In this document: in pieces, positions 1 through 64,000 of the stretch | Position numbering within the stretch: position 1 is the stretch's first letter | Layout of the letters: each line of letters begins with the position of its first letter | Assembly: GCA_900617105.1 (NCBI GenBank) | Contig: UYFQ01000001.1 | Span: 2,046,001-2,110,000 of the forward strand | Source of the DNA: Hydrurus foetidus | Lineage: Eukaryota | Reading direction: 5' to 3' | DNA: 64,000 nucleotides | Notes under the pieces: model-generated | Database searches by the model: none | Seen by the model: only the letters and a program-made list of their open reading frames with translations | What the model was told of the DNA's origin: nothing | Position numbers and translations under genes: made by a program

Positions 1-744
1 AACAAAGTCGGACACGATGCTGGGCTTGTCCCACACCCTGAAGCGCGTGCTGCGCACAGCGGCAAACATATCGGGCGCGCAAGTTTCAACAGCCAGCAAC
101 AGCGACTTGAGCATGGGCCGCGGTGCGTGCGCAAAGGTACGTGGCGTGTGGTGGTAGCTTTCCTCGCGGCCCGGCGCACTGGCGTGGTCAGCCAGCCATT
201 GCCGGGATAAGCGGCAGCCGTTTTCAAGCGAAGTTGCCTCTGCCAGCAGCGGTTCGCCGACCACGGGCGCGTCGTCAGACCACGCAGTAAACACACCGCC
301 CGGCCAAAACCAGTCGTCAACGTCTACCGGCGCGCTAAAAAACACGTCGTCGTTAAAGTAAAAGTAACGCTCAGACAGGCCCGCAATTCTGTGAATGTAC
401 GACTCGATGTTGCCCGAATCAAAGGTCGGCAACGACCCTGCCGGTATCAAGTCGCGGTGGTCAACAACGGTTATGCCACTGGTTGTTGCCAGCCAGGCCG
501 GCGTTTGATTGTCTGTAACGATGTACACATGACCATGGTCAGGAAAGTACTTTTCAAGGGCGCGCAAGCTGTAGCGCAACTCGTCGTTGTCACGAAACCG
601 GCCTTCCACATTTCCGTAAACCGCCATGCTGCTCAGGGAACACGCGGTAAGCGTTTGCGCGGCGCGCTGCCTTTTGACTCGCCATTGCGGATCATTGCCG
701 TCTACCCAAAGGTAAACAATATCAATTTTATTTTGTGCTGACAT
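1..744 (-). CDS. Stealth family protein (capsular polysaccharide hexose-1-phosphotransferase-like), 3' end runs off the window
   Basis: Manual minus-strand translation from ATG at 744: MSAQNKIDIVYLWVDGND (CR1), RFRDNDELRYSLRALEKYFP, FDSGNIESYIHRIAGLSERYFYFNDDVFF (CR2). Not in the ORF track because it has no stop in the window. Confidence 0.9.
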   Translation of the reverse strand, partial: MSAQNKIDIVYLWVDGNDPQWRVKRQRAAQTLTACSLSSMAVYGNVEGRFRDNDELRYSLRALEKYFPDHGHVYIVTDNQTPAWLATTSGITVVDHRDLIPAGSLPTFDSGNIESYIHRIAGLSERYFYFNDDVFFSAPVDVDDWFWPGGVFTAWSDDAPVVGEPLLAEATSLENGCRLSRQWLADHASAPGREESYHHTPRTFAHAPRPMLKSLLLAVETCAPDMFAAVRSTRFRVWDKPSIVSDFV

Positions 745-986
745 GAAAAATGACTACGCTTTCGGTAGGGTGCGTCCGAACCGGTGACAAAGCGAATTAA
801 ATAGTGTTAATTGAATCGAAAACCCACTATTTTATCGTGACGGCGTTATTACCGCTGAGTGAGCAAAAGCGGCTACCCCGGTAGCATCACCCGTCTACGG
901 TTCAAGATAAGCCTGCTTAGCCTGAAAAGGGCTGACTTAACATGGCAGGCGAGAGTAGTCGCCCACATCCGCCTAATTCATCGGAC

Positions 987-1265
987 ATGTTGAACCCACC
1001 GCCCACCGTACCTCCGCCATCTGATCAGCAAATTGAGTCCGCGCTGCTGGCATTCGTTGCCGAGCGCGGCCACAGTGCCAGCGCCTGCCCATCGGAGGTG
1101 GCGCGCCAGCTGCGGCCTGAAAGCTGGCGTGAATTAATGCCGAGCATCAGGCGGGTTGCGTCGGAACTTGCTAAACACCGACGCCTGGAAATTACCCAGC
1201 GCGGCTTGAAAATATTGCCAAACGAACCCTTTAAAGGCCCGATTCGAATCCGCATGGCGAAATGA
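987..1265 (+). CDS. DUF3253 domain protein
   Basis: SACPSEVAR...WRELMP...LEITQRG...KGPIRIR pattern typical of DUF3253. Start could be 942 or 987. Confidence 0.75.
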   Translation: MLNPPPTVPPPSDQQIESALLAFVAERGHSASACPSEVARQLRPESWRELMPSIRRVASELAKHRRLEITQRGLKILPNEPFKGPIRIRMAK

Positions 1266-1467
1266 AGTCGAGACAATTGATTACAAAGTATTAGTCAATT
1301 TGGGGGATATACGAGCGGCGTACTTTGCAATACACTTTTTTAGCAATTAACCGGGTTGCATTCATGAACGTTTACGCCGTGAAGGCCCCTTAAACGTCAC
1401 TTAATCGCTCCTCAAACGTCCAGTTAACGTGCTGTAGGCCAAAAGCCCCCGCTTTCACGCCACATTC

Positions 1468-2544
1468 ATGCCTCGACTGTTTGATTTACCTACTGACTTA
1501 GCTTCAGAAGTGCCTGCGCTCCGCTTGGGGCTGGCTGGTTTTAATGAAATGCAATGCAAAGCGATCACTTGCATGCTGGCCAAGCCCGTAGTCGGCCTTT
1601 GCGCTTGGCAGATCAGTCCGCTGCAACTCGCTGATGGTTGGCTGCTGTGCGGCGAGAAAAGTGCGCCCACCACTGATACGCATCAAGACGCGCTGCGCGT
1701 CGCAGCCGGTTTGCCGGGCGATGACTCCCTGATACTTAATTTGAGTGAGGTTACCCGGCCGCTGGCTTTTTCGCTGCCACTGGCAAGCACGGACATTGAA
1801 GCGCGCCTTACCTTTAGCACCCAGTCGGAGTCCAGCCTTTATGAGGTGCTGTCTGCTTTTGAGCAGTGGCTGACCCCGCTGCGTTCAAAGTTTGTGCTGG
1901 GCTCGCAGTTGATGGAGCGCGAATCACAACTCAAGTGCATCGTCTATCACGTGTCGTGCAGAGGGCAGTTGCTGGCCATTCTCGATTTTTCCGAGTGGCG
2001 AATTGGCTTGCTGCCCGACGCCACGTCTGAACAATTCGAAAAAGCCGTTTGGGAAAAGCGACCCCCCCAAGCCAACGCAATGCCAGCCCACTTTGTGCAA
2101 AGCAGCGTCGAACAGCTGCGCTGGGTTTATGCCCAACACACCCAGCGCGATGCATTGCCGCTGCGCTACCAACTCCAGCCGATTTACTTTGCGCAAACGC
2201 CCAACGTGCCGCAAACCTGGCTGGAGCCAGCGCAATTGCTGCTGCTAAGGGAGCTTTCCATCAGGCCCGCCACGCTGCAAGAGTTAACCCAGCGCACCTT
2301 GATGACCGTGCCTGAACTCAACAGACATCTGGCTTGCTTGTACTTTGCGGGCAGCCTGACAACGACGCCAGAAAAAGCCGCGACCCGCGCCTTCAGCGAA
2401 GCCGCGTTAGCGGCAGTGGCACCGCGGCGGGTCCCACGCCCCGACCGCACGGCGCCCACTATTTTTAATTCAACCTTGCCGCCCGAAACAGCCGAAGCGC
2501 ACGACCAGGACAGAATCGCGCCTGCTGGGCTTCAGCGTCACTAG
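1468..2544 (+). CDS. Hypothetical protein, possible C-terminal winged-helix-like segment
   Basis: 358-aa ORF with plausible composition. No family recognised with confidence. Confidence 0.65.
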   Translation: MPRLFDLPTDLASEVPALRLGLAGFNEMQCKAITCMLAKPVVGLCAWQISPLQLADGWLLCGEKSAPTTDTHQDALRVAAGLPGDDSLILNLSEVTRPLAFSLPLASTDIEARLTFSTQSESSLYEVLSAFEQWLTPLRSKFVLGSQLMERESQLKCIVYHVSCRGQLLAILDFSEWRIGLLPDATSEQFEKAVWEKRPPQANAMPAHFVQSSVEQLRWVYAQHTQRDALPLRYQLQPIYFAQTPNVPQTWLEPAQLLLLRELSIRPATLQELTQRTLMTVPELNRHLACLYFAGSLTTTPEKAATRAFSEAALAAVAPRRVPRPDRTAPTIFNSTLPPETAEAHDQDRIAPAGLQRH

Positions 2545-2615
2545 GCCAGGCGCTATCAAGTCAAGCGCTATTGAGTCAAGCGCAGCAAGATCGCTCAACT
2601 AAGCGAGCTTGGATT

Positions 2616-2656
2616 GCTATTAATAAATGAGCTGTTCGCACCCTGATTTATTGGCC
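2616..2656 (+). repeat. 41-bp bipartite-dyad element, copy 1 (degenerate)
   Basis: GCTA-TTAATAAAT-GAGC-TGTTCGC-ACCC-TGATTTATT-GGCC, followed by phased A-tracts to ~2692. Lies between convergent genes. Confidence 0.75.
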
Positions 2657-2694
2657 AAAACACCAAAAAGGCAGTCGAAAATCGCCTTAAAAGG

Positions 2695-5076
2695 CTATTC
2701 AACCCTGGTCACAGCGGTGGGTTTGAATCCCAAGTCCGATGCTTTGCCTTTGCGCGCTCTGGCGGCTCTGGCGTTGTTCAGGCTGCGAATTTCGAGCGTT
2801 TCGTCGCGGGCTTTTCCGCCGCGACCCATGCCGTCAATACGCACACTTCGGGTGTAGGCCGCAGCACCGGCCAGCGCGTCTTTAGCGTCGAGGTCGATCA
2901 GCATCAAGCCGCGCCCACCGCCTGTCATTTGTTTAAGCTCTGAAATTTCGAAGGTCAGGATTCGACCGCCGGTCGAAGCGCAGGCCACGTGGGTGGCCGG
3001 GCTTAAAGGCGTTCCGCCTGACGTGCCAGATGCATGTGAGGGCTTGCAAACCGTCTCGCCTTCAGCGCAGCTAATAAACGCTTTGCCCGCTTTAGGCCGG
3101 GACGTCATTGCCTCCACACTGGCTAAAAACCCGTAGCCGCCGCTGCTGGATAAAAGCAGCGTGGCGCTCGCCGGGCCAGCGAAATAATGCAGGGGCTGCG
3201 TGCCGGATTCCAGCTCAATCAATGTCGTGACCGGCTGGCCGTCACCGCGCGCGCCAGGCAGCAGCGACACCGCTACTGAGTACACGCGCCCCACGCAGTT
3301 TCCAGATGAAGCTTTAGCGGCACTACCAAACACCAGCAACGTATCAACGGTGCGGCATTCAAAGCAGCCGTACAAGCCGTCGCCTTCTTTGAAAGCAAAG
3401 CTGGCTGCCTCATGGCCATGGCCTGTACGGGCCCGAATCCAGCCTTTGCTGCTGACCACGACGGTGACGGGCTCGTCAAGTACCTTGACTTCAAGCACGG
3501 CTTTTTTATCGGCCTGAATGAGTGTGCGGCGGGCATCACCAAACTGCTTGGCGTCCGCTTCAATTTCTTTAACCATCAAGCGCTTAAGCGCCGCTGGGCT
3601 ACCTAAAATTTCTTCCAACCGGCCCTGCTCTTCACGCAGGGTTTTGAGCTCTTGCTCAATCTTGATGGCTTCAAGCCGCGCGAGCTGGCGCAGGCGAATT
3701 TCCAGAATATCTTCAGCCTGCAAGTCGCTGAGCTTGAAGCGTTCAATCAACGCGGCCTTAGGCTCGTCTGACTGGCGAATGATCGCAATCACCTCGTCGA
3801 TGTTGAGCAGCACCAGTGCGCGCCCTTCGAGAATGTGAATGCGGGCCAACACCTTGTCGAGCCGATACTGCGAACGCCGGGCAATGGTGGTTTGCCTGAA
3901 TTCAATCCACTCCACCAGCATCTGCCTCAGTGATTTTTGTGCGGGGCGGCCGTCAAGGCCAATCATGGTGAGATTGATCGGCGACGAACTCTCCAGGCTG
4001 GTGTGGGCCAGCAGCGTGGTGATGAGTTCAGTTTGCCCAATGCGGCTGGTTTTGGGCTCAGCCACCAGGCGCACTGCCGCTTCTTTGCCCGACTCGTCGC
4101 GCACCACATCGAGCACGCCAAGCAGCGTTTGCTTGAGCTGAAGTTGCTCAGTGCTCAGCGCCTTTTTACCCGCTCGAATTTTGGGGTTGGTGAGCTCTTC
4201 GATTTCTTCCAGCACTTTTTGCGTGCTGACGCCGATTGGCAATTCAGTCACCACCAGCTGCCACTGGCCGCGAGCCATGTCTTCAATCTTCCAGCGGGCA
4301 CGCACTTTCAGCGAGCCGCGACCCGTGCCATAAGCCGCAGCAATCTCAGCGGCACTTGAAATAATTTGCGCACCGCCGGGGTAATCAGGCCCGGCGACGA
4401 TGGTGTACAGCTCTTCGTCTGCCAGCTTGGGCGATTTGATCAGCGCAATGCAGGCATCGGCAATTTCGCGCAGGTTGTGGCTCGGAATTTCAGTAGCCAA
4501 GCCGACCGCAATGCCGCTGGCGCCGTTGAGCAGAGAAAACGGCAGCCGCGCAGGCAGCTGGCGCGGCTCTTCAAATGAACCGTCATAGTTAGGTATGAAG
4601 TCGACCGTGCCTTCGTCCAGTTCGTCGAGCAGCAAACTCGTGATGCGGGCCAGCCGCGTTTCGGTGTAGCGCATGGCGGCTGCGCTGTCGCCGTCGCGCG
4701 AGCCAAAGTTGCCTTGCCCATCGACCAGCGGGTAGCGCTGGTTAAAGTCTTGCGCCATGCGCACCATCGCGTCGTAGGCGGCCGTGTCGCCGTGCGGGTG
4801 GTACTTGCCCAGCACATCGCCGACCACACGGGCGCTTTTAACTGGCTTGGCGCCGCTGTTGCCATTGGCGCCGCCAAAGCCCAAGCCCATGCGCGACATG
4901 CTGTACAAAATACGCCGCTGCACCGGTTTTTGGCCGTCACAGGCATCGGGTAGTGCGCGGCCCTTAACGACGCTGAGCGCATATTCAAGGTAAGCCCGTT
5001 GGGCGTAACTAGACAGGCTGTCGGAATTAGCAGATTCGGGCGCTGCGGGTGCAGCGTCAGGCGTAAAAAGATCCAT
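2695..5076 (-). CDS. parC: DNA topoisomerase IV subunit A
   Basis: [41 protein letters not shown] motifs; linked to parE. Confidence 0.97.
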
Positions 5077-5173
5077 GGATAGTTAGCGATTAAAAGTAAC
5101 GCGCGCCGCGCGAAAAAAAGTCAAAGAAATCACAGCTGCAAAGGCAGAGGAAAAGAAAAAAGCAAAGCCAGGG

Positions 5174-6037
5174 CTAGTCAAGCACGGCGGGTGCTGCAGC
5201 AACCGCGGTAGGCATGGTCACCAACGCCGGCACCATGTTGTTTCGCCCTTGCGTGCCGCCCATCATTTCCATTCGCACGCGGCCGCTTTTTCTTGCGTCC
5301 ACTACAGCGCTGGGCGGTTTTAAATGCGCGTACATCTGCATGACTGTTTTGACGTAATTTTTGGTCTCGGGGTAGTTCGGCACTTTGTTGCCTGCACGCT
5401 GCACAGCGCCTTCGCCGGCGTTGTAGGCCGCTACTGCCAGCTCCAGTTGGCCCGGAAACAGTTTGATCAAGTCCCGCAGGTAGGTTGATCCGGCGCGAAT
5501 ATTCGTTTTCGGGTCAGTGAGCTTTTGCGCCAGCGGCGTTTTTTTGTCGGCCTTAACGCCGTAGCGCTCTGCGGTTTGCGGCATCAGTTGCATCAAGCCG
5601 ACCGCGCCTTTGGGCGACACCGCGTGCGTGTCAAAACCGGACTCAGCAGCAATCAGCGCTTGCAGCAGTTCGTAGTCAATACCGTGTTGCACCGAGGCGT
5701 CTTTGATCAAATGCTTGACAGCTTTGTAGCCGGGCGACACATCAAAAAACGCGAGCAACTTGGTTTGCGAACGGCCACCGCCTGTGGCAGGCAGGTTGCC
5801 CCGCGCTGTGGGCACAGGCGCTGCGTCGGTGCCCACACCCGCCGCAAAACTTTCGCCACTTTTAAAAAACAGCTGGTAGCGCTCGTCGAGCTTTTCAGTT
5901 GAAAAATGCGCAACGCCCTGCCCGTCAACATAGCCCCAAACGTCGGCAAATGCGGGCGAGCATGCAAGCACAACAGCCAACATACATAGCCATTTAGCGA
6001 TGTATTTGAAGGCCTGACGCGCAACGGCCAACATCAA
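5174..6037 (-). CDS. Lytic transglycosylase (SLT domain) with signal peptide
   Basis: AESGF, SPKGAVGLMQLMP, AAYNAGEG, YPETKNYV motifs. Confidence 0.92.
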   Translation of the reverse strand: MMLAVARQAFKYIAKWLCMLAVVLACSPAFADVWGYVDGQGVAHFSTEKLDERYQLFFKSGESFAAGVGTDAAPVPTARGNLPATGGGRSQTKLLAFFDVSPGYKAVKHLIKDASVQHGIDYELLQALIAAESGFDTHAVSPKGAVGLMQLMPQTAERYGVKADKKTPLAQKLTDPKTNIRAGSTYLRDLIKLFPGQLELAVAAYNAGEGAVQRAGNKVPNYPETKNYVKTVMQMYAHLKPPSAVVDARKSGRVRMEMMGGTQGRNNMVPALVTMPTAVAAAPAVLD

Positions 6038-8013
6038 ACGTCCACCTCAACCGCGTCGCCGTGCAGCTCCATCAGCTCACGGCGCGCAGCCGCTTCACCC
6101 TTGCCCATCAGCTTGGTGATCAAGCCCTCGGTTTGCTCAAAGCTCTGATTGCCTAGCTGCACCGGCAGCAGGCGACGAGTGTCGGGGTTAAGCGTGGTTT
6201 CCCACAATTGTTCGGCGTTCATTTCGCCCAAGCCTTTGAAGCGGCTGATGCTCCACGAGCCTTCGCGCACGCCTTCTTTGCGAAGCTTGTCCAAGATAGC
6301 GGTCAGCTCGCCGTCGTCAAGCGCATAGGCTTTTGACGCTGGTTTTTTTCCGCGCGCAGGCGCGTCGACCCTGAATAGCGGCGGGCGCGCCACGTACACA
6401 TGGCCAGCATCAATCAGCTTGGGAAAGTGCCTGAAAAACAGCGTGAGCAGCAGCACTTGAATGTGCGAGCCGTCTACATCAGCATCGCTCAAAATGCACA
6501 CTTTGCCGTAGCGCAAACCGCTTAAATCAGGCGTGTCGTTCGGCCCATGCGGGTCAACGCCAATCGCCACTGCAATGTCGTGAATTTCGGTATTGGCAAA
6601 CAGCCGGTCGCGCTCGACTTCCCACGTGTTGAGAACCTTGCCGCGCAGTGGCAATATCGCCTGGCTTTCCTTGTCGCGGCCCATTTTGGCGCTGCCGCCG
6701 GCTGAGTCGCCCTCAACCAAAAACACTTCGTTGTGCGCTAAATCTTTGCTTTCGCAATCGGTCAGCTTGCCCGGCAACACGGCCACGCCAGAGCCTTTGC
6801 GTTTTTCAACTTTTTGGCCTGCTTTTTGGCGGGTTTGCGCAGCGCGAATCGCCAGCTCGGCCAATTTTTTGCCGTAATCGACATGCTGGTTTAACCACAG
6901 CTCGAGCGCGGGCCGAACGTAGCTGGACACCAGCCGCACCGCGTCACGCGAGTTCAAGCGTTCCTTGATTTGTCCCTGAAATTGCGGGTCAAGCACCTTG
7001 GCGCTCAATACATAGCTAGCGCGTGCAAACACGTCTTCAGGCAGCAGCTTGACGCCTTTGGGCAGCAGGCTGTGCAATTCTATAAAGCTCTTGACCGCCG
7101 AGAACAAGCCATCGCGCAAGCCGCTTTCGTGCGTGCCGCCTGCGCTGGTCGGAATCAAATTAACGTAGCTCTCGCGTACTGGCTGGCCGTCTTCTGTAAA
7201 TGCTACGCACCAGTCGGCGCCCTCGCCTTCAGCAAAGGTTTCATGCTGCGCATCGGCAAAGCCTTTGCCTTCAAACATCGGAATAACCAAATCACCATTG
7301 AGCGTTTGCGCCAGGTAGTCGTGCAGCCCGCCTTTGTAAAGCCAGGTTTGCACGTCTTTGGTCTTCTCGGTTACCAACGTCACGCTCACGCCGGGCATCA
7401 GCACGGCCTTGCTGCGCAGCAAATGGGTCAGCTCGTTGATGGGCAGCGTCGAAGATTCAAAATACTTGGCGTCTGGCCACGCGCGTACGCTGGTGCCTGA
7501 CTTGCGGTCATCGCCAGTAGCCTTGCGCACTGCCAGCGGCTCAATCACGTCGCCGCCCGAAAACACCAGCGCTGCCGCCATGCCGTCGCGGTAAGACGTG
7601 ACTTCCAGCCGTTTTGACAGCGCGTTGGTCACACTGACGCCCACGCCGTGCAAGCCGCCTGAAAAGCTGTACGCGCCGCCCTTGCCTTTGTCGAACTTGC
7701 CGCCTGCGTGCAGCCGGGTAAAGACCAGCTCTACTACAGGCGCTTTTTCTTCGGGGTGCAGGCCATACGGTATGCCGCGCCCATCGTCATCAACGCTGAC
7801 CGAACCATCGGTGTGCAGGGTGACTTTGAGCTTTTTGCCGAAACCCGCCAGCGCCTCGTCAGCCGAGTTGTCGAGCACTTCCTGAATGATGTGCAGCGGG
7901 TTGTCGGTACGCGTGTACATGCCGGGCCGCTGTTTGACGGGCTCAAGCCCCTTGAGCACGCGAATCGAGCTTTCGGAATATTCGGGGATGGATAGAGGAA
8001 GTTTTGCGGCCAT
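6034..8013 (-). CDS. parE: DNA topoisomerase IV subunit B
   Basis: EVLDNSADE, GGLHGVGVSV, VEGDSAGGS, PLRGK, DADVDGSHI, RFKGLGEM motifs. Confidence 0.97.
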   Translation of the reverse strand: MAAKLPLSIPEYSESSIRVLKGLEPVKQRPGMYTRTDNPLHIIQEVLDNSADEALAGFGKKLKVTLHTDGSVSVDDDGRGIPYGLHPEEKAPVVELVFTRLHAGGKFDKGKGGAYSFSGGLHGVGVSVTNALSKRLEVTSYRDGMAAALVFSGGDVIEPLAVRKATGDDRKSGTSVRAWPDAKYFESSTLPINELTHLLRSKAVLMPGVSVTLVTEKTKDVQTWLYKGGLHDYLAQTLNGDLVIPMFEGKGFADAQHETFAEGEGADWCVAFTEDGQPVRESYVNLIPTSAGGTHESGLRDGLFSAVKSFIELHSLLPKGVKLLPEDVFARASYVLSAKVLDPQFQGQIKERLNSRDAVRLVSSYVRPALELWLNQHVDYGKKLAELAIRAAQTRQKAGQKVEKRKGSGVAVLPGKLTDCESKDLAHNEVFLVEGDSAGGSAKMGRDKESQAILPLRGKVLNTWEVERDRLFANTEIHDIAVAIGVDPHGPNDTPDLSGLRYGKVCILSDADVDGSHIQVLLLTLFFRHFPKLIDAGHVYVARPPLFRVDAPARGKKPASKAYALDDGELTAILDKLRKEGVREGSWSISRFKGLGEMNAEQLWETTLNPDTRRLLPVQLGNQSFEQTEGLITKLMGKGEAAARRELMELHGDAVEVDV

Positions 8014-8139
8014 GACGGATCGATAATTTCACAGAATTGTATGCGCGTAAACAAAACAAGCTGTATGAAACCACAGCAAAAGTATTTGATGGCAAATTGG
8101 CAAACCACAAGCCTGAGCGCAAGGCGGTAAAGTTACCCC

Positions 8140-9381
8140 ATGCACCAAAGCGCCATCAGCCCTTTAAAAACACTGTCCATGGCCCAGGTTTTAATCTGCG
8201 GGGCCGCCATCGTTACGCTGTCTATGGGCATTCGGCACGGCTTTGGCTTGTGGCTGCAGCCGATCACGCAAGCGCAGGGCTGGACGCGCGAGACGTTTGC
8301 GTTTGCCATTGCAATACAAAACTTGTCTTGGGGCGTGTTTGGCATTTTTGCGGGCATGGTGGCAGACCGATTTGGCGCGTTCAAGGTCATTGTGGTCGGC
8401 GCTTTGCTTTATGCGCTTGGCTTGGTCGGCATGGCGCTGTCGCCCACCGGGTTTTTATTCACGTTAACGGCGGGCGTGCTGATTGGCGCAGCGCAGGCAG
8501 GCACCACCTACGCCATCATCTACGGGGTAATTGGCCGCAACATATCAGCAGACAAACGCTCGTGGGCGATGGGCGTGGCGGCAGCTGCGGGCTCATTCGG
8601 GCAGTTTTTAATGGTGCCTATTGAGGGGTTTTTAATCAGCAATCTGGGCTGGCAGCAGGCGTTGCTGATTTTGGGCGGTGCGGTGCTGCTGATTGCGCCG
8701 CTGGCCATCGGCTTGCGCGAACTGGGTCTGGGTGCCGGGCAAATTGCAAAACGAGACCAAAGTATTTTTGATGCGTTTAAGGAAGCGTTTAAGTACCCGA
8801 GCTTTCAGCTGCTGATGGCGGGCTACTTTGTGTGTGGCTTTCAGGTGGTTTTTATTGGCGTGCACATGCCGAGTTACCTCAAAGACAAAGGCCTGTCGCC
8901 GCAGGTAGCGGGCTATGCGCTGGCTTTGATTGGATTGTTTAATGTGTTTGGCACCTATGCGGCTGGCACGCTGGGCCAGCGCATGGCGAAAAAGAACATT
9001 TTGGCGTTCATTTACTTTGCACGGGCTGTCGTTATCACCGTTTTTATCGCCGCGCCGATCAGCCCGGCCAGTGTGTATATTTTTGCCAGCGTGATGGGAT
9101 TTTTATGGCTGTCGACAGTGCCGCCCACCAATGCGGCGGTGGCGCAGATTTTTGGTGTGGCGCATTTGTCGATGCTGAGCGGGTTTGTATTTTTCAGCCA
9201 CCAGATTGGCTCGTTTTTAGGTGTGTGGCTGGGTGGCGTGCTGTACGACCGAACTGGCAGCTACGATGTGGTTTGGTACATCACCATTGCATTAGGCCTT
9301 GTGGCTGGGCTCCTCAATTTGCCTGTGAAGGAAGCGCCGATTCACCGCGCGCCGCTGGGTCAACCGTTGGTCAAGGTCTAA
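8140..9381 (+). CDS. MFS transporter
   Basis: About 12 hydrophobic segments; GMVADRFG motif A. Confidence 0.9.
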   Translation: MHQSAISPLKTLSMAQVLICGAAIVTLSMGIRHGFGLWLQPITQAQGWTRETFAFAIAIQNLSWGVFGIFAGMVADRFGAFKVIVVGALLYALGLVGMALSPTGFLFTLTAGVLIGAAQAGTTYAIIYGVIGRNISADKRSWAMGVAAAAGSFGQFLMVPIEGFLISNLGWQQALLILGGAVLLIAPLAIGLRELGLGAGQIAKRDQSIFDAFKEAFKYPSFQLLMAGYFVCGFQVVFIGVHMPSYLKDKGLSPQVAGYALALIGLFNVFGTYAAGTLGQRMAKKNILAFIYFARAVVITVFIAAPISPASVYIFASVMGFLWLSTVPPTNAAVAQIFGVAHLSMLSGFVFFSHQIGSFLGVWLGGVLYDRTGSYDVVWYITIALGLVAGLLNLPVKEAPIHRAPLGQPLVKV

Positions 9382-9385
9382 AACC

Positions 9386-9517
9386 ATGCAACGCCGAGTC
9401 GCTAAAACCGCCATCGTATGGACCGCTATCACGGCCGCGTTGCTAGGCGTGTTCGCGATGTACACCAAGCCTGAATTTTTGGTCACACTGGCTGACCAGC
9501 TGTGGGCCTGTTTTTAG
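9386..9517 (+). CDS. Small membrane protein (43 aa)
   Basis: MQRRVAKTAIVWTAITAALLGVFAMYTKPEFLVTLADQLWACF*. Starts 5 bp after the MFS stop, has one TM helix, and is below the ORF-track cutoff. Confidence 0.65.
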   Translation: MQRRVAKTAIVWTAITAALLGVFAMYTKPEFLVTLADQLWACF

Positions 9518-9556
9518 GCTTCTTTTGGTCAGATTTAAGCATTTTTTAGGCCTATA

Positions 9557-9597
9557 GCCTAACAAACACGGGCGCGAGCAGCTATGAAAATAATAGT
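9557..9597 (-). repeat. 41-bp element, copy 2 (overlaps SDR start codon)
   Basis: + strand GCCT-AACAAACAC-GGGC-GCGAGCA-GCTA-TGAAAATAA-TAGT, with phased T-tracts at 9511-9547. Confidence 0.9.
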
Positions 9598-10402
9598 AAT
9601 AGTAATTACAGGTGCGTCTGACGGCATTGGTGCAGAGATGGCGCGTCAGCTTGCCAAGCGCCACGGCGCTGGAGTTGCGCTGGTATTGGCGGCGCGCAAT
9701 GAGGCACGGCTGGCAGAAGTCGCTGGCCAATGCCAGGCTTTTGGCGCGCAAACCTTGGTGCTTCAAACCGATGTGTCGATCGATACCGCCTGCCGCGCGC
9801 TGATAGCGGCAACGGTGGCGAAATACGGTCAAATCGACGCGTTGATCAATAACGCCGGCATGTCTGCCCAGGCACTGTTTGAAGAAGTCAAAGCGGGCGA
9901 CTTGGCCTGGTACGAGCAACTGATGCGTATCAATTTATGGGGCAGCGTGTGGTGCACCCACGCCGCGCTGCCTTACCTCAAACAAAGCCGCGGCCGCATT
10001 GTGGCGGTGTCTAGCCTTGCCGGGCTGATTGGCGTGCCTGGGCGCACCGCCTACAGTGCCACCAAATTTGCCATGACTGGCTTTTTTGAAGCGCTGCGGG
10101 CCGAGCTAAAAACCGCTGGCGTCAGCGTGACCACCGCTTACCCCGGCGTGGTGGCCACGCAAATTCGCCACAACGGGTTCAATGCGGCGGGCAAAGCGGC
10201 AGGCGCCAGCGGCCTGAAAGAGGACAACGCCATGAGCATTGAAGAATGCGCCCAACTCATCTTGCAAGGCATGGACACACGCCAGCGCGAAGTCGTGATG
10301 ACCGCCAAAGGCAAGCTGGGCCGCTGGCTTAAATTGCTTGCCCCCGCGCGGGTTGAAGCGATGGCGTTGGCGGCGCTTAAAGACGAGGTCAAGCCGTCTT
10401 GA
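9584..10402 (+). CDS. SDR family oxidoreductase
   Basis: ITGASDGIG, NNAG and YSATK motifs. Confidence 0.93.
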   Translation: MKIIVIVITGASDGIGAEMARQLAKRHGAGVALVLAARNEARLAEVAGQCQAFGAQTLVLQTDVSIDTACRALIAATVAKYGQIDALINNAGMSAQALFEEVKAGDLAWYEQLMRINLWGSVWCTHAALPYLKQSRGRIVAVSSLAGLIGVPGRTAYSATKFAMTGFFEALRAELKTAGVSVTTAYPGVVATQIRHNGFNAAGKAAGASGLKEDNAMSIEECAQLILQGMDTRQREVVMTAKGKLGRWLKLLAPARVEAMALAALKDEVKPS

Positions 10403-11001
10403 AAGACCTCGGCTTGCACGGAGCAATGCCGCCATCAGAGTGGGTCATGCGCTGGTCGCACTTGGTTAAAGCGCAAGGCAGCGTGCTGGACGTGGCCTGT
10501 GGTTATGGTCGCCACGCAAGCTGGTTTTATGGCAAAAATCACACACTAGCCCTTGTAGATCAGGCGCAAGCAGCTATTGATTACATAGCGACAATTATTC
10601 CACTTGACGCTGCCAGTGCTCACACCGCCGTGGTGGCCGACATTGAAAATGGCCCCTGGCCGTTTGCGGGCCGTCAGTTCGATGCGGTAGTGGTCACCCA
10701 CTATTTATGGCGACCGTTAGTGCCAACGCTGCTGGCCAACCTGGCGCCGGGCGGCGTGTTGATTTACGAAACTTTTGCGCAGGGCAATGAGACGGTCGGC
10801 AAGCCGTCTCGGGCAGATTTTTTGCTGCGCACAGGCGAGTTGCTTGAGGTCTGCAAAGGTCTTCGCGTGGTGGCTTTTGAAGAAGGTTTCGCCATAGATG
10901 CAGGCGGGACAAACGCCAGATTCGTCCAGCGCATTGCCGCTGTGCGTGAGGCCTTGCAGCCGCTCGAACCCAACGCACCGGCTCGTTATCCACTGGCTTG
11001 A
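10399..11001 (+). CDS. Class I SAM-dependent methyltransferase
   Basis: VLDVACGYGRH motif I, LAPGGVLIYETF. Start uncertain. Confidence 0.85.
   Translation: MKDLGLHGAMPPSEWVMRWSHLVKAQGSVLDVACGYGRHASWFYGKNHTLALVDQAQAAIDYIATIIPLDAASAHTAVVADIENGPWPFAGRQFDAVVVTHYLWRPLVPTLLANLAPGGVLIYETFAQGNETVGKPSRADFLLRTGELLEVCKGLRVVAFEEGFAIDAGGTNARFVQRIAAVREALQPLEPNAPARYPLA
10549..10589 (-). repeat. 41-bp element, copy 3 (inside methyltransferase CDS)
   Basis: GCCC-TTGTAGATC-AGGC-GCAAGCA-GCTA-TTGATTACA-TAGC, read in frame as ALVDQAQAAIDYIA. Confidence 0.85.
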
Positions 11002-11080
11002 ATCGCCGTAAAAACAGCGTCCTGACTGAGTAGAATGGTTAACCAGCTTCAGTAAAAGCGCTCCCAAGCAAATTGAACCC

Positions 11081-11965
11081 ATGAACACCATTACCGGCAG
11101 CATCGTTGCCCTGGCAACCCCCCTTCACCCAGACGGCAGCGTGGACTACCCCACCCTGCGCAAACTGGTGGACTGGCACGTGGCTGAAGGCACAGATTGC
11201 ATTGGCGTGGTCGGCACCACGGGCGAGTCACCGACCGTCAATGTTGAAGAGCACTGCGAAATTATTCGCGTGTCGGTCGACCAAGCCGCCAAGCGGGTAC
11301 CCATCATGGCCGGCTGCGGCGCAAATTCGACCAAAGAAGCCATCGAGCTCGCCAAATTCGCCAGGCAAGTTGGTGCTGACTGCCAATTGCAAGTCGTGCC
11401 GTACTACAACCGCCCTACACAAGAAGGCCAGTACCAGCACTTCAAGGCCATTGCTGAAGCCACGCCAGACCTGCCCTGCATTTTGTACAACGTACCGGGC
11501 CGCACCGTAGCCGACATGCTGCACGCCACCGTGTTGCGGCTGGCGCAAATACCCAGCATCGTCGGCATCAAGGAAGCCACCGGCAACCTTGAGCGGGCGC
11601 AGTGGCTGATCAAAGAAGTGCCCAAAGGTTTTGCGGTTTATTCGGGCGACGACGCTACAGCTGTGGCGCTGATGCTTTGCGGCGGGCAAGGCAACGTTAG
11701 CGTTACGGCCAATATTGCCCCCAAGCTGATGCACGAGCTGTGTGTGGCCGCAGTAGCCGGTGACGCCGCCAAAGCCATGGCTATTCAGCTCAAGCTGCTG
11801 CCGCTGCACAAGCATTTGTTTGTTGAAGCCAACCCGATTCCCATCAAGTGGGCCATGGCACGCATGGGCCTGTGCGGCCCCACGCTGCGCTTGCCCATGA
11901 CGCCGCTTGAAGCCAGCAACGAAAGCACCGTTGAAGGCGCAATGCGCCAATGCGGTTTGATCTGA
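11081..11965 (+). CDS. dapA: 4-hydroxy-tetrahydrodipicolinate synthase
   Basis: [14 protein letters not shown] and GIKEATG motifs. Confidence 0.97.
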
Positions 11966-11982
11966 TTTTTAAGGACTATCCT

Positions 11983-13131
11983 GTGAAACTTTTGCAAAAT
12001 CGCGCCCGTTATGACCTGGTTGCCCGTTTGGGCGCTGCAACTATTTTGGCCGGGGCGGTGCTGCTGGCCGGGTGTTCATCTTTAAGCAATTTAATGGCGG
12101 GCGACAAAATTGACTACAAGTCCAGCGGTAAAAGTGGCCCATCACTTGAAGTGCCGCCCGATTTGACCCAGCTCAGCCGCGAAACCCGCTACGTTGTGCC
12201 CGGCAGTGCCGTTAGCGCCAGCGCTTTTGAGGCTGGCAAGGGCGTAAGAGATTCGCCGGTTGCGGCACTGAGCGTGGGCGATGTGCGCATTGAGCGCGCT
12301 GGCAACCAGCGCTGGCTGGTGGTGAACCGCCCGGCCGACAAGTTGTGGGGCCCCATGCGCGATTTTTGGCTAGAAAGCGGCTTTTTGTTGGCGCTTGACC
12401 AGGAAAACCTGGGCATCATGGAAACCGACTACGCTGAAAACCGCGCCAAGTTACCGCAAGACTTCATTCGCGAAACCATCGGCAAGGTTTTTGAAAACTT
12501 ATATTCCACCGGCGAACGCGACAAGTTTAGAACCCGGCTGGAACGCAACGCAATGGGTGGCACTGAGATTTACATCAGCCACCGCGGCTTGGTCGAAACC
12601 GTGATCAGTTTGTCGGGCACCAAGACCGGTACCGGCGACGGCACCGTATGGCAACCGCGCCCGGCCGACCCAGAACTGGAAGCCGAATTTTTGCGCCGCT
12701 TGATGGTCAAGCTGGGCGTGAGCCAAGAGCAATCCAAAGCGCTGGTAGCCTCGGGCACGACCAAGCCAACGTCCCGCCTGGCAACCGTTGCTGGCGCGCC
12801 CGTGATTCAAATCGATGAGGGTTTTGACCGCGCCTGGCGGCGTGTGGGCCTGAGCCTTGACCGCACCGGCTTCACGGTAGAAGACCGTGACCGCACGCAA
12901 GGCACTTACTTTGTACGCTACGTCGAGTCGACCGCAGACAAAAAAGAGCCTGGCTTTTTGGGCAAACTTTTTAGCGGCTCGACGCCTACCGCGCCTCCAC
13001 TGAAGTATCGTATTTTGCTTAAAAGCCAGGGCGAGGCGACCACAGTGTCCGTGCTCAATGCGCAAGGTGTTGCGGAGCCGTCTGCCAATGCGCAACGTAT
13101 TGTGCAGGTCATTGTTGACGACCTGAAGTAA
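11983..13131 (+). CDS. bamC: Outer membrane protein assembly lipoprotein BamC
   Basis: Lipobox LAGC, LEVPPDL, follows dapA. GTG start chosen from the upstream AAGGA RBS. Confidence 0.9.
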   Translation: MKLLQNRARYDLVARLGAATILAGAVLLAGCSSLSNLMAGDKIDYKSSGKSGPSLEVPPDLTQLSRETRYVVPGSAVSASAFEAGKGVRDSPVAALSVGDVRIERAGNQRWLVVNRPADKLWGPMRDFWLESGFLLALDQENLGIMETDYAENRAKLPQDFIRETIGKVFENLYSTGERDKFRTRLERNAMGGTEIYISHRGLVETVISLSGTKTGTGDGTVWQPRPADPELEAEFLRRLMVKLGVSQEQSKALVASGTTKPTSRLATVAGAPVIQIDEGFDRAWRRVGLSLDRTGFTVEDRDRTQGTYFVRYVESTADKKEPGFLGKLFSGSTPTAPPLKYRILLKSQGEATTVSVLNAQGVAEPSANAQRIVQVIVDDLK

Positions 13132-13182
13132 GCCAGGCGTGAGCTGCGCTGAAGCCGTGCGGGTGCGTCGGAGCCAGCCGCA

Positions 13183-13956
13183 GTGCTGAGGTTTAAAAGC
13201 CTGGGCAGCGGCAGCACTGGTAATGCGGCAGTTGTCGAAAGTGACGGCCACCAGCCGACCCGCTTATTGATCGATTGCGGTTTTGGCATGCGGCATTTGC
13301 TGGCCCGGCTCGAAGCTGCAGGCTTGCAAGGCGGCGACATTGACGCGATCTTCATCACGCATGAGCATGGCGATCACATTGGCTGCGCAGCGGCTTACGC
13401 TTTGCGCTATGAAATTCCTGTCTGGATGAGTGCCGGCACCTACGCTGCAATAGGTTCACCGCCACTGAACGGTTTGCTGCGCATTGCGCGAGATGGCGAA
13501 TCCATTGCTTTGGGCACAATGACTGCGTTGCCTTTTACCGTGCCACACGACGCCAGAGAGCCGCTGCAGCTGACCTGCAGCAGCGGCTCGGCAAAGCTGG
13601 GCGTACTGACTGACTTGGGCCACGCCACCAGCCACGTGCTCAGTCACCTTCAGGCATGCACTGCGCTGCTGCTGGAGTTCAATCACGACACGAACTTGCT
13701 GGCTGCATCGGGCTACCCTGAATTTTTAAAACGCAGAGTCGGTGGACCCTATGGCCACCTGTGCAACGACAACGCAGCGCAAATCGCCAAAGACGTGACT
13801 CACAGCGGATTAAAAACGATCGTGGCCGCGCATTTAAGCTCGCAAAACAACAGCCCAGAACTGGCGAAGGCCAGCCTGAGCAAAGCGGCGGTTCGCGGCG
13901 ACACCGACATCGTTATTGCAGATGCAGCAAGCGGGTGCAATTGGATAACGATGTAG
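13183..13956 (+). CDS. MBL-fold metallo-hydrolase (YycJ/WalJ-like)
   Basis: SLGSGSTGN, THEHGDH, VPHDAREP and HLS motifs. Confidence 0.9.
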   Translation: MLRFKSLGSGSTGNAAVVESDGHQPTRLLIDCGFGMRHLLARLEAAGLQGGDIDAIFITHEHGDHIGCAAAYALRYEIPVWMSAGTYAAIGSPPLNGLLRIARDGESIALGTMTALPFTVPHDAREPLQLTCSSGSAKLGVLTDLGHATSHVLSHLQACTALLLEFNHDTNLLAASGYPEFLKRRVGGPYGHLCNDNAAQIAKDVTHSGLKTIVAAHLSSQNNSPELAKASLSKAAVRGDTDIVIADAASGCNWITM

Positions 13957-13997
13957 CGTTCCGGCTTCCGGTCAGGTCGACAAGAAGAGTACAGACG

Positions 13998-14024
13998 AAA
14001 AAAAGCCGCCTTGCGGCGGCTTTT
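13998..14024. terminator. Bidirectional rho-independent terminator
   Basis: AAAAAAA-GCCGCC-TTGC-GGCGGC-TTTT between convergent genes. Confidence 0.85.
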
Positions 14025-14039
14025 CAACTGAAGCAAAGC

Positions 14040-14393
14040 TTATGGCTTGGCTGGAGCAGCTGGCATTGCGGCCTTAGCAGCGTCAGCAGCTTTTTTGGCA
14101 GCGTCGCCAGCGGCGTCTTTAGCAGCGCCAGCTGCGTCTTTGGCAGCGCCCATGGCGTCCTTGGCAGCGTCCATTGCGCCAGATGCAGCGCCGGTAGCGG
14201 CCGAAGCAGCACCGGTAGCAACAGCAGCAGCGCCAGAGGCAGCAGCAGCAGCGGCTTCAGCCGCAGGAGCTGGTGCAGCAGCAGGTGCTGGAGCAACCAC
14301 TGGAGCTGGTGCAGGCACGTCAACTTTTTTCTCACCGCAAGCGGCCAGAGCAACGGCGGCAACTACAGCTGCCAAAACGAGAGATTTATTCAT
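14040..14393 (-). CDS. Ala/Pro-rich small lipoprotein
   Basis: MNKSLVLAAVVAAVALAAC lipobox, then low-complexity AKDAAG repeats. Confidence 0.85.
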   Translation of the reverse strand: MNKSLVLAAVVAAVALAACGEKKVDVPAPAPVVAPAPAAAPAPAAEAAAAAASGAAAVATGAASAATGAASGAMDAAKDAMGAAKDAAGAAKDAAGDAAKKAADAAKAAMPAAPAKP

Positions 14394-14578
14394 TTCACAA
14401 TCCTTAAAAATAAAAAAAAACAATTTCCGGAAATTGTCAAAATTTGGGAGCACCCGGCAATCTTGACCAGACAAAAGGACTCGAGCTCTTGTGTCCAGCC
14501 TCAAATTATAGCCCGGATTACAAACCACTCGAAAAGTTGCGTAACCGCCGCACGGCCAAGCTTTGCGCCACTGCCCTG

Positions 14579-15121
14579 CTACAAACCGAGGGTGGTTGCA
14601 GCGAAAGCGGGCGACGACAAGCGCAAGCACTCGTCCAGGCGTTCGCGCAGCGCAACCCGCCTGGCGGGCTCGGCCCCGGCCATGCCTGTCGAGCGCACCA
14701 GGTCGAGCTTTTGGCAAACCCACACCGGGCTCCACAGGCCAGAAGGAAAATCGTCGGCCGCTAACTGCGTGTTGGCCCGGCACGTCACGATATGCGCCCA
14801 AGTGCGCCGCCACGTTACAAAACGGGCGTGTCTACGCGTAACTTCGTCGTAATTTCTGGCCAGCATCGTGAAGGTACGGCCAGTTTTTGACCAGTCGTTA
14901 AGCGACTGCGCAACCGCTCGCTCGCCCAAAGGCCAGCTTTCAAAATTCGCATCGCTGATCACGATTTCGCGCCAGCCCTGCGCAGCCGCTGTCGCCAACG
15001 CCAGTCGAATCACCGCTGCAAACTGCGTTGGCCCTTCAATTCGGCCCTGCGGCAGTGGCATTAGCTCAGAAGTTGCAGCGGGTGCAACAAGGCTTTCGGG
15101 GTTGGCGGGTGGTGTAGTCAT
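14579..15121 (-). CDS. Conserved hypothetical protein (DUF7931-like/unknown)
   Basis: 180-aa ORF co-oriented with the cupin gene; DANFESWPLGER, RHARFVTWRR. Confidence 0.7.
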   Translation of the reverse strand: MTTPPANPESLVAPAATSELMPLPQGRIEGPTQFAAVIRLALATAAAQGWREIVISDANFESWPLGERAVAQSLNDWSKTGRTFTMLARNYDEVTRRHARFVTWRRTWAHIVTCRANTQLAADDFPSGLWSPVWVCQKLDLVRSTGMAGAEPARRVALRERLDECLRLSSPAFAATTLGL

Positions 15122-15155
15122 GGTGGCGTCATCATGCCGTCAGCTCAGTCATCGG

Positions 15156-16349
15156 TCAATCAATCGCCAGCCACCCGTCCGCGCGCCAGTCCGATAACAA
15201 TTGGAGTGCGCCGTTGCTGGCTTTTACAAGTTCAACTGAGGTAAGGCCGCGTTGGTCAGCCAGGCGCCGCATCAAAGCTGCGTCTGCCCCTTTAGCTCGG
15301 TAGCTTTCACCGTTGATGAAGATGTGATCCGCGTCGTACATCATGCGTGTTTGGGTGGACAAGGTGATGCGGCTGGGCCGGGTTGGCAAGCCCACCATAA
15401 CGCTTGCTTCATCAAACCACACGCCAGCCTTGGGCGCGGTCATGATTTCGCCCAACGCACAGGCAACGGCCAGCGGGTTTTGCAGCGCGCGATTAACCGC
15501 GTCACGTGCAAATTCGGTTAGCGACGGTGGCAGCAGCGCGGGGTTTGCGGTTGCCGCTTGTTGCGGGTCGCGGTAGCGTTTTTTCGTCAAGGCGTTGTGC
15601 GCGTCTTCGGCTTGCAGTGCATCTTCGCCAAACTCAGCCAACCGGTGCAGCAGCTCGCAAGCCAGTTCTTCGCTAGCAGGCGACTTGAAACCAATCGAGT
15701 AAGTCATGCAGTCCAGCGCCTTGCCATCAGGCCCTGTGGCCGCCTCAGCCATACCGTCGTGCGCATAGTGCGGCGGCAGGTACAGCATGTCGCCCGCGTG
15801 CAGCACAAATTCTTCTTCGGCTTTGAAATTTTTCAAAATTTTCAACGGCAAATCGGGCTGCAGGCTCAAGTCTTTTTGCTTGGCAATTTTCCAGCGGCGG
15901 CTGCCACTGGCCTGCAATAAAAACACGTCGTAACTGTCAACGTGCGGGCCCACGCCGCCGCCCGCCGAAGCATAAGAAATCATCACGTCGTCGAGCCGCG
16001 CATCGGGCACAAACCGAAATTGCTGCAGCAGCTGGTGCACCGCTGCATCAATGGCGTCAACGCCTTGCACCAGCAGCGTCCAGCCTGGCTGGCTGACGGG
16101 CGGAAGACGGCGGCTTGTAAACGGGCCGCTTTTCATCTTCCACGCGGGCCCGGACTTCACCAGCAACCTTGACTCCACGCCCGCTGTAGCCGCCAATTTA
16201 AACAAGGCGGCCCGGCTCAGCAATGGCTTTGAGCCCACAAACTCAGGCACCGCAGCGCGCACCAGCAGCGGTTTTTTTTGCCAGTGGCGGCGCATGAATT
16301 GCGCAGGCGTCAAGCCGGCAAGCAAAGGCAAAGCAAGTTGAGGTTCCAT
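15156..16349 (-). CDS. JmjC/cupin-4 ribosomal oxygenase (RoxA/YcfD-like)
   Basis: WQKKPLL, DDVMISYA, GVGPHVDSYDVFLLQ, GDMLYLPP...HDG motifs. Confidence 0.9.
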   Translation of the reverse strand: MEPQLALPLLAGLTPAQFMRRHWQKKPLLVRAAVPEFVGSKPLLSRAALFKLAATAGVESRLLVKSGPAWKMKSGPFTSRRLPPVSQPGWTLLVQGVDAIDAAVHQLLQQFRFVPDARLDDVMISYASAGGGVGPHVDSYDVFLLQASGSRRWKIAKQKDLSLQPDLPLKILKNFKAEEEFVLHAGDMLYLPPHYAHDGMAEAATGPDGKALDCMTYSIGFKSPASEELACELLHRLAEFGEDALQAEDAHNALTKKRYRDPQQAATANPALLPPSLTEFARDAVNRALQNPLAVACALGEIMTAPKAGVWFDEASVMVGLPTRPSRITLSTQTRMMYDADHIFINGESYRAKGADAALMRRLADQRGLTSVELVKASNGALQLLSDWRADGWLAID

Positions 16350-16363
16350 GGGACAATTGTGCG

Positions 16364-16894
16364 ATGAAAATCACCCCACAATGCGTTGTAGCCCTTGCCT
16401 GGACATTAAAAGATACGCTCGGCGAAGTTCTAGATGAACTCGACGAGCCAGTCGAATTTTTACTAGGCGGCAACGACCTGCTGGCCAGCATTGAAGCGGC
16501 CCTGCAAAACCAAGAAGCCGGCGCGGCCATCGATTTGCACTTAGAGCCCGAACAAGCCTTTGGCGACTACGACGAACAGCTGGTTTTCCTGGAGCCACGC
16601 GCGCTTTTCCCGGCCGAGCTGGAAGAAGGCATGACATTTGACGGCGCGGCCCTTCCCGTCGGTGCCAACCCTGACACACCCCAAGACCACATCTACACCG
16701 TGACCGAAATTTACCCCGAGCATGTGGTGCTCGACGGCAACCACCCGTTGGCCGGCATTGCACTCAGGTTGAGCTTGAAGGTGGAATCGGTGCGCGAAGC
16801 CACTGAGGCTGAAGTCGGCGAAGGCTCGCTAGGCACTGGCTTTTTTAAACTTGAAGCGCTCGACTCGATGCCGCCAGACACCACCATGCATTGA
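16364..16894 (+). CDS. FKBP-type peptidyl-prolyl isomerase (SlyD-like)
   Basis: PEQAFG, VLDGNHPLAG and VREATE motifs. Confidence 0.9.
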   Translation: MKITPQCVVALAWTLKDTLGEVLDELDEPVEFLLGGNDLLASIEAALQNQEAGAAIDLHLEPEQAFGDYDEQLVFLEPRALFPAELEEGMTFDGAALPVGANPDTPQDHIYTVTEIYPEHVVLDGNHPLAGIALRLSLKVESVREATEAEVGEGSLGTGFFKLEALDSMPPDTTMH

Positions 16895-16931
16895 TTTTTT
16901 TTATGGTGGGGCTCTCACCAGGGCCAAACTT

Positions 16932-16972
16932 GCTACATTATTTATAGCTGCTCGCGCCCGTAAAATTTCGCT
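16932..16972 (+). repeat. 41-bp element, copy 4
   Basis: GCTA-CATTATTTA-TAGC-TGCTCGC-GCCC-GTAAAATTT-CGCT, plus phased tracts to ~17017. Confidence 0.88.
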
Positions 16973-17368
16973 TGCAGCTATTTTTTTACTCAAAGTTGGC
17001 TTATTTAGCCTCTTTTTAGGCCTAACAGCACAAAGCGTCGTGTGCCGTCAGGCCAAGCAGATCGACTCCACACGCTACAGCCACGGGCAGGTGCAGCCGT
17101 GCGGTTGATAATAAGTCGTTGTGCTTACCGAGTACCCTCATTTTTTAACCCGGCAGCCGATGCGCAGCTAAAAGACGCACCTTCGTGACAACATTTGCGT
17201 CGTAAAGCGTTTTTATGTCAAAACTGTCATTTTCGGTGAGCACATCAGTTTTCTAATCACGTTTGTGACGTGTGAGGGCGTTCTTCACACATTTTGCAAT
17301 CCAGACAACCCAAGCTACTCGAGCACGCAAGTTGCGCGAATAAGCCCCTCCTGAACCCAAGGAAAACC

Positions 17369-19696
17369 ATGAAACTCGTCGATTTAAAAAGAAAAAAGTC
17401 TCTCTCATTGTCTGTACTGAGCCTTCTGCTCGGCTCCGTTTACTTAACCTCTTGCGGCGGCGGCAGCGAGACCGCGGCTAGCAGCAGCGCCAACATGAAC
17501 ACAACAGCAGATGCTTCTTCGCCTGCATTTAACTTAAAGGGTTTTACGGAATGCGGCAAGCAAGACGACATACTGGACCTGAAGGTCAAAACGCACGTTG
17601 CTTTTGGCCTTGACAAGGCTGATAGGAAAGATGGGGCTGAGAGCAAGTTTGTTTACCTCTATGCTCAAACAGGCAAATTAAAGCTCTCAGCCGACGTATT
17701 TGGCAACGACCCCATCCCACCGCTGTACAAAAAAGGGTATTGCAAAGTAGTCACTGCTGACAACAACGATGCCGTCGTGCTCAGCGCAGCAATGGCCAAA
17801 ATCAAAGCGCACTTAGAGGGCACGTCAGTGATGACAGCAGAGCAACTGCAAGAGCAAGACGACCGCATCACGCAGACCACCTATACGCTGTCTGAAAATA
17901 AAGGCAATATTACCCAGGCGTTTGCTTTGATAAACGCCTACGAAACCAAGGAAAAAGGCGCATTTTTTATCAATGCCAAAACCAAAGAAGGCTTTCCAAA
18001 CTTTTCGGGGAAAGCAGACAACTTTGGACTTGACCGCGCCGTGTTGGCCATTCAGCAAAGCATTTTTGACTTCGCTTTCACACCTGCCGCGCTGGCAACT
18101 TATCGCGACACGCTGGCCGGGCTGAAATTCAACAGCTCCGATTGGTTCCCGGGCAAGGTGAAAGCCCCAGCTGTGGCCAGCACGGTTTACACCGCCGAAA
18201 TAAACGGTACGGTAGTTAAAGACGTAGGCATCCGCAGCGCTTTCTCTCAGCACTACGCACGTCGCCCCACCGGCTATTACCTGGCCGCTGGTGACATTGC
18301 CAAAATTACCGTGCCTGACTCTATCCCCAAAGATGGCACGTTCAAGATTCGTGTGGGTGCCAATGTGCACGACAAGTACATCAAGAGCACGATTGAGCGA
18401 CCGTTTCGGATCAGCAACCAATTTCCCATCGTGAGTAAAGTCACTGAGATTGCCAACCCTTATGGTGGCGGCATTTACATCGATGTGCCTTACTTGGCGA
18501 CAGCAGGTGCAAGCGTAAAAATTGAAATTCAAAACGTGGTGCCAGCACCGTTTTTCCAGAGCACCGCCTTGAAGAAAACAACACTGGACGATTGGAAAAC
18601 TACGCTGCGCAACCACCCCGCGCCTTGGGCCGACTTCATGAGCGACAAAGTCATGCTCACGGTTCCCACCAAGTGGATCTACGCGTACGACGATCCAGTG
18701 GCGCTCATGAAAGATTGGGACAACCGCATTGACACCATATCGGCCCTGACTGGCAAGCAAAAAGTCAGAAACAACCAGGTGCTTTACGCAATCGTCGACA
18801 CCAGCTTACTTGGCGACGGCTTTGGTATCGGCTACCCCACCGGTAACAACGATTACAAGCCCGGCAGAACGACCAACGGCAACGAGAAGCATTGGTTGTT
18901 AGTTCCGGGTAGCTCTCAACTCAAATTTGGAGCTTCAGAGTTTCACGAGCTTGGCCATGCCGACCTATTTAGCAATTTTGGTGGTGAAGGCGAAGCAAGC
19001 ATTAACCTGCTGTACATCGCAATCAAAAACAACCTGTACAAAGAAAACATCGACGAAGCCCTCGGCGAATCGATGGGCAGGCACAAGGCAATTGGGCGCG
19101 ACGTAGCAGCCGTTAACTGGATGGTGACGCCCAACTTCCGGGCTGGCAATGCGATGGACACCAGCAGTTCTGAAAAAAATGAGGTGCGTTATCAAGAGCG
19201 CGGCTACGCCAAGTATGTTGAGATTGCAGCACTTTTTGGATGGGACAAACTGGAGGCTTTTTGGGCTGAAGAAAACCGGGTGGCAATACCAGGCAAGGAT
19301 CCGTCCACCGAAACCGACAGCAGAATCTTGCGCATGTCGAAGGCAGCTGGCGTAGACCTTACCCCGCTGATTCACTTTTGGGGTGTACAGCCAAATAACC
19401 CGGTAGCGCTCAAAGCTGCAATTACCGCCGCCAACTTGCCGAGTTCTAACTTGATCTACGAGCGATTGGTGCTTTACAAAGGGCTAATCCCGCTGACCAA
19501 CGACGCCTTCAAAATACACGCAGGTGTATTTTTAGACAAACCCATCAAAGATATCAACGGCACAGGCAAGAGCGCTGATTACGGCGAAGGTTGGTACGCC
19601 GCCGCTATCCCTACCTACGGACCGGCGCAAGGAGACGCTGCACAAAAGGCGATGGACAATATCATCAAGACCTACTTCCCCGGCAGTAGACCTTAA
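17369..19696 (+). CDS. M60-like (peptidase M60/enhancin-type) zinc metallopeptidase, lipoprotein
   Basis: Lipobox LTSC, PTGYYLAAGD, NPYGGGIYI, APWADF, HELGH followed by GEGEASINL (gluzincin). Codon usage is AT-richer than the flanks. Confidence 0.85.
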   Translation: MKLVDLKRKKSLSLSVLSLLLGSVYLTSCGGGSETAASSSANMNTTADASSPAFNLKGFTECGKQDDILDLKVKTHVAFGLDKADRKDGAESKFVYLYAQTGKLKLSADVFGNDPIPPLYKKGYCKVVTADNNDAVVLSAAMAKIKAHLEGTSVMTAEQLQEQDDRITQTTYTLSENKGNITQAFALINAYETKEKGAFFINAKTKEGFPNFSGKADNFGLDRAVLAIQQSIFDFAFTPAALATYRDTLAGLKFNSSDWFPGKVKAPAVASTVYTAEINGTVVKDVGIRSAFSQHYARRPTGYYLAAGDIAKITVPDSIPKDGTFKIRVGANVHDKYIKSTIERPFRISNQFPIVSKVTEIANPYGGGIYIDVPYLATAGASVKIEIQNVVPAPFFQSTALKKTTLDDWKTTLRNHPAPWADFMSDKVMLTVPTKWIYAYDDPVALMKDWDNRIDTISALTGKQKVRNNQVLYAIVDTSLLGDGFGIGYPTGNNDYKPGRTTNGNEKHWLLVPGSSQLKFGASEFHELGHADLFSNFGGEGEASINLLYIAIKNNLYKENIDEALGESMGRHKAIGRDVAAVNWMVTPNFRAGNAMDTSSSEKNEVRYQERGYAKYVEIAALFGWDKLEAFWAEENRVAIPGKDPSTETDSRILRMSKAAGVDLTPLIHFWGVQPNNPVALKAAITAANLPSSNLIYERLVLYKGLIPLTNDAFKIHAGVFLDKPIKDINGTGKSADYGEGWYAAAIPTYGPAQGDAAQKAMDNIIKTYFPGSRP

Positions 19697-19718
19697 CGAG
19701 CCGGGTGTTCGGTTATTT

Positions 19719-19759
19719 ACTATAAATTAGATAGCTGCTCGCGCCCGTATTAATTGGGC
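19719..19759 (+). repeat. 41-bp element, copy 5
   Basis: ACTA-TAAATTAGA-TAGC-TGCTCGC-GCCC-GTATTAATT-GGGC, with tracts at 19780/19790/19800/19810. Confidence 0.92.
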
Positions 19760-19847
19760 TACAGCTCGATTCGGCACCCAAAAAGTGCCATTTTGAGCGA
19801 TTTCAACCCAAATCGCCACCAATCCCCATTCATCAATCGCTAGCCAA

Positions 19848-20006
19848 GCGCGGTGATTGGGCCATGCGACCGGGCTTTGGGGTGAAAGGCGCGCGGTAGC
19901 TTTGTCTACGTCAACAAAAAAATGGCCAAGCAAAAGCTTGACCCATTTTTCGTCGTCGCGCGTGATTGCACCCCAAAACCGCAGCGCATGGCCCAGTCGC
20001 CATGCG
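19848..20006. repeat. Long imperfect palindromic element (MITE/REPIN-like), copy A
   Basis: Arms GGTGATTGGGCCATGCG...TTTGGGGTG / CACCCCAAAA...CGCATGGCCCAGTCGCC with an inner AAAAATGGCCAAGC...GCTTGACCCATTTTT stem. Confidence 0.85.
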
Positions 20007-20019
20007 GAGTTGGTAGCAA

Positions 20020-20187
20020 TCAGGGCTTCTTGCTCTCCGCGGCTTGAGCTATTCGTTCTAGTAACTCCTCAACACGCCGACGGTGCGCACGAAGCTCAAA
20101 AATGCCAGATTTACTGACTAGCAACACGAGCCCAACGACGACGAGCAGAGTTTGAATTAGCGAAATAATGAATTCCAAATTAGTCAT
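20020..20187 (-). CDS. Small hypothetical membrane protein (55 aa)
   Basis: MTNLEFIISLIQTLLVVVGLVLLVSKSGIFELRAHRRRVEELLERIAQAAESKKP: one TM helix plus a charged helix, AT-richer DNA. Confidence 0.55.
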   Translation of the reverse strand: MTNLEFIISLIQTLLVVVGLVLLVSKSGIFELRAHRRRVEELLERIAQAAESKKP

Positions 20188-20336
20188 ACAAAAGCCGATG
20201 CAATACAAATCGTTAGGTGACGGTAAAAATGGATTACGGTAGCTGAGTCTAATGTTGAACTCGGCTGGTGGCATTTCCTGGACGCAAATTTAGACTCGTT
20301 TTCGTAACCCAATCCGCACCCATCAACCGCTACTGA

Positions 20337-20497
20337 GCGCGGCGATTGGGCCATGCGACCGGGCTTTGGGGTGAAAGGCGCGCGGTAGCGGTACTGACGA
20401 CCAAGCAAAAAAATGGCCAAGCGACAGCTTGACCCATTTTTCAGCCCCGCGTGTGTTTTCACCCCAAAACCGCACGCGCATGGCGCAGTCGCCTCGT
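20337..20497. repeat. Long imperfect palindromic element, copy B (direct repeat of A)
   Basis: Near-identical left arm GATTGGGCCATGCGACCGGGCTTTGGGGTGAAAGGCGCGCGGTAGC and the same inner stem. Confidence 0.85.
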
Positions 20498-20515
20498 GGT
20501 GGTTAAGCCGCTAAT

Positions 20516-20962
20516 TCAAGACTTCCCCGTAGACCCATACCCACCCTCCCCGCGCTCGCTTGCGGGGAAGTCTTGCACCACATTGAACTCAGCTTGCACC
20601 ACAGGCACGATCATCAGTTGAGCGATGCGCTCCATGGGTTCGATGGTGAAGGGCACGTCGCTGCGGTTCCAGGCGCTGACCATTAATTGGCCCTGATAAT
20701 CACTGTCGATCAAGCCCACCAGGTTGCCCAGCACGATGCCGTGCTTGTGACCGAGGCCTGAACGCGGCAGGATGAGCGCAGCGTAGCCAGGGTTGTGCAG
20801 GTAGATGGCGATGCCTGTGGGCACCAGCTGCCAGGCATTGGCGGCCAAGGTTAATGACCCGTCTAAACAAGCCCGCAAGTCCAGCCCCGCACTGCCAGGC
20901 GTAGCGTAGTTAGGCAGGTTGCCTTGCAGGCGCGGATCAATAATTTTGACGTCGATTTTCAT
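20516..20962 (-). CDS. dut: dUTP diphosphatase
   Basis: [22 protein letters not shown] and [10 protein letters not shown] motifs. Confidence 0.97.
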
Positions 20963-22239
20963 TTAACGATTGATGGTTTGTTAATACGGTTGGCAATTTC
21001 TTTGACCAGCTGCCGCGCCAGTGTGAGCTTGCTGGCTCTCGGCATTTCAGTTGCGCCGTGGCTGTCGACCAGCAGCAGCGCATTGTGGTCTTGGCCAAAG
21101 GTGTCGGGGCCGATGTTGCCGACCAGCAGCGGCACGTTTTTACGCAGGCGCTTGGCTTGGGCGTTTTCATGCAGGTCGTGGCTTTCTGCGGCAAAACCTA
21201 CACAAAACAATTTACCGCTGGTGGCGGCGGCTGATTGCGCAACGGTGGCCAAGATGTCCTGGTTCTCAGCAAACGCCAACTGCGGTGGCGAGCCAGAGCC
21301 GTCTTTTTTAATTTTTCGGCTGGCAAATGCTGCGGGCCGCCAGTCGGCCACAGCCGCAGTCGCTATAAATACAGTAGCTGCTTGCGCCCGATTAATAACG
21401 GCTTCAAGCATATTTGATGCTGATTTAACGTCGAATCTTGCAACCCCACGCGGTGTGGGCAAGCTGACTGGCCCAGCGACCAAAGTCACATCAGCGCCCG
21501 CCTCACGCGCAGCGCGTGCAATGGCAAAACCCATCTTGCCGCTTGATAAATTGGTAATGCCGCGCACCGGGTCAATGGCCTCGTAGGTGGGCCCCGCAGT
21601 CACCAGCACGTGCTGCCCGGCCAACACTTTGGGGGTGAAAAAAGAAATGATGTCTGCTAAAAGCTCAGCAGGCTCCAGCATGCGGCCGTCACCCGTTTCG
21701 CCGCAAGCCTGAAAGCCATTGCCCACACCCAGCACCGTTGCCCCGTCGCTTTGCAGTTGCACCAAGTTGCGCTGGGTAGCCGGGTGAGCGTACATTTCGC
21801 GGTTCATGGCGGGGGCCACCAACAGCGGCACGGTGTCAATCGGCCTGGCCAGGCACATCAAACTCAGCAATTCATCAGCCCGGCCGTGCAGCAGCTTGGC
21901 CAGGAAGTCGGCGCTGCAGGGGGCAATCAAAATAGCATCGGCTTCGCGCGACAAATTGATGTGCGCCATGTTGTTGGCTATTTCGCCGGTGGCGCGGCTG
22001 TCCCACTGGCTGGTAAACACCTGGCGGCCAGACAGGGCTTGCATCGTCACGGGCGTGATGAACTGCTCGGCTGCCTCAGTCATTACCACTTGCACCGTCG
22101 CCCCGGCTTTAATCAGCGCCCGGCACAACTCGGCTGCCTTGTAGCAGGCAATCCCGCCTGAAAGCCCCAAAACGATGTGCTTGCCACCCAGTGCCAGCGG
22201 CTCTGCAACATCAATACCAAAATCAAGATCGTTGTTCAT
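20959..22239 (-). CDS. coaBC: Phosphopantothenoylcysteine decarboxylase/ligase
   Basis: [41 protein letters not shown] and GFAAE motifs. Confidence 0.96.
21362..21402 (+). repeat. 41-bp element, copy 6 (inside coaBC)
   Basis: GCTA-TAAATACAG-TAGC-TGCTTGC-GCCC-GATTAATAA-CGGC; the antisense frame encodes [14 protein letters not shown]. Confidence 0.9.
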
Positions 22240-22345
22240 GCCCGCAATGTATCAGTTTGCGCGATACGTATTGCGCGAAAAAGCGACCCCTTATAATCAA
22301 CATTTCCCACCTAAGCAGACGTTAGTCTGTGCCAACAACGACTAA

Positions 22346-24016
<1,671 letters not shown>

Positions 24017-24017
24017 T

Positions 24018-24881
24018 ATGAAGTTATGTGGGTTTGAAATCGGCCTTGACCAGCCGTTTTTTCTGATTGCCGGGCCGTGCGTGATTGAGTCTGAGCAGCT
24101 GCAAATGGACACCGCCGGTACGCTAAAAGAAATCACCGCCAGCCTTGGCATTCCGTTTATTTTCAAGTCCAGCTACGACAAGGCTAACCGCTCAAGCGGC
24201 ATGACGTTTCGGGGGCCGGGCATGGACAAAGGCCTTGAAATTTTGGCCAAGATTAAACGTGATCTAGGCGTACCGGTGATGACTGATGTGCATTCGGAAG
24301 CACACGTTGCGCAAGTCTCGGCCGTGGTCGACGTGCTGCAAACCCCGGCATTTTTGTGCCGGCAAACTGACTTTATTACGGCGGTGGCGCAATCGGGCAA
24401 GCCAGTCAATATTAAAAAAGGCCAGTTCTTGGCGCCCGGTGACATGAAAAATGTTATCGACAAAGCACGCGCAGCGGCGCGTGCCGCTGGCTTGAGCGAA
24501 GACCGTTTCATGGCCTGCGAGCGCGGTGCCAGTTTTGGCTACAACAACCTGGTGTCTGACATGCGCAGCCTGGCCATCATGCGTGAAACGCACGCACCCG
24601 TGGTGTTTGACGCAACCCATTCGGTGCAGCTACCGGGCGCTGGAAATGCGCAGGGCACCAGCAGTGGCGGCCAGCGCGAGATGGTGCCCGTACTGGCACG
24701 CGCGGCGGTTGCAGTTGGCGTGGCGGGCTTGTTTATGGAAACCCACCCAGACCCCAGCAAAGCCATGAGCGACGGCCCCAACGCCGTGCCGCTCAAGCAC
24801 ATGAAAGCGCTGCTAGAGACGTTGCTTGAACTTGACCGCATCACAAAGAAAAATGGCTTTCTTGAAAACAATTTCAACTGA
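24018..24881 (+). CDS. kdsA: 3-deoxy-8-phosphooctulonate synthase
   Basis: [21 protein letters not shown] and DATHSVQ motifs. Confidence 0.97.
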
Positions 24882-24913
24882 TTGAACCCTTACCCACTGA
24901 ACTGAAAAACACC

Positions 24914-25207
24914 ATGACCGCAGCCTACATTCTTGTTGACTCCCAAGTGACCGACCCCGAGCAATTCAAACAATACGGGACCCTGGCGCCCGCAGCCGTG
25001 GCCGCTGCAGGTGGAGAATACCTGGCGCGCGGTGGCCGCAGTGAGGCACTGGAAGGCAACTGGAAACCGCCGCGCGTGACCGTGCTGCGTTTTCCAAGCT
25101 ACGACGCAGCAAAGGCTTTTTACGACAGCGCAGCTTACCAAGACGTTCGCAAGCACCGCGTGGGCGCTACCCACCACTTCAACATGGTGCTGGTTGAAGG
25201 TATCTAG
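24914..25207 (+). CDS. DUF1330 domain protein
   Basis: GGEYLARGG, LEG, FPS...FYDS pattern. Confidence 0.88.
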   Translation: MTAAYILVDSQVTDPEQFKQYGTLAPAAVAAAGGEYLARGGRSEALEGNWKPPRVTVLRFPSYDAAKAFYDSAAYQDVRKHRVGATHHFNMVLVEGI

Positions 25208-25256
25208 CAGTCTGTTTGGCAGGCCATGAATTTATTTGATTTACGAAAGACCCTAA

Positions 25257-26540
<1,284 letters not shown>

Positions 26541-26563
26541 TCTGACTTAGCCAAAACTGAACG

Positions 26564-26839
26564 ATGGCCAACAGAGTTGTTCCTGCCATTTTGATCGCGT
26601 TGCTGCTTGCCTTCCACGCCCAGTTGTGGATTGGCCGGGGCAGCATTCAAAATGTGCGGGACATGCAAAAAAGGCTGTCAGAGCAAACGGCCAACAACGT
26701 CAAATCTCAAGCAGCCAACACCCAGCTGGCAGCAGAGGTTAGAGACTTGAAAGAAGGCCTGGAAATGGTGGAAGAAAAAGCTCGCTCTGAGCTGGGTATG
26801 GTCAAACCCAACGAGATATTTATTCAAGTCAACCGCTAG
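26564..26839 (+). CDS. ftsB: Cell division protein FtsB (septum formation initiator)
   Basis: TM plus coiled coil, EEKARSELGMVKPNE; follows eno. Confidence 0.92.
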   Translation: MANRVVPAILIALLLAFHAQLWIGRGSIQNVRDMQKRLSEQTANNVKSQAANTQLAAEVRDLKEGLEMVEEKARSELGMVKPNEIFIQVNR

Positions 26840-26882
26840 CCCACTCAGCAAGCGGCAAGATTCAGGCGGTCACCAGCAAGCC

Positions 26883-27851
26883 TTATTGAACGGTTCCCGA
26901 CGGCGGCACTTGCTTACCGGCATCGGTAAAAATTTGCGCTGCATCGACCGGATCAAAGTCGTAAGACGCTCCGCAAAACTCGCAAGTTACGCCCACCGCG
27001 CCGCGCTCAGCAATAATGCTTTCAATTTCATCGGTACCGAGCCCGCGCAGCATATTGCTGACTCGCTCACGTGAGCAACTGCAGGCAAAGCTGGGCGCTA
27101 GTGGCTCAAAGCGCGTATGCGGCTCTTCCCAAAACAGGCGGTGCAAAATGGTATCAACATCAAGCGTCAACAGCTCTTCACGCTTGAGGGTTGACGCCAA
27201 AATAGAGATGCGTTTGTAGTCTTCGTTTTTACCAATTTCATCTTCATTGGCGTCGCGGTCAGTTTGCCCTTCCAGGTTGCCTTGGCCTTTGACTGGCAAG
27301 CGCTGAATCAGCAGCCCCGCCGCCACTTTGCCATCGGCAGCAAGAATCAATTTGGTGTCCAGCTGTTCGCTTTGCAGCATGTAGTGCTCCAGCACTTCGC
27401 TGATGTTTTCAATCTTCTCGCGGCTGTCGCCAAACAGCGGTACTACGCCTTGGTAAGCCTGCTGGCCAGGGAACTTGTCTTTAGGGTCAAGCGTGATCGC
27501 GCAGCGGCCTTCGTTGTTCACGTTCACCAGTTGGCTGAGTGTGCTGCCATGGTCCACCACGCCCGTTACTGTGGCGGTGGCGCGCAGACTCAAGTCAGGC
27601 TGCACCTCAGCCACCGCCAGCTTGACCGGGCCATCGCCAAAAATTTGCAGCACCAGCGCGCCATTAAATTTAATGTTGCTTTGCATCAGCGCGCCTGCAG
27701 CGGTCATTTCACCCAGCAAGTGCATCACCTCCACAGGGTAGCCGCCCGCGGCCTGGCGGCGCTTTAAAATTTCTTGCCAGGAGTCGGTCAAGCGCACCAG
27801 CATGCCGCGCACCGGCAAACCGTTAAATATGAATTTGTGAAGTTCGGACAT
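26883..27851 (-). CDS. hslO: Hsp33 redox chaperone
   Basis: QSEQL, CSCS and CEFC zinc motifs. Confidence 0.93.
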   Translation of the reverse strand: MSELHKFIFNGLPVRGMLVRLTDSWQEILKRRQAAGGYPVEVMHLLGEMTAAGALMQSNIKFNGALVLQIFGDGPVKLAVAEVQPDLSLRATATVTGVVDHGSTLSQLVNVNNEGRCAITLDPKDKFPGQQAYQGVVPLFGDSREKIENISEVLEHYMLQSEQLDTKLILAADGKVAAGLLIQRLPVKGQGNLEGQTDRDANEDEIGKNEDYKRISILASTLKREELLTLDVDTILHRLFWEEPHTRFEPLAPSFACSCSRERVSNMLRGLGTDEIESIIAERGAVGVTCEFCGASYDFDPVDAAQIFTDAGKQVPPSGTVQ

Positions 27852-27853
27852 TT

Positions 27854-28378
27854 TCAAGCCAGTTTTTTCAGCCCGCGTTTAAAGCGCTGCGCGTTTTCAA
27901 TATAAACCTTGGCGCTCATTTGCAGGCCTTCAATTTGTTCGGGCGACAACTGCCGCACTGCCTTTGCAGGGCTGCCGATAATCATGCAGCCGTCAGGGAA
28001 CTCTTTACCCTCTGTAACCAATGCGCCCGCGCCTACCAGGCAATTTTTGCCAATCACCGCGCCATTCAGCACTACCGCACCAATGCCGATCAAAGCGCCG
28101 TCGCCTATGGTGCAGCCGTGCAACGTGACCTGGTGGCCAATGGTGACGTTTTCGCCGAGTGTTAATGGCTTGCTGTAATCTGTGTGCAACACGCTGTTTT
28201 CTTGAATGTTGGTGCCGCGCCCGACGGTAATAAATTCGTTGTCGCCACGAATCACCGCGCCAAACCACACGCTGGAATCCTCACCCAGCACCACTTTGCC
28301 CATGACTTGGGCGCTTTCTGCGACCCAGGCGGTAGCGTGCAGGGCGGGGGTGACGTCGTCAAGTTGATAAACAGCCAT
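27854..28378 (-). CDS. Gamma carbonic anhydrase family (YrdA-like)
   Basis: Hexapeptide repeats, IRGD, GHQVTLHGC. Confidence 0.92.
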   Translation of the reverse strand: MAVYQLDDVTPALHATAWVAESAQVMGKVVLGEDSSVWFGAVIRGDNEFITVGRGTNIQENSVLHTDYSKPLTLGENVTIGHQVTLHGCTIGDGALIGIGAVVLNGAVIGKNCLVGAGALVTEGKEFPDGCMIIGSPAKAVRQLSPEQIEGLQMSAKVYIENAQRFKRGLKKLA

Positions 28379-28454
28379 AAATTTTGCTTGCGCAGTTCAA
28401 GTTGATATTGACCCGATTGTAGGGATCACAAGGCAAACCAGTGACAATTACGCT

Positions 28455-29276
28455 ATGCGCCTGTTTACCGACCCGCCAGAAATACGCCATTGGGCGCTAC
28501 AGGCCTTGATTGAGCCTGTTTTAGAAGAAAAAGTAGCCAAAACCCAATTAATATGGGCGCGAGCAGCTACGATATTAATAGCTGAAAAGGCGGATCTGCA
28601 AGCACCAATGGGTCTGCCCGGCTGCCCTGCTCGCCCAGAGCTGTGCGCCCATCTCGATGTTCCCAAACGTTCCCCGTTTACCCCTGCCGGGCTGGCAGCT
28701 TTGTTGCACGCCGTGACGCACATTGAATTCAACGCAATCAATTTGGCCCTTGATGCTATCTGGCGCTTTGCCAACATGCCGCGTGAGTACTACCTGGACT
28801 GGAGCAAAGTGGCGGCCGAGGAAGCGCATCATTTCAGCCTGCTGCGGGCGCACCTGCAGAGCATGGGGCATGACTATGGCGACTTCCCGGCCCACACTGG
28901 TTTGTGGGACATGACCCATAAAACCACTGGCGACGTACTGGCCCGCATGGCGCTGGTGCCGCGCACGCTGGAGGCGCGGGGCCTTGATGCAACGCCGCCC
29001 ATGCAGGCCAAGCTGCGCAAAGTGGGCACCCCCCATGCTTTGCGGGCAGTTGAAATTTTGGACGTTATTTTGCGCGACGAAATTACCCATGTGGCGATTG
29101 GCAACCACTGGTACCGTTACGTGTGCCAGCAGCGCGGGCTAGACCCCGTGGCCCACTATGCGGTGTTGGCCGCCCAGTACAGTGCACCTCGCATCAAGGG
29201 GCCGCTCAACCTCGATGCGCGCCGCCAGGCCGGCTTTGAAGCAGACGAGCTGGATTTGCTAAGTCACAGCGCCTAA
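28455..29276 (+). CDS. Ferritin-like DUF455 protein
   Basis: HAVTHIEFNAINLA, EEAHHF, LEARGLD and DEITHV motifs. Confidence 0.9.
   Translation: MRLFTDPPEIRHWALQALIEPVLEEKVAKTQLIWARAATILIAEKADLQAPMGLPGCPARPELCAHLDVPKRSPFTPAGLAALLHAVTHIEFNAINLALDAIWRFANMPREYYLDWSKVAAEEAHHFSLLRAHLQSMGHDYGDFPAHTGLWDMTHKTTGDVLARMALVPRTLEARGLDATPPMQAKLRKVGTPHALRAVEILDVILRDEITHVAIGNHWYRYVCQQRGLDPVAHYAVLAAQYSAPRIKGPLNLDARRQAGFEADELDLLSHSA
28542..28582 (-). repeat. 41-bp element, copy 7 (inside DUF455 CDS)
   Basis: ACCC-AATTAATAT-GGGC-GCGAGCA-GCTA-CGATATTAA-TAGC, encoding TQLIWARAATILIA. Confidence 0.9.
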
Positions 29277-29375
29277 GTTGTTAGCTCACGGCCTACAGCC
29301 GAAATAGACTTGCTCTGGCAACTATTGAAAGCAAGTCACGCATAGCCTTGGCCTGTAGTATTTACGGAGCTGCAA

Positions 29376-30629
29376 ATGCAATTGAATCTGGCTTCAAGTC
29401 TCAAGGCAGGCGCGGCATCTTGGCCTGCCGATATTGCTGTGCAATTGCCGCATGGCCTCCTGCTGGGCAATGCAAGCGCTCGGGTCAAGCTCACTTTTTC
29501 CAACTGGTCTGACATGGCGCGCTTGAAAGCGGGCCAAATTGGCGCTTTGGGCGAGGCCTATGTTGAGGGAAGCTTGCAGCTCGACGGCGCCATGCGCGAT
29601 GTGGTGCAAGCCGCTGGCAAATTAATGCAGCGCAGCCCCGTGCACGGTGACGCGACTTGGTGGTCAATGCTGCGCAGGCGGGCCCGGTCGCTGGCGGCGC
29701 ACACCGCTCGCAAAGACAGCGCGCAAGTGCAGTTTCATTACGATGTGTCTGATGCGTTTTACGCTTTGTGGTTAGACCCGCTGCGGGTTTATTCATGCGC
29801 TTACTACGCGCCGGAAAGCAGCAGCGACTGCACGCTGGCAGCCGCCCAAGAAGCCAAGCTGGACCATATCTGCCGCAAATTAATGCTGACACCCGGCGAG
29901 AAATTTTTAGACATCGGGTCGGGTTGGGGCGGCTTGCTGCTGTGGGCGGCCGAGCATTACGGGGTAGATGCCACCGGCGTCACGTTGTCAAAAAACCAGC
30001 ACGCGCATGTAGAAAAATTGATTGTGCAAAAAGGCCTGCAGCACAAGGTACGCGTGCAACTGCTGGACTACCGGAACATCGCCGAAACCGGGCAGACCTT
30101 TGACAAAATCGCATCAGTCGGCATGTTTGAGCATGTCGGCCAAGCGAACATGACGGCTTATTTTTCGACCATCATGCGCCTGTTGGTGCCCGGTGGGCTG
30201 GCCTTGAATCACGGCATCACGGCGGGCGGGCTGGACAACGCCCAGTTGGGCTCTGGTATGGGCGACTTTATTGAAAAATACATTTTTCCCGGGGGCGAGC
30301 TGCTGCATGTCAGCGCTATGGCTGCGCACCAGGCGCGCGCCGGGCTGGAGATGGTCGACGCCGAAAACCTGCGCCCGCACTATGCGCGCACGCTGTGGGA
30401 CTGGTCAGGCGCACTAGAAGAACAGCTGCCCGAGGCGCGTCGCTTGCTGGCGCTGAACACCAGCGCGGCGCAAGCCGAAAAAACGCTGCGCGCTTACCGT
30501 TTGTACCTGGCTGGCAGCGCGATGTGTTTTGAGCAAGGCTGGCTGTCATTGCACCAGTTGCTGGCCAGCAAGCCGCGCGGCAGTGCGCCAGTAGCCTATC
30601 CGTTCAACCGCAGTTATATGTATGGCTAA
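29376..30629 (+). CDS. Cyclopropane-fatty-acyl-phospholipid synthase family methyltransferase
   Basis: HYDVS, YSCAY, LDIGSGWG, SVGMFEHVG and YIFPGG motifs. Confidence 0.92.
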   Translation: MQLNLASSLKAGAASWPADIAVQLPHGLLLGNASARVKLTFSNWSDMARLKAGQIGALGEAYVEGSLQLDGAMRDVVQAAGKLMQRSPVHGDATWWSMLRRRARSLAAHTARKDSAQVQFHYDVSDAFYALWLDPLRVYSCAYYAPESSSDCTLAAAQEAKLDHICRKLMLTPGEKFLDIGSGWGGLLLWAAEHYGVDATGVTLSKNQHAHVEKLIVQKGLQHKVRVQLLDYRNIAETGQTFDKIASVGMFEHVGQANMTAYFSTIMRLLVPGGLALNHGITAGGLDNAQLGSGMGDFIEKYIFPGGELLHVSAMAAHQARAGLEMVDAENLRPHYARTLWDWSGALEEQLPEARRLLALNTSAAQAEKTLRAYRLYLAGSAMCFEQGWLSLHQLLASKPRGSAPVAYPFNRSYMYG

Positions 30630-30665
30630 TCGGCCAGTGCCTACAAACACGGCCTGCTAAACGCG

Positions 30666-31565
30666 TCACCCGCGCGGGTGGTTTTCTGCCAAAATTTTCT
30701 TGAGCCGGTCACGCGCGACATGGGTGTAAATCGTGGTGGTTGAGATATCGGCATGCCCCAGCAGCATTTGCACGGCGCGCAAATCTGCGCCGTGGTTAAG
30801 CAGGTGCGTGGCAAACGCGTGGCGCAGCGTGTGCGGCGACAGCGGCGAATGAATGCCCGCCAGCACCGCGTATTTTTTAATCAGCATCCAGAACATCACC
30901 CGGCTCATGCCGTGGCCCCGGCTGGTAACGAACAAATCATCGGTTTGCTGCCCACCCAAAATACTGCCGCGGCTACCCGCCAGGTAGTGATTGATGGCAT
31001 CACGTGCCACTTGGCCAAACGGCACAAAGCGCTCTTTGTTGCCCTTGCCGAATACGCGCAGCACGCCTTCATTCAAACTCACGTTAAAGGTTTTCAGGCC
31101 GACCAATTCGCTCACCCGCAAGCCACTGGCGTACAGCACTTCAAGCATGGCGCGGTCGCGCTGGCCCAGCGCCGTGTCTTCACTGGGCGCCGCCAGCAGC
31201 GCGTCAACCTGCGCCTCACTCATCACCTTGGGCACCCGCAGCGCCTGCTTGGCCGACTGCAGCTTCAGCGTGGGGTCAACAGTAATGAGGTGCTCGCGCA
31301 GCGTCCACGCAAAGTAGCGTTTTAAAACCGTCAGGCGGCGGTTGGCCGTGGTGGCTTTGGTGCTGCTGTGCCGCACCGCAAAGTAATCATTCAAGTCGGC
31401 TTCAAGCGTGCTGTTAAGGGGGCGCACTTTTTCAGTACCGCCCAGCCACACGGCGTACAAGCTCAAGTCGCGCCGGTACGCAGCCAGCGTGTTTTTACTC
31501 AAGCCGTCTTCCAGCCACAACGCATCAATAAAACTGTCGATGGCAGATTGGCTTTGGGCGTGCAT
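30666..31565 (-). CDS. xerD: Site-specific tyrosine recombinase XerD
   Basis: LWLEDGLSKNTLAAYRRDL, YASGLRVSEL, SPHTLRHAFATHLLNHGADLRAVQMLLGH, TTIYTH. Confidence 0.95.
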   Translation of the reverse strand: MHAQSQSAIDSFIDALWLEDGLSKNTLAAYRRDLSLYAVWLGGTEKVRPLNSTLEADLNDYFAVRHSSTKATTANRRLTVLKRYFAWTLREHLITVDPTLKLQSAKQALRVPKVMSEAQVDALLAAPSEDTALGQRDRAMLEVLYASGLRVSELVGLKTFNVSLNEGVLRVFGKGNKERFVPFGQVARDAINHYLAGSRGSILGGQQTDDLFVTSRGHGMSRVMFWMLIKKYAVLAGIHSPLSPHTLRHAFATHLLNHGADLRAVQMLLGHADISTTTIYTHVARDRLKKILAENHPRG

Positions 31566-31580
31566 GGCAATGACGATAAC

Positions 31581-31613
31581 AAAAAAAAGCCACCCTTTTT
31601 GAGTGGCTTTTTT
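31581..31613. terminator. Rho-independent terminator downstream of the Bug gene
   Basis: AAAAAAAAGCCAC...GTGGCTTTTTT. Confidence 0.8.
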
Positions 31614-31641
31614 AGATTATTTCTTAATCAGCCCGAAACGT

Positions 31642-32631
31642 TTATTCCAGCTTCAAGTTAGCGGTTTTCACCACGCCGCGGTACACGGCCAGCTCGTCTT
31701 TCATTTGCTGCGCAAACTGTTCAGGTGTGTTGCCCAGCACGATAGAGCCCGTGTCTTCAATGCGTTTGCGCACTGCCGGGTCGTCGAGCACCTTGCGCAT
31801 TGCAGAGTTGATTTTTTCGACCACATCGCGCGGCATGCCCTTGGGGCCTAGCAGCCCGTAGTACGCCATGCGGTTTACGGGCTCCAGGCCCAGCTCTTTA
31901 AAAGTGGGCACATCGGGCAAGGCGGCCAAACGCTGCGGTGCCGCTACCGCCATGGCAACCAGCCGTTTACCGGCAAAGTGCGGCAAAGCCGACGGCACGT
32001 TGTCAAAAATAATTTCGACCTGGCCGCCCACCGTGTCGCGCAGGGCCGGGCCGGCGCCGCTGTACGGAATGTGCGTAACAAAAACACCCGCCAAGCCCTT
32101 CCACAGCTCGGTTTGCAAGTGCCCAATGCCGCCCGTGCCCGATGACGAATACGAATATTTGCCCGGCGATTTTTTCAGTACCGCCACAAACTCTTTGTAG
32201 TTGGTGGCCGGAAATTTCGGGTTCACGGCAATCACATTGGGCGTAGCTGCAATGTTGATGAGGGGAGTGAAGTCGGTTTCTACGTTGTACGGCATTTTCG
32301 GGTTGATGGCTGGGTTGGCCGCCGTTGTAGACACCGTGGCCATACCAAGTGAATAACCGTCTGGCGCAGCACGCGCGGTTTCAGCCGCGCCAATGATGCC
32401 GCCGCCGCCGCCCTTGTTGACCACCACCACCGACTGCCCCAGCGCCCTGCCCAGGGGTTCGGCGACGATGCGGGCCACCAAGTCGGTCGTGCCACCCGGC
32501 GCAAAAGGAACCAGCAGCGTGATGGGTTTGTTAGGAAACCCTTGGGCCAGTGCAGCGCCGGGCGCTACTGCGCAGGCCAAAATGCTCGCAACTGAAACCA
32601 CAGACAATGCAGAAAAATAGCGACGCTGCAT
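31642..32631 (-). CDS. Tripartite tricarboxylate transporter substrate-binding protein (Bug/TctC family)
   Basis: FPNKPITLLVPFAPGGTTD, HIPYSG and PDVPTFKE motifs. Confidence 0.93.
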   Translation of the reverse strand: MQRRYFSALSVVSVASILACAVAPGAALAQGFPNKPITLLVPFAPGGTTDLVARIVAEPLGRALGQSVVVVNKGGGGGIIGAAETARAAPDGYSLGMATVSTTAANPAINPKMPYNVETDFTPLINIAATPNVIAVNPKFPATNYKEFVAVLKKSPGKYSYSSSGTGGIGHLQTELWKGLAGVFVTHIPYSGAGPALRDTVGGQVEIIFDNVPSALPHFAGKRLVAMAVAAPQRLAALPDVPTFKELGLEPVNRMAYYGLLGPKGMPRDVVEKINSAMRKVLDDPAVRKRIEDTGSIVLGNTPEQFAQQMKDELAVYRGVVKTANLKLE

Positions 32632-32748
32632 AACAAAATCCTCCGAAAAATTGGGGTGAAATCAACAGACTTGCACTATTGCTTAACAAGCGCCCAAAGC
32701 AAAGCGGAATAACCCGAGGCAGGCAATTTTTAAGGTTATTCTTAAAGC

Positions 32749-33663
32749 GTGAATTACGCGCAGCTTTTGTTTCCAGACTTCTCCCTGATTGTTTGTGGCT
32801 ACCTGGTATGCCGCTACACCGCTTTAAACCGCACCGTGTGGGCGCAGGTTGAAAGCCTGGTGTATTACTTTTTATTTCCCGTACTGCTGTTTCACTCCAT
32901 AGTTAAAAGCCCGCTCGATCTACGCGCCACGTCCAGCCTTATTTTTGCCGGGCTGCTGACCGGGCTGGCCACCATCGCGCTGGCCTACAGCTTGCCGCAC
33001 CTGCCCGCGCTGGGCAGAGTCATCGACAAACGCCTGCACGCGGCCAGTGCGCAGGTGGCGTTCAGGTTCAACTCGTTTATTGGCTTGGCGCTGGCTGACC
33101 GGCTGGTGCCCGGCCAAGGCCCGCTGCTGATTGCCGTGCTGATCGGCGTGTGCGTGCCGATGTTTAACGTGGCGGCGGTGTGGCCCATGGCGCGCGCCGG
33201 CCAAACCGGTTTTGCAAAAGAGCTGCTGCGCAACCCATTGATACTGGCCACCGCTTGCGGGCTGGCGGCCAACCTGGCCGGTTTTACGCTGCCGCTCTGG
33301 CTGGAGCCGACCGTGACCCGCATCGGCGCGGCGTCGCTGGCGTTGGGTTTGTTGGCGGCTGGCGCGGGCATGCAACTGGGGCACTTGGCGCAGGCAAAAA
33401 CACTTGGCGTGGCGGTTCTGGTGATTCGCCATGCGCTTGCCCCACTGGTTGCGCTGGGCCTGGCCAAAGCTTTCGGTTTGCCACCGGCGCAGGCCGTTAT
33501 TTTGCTGGCGTTTGCAGCGCTGCCGACCGCATCAAGCTGCTACGTGCTGGCCGCGCGCATGGGGTTTAACGGCGGTTATGTGGCCGGGCTGGTCACGCTG
33601 TCTACGCTGCTGGGCATGGTGAGTTTGCCGTTTGCGCTAGGGGTGTTGGGCAAATGGTTGTAG
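32749..33663 (+). CDS. AEC (auxin efflux carrier) family transporter
   Basis: LVYYFLFPVLLF, FRFNS, NPLI, LPTASSCYVLA; about 10 TM segments. Confidence 0.88.
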   Translation: MNYAQLLFPDFSLIVCGYLVCRYTALNRTVWAQVESLVYYFLFPVLLFHSIVKSPLDLRATSSLIFAGLLTGLATIALAYSLPHLPALGRVIDKRLHAASAQVAFRFNSFIGLALADRLVPGQGPLLIAVLIGVCVPMFNVAAVWPMARAGQTGFAKELLRNPLILATACGLAANLAGFTLPLWLEPTVTRIGAASLALGLLAAGAGMQLGHLAQAKTLGVAVLVIRHALAPLVALGLAKAFGLPPAQAVILLAFAALPTASSCYVLAARMGFNGGYVAGLVTLSTLLGMVSLPFALGVLGKWL

Positions 33664-33679
33664 TGATACCGTCAATTTC

Positions 33680-33720
33680 ACTATTAATTTTATAGCTGCT
33701 CGCGCCTGTACTTATTGGGC
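33680..33720 (+). repeat. 41-bp element, copy 8
   Basis: ACTA-TTAATTTTA-TAGC-TGCTCGC-GCCT-GTACTTATT-GGGC, with A-tracts at 33730/33741/33751. Confidence 0.92.
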
Positions 33721-33778
33721 TGCAGCACTAAAACCGCCCGAAAAATCGCCAAAAACGTTCTGTCAAACCAAAAATACG

Positions 33779-35353
33779 CTACACGCTGACGGCCACTTGC
33801 GGTTTGGCTGCTTGGGGCGTGCCCAGCCGCTCGCTCGACACGTATTGCTCACGGTACAGCTCAAAGGGCATGCTGTCGAGCGATTCAATTTTCTTTTGGT
33901 CAGCCACTGACTGTTTGCTCAATGCCATGAAATGCGCTTGCTGCTGGTCAGAGAACGGCAGCCCCAACAGCTGGGTTTTAGTTTTTTCAGACTGCGCGCG
34001 AATGAACTGCACAAACGAGTTGTCGTGATCTTTGGCCATGGCCGCCAACACTCTGGCGGACGGGAGGGTGCTGGCGTCTTTCAACCCGACCATCGCTGAT
34101 GCCAGCGCGGCGCTGTAGTCCTGCGTGCCATGCGCTGCGTCTAGCGCTGCGGCTATGGGCGCGCACTCGTCAACAATGCTCCGGCCCCAATCGGTGAGCA
34201 ACACTTGCTGCCCATCGCGTTCGAGCAGCAAGCCCGGCTCGCGGCCGCGAGCAGCAACTCTGTGCTGGTTGCGTGCCAGCGCAGCAATCTCTAGCGGGCT
34301 GTCGGGCGGGCTTTCGCTTAGCAGGCAGTGCAGTAAAAACACGTCTAAAAACCGCATGGTTTGCACGTTGATGCCCACTGGCTCAAACGGGTCAAGGTCC
34401 ATCAGGCGCACTTCGATGTATTCCACGCCGCGCTCGCGCAGCGCGTGCAGGGGGCGCTCGCCTTGGCGAATCACCCGCTTGGGGCGAATGGTGCCGTAAA
34501 ACTCGTTTTCAATTTGCAGCAGGCTGGTAGCCAGCTGGTTGTAGTCGCCGCCGGGGTTTTGAATGCCCACCTTTTCGTAAGCCGGGTAGGCCCGCGTCAA
34601 CGCGTCTTGCAGTGATGCGCCGTAACCTTCCAGGCTGTTGTAGCTAACGGCTAACGACGCTTGCGCATCGCTTTGGTAGCCCAAACGCCCCATGCGCAGC
34701 GACGTGCCGTGCGGCATGTACATGGTTTGTTCGCTCAGCTTTTGCAGCTCGTGCTGACGCCCCGCAACGAAAGATGAACACACCGCGGGTGAAGCCCCAA
34801 ACAGGTACAGCAGCAAAAACGCCTGCCGGCGAAAGTTGCGAATCAAACCAAAATAATCTTCGTTGCTAACGCCCGGAAACGACCAGTTGTAGTGAATGCC
34901 CGAAATCGTCTGCATGCGCCGGCCGTAGCGGTGCGACAGGCCGAGCCGGTAAACACTTTTGGCTCGGCCGACGTTAGACGAGCCAAAGCGCGCCACCGGA
35001 ATCGTCTCGTCGGTTGGCAACCCGCAAGGCATGCTGGACACCCACAGCATTTCATCGCCCAAAGCCTGCATGCTGCGGTAGGTGAACTGGTGGATGTTGG
35101 TTAGCTCGTCTAAAGCCGCCTCTACGCTGCGGTGCACGCCCGTGACCAGTTCAACCTGCGATTCACAAAAGTCAGTGGTAATGCTGGGGTGCGTCAATGC
35201 CGAGCCCAGCGCCGCCGGGTGCGGCGTGAGTGCCAAGCCCCCACCGGGCAGCGCGCGCAAGCTCTCTTTTTCAACGCCGCAGCGCATGCCGGTGAGCTGG
35301 TCGGCTGTCAACGCCTGCACGCGCTTATCAAGAAAAGTCTGGGGAATCGTCAT
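33779..35353 (-). CDS. gshA: Glutamate--cysteine ligase
   Basis: GVEKESLR, ITTDF, SGIHYN, QIENEFYGTIRPK and GVEYIEVR motifs. Confidence 0.95.
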   Translation of the reverse strand: MTIPQTFLDKRVQALTADQLTGMRCGVEKESLRALPGGGLALTPHPAALGSALTHPSITTDFCESQVELVTGVHRSVEAALDELTNIHQFTYRSMQALGDEMLWVSSMPCGLPTDETIPVARFGSSNVGRAKSVYRLGLSHRYGRRMQTISGIHYNWSFPGVSNEDYFGLIRNFRRQAFLLLYLFGASPAVCSSFVAGRQHELQKLSEQTMYMPHGTSLRMGRLGYQSDAQASLAVSYNSLEGYGASLQDALTRAYPAYEKVGIQNPGGDYNQLATSLLQIENEFYGTIRPKRVIRQGERPLHALRERGVEYIEVRLMDLDPFEPVGINVQTMRFLDVFLLHCLLSESPPDSPLEIAALARNQHRVAARGREPGLLLERDGQQVLLTDWGRSIVDECAPIAAALDAAHGTQDYSAALASAMVGLKDASTLPSARVLAAMAKDHDNSFVQFIRAQSEKTKTQLLGLPFSDQQQAHFMALSKQSVADQKKIESLDSMPFELYREQYVSSERLGTPQAAKPQVAVSV

Positions 35354-35639
35354 AACGGAGCTGTTTCGGGTAACTTGTCAAGGCACAGAAGGTAGCACAG
35401 AGCGCCTGATCACGCTGGTCAGACTGTTGCCTGGCCAATTCCTGCGGATTACCCCGTTTTGTGCAAACGCAGCCGTCATTTAGTAGTAATATTTAATCTG
35501 TATAAACTTTTCGATGTACTTGTACCTGCTTCATATAGAACGTAAGATTAGCGAAACACAAATTAACTTGGGCGATGCGAAATCCCAAGATCTACCCGAC
35601 TCCACCCCATCTTCTTGCGCCTACCGCCAAGCCACTGCC

Positions 35640-36572
35640 ATGAACAACTTTTTGAAAAATCTCTTTTCAACCAGCAAAACGCCGCAGAAGTTTGCATCCA
35701 GCAGCCTGAACCACTCCCGCGCAGATTTGGCGTCGGTTCAAAACGGCTCTGAAAACGCCACCCGCCAGCAACTGATCCAAACCCTGCACCGCGACCTGAT
35801 GCGCAAACACGGCATTCCGCTGGAGTGGACGGCCTGCCACACCCAGGTGATGGTGAGCCGAACCAAGGGCACCGGCATGGCGGTGGTGCTGGTCGTCAGG
35901 CACTGGGACGAGCGGATGATGAACCACACGTTTGCGCTGCAGCGCGCACTCGCGGCTGACATTATTGCGTTTGAACCCGCAGCTGAGCAGTGGCTGCAAG
36001 GCATTACCTGGCGCCTGGAAGTGGCCAGCACCTGCCCGCACATCAGCTTGCCCGAAAAGAGCTTTTGGAACAACCAGTACGCGTCTGCCCCTACGGCACA
36101 GGCAATGGCTGAGAAAAAAGCCGAGCTGGCGGCTGTCAAAGCCGAGCTGGCTGCCAACCACTCGGCAGCCAACGCCAACCGGGGGCAACTGGCTAATATG
36201 CAAGCTGACCTGGCGATTCGCACATCGCAGCTGGCTGAACGCAGCCTGGAGCTGGCTGAAGTCAAGCGCGAACTGGCCATGGCGCGGGCCAACCGCCCCG
36301 CTACACCGCCACCTTCGCTTGCGGCCGCATCTACATCTGCACCTGCGCCACAAAGAACTGAATTCATGCGGCACAAAGCCGGCGCCAGTTTTGCACCTGT
36401 TGCAGCCGCCGCTCTTGAGGTCGAAGCACCCGATGACTCGCAGGCCATGCAAGACCTCGACCGCCTGTTTGCAATTCGAGACACCGCGCTGCGCCAGCCG
36501 GCCACAGGCGGCACGCCGTCGGCGCCACCAGCAGGCTATGAAGCGACCCAACCGTCGCCACTGCGGGTCTGA
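35640..36572 (+). CDS. Hypothetical protein with central coiled coil
   Basis: Long ORF with heptad-rich ELAAVKAELAA/ELAEVKRELAM segments. Confidence 0.65.
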   Translation: MNNFLKNLFSTSKTPQKFASSSLNHSRADLASVQNGSENATRQQLIQTLHRDLMRKHGIPLEWTACHTQVMVSRTKGTGMAVVLVVRHWDERMMNHTFALQRALAADIIAFEPAAEQWLQGITWRLEVASTCPHISLPEKSFWNNQYASAPTAQAMAEKKAELAAVKAELAANHSAANANRGQLANMQADLAIRTSQLAERSLELAEVKRELAMARANRPATPPPSLAAASTSAPAPQRTEFMRHKAGASFAPVAAAALEVEAPDDSQAMQDLDRLFAIRDTALRQPATGGTPSAPPAGYEATQPSPLRV

Positions 36573-36575
36573 ACC

Positions 36576-36616
36576 GCTACTAAATAAATAGCTGCTTGCG
36601 CCCGATTTAATTGGGC
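36576..36616 (+). repeat. 41-bp element, copy 9
   Basis: GCTA-CTAAATAAA-TAGC-TGCTTGC-GCCC-GATTTAATT-GGGC; fills most of a 59-bp convergent gap. Confidence 0.92.
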
Positions 36617-36631
36617 TACACGGCTATTTAT

Positions 36632-37300
36632 TTACTTTTTCGGCAGCACGTGCAGCAAAAACGCCTGCACATCAAGCACTTCTTCAGGGCACACCGAGTG
36701 GGCCATGCGGTACTCGTGCCAATCGACCGAGTAGCCCATGCTGGTCAGAGCATTGCGTGACTCCACAGCCCTAGGCAATGCGACCACCTCGTCTTGCGTG
36801 CCATGCGCCAAAAATATCGGCGTAGCCAGGCTGGCAGCGGTGCGTTCAGCGGCGGCAAGGTCTGCCAGCGGCAAATAGCCCGACATGCCGATCACGCCAG
36901 CCAACGCCTCAGCGTGGCGCAGCCCCACCATCAATGCCATGGCACAACCCTGCGAGAACCCAGCCACCACGATGCTGCTGGCCGGTATGCCGCGTGCTTT
37001 TTCACTGGCAATCAATGCCTCGACTTGCAGCCTGGAGGCACGCAAGCCCGCTTCGTCTTCCCGCCGTACCAAGTCGGCCGTCATGATATCGTACCAGGCG
37101 GGCATTTCATAGCCGCCATTGATCGTGACCGGAATCACCGGTGCGTTCGGGAATAAAAACCGCACCGGGCCAATACTGTCGAGCTCAAGTTGCTCCGCTA
37201 TTGGCAAAAAGTCTCGCCCATCGGCGCCCAGGCCGTGCATGATGATGACGGTCGCTACCGGGTTGGGGCCGGTTTCGGCTTCAATTACTTGTAAGGTCAT
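36632..37300 (-). CDS. Carboxylesterase/phospholipase (alpha/beta hydrolase)
   Basis: MHGLGADG, MPAWYD, GFSQG, HGTQD and HSVC motifs. Confidence 0.92.
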   Translation of the reverse strand: MTLQVIEAETGPNPVATVIIMHGLGADGRDFLPIAEQLELDSIGPVRFLFPNAPVIPVTINGGYEMPAWYDIMTADLVRREDEAGLRASRLQVEALIASEKARGIPASSIVVAGFSQGCAMALMVGLRHAEALAGVIGMSGYLPLADLAAAERTAASLATPIFLAHGTQDEVVALPRAVESRNALTSMGYSVDWHEYRMAHSVCPEEVLDVQAFLLHVLPKK

Positions 37301-37448
37301 AAAGAGTCTTTTAAAGGGTGTGGTCGACGAGGGTTGATCTGCAAAGTTTACTGGCTTGCCCAAGCGATTTCTGGTTGAATCTGTTTTGAACGCTTTGCGC
37401 GTATTACGTGTGTTGTCGATGTTGCGTCATTAACCTGGGGATTTAAAA

Positions 37449-37901
37449 ATGACTGCTTTTTTAACTTTTCGCGTCAGCTCGGCTTGGGCCGCTGTGGCAT
37501 TTTTAGTGCTGCAGGCGCTGGCTGTGCCCGGCTATGCCCAAACATTGCCAGCAGCTGATGCCGCGCAAGTGCGCAGCGTTGTGCAAAGCCAACTGGCCGC
37601 GTTTGCAAAAGACGATGCCGAAAAGGCGTTTTCATTTGCCGCACCCAACATTCGCAAAACCTTCGGCTCAGCAGCCACTTTTATGGCCATGGTGCAGCGC
37701 AGCTATCCGGTGGTGTACCGCCCGGTCAGCAGCGCATTTTTAACAGTTCAAGGCTCGGGCAACCAAGCCATTCAACGCGTGCAAATGCAAGACGCACAGG
37801 GCGACGCCTACCTCGCCACGTACACACTGGAGCGCCAAAAAAACAAAACCTGGCGCATCACCGGCTGCCAGGTGATTGAGAACAAAGGCCAGACCGCTTG
37901 A
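37449..37901 (+). CDS. DUF4864 domain exported protein
   Basis: Signal peptide; QLAAF..DDA..AFSFA, FMAMV..YP..YRP, WRITGC. Confidence 0.85.
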   Translation: MTAFLTFRVSSAWAAVAFLVLQALAVPGYAQTLPAADAAQVRSVVQSQLAAFAKDDAEKAFSFAAPNIRKTFGSAATFMAMVQRSYPVVYRPVSSAFLTVQGSGNQAIQRVQMQDAQGDAYLATYTLERQKNKTWRITGCQVIENKGQTA

Positions 37902-37983
37902 GGCCGCCCACCCCGGCGCAGCCTCGGGGTTTGCCCGGTCAAAAATCAGGCTGGGCGTGCAATATTACAAAAATGTGTTTCAT

Positions 37984-38024
37984 ACGCCCTATTTTTGGGC
38001 GCAAGCAGCTATTAAGTTGGTAGC
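37984..38024 (-). repeat. 41-bp element, copy 10
   Basis: ACGC-CCTATTTTT-GGGC-GCAAGCA-GCTA-TTAAGTTGG-TAGC. Confidence 0.85.
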
Positions 38025-38108
38025 AATTCGGCGTTTTTGCGTTATATTCGAGACACTCGTGTGCAGCACCAAGCGCACGCCCTGTTTTTTGACAAGAGGA
38101 GAGATCTA

Positions 38109-38432
38109 ATGAGTACCAAAGAAAGTGCGGCCACTGGCCAACTGCTCGAACTGCTGGAATCGCGTTACGCCATGCGCGTGTTGTGGGCCTTAAAAGACGG
38201 CCACCCACAAACATTTCGCATTTTGCAAGACAGCGTGGGCTCCATCACCCCGAACACGCTGAACACGCGGATTAAAGAAATGCGCGCTGCTGGCTTGCTC
38301 ACGCATGGCACGTCGGGCTACACGGTGACCACCCTGGGTGCAGACTTGCTCAAGCGCCTGAGCGACCTGCAGGCCTTTGCCACCAAATGGATCAGCAGCC
38401 AGTCGAAGGCAGCAGCCGTTAAAAAGAAATAA
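38109..38432 (+). CDS. Winged helix-turn-helix regulator (HxlR family)
   Basis: LLESRYAMRVLWAL, TFRILQ, ITPNTLNTRIKEM, YTVTTLG. Confidence 0.85.
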   Translation: MSTKESAATGQLLELLESRYAMRVLWALKDGHPQTFRILQDSVGSITPNTLNTRIKEMRAAGLLTHGTSGYTVTTLGADLLKRLSDLQAFATKWISSQSKAAAVKKK

Positions 38433-38458
38433 GCCACTGGCCTTGCGCTTTGCGCCAC

Positions 38459-38486
38459 AAAAAAACAGGCTTTGGCCTGTTTTTTT
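38459..38486 (+). terminator. Rho-independent terminator
   Basis: AAAAAAACAGGC-TTTG-GCCTGTTTTTTT. Confidence 0.8.
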
Positions 38487-38526
38487 ATGCCTGACGCTTG
38501 GTTTTGGCACCCTAAAATCCACATTC

Positions 38527-38567
38527 GCCCAATAAATACGGGCGCTAGCAGCTATTAAATTTATAGT
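38527..38567 (-). repeat. 41-bp element, copy 11
   Basis: GCCC-AATAAATAC-GGGC-GCTAGCA-GCTA-TTAAATTTA-TAGT. Confidence 0.92.
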
Positions 38568-38635
38568 ATGTATCGGGTACGCACGCGTTATGCAGATGCG
38601 CAGGAACTTTTTGGCTAAGTAACCAATCTCCTGCC

Positions 38636-38661
38636 CTTGAAAAGGGTTTTAGCAGCCCCAG
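38636..38661 (+). promoter_or_regulatory. Putative sigma-32 (RpoH) promoter of grpE
   Basis: CTTGAA-N14-CCCCAG, upstream of a heat-shock gene. Confidence 0.75.
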
Positions 38662-38698
38662 CTACCCCACTTGTTGATCAAACCCCTTGTTTTCAAGC

Positions 38699-39277
38699 AT
38701 GTCTGAACCCACACAGCCCCATCAAAACCAATCGCACGGCAACTTGTCAGGCGCACCCACCCCTGAAGAACTTGAAGCCGCAGCCGCCGCCAACGCGTTT
38801 GAAGCGGTCAACGAACTGGCCGTCGCCCAAGCCGAAGTGGCCACGCTGCAGGCCAAAAACACCGAGCTGGCCGACAGCTACCTGCGCGCCAAAGCCGAGA
38901 GCGAAAACTCACGCCGCCGCGCCGATGAAGAAGTCAGCAAAGCGCGCAAGTTTGCGCTTGAAAGCTTTGCTGAAAGCCTGCTGCCGGTAGCCGACAGCCT
39001 GGAAGCGGGTTTAAACCTGCCCAGCGCCACGCCAGAGCAGATTAAAGAAGGCGCAGCCGCCACGCTCAAGCAATTGAAAACAGCCCTCGAGCGCAACCGC
39101 GTGATGCAAATTGACCCTGCAGCGGGCACCAAGTTTGACCCGCATCAACACCAGGCCATCAGTGTTGTGCCGTCTGAACAAGAAGCCAACACAGTCGTGA
39201 CGGTGCTGCAAAAAGGCTACCTCATTGCTGACCGCGTGCTGCGCCCAGCTCTGGTGACGGTTAGCGAGCCTAAATAA
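38699..39277 (+). CDS. grpE: Nucleotide exchange factor GrpE
   Basis: [22 protein letters not shown] and [16 protein letters not shown] motifs. Confidence 0.96.
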
Positions 39278-39295
39278 ATCACATCGGTAGTTTGT

Positions 39296-39321
39296 CTTGA
39301 AAACCATCAAGCCAGCCACAC
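39296..39321 (+). promoter_or_regulatory. Putative sigma-32 promoter of dnaK
   Basis: CTTGAA-N14-CCACAC. Confidence 0.65.
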
Positions 39322-39363
39322 CTTTTAACAATCTAAATCACTGAAATTTACGGAGAAATCATC

Positions 39364-41319
39364 ATGGGAAGAATCATCGGCATCGACTTGGGCACAACGA
39401 ACAGCTGCGTATCCATCATGGAAGGCAATGTGCCTAAAGTGATCGAGAACTCGGAAGGCGCGCGCACCACGCCGTCTATCGTGGCCTACCAGGAAGACGG
39501 CGAAGTACTGGTCGGCACGTCGGCCAAGCGTCAGGCCGTCACCAACCCAAAGAATACGCTGTACGCCGTGAAGCGTTTGATTGGCCGCAAGTTCACTGAA
39601 AAAGAAGTCCAAAAAGACATCAGCCTGATGCCTTATTCCATCGTGGCAGCTGATAACGGCGACGCATGGGTGGAAGTGCGCGGCAAAAAAATGTCGGCCC
39701 AGCAAGTGTCTGCCGACATTTTGCGCAAAATGAAAAAAACCGCTGAAGACTACCTGGGCGAGCCAGTGACTGAAGCGGTCATTACCGTGCCTGCGTACTT
39801 CAACGACGCACAGCGCCAGGCCACCAAAGACGCTGGCCGCATTGCCGGTTTAGACGTCAAGCGCATCATCAACGAGCCGACCGCAGCCGCATTGGCTTTT
39901 GGCCTCGACAAGCAAGAAAAAGGCGACCGCAAAATCGCCGTGTATGACTTGGGCGGCGGCACGTTTGACGTGTCCATCATCGAGATTGCCGACGTTGACG
40001 GTGAAAAGCAGTTTGAAGTGCTGTCCACCAACGGCGACACCTTTTTGGGCGGCGAAGACTTTGACCAGCGCGTCATCGACTACATCGTGGCCGAGTTCAA
40101 AAAGGACAGCGGCATCGACCTGAGCAAAGACGTTGTTGCCTTGCAGCGCCTGAAAGACTCGGCTGAAAAAGCCAAGATCGAGCTGTCAAACAGCGCAGCG
40201 ACTGAAGTCAACATTCCGTACATTGCGCACGACCCAGCCAGCGGCCCCAAGCACTTGCTGGTCAAGCTGAGCCGCGCCAAGTTGGAGTCACTGGTTGATG
40301 AGCTGATCGAGCGCACCATTGCCCCTTGCCGCACCGCGATGAAGGACGCTGGCCTGAGCGTGTCTGACATTCATGACGTGATTTTGGTCGGTGGCCAAAC
40401 CCGCATGCCTAAAGTGCAAGACGCTGTGAAAGCCTTCTTCGGTAAAGAGCCGCGCAAAGACGTGAACCCCGACGAAGCCGTGGCCGTGGGCGCTGCTATT
40501 CAAGGCCAGGTGTTGTCTGGCGACCGTACCGACGTGCTGCTGCTCGACGTGACGCCGCTGTCACTGGGCATTGAGACCATGGGCGGCGTGATGACCAAGA
40601 TGATCAAGAAAAACACGACCATCCCGACCAAGTTTGCACAGACCTTCTCGACCGCTGAAGACAACCAGCCAGCCGTGACCATCAAGGTGTTTCAAGGTGA
40701 GCGCGAAATTGCATCGGGCAACAAAGGCCTGGGTGAGTTCAACCTGGAAGGCATCCCACCGTCAGCACGCGGCACGCCGCAAATTGAAGTGTCGTTTGAC
40801 ATCGACGCCAACGGCATTTTGCACGTGGGCGCCAAAGACAAAGGCACCGGTAAAGAAAACAAAATCACCATCAAGGCCAACTCTGGTTTGAGCGAAGCTG
40901 AAATTCAGCAGATGGTGAAAGACGCCGAGCTGAACGCTGAAGACGACAAGAAAAAAGTCGAGTTTGTCACCGCAAAAAATAACGCCGAAGCCATGGTGCA
41001 CAGCGTGAAGAAATCACTCGTCGAGTACGGCGACAAGCTCGACGCCGGCGAAAAAGAAAAGATCGAAACCGCCATCAAGGACATGGAAGAAGCCTTAAAA
41101 GGCGAAGACAAAGCCGCCATCGATGCGAAAAACACCGCGCTGATGGAAGCCAGTCAAAAGCTGGGCGAAAAAATGTACGCCGACATGGAAGCCTCAAAAG
41201 CCGCAGCAGCTGCAGCCGCAGGCGGCGCGCCAGGTGCAGAACAAGCGCAGGTCAAGGCAGCTGACGACAACGTGGTTGATGCCGAGGTCAAGGAAGTCAA
41301 GAAGACTGACAAGGCCTGA
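39364..41319 (+). CDS. dnaK: Chaperone DnaK
   Basis: [17 protein letters not shown] and [14 protein letters not shown] motifs. Confidence 0.98.
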
Positions 41320-41336
41320 TAATTGCCGGCAGATTG

Positions 41337-41371
41337 AAGCGGAAACCGGGAGCAATCTCGGCTTTCCGCTT
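41337..41371 (+). terminator. Stem-loop between dnaK and dnaJ (terminator/attenuator)
   Basis: AAGCGGAAA-CCGGGA-GCAA-TCTCGG-C-TTTCCGCTT followed by a T-rich run. Confidence 0.65.
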
Positions 41372-41435
41372 TCGTGTTTTTGAATTGAGCCATTTCGCTA
41401 CCTATTGACCGACAACGACTTCCTGATTTTTTAAC

Positions 41436-42575
41436 ATGGCCAAAAAAGACTATTACGACACCCTGGGCGTTGCCAAAAACGCCAGCGACGAAGACATCAA
41501 AAAAGCGTATCGCAAGCTGGCGATGAAGCACCACCCTGACCGCAATCAGGGTGACAGCGCCAAGGCCGCTGAAGAAAAATTCAAAGAGGCCAAAGAAGCC
41601 TACGAGATGCTGTCTGACGACCAAAAGCGCGCCGCTTACGACCAGTACGGCCACGCGGGCGTGGACCCGAACATGCGCGGCGGTGCGGGCGGCGAAGGCT
41701 TTGGCGGCTTTGCAGAGGCGTTTGGCGATATTTTTGGCGGTGTGTTCGGTGAGCAGCAACGACGTGGTCAAGGCGGCGGGCGGCAAGTCTTCAGGGGTGG
41801 CGATTTAAGTTACGCCATGGAGGTGTCGTTAGAAGAAGCTGCCAACGGCAAAGAAGCGCAAATTCGCGTGCCCAGCTGGGACGACTGCGGCGTGTGCAAA
41901 GGCAGCGGTGCCAAGCCCGGCACCAAAGTCGCCACCTGCACTACTTGCCACGGCCACGGTCAAGTGCAAATGCGCCAAGGCTTTTTTTCAGTTCAGCAAA
42001 CCTGCCCGCAGTGCAAAGGCACAGGCAAGCTGATTCCCGAGCCTTGCTCGTCGTGCCACGGCGTAGGCAAAACCAAGAACAACAAAACCCTCGAAGTCAA
42101 AATCCCGGCGGGCATTGACGACGGCATGCGCATTCGCTCTACCGGCAACGGCGAGCCTGGCACCAACGGCGGGCCACCCGGCGACCTTTACATTGAGATC
42201 CGCGTAAAAAAGCACGACATCTTCGAGCGCGACGGCGACGACCTGCACTGCGCGGTACCGATCAGCTTCACCACTGCAGCATTAGGCGGCGAGATTGAAG
42301 TGCCGACACTGGCAGGCAAAGCCGCCATCGACATCCCCGAAGGCACGCAAGCCTCAAAGCAGTTCAGGTTGCGCGGCAAGGGCATCAAGGGCGTGCGCAG
42401 CAGCTACCCCGGCGACTTGTACTGCCACATCACGGTCGAAACGCCGGTGAAGCTGACCGAACACCAGCGAAAGCTGCTCAAAGAGTTTGACGAGTCGCTT
42501 AAAAAAGGCGGTGCCAAGCATTCGCCAAGTGAAGACAGCTGGACGGACAAGCTGAAGAATTTTTTCAGCGCTTGA
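41436..42575 (+). CDS. dnaJ: Chaperone DnaJ
   Basis: HPD motif, G/F region, four CxxCxGxG repeats. Confidence 0.98.
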
Positions 42576-42588
42576 CCGGAGCTCTTGC

Positions 42589-42629
42589 GCTATTTAATTT
42601 ATAGCTGCTCGCACACGTATTTGTTGGCC
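42589..42629 (+). repeat. 41-bp element, copy 12
   Basis: GCTA-TTTAATTTA-TAGC-TGCTCGC-ACAC-GTATTTGTT-GGCC. Confidence 0.87.
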
Positions 42630-42655
42630 TAAGGCTTTACTTATGCCTTATTTAT

Positions 42656-42695
42656 GCCTTGAAAAGCGTTTTTAAATGCTTTTCAAGGCTTTTTT
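42656..42695 (+). terminator. Rho-independent terminator after dnaJ
   Basis: GCCTTGAAAAGC-N10-GCTTTTCAAGGC-TTTTTT. Confidence 0.75.
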
Positions 42696-42700
42696 ACTGA

Positions 42701-43957
42701 TTGAACCGCACCGTGACCACCCCCCTCTCCCCCAAACGCGAACTCTGGCTGCTGCTTACTCTGGCAGGCATCCAATTCACCCACATCGTCGACTTCATGG
42801 TCATGATGCCGCTGGGGCCGCAGTTCACGCAGCTGTTCAACATCAGTGACGCCAAGTTCGGCTTGCTGGTCTCGGCCTACACCTTTTCGGCGGGCGCATC
42901 TGGTTTGCTGGCGTCGTTTTATGTTGACCGCTTTGGCCGTAAAAAATTGCTGCTCACGCTGTATGTGTTGTTCGGCCTGGCTACGCTGGCCTGCGGCTTG
43001 GCGCAAAGCTACGACACGCTAATGCTGGCGCGGATCGCGGCAGGCGCTTTTGGCGGCGTGTTGGCAGCACTGGCGCAAACGATTGTTGCGGATGTGATTC
43101 CGTTCGAGCGGCGTGGCCGGGCGATGGGCATTGTGATGTCGTCGTTTGCGCTGGCGTCTGCGGCCGGCGTGCCGATTGGCCTGTTTTTAGCGGCGCACTT
43201 CAATTGGCACACGCCGTTTTTTGTAATTGCGGCGGTGTGCGGTGTGCTGGCAGTAGGTGCCTGGGTTACGTTGCCGCCACTGGCTGGCCACTTGCAACAC
43301 CAGCGCAGCTCGCCGCTGTCGAGCATCATGCAAGTGCTTAAAGACAGCAACCACCAAAAGGCATTTTTATTTACCGCTTTGATGATGGTGGCGGGCTTTA
43401 CCGTGATTCCGTACATCACCATTTACACGACTACCAATGGCGGCTTAACGGTGCAGCAAGTGCCCTACGTTTACCTGTTGGGTGGCGCGGCAACGTTGGT
43501 CACCACGCGCTGGGTAGGCCGGCTAACCGACTCGGTGGGCAAGGCAAAAATGTTCAGCATCATGGCGGTATTTGCCATGCTGACGGTATTGCTGGTCACG
43601 GTGTGTGCGTCGTTTGGCTTGTGGGGCATTTTGCTCGTCACTACCATCATGTTTATCGGCATGAACGGCCGCATGGTGCCCGGCATGGCGCTGGCCACGA
43701 GTGCTGCTAACCCGAAGTTGCGCGGTACATTTATGGCGCTCAATTCATCGGTGCAATCAGCTGCAATGGGCGCGGCAACCTTTGTGGGCGGCCTCGTTAT
43801 CAGCCGTGATGCGCAGGGGCTGGTGCAAAACTTTTGGATAAACGCGCTGATTGGCGCAGTGGCCACCTTGCTTAGTTTAGTGATGGTCAAGCGGCTGCAC
43901 TTGTATGGCGCGGCGCCCGCCGAACGGGTTAGCCCCGCTGCGGCTAAAGTTACCTGA
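42701..43957 (+). CDS. MFS transporter
   Basis: [16 protein letters not shown], about 12 TM segments. Start uncertain. Confidence 0.9.
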
Positions 43958-43982
43958 CACACAACCACTCAAAAAGACATTC

Positions 43983-45089
43983 ATGAAAACAAAAGCCGCC
44001 GTCGCCTGGAAATCAGGCCAACCCCTCACCATTGAAACCGTTGACCTGGACGGTCCGCGCTACGGCGAGGTACTGGTTGAAATCAAAGCCACTGGCATTT
44101 GCCACACCGACTACTACACGCTGTCAGGCGCTGACCCGGAAGGGATCTTCCCGGCCATCCTGGGCCATGAGGGCGCTGGCATTGTGGTCGATGTGGGGCC
44201 CGGCGTCACGTCGCTTAAAAAAGGCGATCACGTCATTCCGCTGTACACGCCTGAATGCCGCCAATGCAAATTTTGCTTGTCTCGCAAAACCAATTTGTGC
44301 CAGCTGATTCGCGGCACGCAGGGCAAGGGTTTGATGCCCGACGCTACGTCGCGATTCAGCCTCGACGGCAAGCCGATTTTTCATTACATGGGCACGTCAA
44401 CCTTCAGCAACTACACGGTGGCGCCTGAAATCTCGCTGGCCAAAATACGCGAAGACGCGCCGTTTGACAAGGTTTGCTACATCGGCTGCGGCGTGACGAC
44501 CGGCATTGGCGCGGTGCTGTTTACAGCCAAGGTCGAGGCAGGTGCCAATGTGGTGGTGTTTGGCTTGGGCGGCATTGGCCTGAATGTGATTCAAGGCGCG
44601 AAGATGGTCGGCGCAGACAAAATCATTGGTGTGGACATCAACCCGGCGCGGCAAGAGATGGCGCGCAAGTTCGGCATGACGCATTTCATCAACCCCAAAG
44701 AAACCGAAAACGTGGTCGATGCCATCGTGCAATTGACCGACGGCGGCGCGGACTACAGCTTTGAATGCATAGGCAACACTCAGGTGATGCGGCAGGCGCT
44801 TGAATGCACGCACAAGGGCTGGGGCCGCAGCATCATCATCGGCGTGGCTGAAGCGGGTGCTGAAATATCCACCCGGCCCTTCCAGTTGGTCACAGGCCGC
44901 AAGTGGGAAGGCTCAGCCTTCGGCGGCGCGCGTGGCCGCACCGATGTGCCGAAAATTGTCGATTGGTACATGGAGGGCAAAATCAACATCGACGATTTGA
45001 TTACGCACACCATGCCGCTTGAAGACATTAACAAGGGTTTTGATCTGATGAAGCGCGGTGAGTCCATTCGCGGCGTTGTTCTCTTCTGA
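43983..45089 (+). CDS. frmA: S-(hydroxymethyl)glutathione dehydrogenase / class III alcohol dehydrogenase
   Basis: [25 protein letters not shown] and [11 protein letters not shown] motifs. Confidence 0.96.
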
Positions 45090-45937
45090 TGATCATGGGA
45101 TTGCTCAGTGAACACGCCTGCTTTGGCGGGCAACAACGCTTCTACACGCACGAGTCACCAACCATCGGCTTGCCGATGAAGTTCTCGGTGTTCATGCCGC
45201 CGCAAGCTGGCTATGGCTCTGTACCGGCTTTGATTTACCTCGCAGGCTTGACCTGCAATGAAGAAACGTTCATGACCAAAGCCGGCGCGCAGCGTGTGGC
45301 AGCCGAGCTTGGCTTGGCGCTGATTGCGCTCGATACCAGCCCGCGCGGTGCGAATGTGCCGGGCGAGTCTGACAGCTGGGACTTTGGCGTGGGTGCTGGC
45401 TTTTATGTTGACGCGACGCAAGCGCCGTGGGCTAAAAACTGGCGAATGGAAAGCTACATCACGCAAGAGCTTTTGCCGCTGGTCACTCAACACTTACGGG
45501 TTGATGCGCAGCGCGTCGGCATATTCGGCCACTCAATGGGCGGGCACGGCGCGTTGACATTGGCACTGCGGCATCCGCAACTTTTCAAATCGGTTTCAGC
45601 CTTTGCGCCGATTTGTGCGCCCACGCAATGCCCGTGGGGCCGCAAAGCATTTGCCGGTTACTTGGGGTCTGACGAATCAAGCTGGGCCGCGCATGATGCA
45701 ACTGCGCTGATGAGTCAGCAGATAGCTCCACCCTACCCCGGCGACATATTGATTGACCAAGGCCTGGCCGATAAATTTCTGGCCGAGCAGCTGCACCCGC
45801 ATTTGTTGGTTGCTGCTTGCGCATCGGTTGGCCAACCGTTAACCCTGCGCCAACATGCAGGCTATGACCACGGCTACTACTTTGTGCAGAGTTTTATGGA
45901 AGACCATCTGCGCCATCACGCAAGGCAGCTGGTCTAA
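45089..45937 (+). CDS. fghA: S-formylglutathione hydrolase
   Basis: LAGLTCNEE, GAGFYVDAT, GHSMGG and GYDHGYYF motifs. Confidence 0.95.
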   Translation: MIMGLLSEHACFGGQQRFYTHESPTIGLPMKFSVFMPPQAGYGSVPALIYLAGLTCNEETFMTKAGAQRVAAELGLALIALDTSPRGANVPGESDSWDFGVGAGFYVDATQAPWAKNWRMESYITQELLPLVTQHLRVDAQRVGIFGHSMGGHGALTLALRHPQLFKSVSAFAPICAPTQCPWGRKAFAGYLGSDESSWAAHDATALMSQQIAPPYPGDILIDQGLADKFLAEQLHPHLLVAACASVGQPLTLRQHAGYDHGYYFVQSFMEDHLRHHARQLV

Positions 45938-45963
45938 CGAAACTGCTGCGCAGGCCTTAAATT

Positions 45964-46004
45964 GCTATTTATTCAATAGCTGCTTGCGCCCGTATTTATT
46001 GGGC
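45964..46004 (+). repeat. 41-bp element, copy 13 (closest to consensus)
   Basis: GCTA-TTTATTCAA-TAGC-TGCTTGC-GCCC-GTATTTATT-GGGC, with A-tracts at ~46014/46025/46035. Confidence 0.93.
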
Positions 46005-46039
46005 TACAGCCCTAAAATACCTTTAAAACAGCCTAAAAA

Positions 46040-47002
46040 CTAGCACAAACGTGCTTTGGCCTCGGCGTACTCACCACGCAATTGCGCCACGTAATCTGCC
46101 GTGCTTTGAATCTCGCTGACCGAGCCAATGCCCTGGCCGCAGCCCCAAATGTCTTTCCATGCCTTGGCTGATGCGCCAGCGTCTGCGCCGCCGAAGTTCA
46201 TTTTGCTAGGGTCGCTTTCAGGCAGAGCGTCAGGGTCCATACCCGCGTTGCGGATGCTGCCCTTCAAATAATTTCCGTGTATGCCAGTGTAAAAATTTGA
46301 ATACACGATGTCGTCTGAATTGCTGGCCACAATCATTTCCTTGTAGCCATCCACCGCACGCGCTTCATGCGTGGCGATAAACGCCGAGCCGATGTAGGCC
46401 AAATCAGCACCCATGGCTTGTGCGGCCAGCACCGCGCCGCCGGTCGAAATGGAGCCGCTCAGCACCAACGGGCCGTCAAACCACTGGCGAATTTCTTGCA
46501 CCATCGCAAACGGGCTTTTCACGCTGGCGTGACCGCCTGCGCCGGCTGCTACGGGAATCAAACCGGTTGCGCCTTTTTCAATGGCCTTGCGGGCAAACAC
46601 ATTGCTGATCACGTCGTGCAGCGTGATGCCGCCCCACGCTTTGACGGCCACGTTCACGTCTTCACGTGCGCCCAGGCTGGTGATGATGATGGGCACTTTG
46701 TACTTTTCGCACACGGCCATGTCGTGCTCAAGGCGGTCATTGCTTTTGTGCACGATCTGGTTGATGGCGTACGGCGCGGCGGGGCGGTCAGGGTGCGCAG
46801 CGTTGTGGGCAGCCAGTGCTTCAGTGATTTCAGCCAGCCAGTCTTCCAGCTGCGCAGCCGGGCGCGCATTGAGCGCGGGCATGGAGCCAACTACGCCGGC
46901 AATGCACTGCGCAATGACGAGCTTGGGATTGCTGATGATGAAAAGCGGCGAGCCAATGACGGGAAAAGGCAGGTTTTGAAGAATCGGTGGGAGTTTTGAC
47001 AT
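46040..47002 (-). CDS. Nitronate monooxygenase family flavin oxidoreductase
   Basis: PLFIISNP, AGAGGHA, YIGSAFIAT and WGCGQG motifs. Confidence 0.9.
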   Translation of the reverse strand: MSKLPPILQNLPFPVIGSPLFIISNPKLVIAQCIAGVVGSMPALNARPAAQLEDWLAEITEALAAHNAAHPDRPAAPYAINQIVHKSNDRLEHDMAVCEKYKVPIIITSLGAREDVNVAVKAWGGITLHDVISNVFARKAIEKGATGLIPVAAGAGGHASVKSPFAMVQEIRQWFDGPLVLSGSISTGGAVLAAQAMGADLAYIGSAFIATHEARAVDGYKEMIVASNSDDIVYSNFYTGIHGNYLKGSIRNAGMDPDALPESDPSKMNFGGADAGASAKAWKDIWGCGQGIGSVSEIQSTADYVAQLRGEYAEAKARLC

Positions 47003-47048
47003 GTATTTAGCTTGAAAAGCGCCTTTTTAAGGCATAAATGTGGCCCTA

Positions 47049-47089
47049 GCCCAATAAATACGGGCGCGAGCAGCTACTAAAATAATAGT
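47049..47089 (-). repeat. 41-bp element, copy 14
   Basis: GCCC-AATAAATAC-GGGC-GCGAGCA-GCTA-CTAAAATAA-TAGT. Confidence 0.93.
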
Positions 47090-47105
47090 GGATTTAAACG
47101 AGAAG

Positions 47106-48896
47106 TTAAAACGCTTCGACGGCCAACTCAGTCACGCACTCAGCGCCTTCAACAATCGCGTCGCGCATGCCGGGTGCTTTAGTCAGCAAATGATCAGCGT
47201 AAAAGCGGGCGGTGGTGATTTTGGCTTTCATGAAGTCAACCTCAACGCCCTTGGCGATTTCGTCTTGCGCAGCCAGCAGCGAACGCGCCATTTGCCAGCC
47301 TGCCACTACGTTGCCTGCCAGCATCAAATACGGCACGCTGCCTGAGAACACAGCGTTCGGGTTTGACTTGGTTTGCTGCACCACAAACTCGACCACATCG
47401 AGCAATGCAACGCGCGCGGCTTTCAAGCGCTTGGCAACCGCGACTGCATCAGCGCTGCCTTGGCTTGCCAGCGCGGCCTCCGTCGCCTCCATGTGCGAGC
47501 AAATCGACCGGGCTGTTTGACCCGCATCGCGCATGGTTTTGCGGCCCACCAGGTCATTGGCCTGAATGGCGGTGGTGCCCTCGTAAATCGTCAAAATTTT
47601 CGCGTCGCGGTAGTACTGCGCTGCACCGGTTTCTTCAATAAAACCCATGCCGCCATGCACTTGCACGCCGAGTGACGTGACCTCTAAACTCATCTCGGTG
47701 CTATAGCCTTTGACCAGCGGCACCATGAATTCGTAAAACGCCAAATTTTGTTTGCGCACATCAGCATCTGGATGATGGTGGCTGGCGTCATATGCCGCCG
47801 CCGCACCGCTGGCCATGGCGCGGCAGCCCTCGGTGTAGGCGCGCATGGTCATCAACATGCGCTTGACGTCCGGGTGGTGAATGATGGTGACCGGGGCTTT
47901 GACCGAGCCATCAACAGGGCGGCTTTGCACGCGGTCTTTGGCAAAGCTGACGGCTTTTTGGTAAGCCATTTCAGCCACTGCAATGCCTTGCATCCCCACA
48001 GCGTAACGGGCCGAGTTCATCATGATGAACATGTATTCCAAGCCGCGGTTCTCTTCGCCGACCAGATAGCCAATTGCGCCGCCGTTATCGCCATATTGCA
48101 GAACTGCAGTAGGTGACGCTTTGATGCCCAGCTTGTGCTCAATGCTGACGCAATGCACATCGTTGCGTGCACCCAGCTTGCCGTCTGTACCGACCATGAA
48201 TTTGGGCACCACAAACAGGCTGATGCCCTTGACGCCCTCGGGCGCGCCGGACGCGCGCGCCAGCACCAGGTGCACGATGTTCTCAGCCATGTCGTGCTCG
48301 CCGTAGGTGATGTAAATCTTGGTGCCAAACACCTTGTACGTACCGTCGCCCTGCGGCTCGGCCCGCGAACGCACTGCGGCCAGGTCTGAGCCTGCTTGTG
48401 GCTCGGTTAGGTTCATGGTGCCGGTCCATTGGCCGCTGACCAGCTTTTCCAGGTACGTGGCTTTGAGTTCGTCGCTACCGGCAGTCAAAAGCGCTTCAAT
48501 GGCGCCATCGCTTAACAACGGGCACAGCGCAAAGGCCATGTTGGCCGAGTTCAGCATTTCGCCGCAGGCAGCGCCGATGGTTTTTGGCAAGCCTTGCCCA
48601 CCATATTCGGCGGGGTGCTGCAACGCTTGCCAGCCACCGTCTGCGTATTGTTTAAATGCTTCTTTAAAACCCGGAGTGGTGGTGACCACGCCTGCTTTGA
48701 AGCTTGACGGGTTGATGTCGCCCGCCCAGTTGAGTGGCGCCAGCACGCCTTCATTGAACTTGGCGCATTCCTCCAACACAGCTTGTGCGGTGTCAAAACC
48801 CGCATCAGCAAAGGCGGGGATTTTGGCGACTTGTTCAATATCAGCAATGTGCTGAATGTTAAACAGCATGTCTTTCAATGGGGCTTTATAGGTCAT
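47106..48896 (-). CDS. Acyl-CoA dehydrogenase (DmdC-like long form)
   Basis: MNLTEPQAGSDL, GTKIYIT, QVHGGMGFIEE and IYEGTTAIQ motifs. Confidence 0.94.
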   Translation of the reverse strand: MTYKAPLKDMLFNIQHIADIEQVAKIPAFADAGFDTAQAVLEECAKFNEGVLAPLNWAGDINPSSFKAGVVTTTPGFKEAFKQYADGGWQALQHPAEYGGQGLPKTIGAACGEMLNSANMAFALCPLLSDGAIEALLTAGSDELKATYLEKLVSGQWTGTMNLTEPQAGSDLAAVRSRAEPQGDGTYKVFGTKIYITYGEHDMAENIVHLVLARASGAPEGVKGISLFVVPKFMVGTDGKLGARNDVHCVSIEHKLGIKASPTAVLQYGDNGGAIGYLVGEENRGLEYMFIMMNSARYAVGMQGIAVAEMAYQKAVSFAKDRVQSRPVDGSVKAPVTIIHHPDVKRMLMTMRAYTEGCRAMASGAAAAYDASHHHPDADVRKQNLAFYEFMVPLVKGYSTEMSLEVTSLGVQVHGGMGFIEETGAAQYYRDAKILTIYEGTTAIQANDLVGRKTMRDAGQTARSICSHMEATEAALASQGSADAVAVAKRLKAARVALLDVVEFVVQQTKSNPNAVFSGSVPYLMLAGNVVAGWQMARSLLAAQDEIAKGVEVDFMKAKITTARFYADHLLTKAPGMRDAIVEGAECVTELAVEAF

Positions 48897-49043
48897 GATT
48901 TGGGCAAAAGCGAATTAATCGGCACGCGGTACGCGCAATTGAAATAAGGAACTTGAAACAAGATTGAATATTAAACCGTTTGGCCGTTACACATGGTCAG
49001 CTCAGTGACATTCGTGCTGCTTTCACATCACAAATTTTTATCG

Positions 49044-49349
49044 TTATTTGAAAAGAGCCGGCAGTCTGTTGTAGAGAATGCTAACAAACATCAAGAAAAA
49101 TACGGGTACAGCAAGTGGGATCAACAACACTGCTTTTATCCACCCATATCTTGCTTTTAAAAGCCATACCAACACAAGAGCGAATGGGTATGCCAACACA
49201 GATCCGCTCCACCCCGAATTCACCGCACCGACAGCGCAAAAAATAGTACACACAGAAACACAAAACCAGAAGAGCTGCTTGGGCGAAGTCAGCCACTGCC
49301 AAAACAAAACGAGTCTGGTGACATCCAAACCAACAAATTTATGCGTCAC
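49044..49349 (-). CDS. Small multi-pass membrane protein (island)
   Basis: 101-aa highly hydrophobic ORF starting 15 bp downstream of the lipoprotein stop, same strand. Confidence 0.6.
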   Translation of the reverse strand: MTHKFVGLDVTRLVLFWQWLTSPKQLFWFCVSVCTIFCAVGAVNSGWSGSVLAYPFALVLVWLLKARYGWIKAVLLIPLAVPVFFLMFVSILYNRLPALFK

Positions 49350-49363
49350 GTGGACACGCTAAA

Positions 49364-49957
49364 TCACTTTTCGCACGTGTCACCGCTTGGCAGAGTAGTC
49401 ACGCTTCCACTTCTTGCAGAGTTGTAAGCCAAATATTTGGTGACTCTTATCTTGGTGTTGGCAGTTTTGCTCTCAAGTGCTTGGCTAATTTGCCTTTCTG
49501 CCGGGCTGTCAGCAAAAACATTAACAAAGCAGTTTGCTCCGGCCATTTGGATATCACCAACTTTTTGGACGGCAGTCTTATCAGTGACGTCTACTCCAAG
49601 GGTCATTTGTAATGCCTTGGCTTTTTGGAGTGCTGCCCTGGACTGTGCTGATGTCAAATTTAACGATTTGATATACGCATCTATGTCATCCCGTACGCCG
49701 TTGTTGTCTAAATCGGCGCCTAGCAAACTGTCCGAACGGTCAAGCGGCACGACCTGCCCGCTTTGCTCAAGCTGAGCAATCTGATCTTTGAGGGATAGAT
49801 TAGATGTGCCAGCAGGGCCAGTTGGCTGGCCCACGATATCAACCGCAGACGGTGTGCCAAGCGGCACGAGCGGGGAATCAACTGCACGGCCACAGGCCAC
49901 CAATGCTACGCCGACAGCCGCGCAAAGCGCAAATTGCCGAGCAACTTTACTTTTCAT
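49364..49957 (-). CDS. Uncharacterised lipoprotein B (DxDxNG loop; putative immunity/partner)
   Basis: Lipobox LVAC, GADLDNNGVRDDID, C-terminal Cys. Confidence 0.85.
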   Translation of the reverse strand: MKSKVARQFALCAAVGVALVACGRAVDSPLVPLGTPSAVDIVGQPTGPAGTSNLSLKDQIAQLEQSGQVVPLDRSDSLLGADLDNNGVRDDIDAYIKSLNLTSAQSRAALQKAKALQMTLGVDVTDKTAVQKVGDIQMAGANCFVNVFADSPAERQISQALESKTANTKIRVTKYLAYNSARSGSVTTLPSGDTCEK

Positions 49958-50408
49958 CTAAAAAGTCAGCCATCAAAGTCAACTAATGGGTCGCTGATGT
50001 TTACTTTTCGCACGTGTCACCGCTTGGCAGAGTAGTCACGCTTCCACTGCTTGCAGAGTTGTAAGCCAAATATTTGGTGACTCTTATCTTGGTGTTGGCA
50101 GTTTTGCTCTCAAGTGCTTGGCTAATTTGCCTTTCTGCCGGGCTGTCAGCAAAAACATTAACAAAGCAGTTTGCTCCGGCCATTTGGATATCACCAACTT
50201 TTTGGACGGCAGTCTTATCAGTGACGTCTACTCCAAGGGTCATTTGTAATGCCTTGGCTTTTTGAAGTGCTGCTCTGGACTGTGGCGATGTCAAATTTAA
50301 CGATTTGATATACGAATCTATGTCATCCCGTACGCCGTTGTTGTCTAAATCGGCGCCCAGCAAACTGTCCGAACGGTCAAGCGGCACGACCTGCCCACTT
50401 TGCTCAAG
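49367..50408. repeat. 405-bp direct duplication (49367-49771 and 50004-50408)
   Basis: Manual alignment shows no gaps and about 8 substitutions. Confidence 0.95.
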
Positions 50409-50639
50409 TTTCGCGATTTCTTCTCGCAGCGTAGAAACCGTTGTTGAGGATGTTGTGGATGTTGTGGATGTTGTAGCGGTCACGACAGACGGCGCTGATT
50501 CCAGCGGTGGTTTAACGATGTCCATCGCTGACGGCGTGCCCGGTGGAATTAGCTGTGGTTCGTCTGACTTGCTACAGGCTACAAGCGCTGCAGCAAGAAC
50601 CAGAATCGAGGAAATGCGTTTTACCCATTGATTTTTCAT
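50001..50639 (-). CDS. Uncharacterised lipoprotein A (paralog of B, with Thr/Ser linker)
   Basis: MKNQW... start with GAGGA RBS, lipobox LVAC, same C-terminal domain as B. Confidence 0.85.
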   Translation of the reverse strand: MKNQWVKRISSILVLAAALVACSKSDEPQLIPPGTPSAMDIVKPPLESAPSVVTATTSTTSTTSSTTVSTLREEIAKLEQSGQVVPLDRSDSLLGADLDNNGVRDDIDSYIKSLNLTSPQSRAALQKAKALQMTLGVDVTDKTAVQKVGDIQMAGANCFVNVFADSPAERQISQALESKTANTKIRVTKYLAYNSASSGSVTTLPSGDTCEK

Positions 50640-50673
50640 GCTTTGCGTCCTCATTATTCTCAAATTATGAAAG

Positions 50674-52380
50674 TTAAACACTTTCGATTGCAGCCTTGAT
50701 CATTGATTTAAATCGGTCAAGGGCCGCACGGGTAGCATCAAGGTAAGTGTCAACTAACTTGTGGCCAGAAATGTCATTTTTACTAACGGTCATTATCAGG
50801 TTGACTGATGGCACGCTGGTTAAGCCCTGCAGACGCAAACCGTTAATGACCAAATCAATATCAGCAAGTACGTAGTCACCTCGCAAGGTAGGTGATGCTG
50901 GTGCAATGTGTACAACCTTTGCGGGCGCATCAGGTTTGTACACGCGCAAAGCGTCAAAGGCACTGTTAACAAACAGGTTTCCCTGCGAATGGGCAATCAA
51001 AACAACGGGGTAACCGTCCTCAGAATATTTTTGCAATTTGGCGCTTTGGGCAGCCAAGTCAGCGGCTGTAGGTGGGTCGCCTAACCTACGGGCGTAATCT
51101 GCGACGATTCTGTTAAGCGTGGCGTTAAAAATTGAATCTACAAGACTAGCAAGATCAACTGCCTTTGAGCCAAGCAGTCGTAACAACCCACCGATACCCG
51201 AGTTAACTGAGGCATGCTGCGCCGCTGTAATATCCCAAAAAACTTCCCATCGGTTAGACAACACACCATCAAGTTCACGAGAGCGCTGGTCAAACACTTC
51301 AGCCAGGTCTTGCAGCGCACTTAAACCTGACGTGCTGCCAGTTCTGCTTCCGGTCTGGTTGTAAAACAAGTCAAATTTTAAATTTTGTTTGCCTTTAACA
51401 GTCTCAGTTTGAAGCTTCAGTTTTGCCAACCCGTCACTGGCTTGATCCCTTGTATTCCAGACCCCATTGAAAAACCCAACCAGTGTGGGTGCCATGGAAA
51501 TATCTGCGGTGACTCGGTCGCTGCCGTCTGCGCATTTTTCGCAGGTCACGACGATGGTGTCGGTTTTGGCTTCAGAAAAGCTGGGAAATGTGTAGTCAAA
51601 GCCAATGAAACCTTCTTCATCAACAAATTGATTTGTTATTTTGCCCACCTCGCCGCTGGTGGTGATCACGCTGATTGAAATATCAGCTGGTTTTAGTTTT
51701 GAATTAACAGCGTAAAAAGCAGCTGTATAGAACCGCAAGACAGCGTCAGGTGTTTTTCGGTTGTACTTTCCCTTTGACGGAGACAGACTTAGCCAGGGAG
51801 GCTCGTAGCAATATCCTGAATCAACATCCGGCCAGAGGGATTTGTTTGGCCTGCCGTTTGAGTAGCAATTGCATTTGTTCTCGCTAAAGTTAAAACGTAC
51901 TTGACCTGAAGCGCCCGACCTCGCTCTAGGATTAATTGCGTCAATATCGGCTAAGGTCAAAGATCGCGTGCAGGCCGGTCCGGTGTATATCGGACTGTCG
52001 TTATATGAAACTGGGTCCCAATCGGGACGACCACAATCGAATTTGGCTGGCGAACAAGCAAAAATTTGAGTAGACAAAGCGTCGCCGTCAATGATTGGAC
52101 ACACCCTAAAAGGGGGACTTCGGCCAGGATTTAAGCTTTGAAAAAGTGCAGTTACGCCATCGCATGTTTCGGCCGGCGTAGAAAACCGTATGTTGCCTTG
52201 ATACGCACGGCTTGAGCCTGAATAATCTTGAAATGAACTGCTAGTGTCGCCAAACTTGTCCCATGTGTACTCTTTTGGCATAGCGGAAGCTTGCGACCAA
52301 GCCCCCAGCGCTGCCAACAATGCGGCTACTTTACAAGCGCGAGTAAAGTAACGATTGGTCTTTTGGATAAAACTGTGCAT
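50674..52380 (-). CDS. Secreted Cys-rich protein with C-terminal alpha/beta-hydrolase (lipase/cutinase-like) domain
   Basis: Signal peptide (...AWSQASA), FFNGVWNT, IAHSQGNLF nucleophile elbow, DLVIN, SGHKL. Confidence 0.8.
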   Translation of the reverse strand: MHSFIQKTNRYFTRACKVAALLAALGAWSQASAMPKEYTWDKFGDTSSSFQDYSGSSRAYQGNIRFSTPAETCDGVTALFQSLNPGRSPPFRVCPIIDGDALSTQIFACSPAKFDCGRPDWDPVSYNDSPIYTGPACTRSLTLADIDAINPRARSGASGQVRFNFSENKCNCYSNGRPNKSLWPDVDSGYCYEPPWLSLSPSKGKYNRKTPDAVLRFYTAAFYAVNSKLKPADISISVITTSGEVGKITNQFVDEEGFIGFDYTFPSFSEAKTDTIVVTCEKCADGSDRVTADISMAPTLVGFFNGVWNTRDQASDGLAKLKLQTETVKGKQNLKFDLFYNQTGSRTGSTSGLSALQDLAEVFDQRSRELDGVLSNRWEVFWDITAAQHASVNSGIGGLLRLLGSKAVDLASLVDSIFNATLNRIVADYARRLGDPPTAADLAAQSAKLQKYSEDGYPVVLIAHSQGNLFVNSAFDALRVYKPDAPAKVVHIAPASPTLRGDYVLADIDLVINGLRLQGLTSVPSVNLIMTVSKNDISGHKLVDTYLDATRAALDRFKSMIKAAIESV

Positions 52381-52456
52381 GACACCATTGGTGAGAAGTA
52401 TTACTGATGTTAATTGAAGTAATTGGTTTTTTGCTAGCGGCTTGACGCCAATCCAG

Positions 52457-53386
52457 TTAAAGCGCCGCAGTCAGCTCAGGCACAGCCACGAACAAATCGG
52501 CTTCCAGCCCATAGTCAGCCACACTGAAGATCGGTGCTTCTGCGTCTTTGTTGATGGCAACAATAACCTTGCTGTCTTTCATGCCGGCCAGGTGCTGAAT
52601 AGCGCCTGAAATGCCTGCGGCGATGTACAACTGCGGTGCAACAATCTTGCCGGTTTGGCCGACTTGCCAGTCGTTGGGTGCGTAGCCTGCATCAACCGCA
52701 GCGCGTGATGCGCCTAGCGCTGCGCCGAGTTTGTCAGCCAGCGGCGTCATGATTTCGGTGAACTTTTCACCCGAGCCCAGCGCCCGCCCGCCCGACACAA
52801 TGATTTTGGCTGCAGCCAATTCAGGCCGGTCGCTCTTGGCGATTTCAGAGCTGACGAAAGCGGACTTGCCGCTGTCAGCCTGGCCGGTGACCACTTCAAT
52901 CGGTGCTGCGCCGGTGGTGGCTGCGGCATCGAAACCGGTGGTGCGCACGGTGATGACTTTGGTCGCGTCCAGGCTTTGCACAATTGCCATTGCGTTGCCC
53001 GCGTAAATGGGGCGCTCAAACGTGTCAGGCGACTGCACTTTAGTGATGTCTGAAATTTGGCCAACGTCCAATGTTGCCGCTACGCGCGGCGCAATGTTTT
53101 TGCCTGATGCAGTTGCCGGGAAAAGAATGTGCGAGTAGTTTGCCGCCATGGCCAATACTTGCGCGGCCATGTTTTCAGCCAGGCCGTGCGCGAAGTGCTC
53201 GCCTTCCACATGAATAACTTTGGCTACGCCAGCGATTTTTGCGGCAGCAGCAGCCGCGCCACCTGCGTTAAAGCCAGCCACCAGCACATGCACATCCCCA
53301 CCGCACAGCGCAGCGGCAGTCACAGTGTTGAGTGTGGCGGGTTTGATGTCTGTGTTGATGTGTTCAGCGATTACTAAAGAAGTCAT
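52457..53386 (-). CDS. etfA: Electron transfer flavoprotein alpha subunit
   Basis: RPIYAGNA, GASRAAVD, QVGQTGK and GISGAIQH motifs. Confidence 0.97.
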   Translation of the reverse strand: MTSLVIAEHINTDIKPATLNTVTAAALCGGDVHVLVAGFNAGGAAAAAAKIAGVAKVIHVEGEHFAHGLAENMAAQVLAMAANYSHILFPATASGKNIAPRVAATLDVGQISDITKVQSPDTFERPIYAGNAMAIVQSLDATKVITVRTTGFDAAATTGAAPIEVVTGQADSGKSAFVSSEIAKSDRPELAAAKIIVSGGRALGSGEKFTEIMTPLADKLGAALGASRAAVDAGYAPNDWQVGQTGKIVAPQLYIAAGISGAIQHLAGMKDSKVIVAINKDAEAPIFSVADYGLEADLFVAVPELTAAL

Positions 53387-53463
53387 GGGGAGCTCCGTTC
53401 AAATGCAGCCCGGCAAGATAGCCTGACCGCTCAGATAGATTTAATGCGTGTTGAAGGCGTCGG

Positions 53464-54225
53464 TTAAATAACTTTGGCTTCGTTTTTAAGCTTGTCGACC
53501 AGCGCGGCAACATCGGCTACTTTGATGCCGGCGCTGCGCTTGGGCGGCTCGTTCACGCTCAGGGTTTTGATGCGCGGCTTGACGTCAACACCCAAGTCTT
53601 CAGGCTTGAAGTTATCGAGTTGCTTTTTCTTGGCCTTCATGATGTTGGGCAGCGTGACATAACGCGGCTCGTTCAAGCGCAGGTCGGTGGTGATGATGGC
53701 GGGTAGGCTCAGGGCCAGCGTCTCCAGGCCTCCGTCAACTTCGCGTGTGACGTTCACCCTCTTCACCCCGTTATCGTCCACCACTTCGACCTTGAAGGCA
53801 AACGTAGCTTGCGGCCAGCCGAGCAGCGCGGCGAGCATTTGGCCGGTTTGGTTGCAGTCGTCGTCAATGGCTTGTTTGCCCAAAATAACGAGCTGTGGTT
53901 GTTCTTTATCAACCAGCGCTTTGAGCAGCTTGGCAACGGCCAGCGGCTGCAGTTCTTCATTGGTTTCCACCAGAATTGCGCGGTCAGCACCAATCGCCAT
54001 GGCCGTGCGCAGCGTCTCCTGGCACTGCAGAACGCCGCAGCTTACTGCTATAACTTCAGTAGCTACGCCTTTTTCTTTCAAGCGGGTGGCCTCTTCAATC
54101 GCGATTTCGTCAAACGGGTTCATGCTCATTTTGACGTTGGCAATGTCGACACCAGTGCCGTCAGATTTAACACGGACTTTGACGTTGTAGTCGACTACAC
54201 GTTTTACGGGTACCAAAACCTTCAT
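53464..54225 (-). CDS. etfB: Electron transfer flavoprotein beta subunit
   Basis: [27 protein letters not shown] and LRLNEPRY motifs. Confidence 0.97.
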
Positions 54226-54276
54226 TGCGCGGCTCCAAAAATGATGATTGACGATGACCTGTGCGGTGCCATTCGT

Positions 54277-54294
54277 GTTGACGTTAACGTAAGC
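54277..54294. promoter_or_regulatory. Putative LiuR operator upstream of etfBA
   Basis: GTTGACGTTAACGTAAGC resembles the LiuR palindrome TTTACGTwwACGTAAA (consensus recalled from comparative genomics). Confidence 0.7.
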
Positions 54295-54372
54295 TGTAAA
54301 ACCAGCCTTGCATTCTATGCTTTGCCGCATTTTTTACGGGATAAAGGTAGATTGCAAGGACATAAAAACCAA

Positions 54373-54392
54373 AATAGTACGACCGTTCTTTT
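54373..54392. promoter_or_regulatory. Putative FadP (TetR-family) operator upstream of etfBA
   Basis: AATAGTACGACCGTTCTTTT fits the Burkholderiales FadP motif as recalled (AATNGWACGAYCGTKCKNWT). Confidence 0.65.
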
Positions 54393-54448
54393 TTGATTAT
54401 AGGCAAGCGCCAGCCGCTGTTTAGAGCGGCGTCACCAAACCCTGCAAA

Positions 54449-55888
54449 CTACTCGGATGTTGCGGCCGATGACCGGTCTGGCGGCCGGGTCGAGTTGCTG
54501 GTGCTGTCCGTTGGTGCCGATGCAGCGGCCTGCACGGGTGTGGCCGGCGGTGGCGGCGCCGCATCAGCCACAGAATGCACCACACGCTGCGGGTACGGAA
54601 TCGACACGCCGTTGGCACGAAGCGCTGACAGCACAGCCAGGTTAACCAGCGAACGCAAATTTTGCTGCCCGTTTTCGGGGTCAGTCATCCAGTAGTTCAG
54701 CGTGAACTCCAACCCATCAGGGCCAAAGTTGGTCAAATTAACGCCCGGCTCCGGGTGCTTGAGCACCCGCTCTTGCGCGCATGCGGACTCCACCAGCAGC
54801 CGCATGACCAGCTCGACATCGCTGTCATACGCCACCGACACCACAGTCGCCTGCAGCACACGCGAGTCAGCCAGCGACAGGTTTTCAATGCGGTTGCTGA
54901 TGAACATTTCATTGGGCACGATGGATTCGCGGCCAGACAGCGCCCGCACCACGGTGTAGCGCGCCCGAATGTCGGTGATGCGGCCTTCAAAAGTATCGAC
55001 CCGCACGTTGTCGCCAATGCGCACGCTGCGCTCGGCCAGCATGACAAAACCGCTGACGTAATTGGCAGCCAGTTTTTGCAGACCAAAACCCACACCCACA
55101 CCAATCGCACCGCCAACGACCGACAGCGCAGTCAGGTCAATGCCCACCGCCGACAGCGCCACCATTAAGCCGACAAAAACCAAAATCACCCGCGTGGCAT
55201 TGCTAAACGCTTTGCGCAGAGACAGCTCATTGCCAGTGGCCGAGCGCAGCACACGGGACTCAATGGCAGCAGACACCCACAGCGTGATCAAAATAACAAT
55301 GCCTGCGGTCAGAGCGCCTTCAATAATTGTGCGCACCGAAATCGTTGAGGCACCAAACTTCCATTTGATGTCGTCCAGCTCTTCAAGAATGACGGGCAAC
55401 AAGCCGCTGACCCACAGCAGCATGGCCAGCCAGGCAATCCATGAAATAGAGCGCTCCAGCCCACGCGCCCAAGGCGAGTCTTTAAAGGCCGCTTGCAACA
55501 CCTTCACGCCCAGGCGAATAACCGCCAACGACACCAGCACGGGAATCGCGACTTTAAACACCGCCAACGGCAAAACTCGCAGCAACAACGCGCTGGCGGC
55601 GTAGGCTGTGAACAAAAGCAGCAGCGGGAAAAGCACGCCGTCAATAATGTGTTTGCCGAAAAAAATCGACTGGTTGTCTATGTTGCCAACGACGCGGCGC
55701 AAAAGGCGCACCGCGAGCCAGACCAACACCACGCTGGCGATCAACACGGCATGCTCGACTAACGCGGTAGGTTGCACCAACGCAGTCAGCCACTCGTCAA
55801 AACTGTCGATGCGCCGCTTGGGGTACGCGGCAGTGCCAGAAAACAAGCCGGGCGGGAAAAAAGTACTGCTAGATATCAAACCGGCCAT
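54449..55888 (-). CDS. MscS family mechanosensitive channel
   Basis: GVGVGFGLQKLAANYVSG, VRIGD, IVPNE and SIPYPQR motifs. Start uncertain. Confidence 0.92.
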   Translation of the reverse strand: MAGLISSSTFFPPGLFSGTAAYPKRRIDSFDEWLTALVQPTALVEHAVLIASVVLVWLAVRLLRRVVGNIDNQSIFFGKHIIDGVLFPLLLLFTAYAASALLLRVLPLAVFKVAIPVLVSLAVIRLGVKVLQAAFKDSPWARGLERSISWIAWLAMLLWVSGLLPVILEELDDIKWKFGASTISVRTIIEGALTAGIVILITLWVSAAIESRVLRSATGNELSLRKAFSNATRVILVFVGLMVALSAVGIDLTALSVVGGAIGVGVGFGLQKLAANYVSGFVMLAERSVRIGDNVRVDTFEGRITDIRARYTVVRALSGRESIVPNEMFISNRIENLSLADSRVLQATVVSVAYDSDVELVMRLLVESACAQERVLKHPEPGVNLTNFGPDGLEFTLNYWMTDPENGQQNLRSLVNLAVLSALRANGVSIPYPQRVVHSVADAAPPPPATPVQAAASAPTDSTSNSTRPPDRSSAATSE

Positions 55889-56661
55889 GATGGCTTTCGT
55901 TTTTCAATGAAGGCTTGCACACCTTCTTGCGCAACCGGGTGCGCCATGTTGCAGGCCATGGTTTGGCCCGCTAATTGGTAAGCCGCCTCAATATTGGTTT
56001 CGCGTTGCTTGTAAAAAAGCGCCTTGCCCATGGCGACTGCTTCGCGCGGTTTGGCCACAATGGCCTTCACCAGCGATTCAACTTCCGCGTCGAGCGATTC
56101 AAGCGGTACCGCGCGATTGATTAGCCCACGCTGCCTGGCTTCATCGGCTGAAATAAAGCCGCCAGTCAGCAGCATTTCCATCGCCTGCTTGGCACCCATG
56201 TTGCGCGAAAGCGGCACGCTGGGTGTGGCGCAAAACAAGCCAACATCAATACCATTCACGCCGAAGGTGGCGTTGCTTGAGGCCACCGCCAAGTCGCACT
56301 GGGCCACCAGCTGGCAGCCCGCCGCTGTGGCCAAGCCTTGCACCTTGGCTATCACTGGCACACCCAGGTTTTGAATCGTCAGCATCATGCGCGTGCACTG
56401 CGCAAACAACTTTTGGTAGTAGGCCAGCTCTGGGTGGGCGCGCATTTCCTTGAGGTTATGACCCGCGCAAAACGCCTTGCCAACAGCTGCAATAACAACG
56501 ACGCGCGCCGTAGCGTCTTGCGCAACTGCATTTAGCGCAGCTTGCATCGCGGTCATCATTTCTTGGCTCAGTGCGTTAAAGGCGCTGGGCCGATTCAGCA
56601 GCAGCGTGTGCACACCGCGCTCGTCTGTGGTGTGCACAACGAAAGAAAGAACATCTGTCAC
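55876..56661 (-). CDS. Enoyl-CoA hydratase (ECHDC3-like)
   Basis: FCAGHNLKEM, ATAAGCQLVAQCDL, GLFCATP. GTG start with AGGAG RBS. Confidence 0.92.
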   Translation of the reverse strand: MTDVLSFVVHTTDERGVHTLLLNRPSAFNALSQEMMTAMQAALNAVAQDATARVVVIAAVGKAFCAGHNLKEMRAHPELAYYQKLFAQCTRMMLTIQNLGVPVIAKVQGLATAAGCQLVAQCDLAVASSNATFGVNGIDVGLFCATPSVPLSRNMGAKQAMEMLLTGGFISADEARQRGLINRAVPLESLDAEVESLVKAIVAKPREAVAMGKALFYKQRETNIEAAYQLAGQTMACNMAHPVAQEGVQAFIEKRKPSWPV

Positions 56662-56678
56662 TTCAGCTCCTGTCAATG

Positions 56679-57632
56679 CTACAAGTCCGCCAGCACACGA
56701 ATATGCGCTTCCACGCTGCGCGCCAGCGCATTCAGGTCGTAGCCACCTTCCAGCGATGACACGATGCGGCCTTTGGCGTGCCGCTTGGCCACGTCTTTGA
56801 TGCGGCTCGTGATCCACGCGTAGTCTTGCTCAACCAGGCCCATTTGCCCCAGCTCGTCGTCGCGGTGTGCGTCAAAACCAGCGCTGATAAAAATCATTTC
56901 GGGTTTGAAGGCGTCGAGGCGCGGCAGCCACTGCGCCTCAATCATTTCGCGCACTTCCATGCCCTTGGTGTAGGGCGGCAACGGCACATTCAGCATGTTG
57001 CTGGCCGGGTGCTCGGTGCCGCTGTAGGGGTACAGAGGGTGCTGAAAAAAGCTCACCATCAGCACCCGGCTGTCGCCCTTCACAATGTCTTCTGTACCGT
57101 TGCCGTGGTGAACGTCAAAGTCAATAATGGCCACACGTTTAAGGCCGTGGCGCTCCAGCGCATAGCGAGCGGCAATCGCCACATTGTTGAAAAAGCAAAA
57201 ACCCATCGCTTTGTCATGACAAGCATGGTGGCCGGGCGGGCGCACGGCGCAAAAAGCGTTTTCAATGTCGCCCGCCATCACCGCATCGGTGGCGGCCAGT
57301 GCAGCGCCCGCGGCTCGCAGGGCGGCGGTCCAGGTGTGTTCGTTCATTTGCGTGTCGGGGTCGATCTGCACATACGCGGGCCCACCGGCTTTGATGTCGT
57401 CTTGCAGCTGCGCGCCCAGCCCGCGCAGCCCGGCAATCATCATGCGGTCGTGCGCCAGTTCAATGTCTCCAAGGGGCGCAAGGGGTGCTTCGCGGCAGTC
57501 GAGTGCATCTTTGACGCCGGTGGCCAGCAGCCAGTCGTCGATGGCGTCCAGGCGCTCCGGGCATTCGGGGTGGCCTGCGCCCATCTCGTGTTTGCGGCAG
57601 TCTTTGTGGGTGAAATAACCAGTGGTGTTCAT
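56679..57632 (-). CDS. Histone deacetylase family protein
   Basis: HPECPERL, RPPGHHA, DFDVHHGNGT, SAGFDAH and LEGGY motifs. Confidence 0.95.
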   Translation of the reverse strand: MNTTGYFTHKDCRKHEMGAGHPECPERLDAIDDWLLATGVKDALDCREAPLAPLGDIELAHDRMMIAGLRGLGAQLQDDIKAGGPAYVQIDPDTQMNEHTWTAALRAAGAALAATDAVMAGDIENAFCAVRPPGHHACHDKAMGFCFFNNVAIAARYALERHGLKRVAIIDFDVHHGNGTEDIVKGDSRVLMVSFFQHPLYPYSGTEHPASNMLNVPLPPYTKGMEVREMIEAQWLPRLDAFKPEMIFISAGFDAHRDDELGQMGLVEQDYAWITSRIKDVAKRHAKGRIVSSLEGGYDLNALARSVEAHIRVLADL

Positions 57633-57685
57633 GACTTGAAATTGACGTGAAAAATGACAAAGTAGTTTTCAGGTAACGTAACGTA

Positions 57686-58606
57686 ATGGCCGCAAAAACA
57701 AAACTGAAAACACTGCTAAATCAGCTTAACACGGTGATCGTTGGCAAGCCCGCGCAGGTGCAAGATTGCGTGGCTTGCCTACTCGCAGGCGGGCATTTGC
57801 TGATTGAAGACGTGCCGGGGGTCGGCAAAACCACGCTCGCGCACGCGCTGTCGCGCTCTTTCGGGCTGCACTTTTCGCGGGTGCAATTTACCGCCGATTT
57901 AATGCCCAGTGACTTGTCGGGCGTGTCGATTTACGAGCGCCAAAAAGAGAGCTTTGTTTTTCACCCCGGCCCTATTTTTGCGCAGGTGTTGTTGGCCGAC
58001 GAAATCAACCGGGCCAGCCCCAAAACCCAAAGCGCCCTGCTCGAAGCGATGGAAGAAAAGCAGGTCACGATTGAAGGCGCCACCCGCCCGCTGCCTACGC
58101 CGTTTTTTGTGATTGCCACACAAAACCCGCACGACCAGCTGGGCACATACGCGCTGCCTGAATCGCAGCTTGACCGCTTTCACATGCGCATTTCACTCGG
58201 TTACCCTGACCGCGATGCCGAGCGCGAATTGCTTAAAGGCGCTGACCGGCGCGACATGGTCGACAACCTGCCCGCCGTACTAAGCCCGCACGACTTGCTT
58301 GAACTGCAGCAGCAAGTTAGGCAAGTGCATGCCTCAGAGCCATTGCTGAACTACCTGCAAGACCTGATGGCCGCCACGCGCTCGGGCCGCTGGTTTTTAC
58401 AGGGCTTGAGCCCGCGCGCAGGCATTGCCGTGATGCGCGCGGCCAAAGCGCAAGCTTTTCTGAATGAGCGTGACTACGTGGCACCTGACGACATCAGCGC
58501 CGTATTGCCGCAAACCGCAGCGCACCGCTTGGTGCCTGTCAGCGACGCGGGCCGGGGTGCGCAAGAGCAAGTGCGCGCCATGCTGGCAGCGGTGCCTTTG
58601 CCTTGA
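57686..58606 (+). CDS. MoxR family AAA ATPase
   Basis: DVPGVGKT, LADEINRA, ATQNP and ESQLDRF motifs. Confidence 0.94.
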   Translation: MAAKTKLKTLLNQLNTVIVGKPAQVQDCVACLLAGGHLLIEDVPGVGKTTLAHALSRSFGLHFSRVQFTADLMPSDLSGVSIYERQKESFVFHPGPIFAQVLLADEINRASPKTQSALLEAMEEKQVTIEGATRPLPTPFFVIATQNPHDQLGTYALPESQLDRFHMRISLGYPDRDAERELLKGADRRDMVDNLPAVLSPHDLLELQQQVRQVHASEPLLNYLQDLMAATRSGRWFLQGLSPRAGIAVMRAAKAQAFLNERDYVAPDDISAVLPQTAAHRLVPVSDAGRGAQEQVRAMLAAVPLP

Positions 58607-58630
58607 TGATGGTGTTGTTAAATTGTCTTG

Positions 58631-58731
58631 CTCCCTCTCCCCACGGGGGAGAGGGCTGGGGTGAGGGTTTCATCACTGCGCACGCTGCTCGCACCCTCAC
58701 CCCTGCCCTCTCCCGCAAACGGGAGAGGGAG
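58631..58731. repeat. REP doublet (REPIN-like) of the CCCTCACCCC..CCCTCTCCC..GGGAGAGGGAG family
   Basis: Two inverted ~37-bp units, CTCCCTCTCCCCACGGGGGAGAGGGCTGGGGTGAGGG and CCCTCACCCCTGCCCTCTCCCGCAAACGGGAGAGGGAG. Confidence 0.88.
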
Positions 58732-58733
58732 TT

Positions 58734-59726
58734 TTGAAAGTCAGCAGTCCCGCCACCTATCTTCAAACCCGCTTTCACGCCTGGTTTGAAAACCGCCTGC
58801 CGCTCAGCGACCACATCACACTTACCCAGCGCACGGTGTACATCTTGCCTACCCGGCCAGGCTGGATGCTGGGGCTAACACTGCTGGTGCTGTTGGTGGC
58901 GTCGATCAACTACCAGCTTAATTTAGGCTACCTGTTGACTTTTTTACTGGCCGGCAGCGCCGTGGTCGGCATGCATGTATGCCACGGCACGCTGCGTGGG
59001 TTGTCATTAAATTTAATAGCGCCTGGCGCCCAATTTGTCGGGGCTTCGGCCGCTTTTGATGTCAAGCTGATCAACGCTGCAAAAAGCGTGCGCTACGGCA
59101 TTGGCATGGCGGTGATGACGCCACAGCCGCATTGGTCTTGGGCAGATGTGCCCGCAGGCGGCAGCGCCAACGTGCAGGTGGCCTTCACGCCCGAGCGGCG
59201 CGGGCTGCACCGCATTCCCACGCTCACGGCTGAGACGCGGTTTCCGCTAGGCACCTTCAGGGTGTGGACCGTATGGCGCCCCGCCGCCAGTGTGCTGGTG
59301 TACCCCGCTCCCGAATCAATGCCGCCGCCTTTGCCCGCTGGCGAGCCCAAAGCAGGCGGTGCCGCCAACGCCAGCAAAGCGCAAAACACGGGCGAGTTCG
59401 ACGGCGTTCGCGGTTACCGCCGAGGCGACCCAGTCAAGCTGGTGGTTTGGAAAAAAGCCGCGAAAGCTGACGAGAATTCACTCAGCGAAAGCGCTGGCCT
59501 GGTGGTGCGCGACACCCAGCAAGCGCAGCGCCACGAGCTGTGGCTTGACTTTGCCCAAGCAGGCAGCGGTGGGCTTGAAGCCAAGTTGTCGCGCCTGTGT
59601 GCCTGGGTGCTGCAAAGCGACAAACTCGCGCTTGATTACGGTTTGCGCCTGCCCGCGCGCGAGATCAAACCCGCCAGTGGCGAAGCACATAAACGCCAAT
59701 GCCTGGAGGCGCTGGCTTTATGTTGA
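58734..59726 (+). CDS. DUF58 domain protein
   Basis: VYILPT, FPLG, LVYPAPE, GVRGYRRGD..VWK; follows moxR. Confidence 0.9.
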   Translation: MKVSSPATYLQTRFHAWFENRLPLSDHITLTQRTVYILPTRPGWMLGLTLLVLLVASINYQLNLGYLLTFLLAGSAVVGMHVCHGTLRGLSLNLIAPGAQFVGASAAFDVKLINAAKSVRYGIGMAVMTPQPHWSWADVPAGGSANVQVAFTPERRGLHRIPTLTAETRFPLGTFRVWTVWRPAASVLVYPAPESMPPPLPAGEPKAGGAANASKAQNTGEFDGVRGYRRGDPVKLVVWKKAAKADENSLSESAGLVVRDTQQAQRHELWLDFAQAGSGGLEAKLSRLCAWVLQSDKLALDYGLRLPAREIKPASGEAHKRQCLEALALC

Positions 59727-61750
59727 ACGCTGTGATCAATCGACTGAACCACTTGCCGCGCGACAGCCGCGACACGTTGTTTTTGCTCAGCGTGATTGCC
59801 TGGGTGCTGTTGCCGCAAACGCCGCACTTGCCGTGGTGGTGCAGCGCTTTGGCTTTTGCCGTGCTGCTGTGGCGCGGCCGTTTGGCGTTAACGGCCAAGG
59901 CGCTGCCCAGCGCGTGGTGGCGCCTGGGCTTGCTGGCCCTTGCCATGGCGGCCACGCTATTTACTTTTAAAACCCTGCTGGGCCGCGATGCAGGCGTGAC
60001 CATGCTGGCCGTGTTGCTCAGCCTAAAAACACTTGAACTGCGTGCCAAGCGTGATGCGTTTGTGGTGTTTTTTCTCGGCTTTTTTTGCATGCTGGCCAAC
60101 TTTTTTTACACGCAGTCGTTGGTCACTGCGGCCAGCATGTTGATTGGCTTATTGGGTCTGCTCACGGTGCTGGTCAATGCGCACATGCCGGTCGGCAAAC
60201 CGCCCCTGCGGGTTGCGGCCAAAACCGCTGGCTGGATGGCACTGCTGGGCGCGCCCATCATGGTGGTGCTGTTTTTGCTTTTCCCGCGCTTGGCGCCGCT
60301 GTGGGGCACACCGGGCGAGGCTATTGCCGGCCGCAGCGGCTTGAGCAGCACCATGCAGGTGGGCACCATCGCCAGCCTGGCATTAGACGACAGCGTGGCG
60401 CTGCGCATCAAGTTTGAAGGCGCACCGCCGCAGCAAAGCGACATGTACTTTCGTGGGCCGGTGCTGTCTACCTTTGATGGCCGCGAGTGGCGCGCCGCCA
60501 ACCCGGATGTGTTTTCACGCTTCAAGGTTACTGCCAGTTTGGTGGTGAGTGGCGAGCCGGTTCGCTATGAAGTCACGCAAGAGCCCAGCAGCAAGCCGTG
60601 GCTGGTGATGATGGACGCAGCGCCCAAGCCGCCCGCTGTTGAAGGCTACGAAAGCTTCATGTTGAGCGATTTGCAGTGGATCACCAACCGCCCCATCAAC
60701 AGCCTGGTGCGCTATAAAGTCGAGAGCTACCCGCGCTTTACCCACGGCCCCACGCAGCCGGTGATTGGCTTGAAAGAATTTGTTGATTTACCGCCAGGCT
60801 TTAACCCCCGCACACTCGCGCTGGCCCAAGACATTCGGCGCGACCCGCGCTATGCACAAGCTGCCAGCGGCCCGCTGGTCGATGTGGTGATGAGCAAATT
60901 GCGAGAAGGCAGCTACACCTACACGCTAGAGCCGGGCGTGTACGGCCAAAACACCGCAGACGAATTCTGGTTCGACAAAAAAGAAGGCTTTTGTGAACAC
61001 ATTGCGTCGAGCTTTGTGATTTTGATGCGCGCCCTCGGCGTGCCAGCGCGCATCGTGACTGGCTACCAGGGCGGCGAGTTAAACGGTGTTGACGGTTTTT
61101 GGACAGTGCGCCAAAGCGATGCACACGCGTGGGCCGAGGTGTGGTTTGAAGGCCGAGGCTGGGTGCGTGTTGACCCCACATCGGCGGTGTCGCCTAGCCG
61201 CACCGGCGCGTTTCAGCGCTTAACGCCGCCGCAAAATGCAGTCGGCCAGGCGCTGCGCAATTTCAACCCGGCGTTTTCCCTTCAGCTGCGCGCTGCGTGG
61301 GAAGCCGTCAACAACAGCTGGAACCAGTGGGTGTTGAACTACACGCAAGGCAAGCAACTCAACCTTTTGAAAAACATCGGTTTCACGTCACCCAGCTGGG
61401 AAGACTTGAGCTACGTGCTGATTGGCATTGTGGTGGCTGTCAGCATAGCGGGCGCGGCTTGGGGCTTGTGGGAACGCACCCAGCACGACCCGTGGCTGCG
61501 CTTGCTGGGGCGCGCGCGCAAACGTTTGGCCAAAGCCGGTATTGAAAGCACCGCCGCCAGCACGCCGCGCCAGCTCGCGCTGTTGCTGCTTGGCAAATTG
61601 CCTGACTCAAAAGCAGACCCCGCGCACAGCGGGCTAGTCGCCTGGCTGATGCAACTGGAAGCGCAACGCTACGCCAGCGCAACCCACGCCAGCACGGCGG
61701 CCCTGCAGCAACTCAAGCAGCAGTTCAAAACGCTGGCCTGGCCTAAGTAA
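59720..61750 (+). CDS. DUF3488 and transglutaminase-like domain protein (TgpA family)
   Basis: N-terminal TM segments, GFCEH, GVPARIVTGYQGG, AHAWAEVW and WVRVDPT motifs. Confidence 0.92.
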   Translation: MLNAVINRLNHLPRDSRDTLFLLSVIAWVLLPQTPHLPWWCSALAFAVLLWRGRLALTAKALPSAWWRLGLLALAMAATLFTFKTLLGRDAGVTMLAVLLSLKTLELRAKRDAFVVFFLGFFCMLANFFYTQSLVTAASMLIGLLGLLTVLVNAHMPVGKPPLRVAAKTAGWMALLGAPIMVVLFLLFPRLAPLWGTPGEAIAGRSGLSSTMQVGTIASLALDDSVALRIKFEGAPPQQSDMYFRGPVLSTFDGREWRAANPDVFSRFKVTASLVVSGEPVRYEVTQEPSSKPWLVMMDAAPKPPAVEGYESFMLSDLQWITNRPINSLVRYKVESYPRFTHGPTQPVIGLKEFVDLPPGFNPRTLALAQDIRRDPRYAQAASGPLVDVVMSKLREGSYTYTLEPGVYGQNTADEFWFDKKEGFCEHIASSFVILMRALGVPARIVTGYQGGELNGVDGFWTVRQSDAHAWAEVWFEGRGWVRVDPTSAVSPSRTGAFQRLTPPQNAVGQALRNFNPAFSLQLRAAWEAVNNSWNQWVLNYTQGKQLNLLKNIGFTSPSWEDLSYVLIGIVVAVSIAGAAWGLWERTQHDPWLRLLGRARKRLAKAGIESTAASTPRQLALLLLGKLPDSKADPAHSGLVAWLMQLEAQRYASATHASTAALQQLKQQFKTLAWPK

Positions 61751-61759
61751 AATGAGGGC

Positions 61760-62884
61760 ATGCCTGCAAAACTGCCCTTATTCAAGTTTTTATCTACTAT
61801 TATTTTAGTAGCTGCTTGCGCCCGTATCTCTTGGGCTGCAGACCTAAATGATACTAAAAAAGCGGCTTTAAACGGCGCTCCAGCTGCAGGGCAGCCCCCC
61901 GCCAGTCATTCCAGTCATTCCAATTATTCCAACCGCCCAGAAGTCATGCAGTTTGCCGACGACCTGGCCGCCAGGCGCGACCTGGACCCCACCTGGGTTC
62001 GCCAGGCCATCGGCCAAGCCAGGTATAGCGCTACGGTGGCGCGCCTGATGCAACCCGCCCCCAAACCTTTCGTTAAAAACTGGCGCGTGTACCGCAGTCG
62101 CTTTATTGACCCGGTGCGCATAGCGGCTGGCGTGAAGTTTTGGCAAACCAACGCGGCTACGCTGCAGCGCGCTGAAAAAGAATACGGCGTGCCAATTGAC
62201 ATCATCGTCGGCATCATTGGTGTCGAAACCATTTACGGCCGCGACACCGGCAGCTTTCGCGTGATGGACGCCATCACCACGCTGGCGTTCGACTTTCCCA
62301 GCAGCCACCCGCGCGCCAAAGAACGCAGCGAGTTTTTCAAAGGCGAGGTAGAGCAATTTTTAAGCATGCAAAGCCGCCGGGGCGCCGACCCGTTTGAGCC
62401 GCGCGGCAGCTTTGCAGGCGCCATGGGTATGCCGCAGTTCATGCCGTCCAGCTGGGTGAAATACGCGGTCGATTTTGATGGCGACGGCAACATCGATTTG
62501 TGGAACAGCCCCGCAGATGTCATTGGCTCGGTGGCCAATTACTTCAAGGCCTTTAACTGGCAACCCGGCATGCCCACGCATTACCCGGTGAGCTTTGACA
62601 AAACCAGGCTAGACATGGACGCGCTCATGGCGCCCGACATACTGCCCACCTTCAGCGTGGCCAGCTTTACCGCCAAAGGCGCAGTGCTAGACGCGGCGGG
62701 CGCAGCGCACACCGGCCCGCTGGCGCTGATTGAACTGCTCAACGGCCCAGATGCGCCGCAGTACGTGGCGGGCACCGACAATTTTTACGCCATTACCCGC
62801 TACAACTGGAGCAGTTACTACGCCATGTCGGTGATTGAGCTGGGGCGGGAAGTGGCGTTGAAAATGGCCGAGCGGGGGCGGTAG
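61760..62884 (+). CDS. mltB: Lytic murein transglycosylase B
   Basis: GVETIYG, GSFAGAMGMPQFMPSS, DFDGDG and ITRYN motifs. Confidence 0.93.
   Translation: MPAKLPLFKFLSTIILVAACARISWAADLNDTKKAALNGAPAAGQPPASHSSHSNYSNRPEVMQFADDLAARRDLDPTWVRQAIGQARYSATVARLMQPAPKPFVKNWRVYRSRFIDPVRIAAGVKFWQTNAATLQRAEKEYGVPIDIIVGIIGVETIYGRDTGSFRVMDAITTLAFDFPSSHPRAKERSEFFKGEVEQFLSMQSRRGADPFEPRGSFAGAMGMPQFMPSSWVKYAVDFDGDGNIDLWNSPADVIGSVANYFKAFNWQPGMPTHYPVSFDKTRLDMDALMAPDILPTFSVASFTAKGAVLDAAGAAHTGPLALIELLNGPDAPQYVAGTDNFYAITRYNWSSYYAMSVIELGREVALKMAERGR
61796..61836 (+). repeat. 41-bp element, copy 15 (inside the mltB signal-peptide region)
   Basis: ACTA-TTATTTTAG-TAGC-TGCTTGC-GCCC-GTATCTCTT-GGGC, encoding TIILVAACARISWA, with phased tracts to ~61872. 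Confidence 0.9.
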
Positions 62885-62954
62885 ATGGGCAACGCATCTC
62901 AGCTCAGAGCCAGTAACCAATAAAAGCCGAAATCCGACAGCTATCATCAAGCTG

Positions 62955-64000
62955 ATGCAAGAAGCACCGCCCCCTGACACTGACGCAAACACCAGCGCAG
63001 CCGCCTTCATTCAGCGCTGGCAAGGCACCACCGCCAGTGAGCTGTCCACCGCACAAAGTTTTGTCACCCAGCTGTGCGCGCTGCTCGGTGTGCCCGCGCC
63101 GCACGCTACTCAAGCGCAAGACTACATGTTCGAGCGGGCCATTACTTTTGCCCACGGCGACGGCAGCAGCAGCGCTGGGCGCATTGACTGCTACAAGCAC
63201 GGCCACTTTGTACTGGAGGCCAAAAAAACGCGGCTGAACCCGAACGCAAAAGGATTCACCAAAGCCTTTGACGACGCCCTGCTGCGCGCCCGGGCGCAAG
63301 GCGAAGGCTACGCACGCGCCCTGCCCGCGATTGAAGGCCGCCCGCCGTTTGTGCTGGTGATAGACGTTGGCACTGTCATTGAGCTGTACAGCGAGTTCAC
63401 CCGCAGCGGCGCAACCTATGTGCCGTTTCCTGACCCGCGCAGCCACCGCATTGCCTTGGCCGACCTGGCCAAACCCGAAGTACGCCAACGCTTAAAACTG
63501 ATCTGGACAGACCCGCTGGCGCTCGACCCCAGCCGCCTGTCAGCCAGCACCACGCGCGAAGTAGCTGGGCAACTCGCCGAGCTGGCCAAGTCGCTGGAAC
63601 AATCTGGCCACCGCGCTGACCACGTGGCGGCGTTTTTAACCCGCAGCCTGTTCAGCATGTTCGCCGAAGACGTAGAGCTGCTGCCCAAAGGCAGTTTTTT
63701 AGAACTGCTGCAAAAACACGAAGCCAACCCGCCCGCGCTGCAAGGCATGTTGCGCGCACTGTGGATGGACATGGACCAAGGCGGCTTTAGCGCGGCCTTG
63801 TCGGCGCAAGTGCTCCGGTTCAACGGCAAGCTATTTAAAGAACCCACCAAAGACGGCTACAGCCTGCTATTAAATACGCAGCAAATAGCCCAATTAAAAC
63901 GAGCGGCGCAGGCCAACTGGCGTGAAGTAGAACCCGCTATTTTCGGCACCCTGCTAGAGCGCGCGCTAGACCCCACCGAGCGCCACGCCCTGGGCGCACA
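62955..64000 (+). CDS. MmeI-like type IIL restriction-modification enzyme (N-terminal part; truncated)
   Basis: Manual translation: [33 protein letters not shown]...VLEAKK (PD-(D/E)XK), [45 protein letters not shown]. Confidence 0.88.

Follow-up and report, generated by a model that had tools for sequence, protein, structure and literature searches.

A dispersed 63-bp composite DNA element of the Comamonadaceae and its candidate HxlR/DUF24 reader

Structure of the repeated element

The window, i.e. the whole 64-kb stretch of DNA analysed here, has a Polaromonas-like sequence and was compared with genome G001 (55% shared 31-mers) and with congeners. It carries many copies of a dispersed repeat, together with a gene encoding a protein of the HxlR/DUF24 family (Table 1). 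A previous sequence-only reading described this repeat as a 41-bp element present in 15 copies. The copies are confirmed: 14 of these 15 match the proposed consensus with at most 3 mismatches, for a chance expectation of 0.01 and a maximum of 1 across 100 shuffles, and the fifteenth, at 2616, is degenerate (PWM score of 26 bits vs 47-66 for the other listed copies). Both orientations are represented, as claimed (9 on the + strand and 6 on the - strand). The length had to be corrected to ~63 bp. Of the strong copies, three are located within genes and another overlaps a start codon.

Table 1. Copies of the element and associated gene in the 64-kb window
Feature	Position	Strand	Basis
Degenerate element, convergent spacer ahead of parC end	2616..2678	+	Consensus and PWM scan
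Element across start codon of SDR gene	9535..9597	-	Consensus match and gene calls
Element within methyltransferase gene, antisense	10527..10589	-	Consensus match and gene annotation
Element directly 3' of FKBP/SlyD-like gene	16932..16994	+	Consensus match
Element 3' of M60 peptidase gene; left neighbour varies among relatives	19719..19781	+	
Element within coaBC, antisense; without indel vs orthologues	21362..21424	+	
Element within DUF455 gene, antisense; arm matches dialect of each genome	28520..28582	-	
Element in convergent spacer, AEC transporter/gshA	33680..33742	+	
Element in convergent spacer	36576..36638	+	Consensus match
Element in HxlR gene promoter (dyad 38008-38024); putative autoregulatory operator	37962..38024	-	
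HxlR/DUF24-family winged-helix gene, 107 aa, no Cys, basic tail; candidate palindrome binder	38109..38432	+	
Element between HxlR gene and grpE	38505..38567	-	
Element directly 3' of dnaJ; same position in many congeners	42589..42651	+	
Element 3' of fghA, convergent spacer	45964..46026	+	
Element directly 3' of acyl-CoA dehydrogenase gene	47027..47089	-	
Weak in-ORF copy, absent from the earlier list	59004..59066	+	PWM scan
Weak in-gene copy (TgpA-like gene), absent from the earlier list	60711..60773	+	PWM scan
Element in convergent spacer	61796..61858	+	Consensus match

The element is made of a conserved 17-bp palindrome, RCTAY-N7-RTAGC, and of an arm of ~45 bp written in a genome-specific dialect. 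The palindrome corresponds to the first of the two dyads initially proposed (dyad A), exact as RCTA-N9-TAGY in 14 of the 15 window copies; the LysR-type protein suggested by its T-N11-A core is not retained. The second (dyad B, GCCC-N9-GGGC) does not hold as a conserved palindrome. It is perfect in just 6 of the 15 copies and represents a dialect specific to the window; in other genomes this module is differently centred or devoid of dyad, so that the constant distance of 24 bp claimed between the dyad centres is not general. Additional A/T tracts are found at element offsets 50-53 and 61-63, and the A/T steps of the arm are phased ~22 bp apart. The arm accompanies 75 of 79 exact dyads, always on one side only, and a single strong arm out of 114 lacks the dyad. 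The left boundary of the element is sharp. Its information content amounts to ~34 bits for the arm and about 56 bits for the whole.

Distribution across genomes and along the chromosome

A scan of related genomes, as proposed with the first description, found many copies in 61 of 201 Comamonadaceae genomes (motif-rich, up to ~760 core matches per strand), with an amplification that is patchy among genomes. Outside the family, 245 genomes of the same order contain at most 11 core matches per strand. In the complete genome G118, 119 sites were detected in the 800 kb sampled of 4.5 Mb. They are evenly spread (12-17 per 100 kb in each of the nine sampled blocks, gap CV 0.80) and show no strand bias; the site list of another genome, G008, spans the chromosome. 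No Ter restriction or exclusion was seen in these nine blocks, which a narrow exclusion zone could escape, and no replichore-polarised orientation, unlike KOPS or Chi, was found in G118 or in single-genome site lists. Apparent runs of + strand sites are an artefact of multi-genome listings, the single-genome lists being mixed.

Intergenic copies hug the 3' ends of genes, just after the stop codons, and are enriched in convergent spacers: in G118, 38 of 87 convergent spacers contain a site vs 6 of 113 divergent ones, and the tandem spacers show no polarity (20 vs 16). Yet 37 of the 119 G118 sites fall in predicted ORFs (21 sense, 16 antisense). The lowest-GC fifth of tiles holds 10 sites vs 21-33, and five Comamonadaceae plasmids contain 3 sites in 1.34 Mb, a count that leaves aside the motif load of their hosts. 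Low-copy genomes retain sites near parA, dinB, infC and others. The phage copies surveyed (79 loci) have no fixed context: the genes that hold them bear no relation to one another (terminase, portal, primase, DarB-like, regulators).

Origin of the copies located in genes

As judged from orthologous sequences, the copies in coaBC, the methyltransferase gene and the DUF455 gene are shown to have arisen by substitution and to have been retuned toward the local dialect. These substitutions alter both codons and amino acids. No indel is present at the element in any coaBC locus shown with both flanks, nor beneath it in the DUF455 and methyltransferase orthologues. The DUF455 hexamer agrees with the dialect of its own genome at 4.57 of 6 positions vs 3.21 after permutation (p=1e-4, 20 loci). 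At the coaBC site, Ile is coded by ATA in 11 of 12 cases vs 17 of 250 in the rest of the gene, and in 0 of 4 cases in motif-poor genomes. In the search for empty sites, one allele shorter by 54 bp was seen that still bears a degenerate dyad.

Two other mechanisms were discarded. The antisense bias of the in-gene copies in the window dialect, inflated by orthologue sampling, could have indicated a polar roadblock; it vanishes in the G118 dialect and therefore reflects codon compatibility. Template copying of the elements is contradicted by the lack of haplotype blocks and of excess divergence vs G001 in intergenic copies (8/372 vs 173/7126). During read placement, other copies were seen to pile on the elements.

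A REP/MITE-like non-autonomous mobile element that captured the operator, most copies being old insertions retuned later, is an unlikely source of the repeat. Such an origin would account for the sharp left boundary, the patchy amplification and the location at gene 3' ends, as for REPs, and the insertion comparison covers the three genes above. In these three genes it is nevertheless largely refuted by the orthologous sequences, where no empty site was found, in line with the initial opinion that the repeat is not a simple MITE. Moreover, near-identical copies are absent (nearest neighbour 46/66 vs 44 for independent columns), as are tandem arrays and terminal inverted repeats, and left-edge duplications barely exceed chance (6 vs 3.7 of 442). 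A link with RAYT was also rejected: the single RAYT-like gene is flanked by its own, different repeat and occurs in 186 of 201 genomes, with or without the motif.

The resemblance to the REP/BIME elements of RAYT systems (PMC3733652) lies in a patchy, genome-specific distribution, for the intergenic copies at 3' ends with convergent enrichment, and in an internal RTAG. The present element differs by its in-gene copies produced by substitution and by the absence of arrays, linked RAYT and stem-loop covariation. No Comamonadaceae genus, among those looked for, appears in the main text of that paper. The dismissal of a classic REP hairpin in the sequence-only reading is borne out, since Y4/R12 pairs show no excess and RNAalifold yields -0.77 kcal/mol without covariation. 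The Rfam search that it recommended gave no match, and a structured RNA was rejected on these grounds. The Burkholderiales-1 RNA motif, which is also multi-copy and belongs to this order too, has a different sequence in the excerpts of PMC2864571. The lack of covariation and the substitution origin of the in-gene copies lend support to the composite double-stranded protein site envisaged from the start.

An HxlR/DUF24 protein as candidate reader

The same early proposal called for one or two dimeric binders. Comparative evidence now designates a candidate, which belongs to the HxlR/DUF24 winged-helix family and not to the LysR type. The product of the gene at 38109-38432 (ATG at 38109) matches PF01638 with 26.5 bits (cut-off 20.8), and its predicted structure model is a wHTH. 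PDB matches, YodB and HxlR among them, are weak (E values of at least 0.02). The aligned orthologues contain no Cys.

An exact dyad is found within 250 bp upstream of the orthologue at 32 of 37 loci (36 genomes) vs 85 of 2656 background windows, and at 36 of 37 loci if one mismatch is accepted. Among 11 further orthologue loci (G007 and ten low-copy genomes), the promoter dyad is exact in 6 and missing in 4. In the five genomes possessing a distant paralogue only, the 29.7 Mb contain 6 core sites, every one of them 39-128 bp upstream of this paralogue (5/5 genomes). An upstream dyad also precedes all 10 paralogues and 4 of the 5 plasmid homologues of alphaproteobacterial, betaproteobacterial or Bacteroidota origin; one canonical HxlR gene has none.

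Phylogenetic profiling for a co-occurring gene, suggested in the first description, detected the HxlR gene in 60 of 61 motif-rich genomes and its absence from 87 of 90 motif-free ones, these genomes being kin and not independent, so that p-values are overstated. Within the genus of the window, 17 of 21 gene-less genomes have at most one copy vs 14 of 99 gene-bearing ones. Presence of the gene alone does not suffice: of the 86 genomes that carry it, 26 have fewer than 20 sites, although the recognition helix of their protein is the same. Sites without a gene match are found in G020 (96% complete) and in four fragmented Polaromonas genomes.

These comparisons argue strongly for binding of the HxlR/DUF24 protein to the palindrome and for repression of its own promoter by this protein, both of which we regard as very probable. 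The dyad overlaps a -35-like position, as judged by eye, in this presumed promoter, which the sigma-70 scan does not list. Such an autorepression would match the protein level to the number of sites, and the HxlR linkage would explain the dyad despite its LysR-type core. The element is thus likely a composite site for one dimeric HxlR/DUF24 candidate, with an origin that appears traceable to the operator of a single gene.

According to excerpts of PMC3351151, the DUF24 protein HypR of B. subtilis binds an AT-centred 16-bp inverted repeat, also at its own promoter. The family of the binder and an inverted repeat, AT-centred and some 16-17 bp long, in the promoter of the binder's own gene are common to both systems; as with HxlR/DUF24 operators, the paralogues regulate a divergent CMD/AhpD-like gene. 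The differences lie in the orthologue, which has neither Cys nor conserved neighbouring target gene (no conserved partner was found beside it, its neighbours varying among genomes), and in the hundreds of sites, many in genes, with a 45-bp arm. A redox-sensing Cys and a small local regulon are therefore not what was found. A very large ordinary regulon, in which HxlR would repress hundreds of promoters or serve as a transcription roadblock, seems very improbable. It agrees with a family of transcription factors, with the dyad position in the HxlR promoter and with the sites kept by low-copy genomes, but neither the depletion of divergent spacers, the tandem spacers without polarity nor the two orientations of in-gene copies would be expected from it, and the ~34-bit arm is left unexplained. 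Most of the sites are probably not regulatory operators.

Possible function and comparison with other systems

On balance, we favor the co-option of a dimeric HxlR/DUF24 protein, from repressor of one gene to chromosome-wide factor, with the ~63-bp composite sites as its landing pads. The dimer would originally have acted on the 17-bp palindrome of one gene; hundreds of chromosomal sites would then have become its landing pads, with autorepression adjusting its level to their number. More tentatively, a second partner, specific to the lineage, may wrap or read the ~45-bp arm, in a complex that would organise or relax chromosomal DNA; no such partner was found. Upon loss of the partner or of the use, sites would decay at synonymous positions, the gene diverging or disappearing later. 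SlmA is a repressor fold co-opted for dispersed chromosomal sites and, like Noc-NBS and MatP-matS, the SlmA-SBS system relies on dispersed palindromes and a dedicated dimer. The present element has ~10x more sites, a one-sided dialect arm, another protein family and no Ter restriction or exclusion seen in G118.

A close rival is a self-DNA tag under molecular drive. The operator would have turned into a ~56-bit, dialect-coded mark, read inside the cell by HxlR and a species-specific partner and biasing DNA transfer or recombination: fragments in the local dialect would be favored for export, protection or recombination. Like uptake sequences, sites would then build up whatever their effect on fitness. 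We hold this to be rather unlikely. Dialects of DNA uptake sequences have reportedly been treated in one study (PMC3630211). The DUF455 copies that follow the genome dialect through amino-acid changes, the rare codon ATA fixed at the coaBC site and the scarcity of sites in low-GC tiles and on plasmids all favor a tag. In addition, an element borders 5 of the 9 tracts that diverge from G001 (p 0.018 and 0.005, post hoc), and one 2-kb foreign insert is joined exactly at a dyad edge; no element lies at the largest divergent tract of the L258 comparison. USS/DUS, as portrayed in part of PMC2817400, likewise number in the hundreds, roughly one in three of them in ORFs; they too reshape codons and residues, differ in dialect between lineages, have phased A/T tracts and are scarce in foreign DNA. 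Their cores are of 9-12 bp, against 63 bp and about 56 bits here, and the present core is a 17-bp palindrome whose presumed reader is a cytoplasmic-type wHTH, not a surface pilin. Since HxlR is predicted to be cytoplasmic and to bind double strands, it could not be a surface uptake receptor. The motif-rich G053 lacks a comEC match above cut-off, and the comEC profile is uninformative, this gene being near-universal (200/201 genomes). Verminephrobacter eiseniae and Acidovorax temperans transform sequence-selectively, with no uptake sequence named in the excerpts of PMC4212676.

The main text of PMC3318438 does not mention palindromic repeats in V. eiseniae. The sequence-only reading knew of no named family, and our literature search, whose scope excluded subscription journals, theses, RegPrecise and the PMC3733652 supplements, likewise turned up neither the motif nor this HxlR clade.

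If the tag reading is true, the element would be the missing species-specific self-DNA signature of the Comamonadaceae, and would have rewritten proteomes throughout this bacterial family and in its phages. A further caution is that some codon and residue choices in element-bearing genomes reflect constraint at the DNA level. To our knowledge, motifs overriding protein coding genome-wide are limited to few lineages (USS, DUS, HIP1, Chi, KOPS); the search for their readers lasted years or is still under way. The present element is family-wide, larger than these motifs, and has a named candidate reader. Its origin would be a local HxlR/CMD operator, conserved across phyla, whose amplification took place in a single family; each stage (amplified, relic, lost) still has living representatives. 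These features make the transition from repressor to chromosome factor directly testable, as well as the basis of sequence-selective transformation in Verminephrobacter and Acidovorax. A thesis is said to mention abundant palindromic repeats in V. eiseniae. The species-specific dialects are more easily explained by biased inheritance than by a conserved topoisomerase.

Anatomy of the element

The sequence-only reading had described a 41-bp double dyad in 15 copies. Fourteen of these match that consensus at no more than three mismatches (0.01 expected) and the fifteenth, at 2616, is degenerate. A position weight matrix built from 225 unique element copies recovered all 15, as well as two weak copies within ORFs; its reversed and complemented controls stayed below 14 bits, and two of 20 codon-block shuffles gave one hit each. 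The unit is nevertheless longer than proposed, at about 63 bp, and its left edge is sharp. The dyad RCTAY-N7-RTAGC, AT-rich at its centre, occupies offsets 0-16 and is followed by a linker and then a module B (22-40); further A/T tracts lie distally, at 50-53 and 61-63. The frequency of AA/TT/AT steps has maxima around offsets 8, 51 and 62 and drops to background beyond the unit. The dyad is identical across all genomes seen, while linker and module B form genome-specific dialects. Since module B is palindromic in some dialects and non-palindromic in others, the second dyad, perfect in 6 of the 15 window copies, is a local feature and not a general one.

In G118, a complete congener genome of which 800 kb out of 4.5 Mb were analysed, small-sample estimates give about 22 bits of information for the dyad and about 34 for the arm, the one-sided remainder including module B. 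The arm is present at 75 of 79 exact dyads, on a single side only, and among 114 strong arms just one has no dyad.

Coordinates of the features (window positions unless a contig is named)
Feature	Coordinates	Observation
HxlR-family gene	38109-38432 (+)	HxlR/DUF24 winged helix
coaBC copy	21362	within gene
Methyltransferase copy	10527-10589	within gene
DUF455 copy	28520-28582	within gene
Insert locus	L259:5098-7052 vs window 28512-28582	2-kb foreign insert and foreign DUF455 5' end; truncated host DUF455 start left; G001:C291 arranged likewise
SDR start	9584-9610	in-frame 6-bp duplication at element's left edge; not in G001
M60-like peptidase gene	17294-19696	between two same-direction elements, the second at 19719, left of which relatives differ in gene content (L175, L261, L599), suggesting a variable slot
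Tandem repeat	2530-2590	short, AT/GC-alternating, unit about 15 bp, at end of ORF 1468-2544
ORF	1468-2544	G001 allele only 75% identical
G007 HxlR orthologue	G007:C1:1687344-1687647	in two frames

Distribution across genomes

The element is real and family-wide. The closest named relatives of one window protein are Polaromonas records, and the family surveyed is on this basis taken to be the Comamonadaceae in the wide sense. When the initial 26 bases of the element are searched for with one mismatch allowed, G001, the nearest of the genomes compared, gives 409 matches (control, 0). Core-dyad counts per strand, palindromes being scored on both, are bimodal in the 201 family genomes: 90 have none, 50 have 1-19 and 61 have at least 20, these motif-rich genomes ranging from 29 to 755. 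In other families of the same order, 245 genomes were counted and no value lies above 11; one of these genomes is unpublished and has no bearing on any conclusion.

Strand use and spacing, which the earlier reading had proposed to examine, were followed in G118: both strands are used, each of nine blocks holds 12-17 sites per 100 kb and the gap CV is 0.80. Gene calls made for this analysis place 37 of the 119 sites within ORFs (21 sense, 16 antisense). Among spacers, sites occupy 38 of the 87 between convergent genes, 36 of the 282 between tandem genes and 6 of the 113 between divergent genes. The lowest-GC fifth of the tiles holds 10 sites, against 21-33 in the other fifths. A regulon, in which the sites would act as regulatory operators, is argued against by this depletion in divergent spacers and by the indifference of the sites to orientation, replichore and coding status.

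Five Comamonadaceae plasmids, taken irrespective of their hosts' motif content, carry 3 sites in 1.34 Mb. The element was found in 79 viral loci, often within unrelated phage genes; in viral contigs L340, L371 and L412, the last matching an Rz-like spanin family, it lies in the reading frame and encodes a stretch at the N-terminus that resembles a signal peptide. Low-copy genomes retain relic dyads near parA, dinB and infC and in tRNA-associated hairpins. At L455, L457, L460, L461 and L423 several dyads are part of terminator-like hairpin stems directly after tRNA genes, the tRNA identity being read by eye.

Tests of RNA structure, insertion and mobility

For each of REP, MITE, structured RNA, KOPS/Chi and matS, there are defining tests that the element fails. 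Rfam gave no match. The stems had been judged too weak for a terminator or a classic REP hairpin. The 15 window copies fold at -0.77 kcal/mol without covariation; neither the 225 pooled copies nor the 119 of G118 show an excess of complementary pairs at the would-be paired positions.

Insertion was tested at the coaBC, methyltransferase and DUF455 copies. The coaBC site has equal length in the orthologues of 18 congeners among the matches listed, motif present or absent; the two other sites behave alike, with small indels confined to the left of the dyad. The absence of insertion at these three sites agrees with the earlier view that this is no simple MITE. In 14 genomes that carry 10 or more copies, the Ile codon of the coaBC site is ATA in 11/12 cases (17/250 elsewhere in the gene) and the Ala codon GCT in 13/14 (80/779 elsewhere), and four motif-poor genomes have neither. 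The site peptide has Thr or Ser in Polaromonas and a conserved Asp in other families, which makes it likely that motif-free congeners lost the signature rather than never having it. The three genomes that have 0-1 copies give negative site scores, but some sites of the motif-rich G216 and G219 also score low.

The B hexamer of the DUF455 copy agrees better with other copies of its own locus (4.57/6) than with those of other genomes (3.21/6; p=1e-4 over 20 loci, among which relatives are not independent), and this dialect tracking alters the encoded residue. G118 copies are no more similar to one another than independent columns predict. No arrays were found in five high-copy genomes, which hold 3 close pairs. 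A RAYT link was rejected: the sole RAYT-like gene is flanked by another repeat and is found in 186 of 201 family genomes. This mostly single-copy Y1/HUH gene of about 232 aa, with its own short inverted repeat (L537-L540, from G076, G159, G048 and G118), looks domesticated across the family.

An HxlR-family protein as candidate binder

The lead came from a motif-poor genome in which two dyads 31 bp apart adjoin an HxlR gene; the window's HxlR-family gene is likewise flanked by two element copies. In phylogenetic profiling, also proposed by the sequence-only reading, the HxlR orthologue co-occurs with the motif. Of the 201 family genomes 86 have it, among them 60 of the 61 rich in the motif, 21 of the 27 that hold 3-19 sites and 3 of the 90 without sites. 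The one motif-rich genome lacking it, G020 (96% complete), gave no HxlR match, alignment-based search included. The orthologue of the complete, motif-rich G007 is split by either a real frameshift or an assembly error. At most one copy of the strict pattern, which misses some dialects, is found in 17 of 21 congeners without the gene versus 14 of 99 with it; the four gene-less exceptions are 79-94% complete. At two of 30 loci (L433, L434) the orthologue has a ComFB-domain gene as its divergent neighbour.

Since related genomes share both traits, promoter position is better evidence than this profile. At 32 of 37 loci the 250 bp upstream of the orthologue contain an exact dyad, versus 85 of 2656 background windows (the loci are the 30 best hits in the family together with loci from congeners, excluding those with <200 bp upstream and counting G001 twice). 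Inspection by eye places the end of the dyad some 17 nt ahead of a TATA(G/T)T box; the predictions of a sigma-70 scan did not include this promoter. At 11 further loci (G007 and ten low-copy genomes) the dyad is exact in 6, has one mismatch in 1 and is absent from 4. As a test of prediction, genomes having only a distant paralogue and 1-2 dyads were searched: the dyads stood beside the paralogue in 5/5, the 6 sites in 29.7 Mb are all upstream of the paralogue match, at distances of 39-128 bp. Each of the 10 paralogues examined has exact dyads upstream, in most cases as a pair that faces a CMD/AhpD-like gene. Exact dyads also stand upstream of 4 of 5 plasmid homologues examined out of 10 hits (Ralstonia, Nitratireductor, Phyllobacterium, Arenibacter), the Streptomyces one having none. 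The one canonical HxlR examined had no upstream dyad.

The orthologues (102-116 aa, 73% conserved by column) lack Cys, mostly end in a basic tail and are modelled as a winged helix whose recognition helix is unchanged across dialects and in low-copy genomes. In B. subtilis, the footprint of HypR covers a similar AT-centred inverted repeat, one that is present at HypR's own promoter too (PMC3351151). Taken from sequence, the HxlR-family protein is strongly indicated as the candidate cognate binder of the dyad.

Possible origin and function

The element probably started as an old, widespread local HxlR/CMD operator, which in the Comamonadaceae was likely taken over by a regulator copy that stands alone and is autoregulated. 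The sites would then have multiplied chromosome-wide with a one-sided arm. As neither dialects nor low-copy genomes differ in the recognition helix, this arm is likely read by a second factor, whose loss would let the sites decay. The favoured role is that of a landing pad for chromosome organisation or topology management, because of the even spacing, the phased A/T steps, the small, basic and sensor-less protein and the enrichment where convergent transcription ends.

A close rival is the biased inheritance of DNA tagged by the element, which would account naturally for the dialects and the overriding of encoded residues. Sequence-selective transformation is described for two family members (PMC4212676). 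Five of nine divergent tracts relative to G001, read by eye, abut a site (p 0.018 in a shift test and 0.005 with gene junctions as the reference), but this adjacency is absent in the L258 comparison. In a single observation, a 2-kb foreign insert joins at the outer edge of the dyad inside DUF455. The presence of comEC, on the other hand, does not discriminate, and a cytoplasmic double-strand binder cannot serve as an uptake receptor. The motif-rich, 100% complete G053 has no comEC match above cut-off.

In build, the element resembles repressor-derived chromosome sites such as SlmA-SBS. Our literature search, outside subscription journals, theses, RegPrecise and some supplements, turned up no description of it. 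Size, symmetry and probable reader set the element apart from uptake sequences, yet its mode of evolution is similar to that of USS/DUS (PMC2817400).

What the first reader, a model, noticed from the sequence alone, without database searches (positions are those of the whole stretch)
21362..21430. The element overwrites coding sequence of essential coaBC without an apparent indel
Seen: a near-consensus copy lies in coaBC and encodes ...[31 protein letters not shown], with AT-rich codons (GTT ATT AAT, ACT GTA TTT ATA) unusual for this genome. From my recollection of E. coli CoaBC (DVMTALEMEAAVNASVQQQNIFIGCAAVADY), the segment aligns without gaps, so the motif replaced codons rather than being inserted. 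This differs from Rickettsia palindromic elements, which add residues. It resembles how DNA-uptake sequences or HIP1 accumulate in genes, but for a much longer 41-bp site. Inference: there is strong selection or a directed conversion mechanism that creates sites at some cost to the protein.
Basis: partly seen in the sequence, partly recalled or inferred. Interest (0 to 1): 0.85.

Follow-up and report, generated by a model that had tools for sequence, protein, structure and literature searches.

The report
Genome-wide DNA motif rewrites essential enzymes
A 70-letter DNA motif found hundreds of times per genome in one group of water and soil bacteria sits inside the essential gene coaBC without changing the gene's length and lengthens loops in other enzymes; it is likely a docking site for an unknown DNA-binding protein, apparently lost several times.

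Summary
A 63-bit copy of a fixed-length site of about 70 bp (dyad GCTAY-N7-RTAGC plus a one-sided, helically phased arm) fills coaBC codons 271-294 in this Polaromonas. None of 95 close orthologues has a gap there. The copy was not pasted in as a block. The peptide keeps CoaB homology, relatives show every partial state, and both codons and a few residues were tuned (63 of 67 attainable bits; best of 50,000 synonymous resamplings 46). The site is present in 32 of 46 motif-rich genomes and 0 of 37 motif-poor ones. The family (90-730 cores per genome) is confined to one Comamonadaceae clade, evenly spaced, and decayed genome-wide in several nested lineages. Fragments were listed as unexplained motif pairs by Tong et al. 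2017. Best reading: a docking site for an unidentified chromosome-organising protein (0.5). Rival: a DNA-uptake signal (0.3). No tested candidate factor tracked the motif. The scan's notes showed no earlier report of this element.

The parts
20959..22239 (-). coaBC, host gene; the site covers codons 271-294 of the CoaB domain, antisense to the element
21358..21427 (+). whole ~70-bp site, 63.0 bits
21362..21378 (+). dyad core GCTAY-N7-RTAGC with A/T-rich spacer; encodes A288-T-V-F-I-A293 on the other strand
21379..21390 (+). GC-rich tail box (matrix positions 17-28); encodes the R-A-Q-A stretch on the other strand
21391..21398 (+). A/T tract (positions 29-36)
21399..21409 (+). GGGC-type box (positions 37-47)
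21410..21427 (+). distal phased A/T tracts (positions 48-65)
2612..2681 (+). other copy, 28 bits, intergenic after parC
9532..9601 (-). other copy, 58 bits, overlapping the start of a short-chain dehydrogenase gene
10524..10593 (-). other copy, 58 bits, inside a methyltransferase gene, same reading frame as in coaBC
16928..16997 (+). other copy, 54 bits, intergenic
19715..19784 (+). other copy, 67 bits, intergenic
28517..28586 (-). other copy, 59 bits, intergenic
33676..33745 (+). other copy, 54 bits, between convergent genes
36572..36641 (+). other copy, 63 bits, between convergent genes
37959..38028 (-). other copy, 42 bits, intergenic
38502..38571 (-). other copy, 48 bits, upstream of grpE
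42585..42654 (+). other copy, 43 bits, after dnaJ
45960..46029 (+). other copy, 75 bits, between convergent genes
47024..47093 (-). other copy, 64 bits, intergenic
59000..59069 (+). other copy, 27 bits, inside a gene
61792..61861 (+). other copy, 72 bits, intergenic
54047..54063 (+). core only, inside etfB; below the whole-site threshold, status unclear

Best explanation
The coaBC copy is one of hundreds of fixed-length ~70-bp sites spread evenly over the chromosomes of one Comamonadaceae clade, and it is likely a docking site for an unidentified protein that would bind the dyad and bend or wrap the phased arm to organise the chromosome. Shown: architecture, spacing, clade limits, no indel in coaBC, codon and residue tuning, and genome-wide decay in nested lineages. 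Inferred: (1) recognition is on double-stranded DNA. (2) Sites are favoured one by one, so in a rigid protein segment such as this CoaB stretch a site builds up by base substitutions, synonymous where possible and with a few residue changes, while in surface loops (DapE, probably GluQ) it is housed by in-frame extension. (3) When the trans-acting factor or its specificity is lost, all sites decay, intergenic copies are deleted and the loops shrink. The chromosome-organising role is the least tested step.
For: Fixed 70-bp geometry with a 10.5-11 bp A/T period. No base-pair covariation in 149 sites. Copies are old and unalike: at most 71% identity among 55 sites, with 49 distinct spacers. Spacing is more even than a uniform null (CV 0.77; P 0.003 for 100 cores; P 0.0008 for 140 sites). 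Both strands are used along the chromosome (64 forward, 82 reverse; first 100 of 146 places seen). Sites favour convergent gaps (16 of 30) over divergent promoter gaps (5 of 54), unlike operators. coaBC site: 63.0 of 66.9 attainable bits against a synonymous null of mean 7.3, max 45.8; partial modules in relatives. Coupling to genome state: 32 of 46 versus 0 of 37; flanks hold 82 sites in 682 kb versus 0 in 293 kb; G367 has 8 sites in 0.8 Mb versus 140 in 1.0 Mb of G362. DapE loop: 12 of 13 versus 0 of 10. Remnants in motif-poor genomes point to loss.
Against: No binding protein was found. ComEC, ComP-like pilin, Y1 transposase, H-NS, LysR regulators, ParB, HU/IHF and GyrA residues did not track motif abundance, and a gene-loss comparison over 724 kb gave no candidate that I recognised. 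Lineages that lost the sites exist as full-size genomes, so the role is dispensable. Only 5 well-supported independent contrasts exist for the coaBC coupling; none goes the wrong way, but the sign test gives p 0.125. Even spacing, coding copies in permissive frames and decay after loss fit an uptake signal equally well. The spacing null ignores gene structure. The order of substitutions in coaBC was not reconstructed. 15 of 34 coding copies have gaps against a motif-poor relative, so substitution is not the only route.
Confidence: 0.5

Rival explanations
1. The site is a long DNA-uptake signal. Fragments that carry better sites would be taken up and recombined more often, so sites would accumulate by molecular drive wherever tolerated, including in coaBC.
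For: The behaviour matches uptake sequences: they sit in poorly conserved genes and residues and shift peptide use (PMC2817400, abstract); here site identity is 0.48 versus 0.84 gene-wide, lower in 32 of 34 coding copies. Sites are scarce in gene islands (3 seen, 8.8 expected). The Haemophilus signal also has bent A/T tracts (PMC7811141, passages). Acidovorax temperans, A. facilis and Verminephrobacter eiseniae are naturally transformable, the last with signs of selective binding (PMC4212676, passages). ComEC was found in 63 of 64 genomes.
Against: ComEC and ComP-like pilins persist in motif-poor genomes, and the pilin family was not found in two motif-rich ones. V. eiseniae shows none of this element's pairs in the Tong screen; its single listed pair is unrelated. 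Known signals are 9-11 bp cores at about one per kb (recalled); this one is a 70-bp, 53-bit dyad site at one per 4-7 kb.
Confidence: 0.3
2. The element is a mobile or converting repeat (RPE-, MITE- or REPIN-like) that copies itself as a block. The coaBC copy would be an overwrite by directed conversion, and loop copies would be insertions.
For: In-frame length differences of about one element in DapE (20 aa) and GluQ (30 aa) between G362 and G367. Several intergenic copies are missing as 80-90 bp blocks in G367. Three inverted tail-to-tail pairs in G362. Neisseria signals are argued to arise by recombination (PMC2397512, section 9).
Against: The coaBC peptide keeps CoaB homology that a pasted copy would lack (9.7 of 23 versus at most 5.8; 66 of 148 copies would bring a stop codon). 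No near-identical copies exist within a genome, there is no hairpin covariation, and block ends are ragged. The DapE loop is shared across genera and short in nested motif-poor lineages, which reads as old gain and repeated loss. No recurring neighbour gene at 119 viral-contig sites (largest protein cluster 8 loci). A Y1 transposase is present in both states (5 of 5).
Confidence: 0.12
3. The site is the operator of a global transcription regulator (the dyad fits the T-N11-A rule of LysR-type regulators, recalled), or a protein-dependent terminator at gene ends.
For: Dyad plus bent arm of 50-70 bp resembles LysR footprints (recalled). Many copies lie within about 100 bp of a stop codon.
Against: Copies avoid divergent promoter gaps (5 of 54) and 19 of 71 lie inside genes, in both orientations. 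All 6 LysR proteins shared by two motif-rich small genomes have 74-89% identical orthologues in a motif-poor one (one of the rich genomes is 91% complete).
Confidence: 0.06
4. The coaBC match is a chance product of the conserved peptide and codon bias.
For: The A-x-x-F-[IV]-A frame is partly pre-fitted; some motif-poor genomes keep a peptide able to reach 43-54 bits.
Against: 0 of 50,000 synonymous resamplings reach the score. Genomes with a similar peptide but few sites score at null level, and 0 of 37 motif-poor genomes have the site.
Confidence: 0.01

Closest known systems
Unexplained spaced motif pairs of Tong, Schliekelman and Mrazek 2017 (PMC5217627; abstract, section 13 and supplement rows seen)
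   Same: Very probably fragments of the same element: GCTAT_ATAGC at distance 7 in Acidovorax ebreus and Rhodoferax ferrireducens, related pairs in Polaromonas naphthalenivorans and Variovorax paradoxus, and ATAGCT(N)22CAAAAG with 125 copies, 18 in genes; frequent between convergent genes.
   Different: In the parts I saw they are separate pentamer pairs with no function. I saw no 70-bp architecture, clade limits, losses or effect on proteins there.
DNA uptake sequences: Neisseriaceae DUS, Pasteurellaceae USS (PMC2817400 abstract; PMC2397512 section 9; PMC7811141 passages)
   Same: Hundreds of dispersed copies, many in coding DNA at permissive positions, with preferred reading frames and recurring peptides; A/T tracts beside a G/C core (USS).
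   Different: About 70 bp with a spaced dyad, lower density, loop extensions in enzymes; uptake untested; the competence genes tested do not track it.
Rickettsia palindromic elements (recalled, not read)
   Same: Element-derived residues in surface loops of housekeeping enzymes (DapE, probably GluQ).
   Different: No hairpin covariation, no near-identical copies, variable spacers; the coaBC copy adds no residues.
Chromosome-organising protein sites: matS/MatP, SlmA and Noc sites, parS/ParB, KOPS (recalled)
   Same: Dispersed double-stranded sites held by selection in and between genes.
   Different: Those are 8-16 bp and restricted by region or strand; this site is 70 bp, one-sided, chromosome-wide and not strongly strand-biased. 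ParB copy number does not track it.
Cyanobacterial HIP1 (recalled)
   Same: Lineage-specific palindrome, evenly spread, inside genes, function unclear.
   Different: HIP1 is an 8-bp word tied to methylation; this is a long asymmetric footprint. Methyltransferases were not tested here.

Membership tests
DNA uptake sequence (DUS/USS) | raises DNA uptake by competent cells | not testable with these tools
   needs an uptake assay
DNA uptake sequence (DUS/USS) | host has competence machinery | tested here: met
   ComEC in 63 of 64, ComP-like pilin in 60 of 64 genomes; also true of motif-poor genomes
DNA uptake sequence (DUS/USS) | over-represented, evenly spread, in permissive coding positions | tested here: met
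DNA uptake sequence (DUS/USS) | short core (9-11 bp) matching a known dialect | tested here: not met
   70-bp site with a 17-bp spaced dyad; known cores 9-11 bp
Rickettsia-type palindromic element / MITE | in-frame insertion adding residues | tested here: inconclusive
   not met in coaBC; loop extension met in DapE, route of gain not shown
Rickettsia-type palindromic element / MITE | hairpin with covarying stems; closely similar copies or target duplications | tested here: not met
   no covariation; at most 71-76% identity among copies; ragged ends
REP/REPIN with RAYT | tetramer plus hairpin, extragenic, tied to a Y1 transposase | tested here: not met
   no hairpin covariation; 19 of 71 in genes; Y1 protein in 5 of 5 genomes of both states
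Known RNA family | Rfam match | tested here: not met
   0 matches at gathering score in the window
LysR-type operator | T-N11-A dyad | tested here: met
   read from the core; the rule itself is recalled
LysR-type operator | promoter location and a cognate regulator that tracks the sites | tested here: not met
   5 of 54 divergent gaps; no tracking LysR in 4 genomes
Chromosome-organising protein site (matS/SBS/NBS/parS type) | bound in vivo by a dedicated protein | not testable with these tools
   binder not identified
Chromosome-organising protein site (matS/SBS/NBS/parS type) | restriction to a chromosome region or strand | tested here: not met
   sites on both replichores and strands with only a mild skew; origin placed from parB and GC skew
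HIP1-type methylation-linked palindrome | cognate DNA methyltransferase co-occurs | not tested
   no methyltransferase family searched

The most novel reading that the evidence does not exclude
A whole bacterial family carries an undescribed 70-bp positioning code, read either by a DNA-wrapping chromosome protein or by a third, unrelated DNA-uptake system. It is strong enough to rewrite residues and grow loops in essential enzymes, and it has been switched off independently in several lineages, which should point straight to the gene responsible.
Probability: 0.6. Interest if true: 0.88.

Novelty: new variant of a known kind. Interest (0 to 1): 0.72.

Why it matters
Comamonadaceae are common in fresh water, soil and treatment plants, and many are culturable. 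A 53-bit site at one per 4-7 kb implies an unknown sequence-specific machine for chromosome organisation or DNA uptake. The repeated losses make it findable by presence/absence profiling. They also give natural replicates for measuring how far a non-coding function can bend essential proteins (residue changes in CoaBC, loops in DapE that shrink once the motif is gone). For annotation, recurring A-[ITM]-x-x-[IV]-A peptides and some enzyme loops in this family likely reflect DNA-level rather than protein-level selection.

Tried and rejected
Candidate factors that did not track motif abundance: ComEC; ComP_DUS pilins; Y1 transposase (64, 5 genomes); H-NS (65, 5 genomes); LysR regulators (77, 78, 80, 4 genomes); ParB (81); HU/IHF (82); GyrA residues, where the best column separated only 14 of 15 from 5 of 12; genes flanking coaBC (72); small gene losses in G367 over 724 kb, about 16% of G362. 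These tests see gene loss, not changed specificity.

Other dead ends. A cluster of cores in motif-poor G179 lies beside a small regulator-like gene and is a different local site. Cores kept in several motif-poor genomes proved to be remnants such as the thrS-infC copy, not a regulator's own operator. Viral-contig copies share no neighbour gene. A plasmid search gave only short matches. Rfam gave none. RNA hairpin rejected. VeiPR1 of Verminephrobacter (PMC3975124, passage) and the Bordetella BRE repeat (PMC3110155, passages) were looked at only in passages; no sequence comparison was made. PMC2755013 passages concern CRISPR only. No RNA holder was listed for the stretch, and metagenome contigs laid on it were uninformative. 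The script stopped before its last tables; supplies those ratios.

Paper searches found no description of the whole element. The library lacks most subscription journals and theses, and bioRxiv supplements were not available.

Full report
What is there. The window is from a Polaromonas: its CoaBC is 99% identical to that of a record so titled. No whole genome is held; the nearest is G001. coaBC runs 20959-22239 on the minus strand. The core GCTAY-N7-RTAGC lies at 21362-21378, one of 9 exact cores in the window against 0.15 expected. Forty copies from 400 kb of Polaromonas aquatica (G362) define a fixed-length site of about 70 bp: the dyad with an A/T spacer, a GC-rich tail box, an A/T tract, a GGGC box and further A/T tracts, all on one side. 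The A/T period peaks at 10.5-11 bp. That matrix (53 bits; dyad columns fixed by the seed pattern) scores the coaBC copy, 21358-21427, at 63.0 bits. It finds 17 window sites above 15 bits, and none in 20 simulated windows.

No indel in coaBC. After removing 16 duplicates from 111 rows, 0 of 95 close orthologues has a gap within three codons of the site; scores run continuously from -62 to 70 bits. Of 45 more orthologues (one a duplicate), only two from other families differ in length there. E. coli CoaB (1u7u) aligns ungapped.

Not chance, and not a pasted block. With the peptide fixed and the window's codon usage, 50,000 resamplings average 7.3 bits (max 45.8); the real codons reach 63.0 of 66.9 attainable. 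The peptide itself is tuned: its attainable score is 67 against 29 for the next-best stretch of the protein in that orientation and frame, and 1-17 for four motif-free outgroups. Among 75 site-bearing rows residue 276 is Asn in 68, residue 288 Ala in 75 and residue 289 Thr/Ser in 72. Among 22 motif-free outgroups these are Gln/Glu in 22, most often His (10), and Asp/Glu in 21 (rows were grouped by site score, so this is partly circular). Yet the stretch keeps 9.7 of 23 identities to those outgroups, while 148 other copies read in the same frame reach at most 5.8 and 66 contain a stop. Relatives carry dyad without arm, arm without dyad and all grades between. Third-position divergence at the site is 0.75 of the gene's in site-bearing rows and 1.39 in site-lacking rows. 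Amino-acid divergence is 2.2 and 2.6 times the gene's, against 1.2 in 12 motif-free sister genera. I infer piecemeal substitution; the order of changes was not reconstructed.

The site follows a genome-wide state. Exact cores number 93-650 in 27 of 37 genomes of the genus and 2-33 in the other 10. 75 of 301 genomes of the family have 90 or more (hand count), and none of 245 genomes of other families in the order exceeds 23. On a coaBC tree without the site columns, all 46 motif-rich genomes fall in one branch (SH-aLRT 100) with 14 motif-poor rows nested inside. The tree needs 7 changes, at least 5 on starred branches, against 28 for shuffled labels (quick tree, no clade test run). The coaBC site exceeds 20 bits in 32 of 46 rich and 0 of 37 poor genomes. 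Only 5 independent contrasts are well supported; none goes the wrong way, but p is 0.125. Flanks of site-bearing coaBC loci hold 82 other sites in 682 kb, those of site-lacking loci 0 in 293 kb. G367, 84% identical to G362 over aligned DNA, has 8 sites in 0.8 Mb against 140 in 1.0 Mb. Its former sites are decayed in place or missing as ragged 80-90 bp blocks (10 of 30 sites could not be placed by the first rule). The thrS-infC copy survives at 26-44 bits in three poor genomes, including one with only 4 cores. These remnants make loss the likely direction. G032 and G378 are unpublished: G032 is one poor genome and was left out; G378 is one of the 245.

Using my own simple gene calls, 19 of 71 cores lie in genes, all in the frame A-x-x-x-x-A; in a larger set 33 of 38 do. 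Against G367, 19 of 34 aligned coding copies are ungapped and 15 gapped; identity at the site averages 0.48 versus 0.84 gene-wide. In DapE the site lies in a loop that has about 3 residues in a solved DapE structure (4ppz). The loop segment is 31-47 aa with a 20-54 bit site in 12 of 13 motif-rich genomes, and 15-21 aa without a site in all 10 poor ones (6 of 30 genomes gave no match, and one locus was not parsed). For GluQ, where G362 has 30 extra residues, the match runs into the extension in 17 of 19 other rich genomes and stops before it in 10 of 10 poor ones (match ranges only, sequences not seen). So the family changes residues in rigid segments and adds them in loops, and the additions are absent where the motif is gone.

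What reads it. Paired positions vary independently in 149 sites, and copies within a genome are at most 71-76% alike with nearly all spacers distinct. This argues against an RNA or single-strand hairpin and against recent copying, and for a protein on double-stranded DNA (inference). Sites are more evenly spaced than a uniform null (CV 0.77; three shorter stretches alone were not significant). They occur on both strands and replichores with a mild skew. They occupy 16 of 30 convergent, 31 of 128 tandem and 5 of 54 divergent gaps, are scarce in gene islands (3 against 8.8), and occur singly on viral contigs (119 stretches). I commit to a chromosome-organising binder (0.5) over an uptake signal (0.3). 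The long one-sided wrap-like footprint is unlike known uptake signals; competence genes persist where the motif is gone; and V. eiseniae, with reported selective uptake (PMC4212676, passages), shows none of the element's pairs in the Tong tables. None of eight candidate families tracked the motif, so the binder is unidentified and this step is untested.

Prior knowledge. Tong, Schliekelman and Mrazek 2017 (PMC5217627; abstract, section 13 and supplement rows seen) list pieces of this motif in Polaromonas, Acidovorax, Rhodoferax and Variovorax as unexplained pairs and note their place between convergent genes. Nine paper searches found no account of the whole site, its losses or its mark on proteins. 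It works like DUS/USS accumulation in genes (PMC2817400, abstract; PMC2397512, section 9; PMC7811141, passages) and, in loops, like Rickettsia elements (recalled), but it is not shown to be a member of either. Five look-ups in the scan's notes showed analogous dispersed phased sites in unrelated groups and no report of this element.

Verdict. Observation confirmed; interpretation partly supported. New variant of a known kind, with fragments already catalogued. Interest 0.72.

Noticed in passing
window 19847-20474: A second repeat family: 54-bp and 69-bp direct repeats about 490 bp apart, with an inverted arm, bracket a small ORF at 20020-20274; REP-like in look.
   Followed up: no
window 49366-50302: Two 300-bp copies, 98% identical, 637 bp apart, in a stretch where my gene caller found no gene.
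   Followed up: no
window 17294-19696: An 800-aa lipoprotein-like ORF with M60/enhancin-like peptidase domains.
   Followed up: no
G108:C7:140861-141205 and G208:C1:53837-54181: In two motif-rich genera the ParB N-terminal match is split by 75 bp in frame, about one element length; the element may sit in parB itself. Sequence not seen.
   Followed up: no
G362:C1:2768874-2769069, 2904666-2904872, 3001974-3002176: Inverted, tail-to-tail pairs of sites with cores about 195-206 bp apart.
   Followed up: partly
L319, L320, L321 (thrS-infC gap): One copy persists at 26-44 bits in genomes that lost nearly all others, perhaps because it overlaps infC control signals.
   Followed up: partly
G367 versus G362; gyrA loci L409-L435: Motif-poor lineages tend to be richer in G+C than their motif-rich sisters (64.3% versus 61.5% over about 1 Mb; similar trend).
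   Followed up: no
G366 (L107, L515): An intermediate genome (185 cores) lacks the coaBC site and the DapE and GluQ extensions; possibly caught in decay.
   Followed up: partly
L119:9591-10010: Three GCTAC-N7-GTAGC dyads around a small regulator-like gene in a motif-poor genome; probably a local operator, without the arm.
   Followed up: partly
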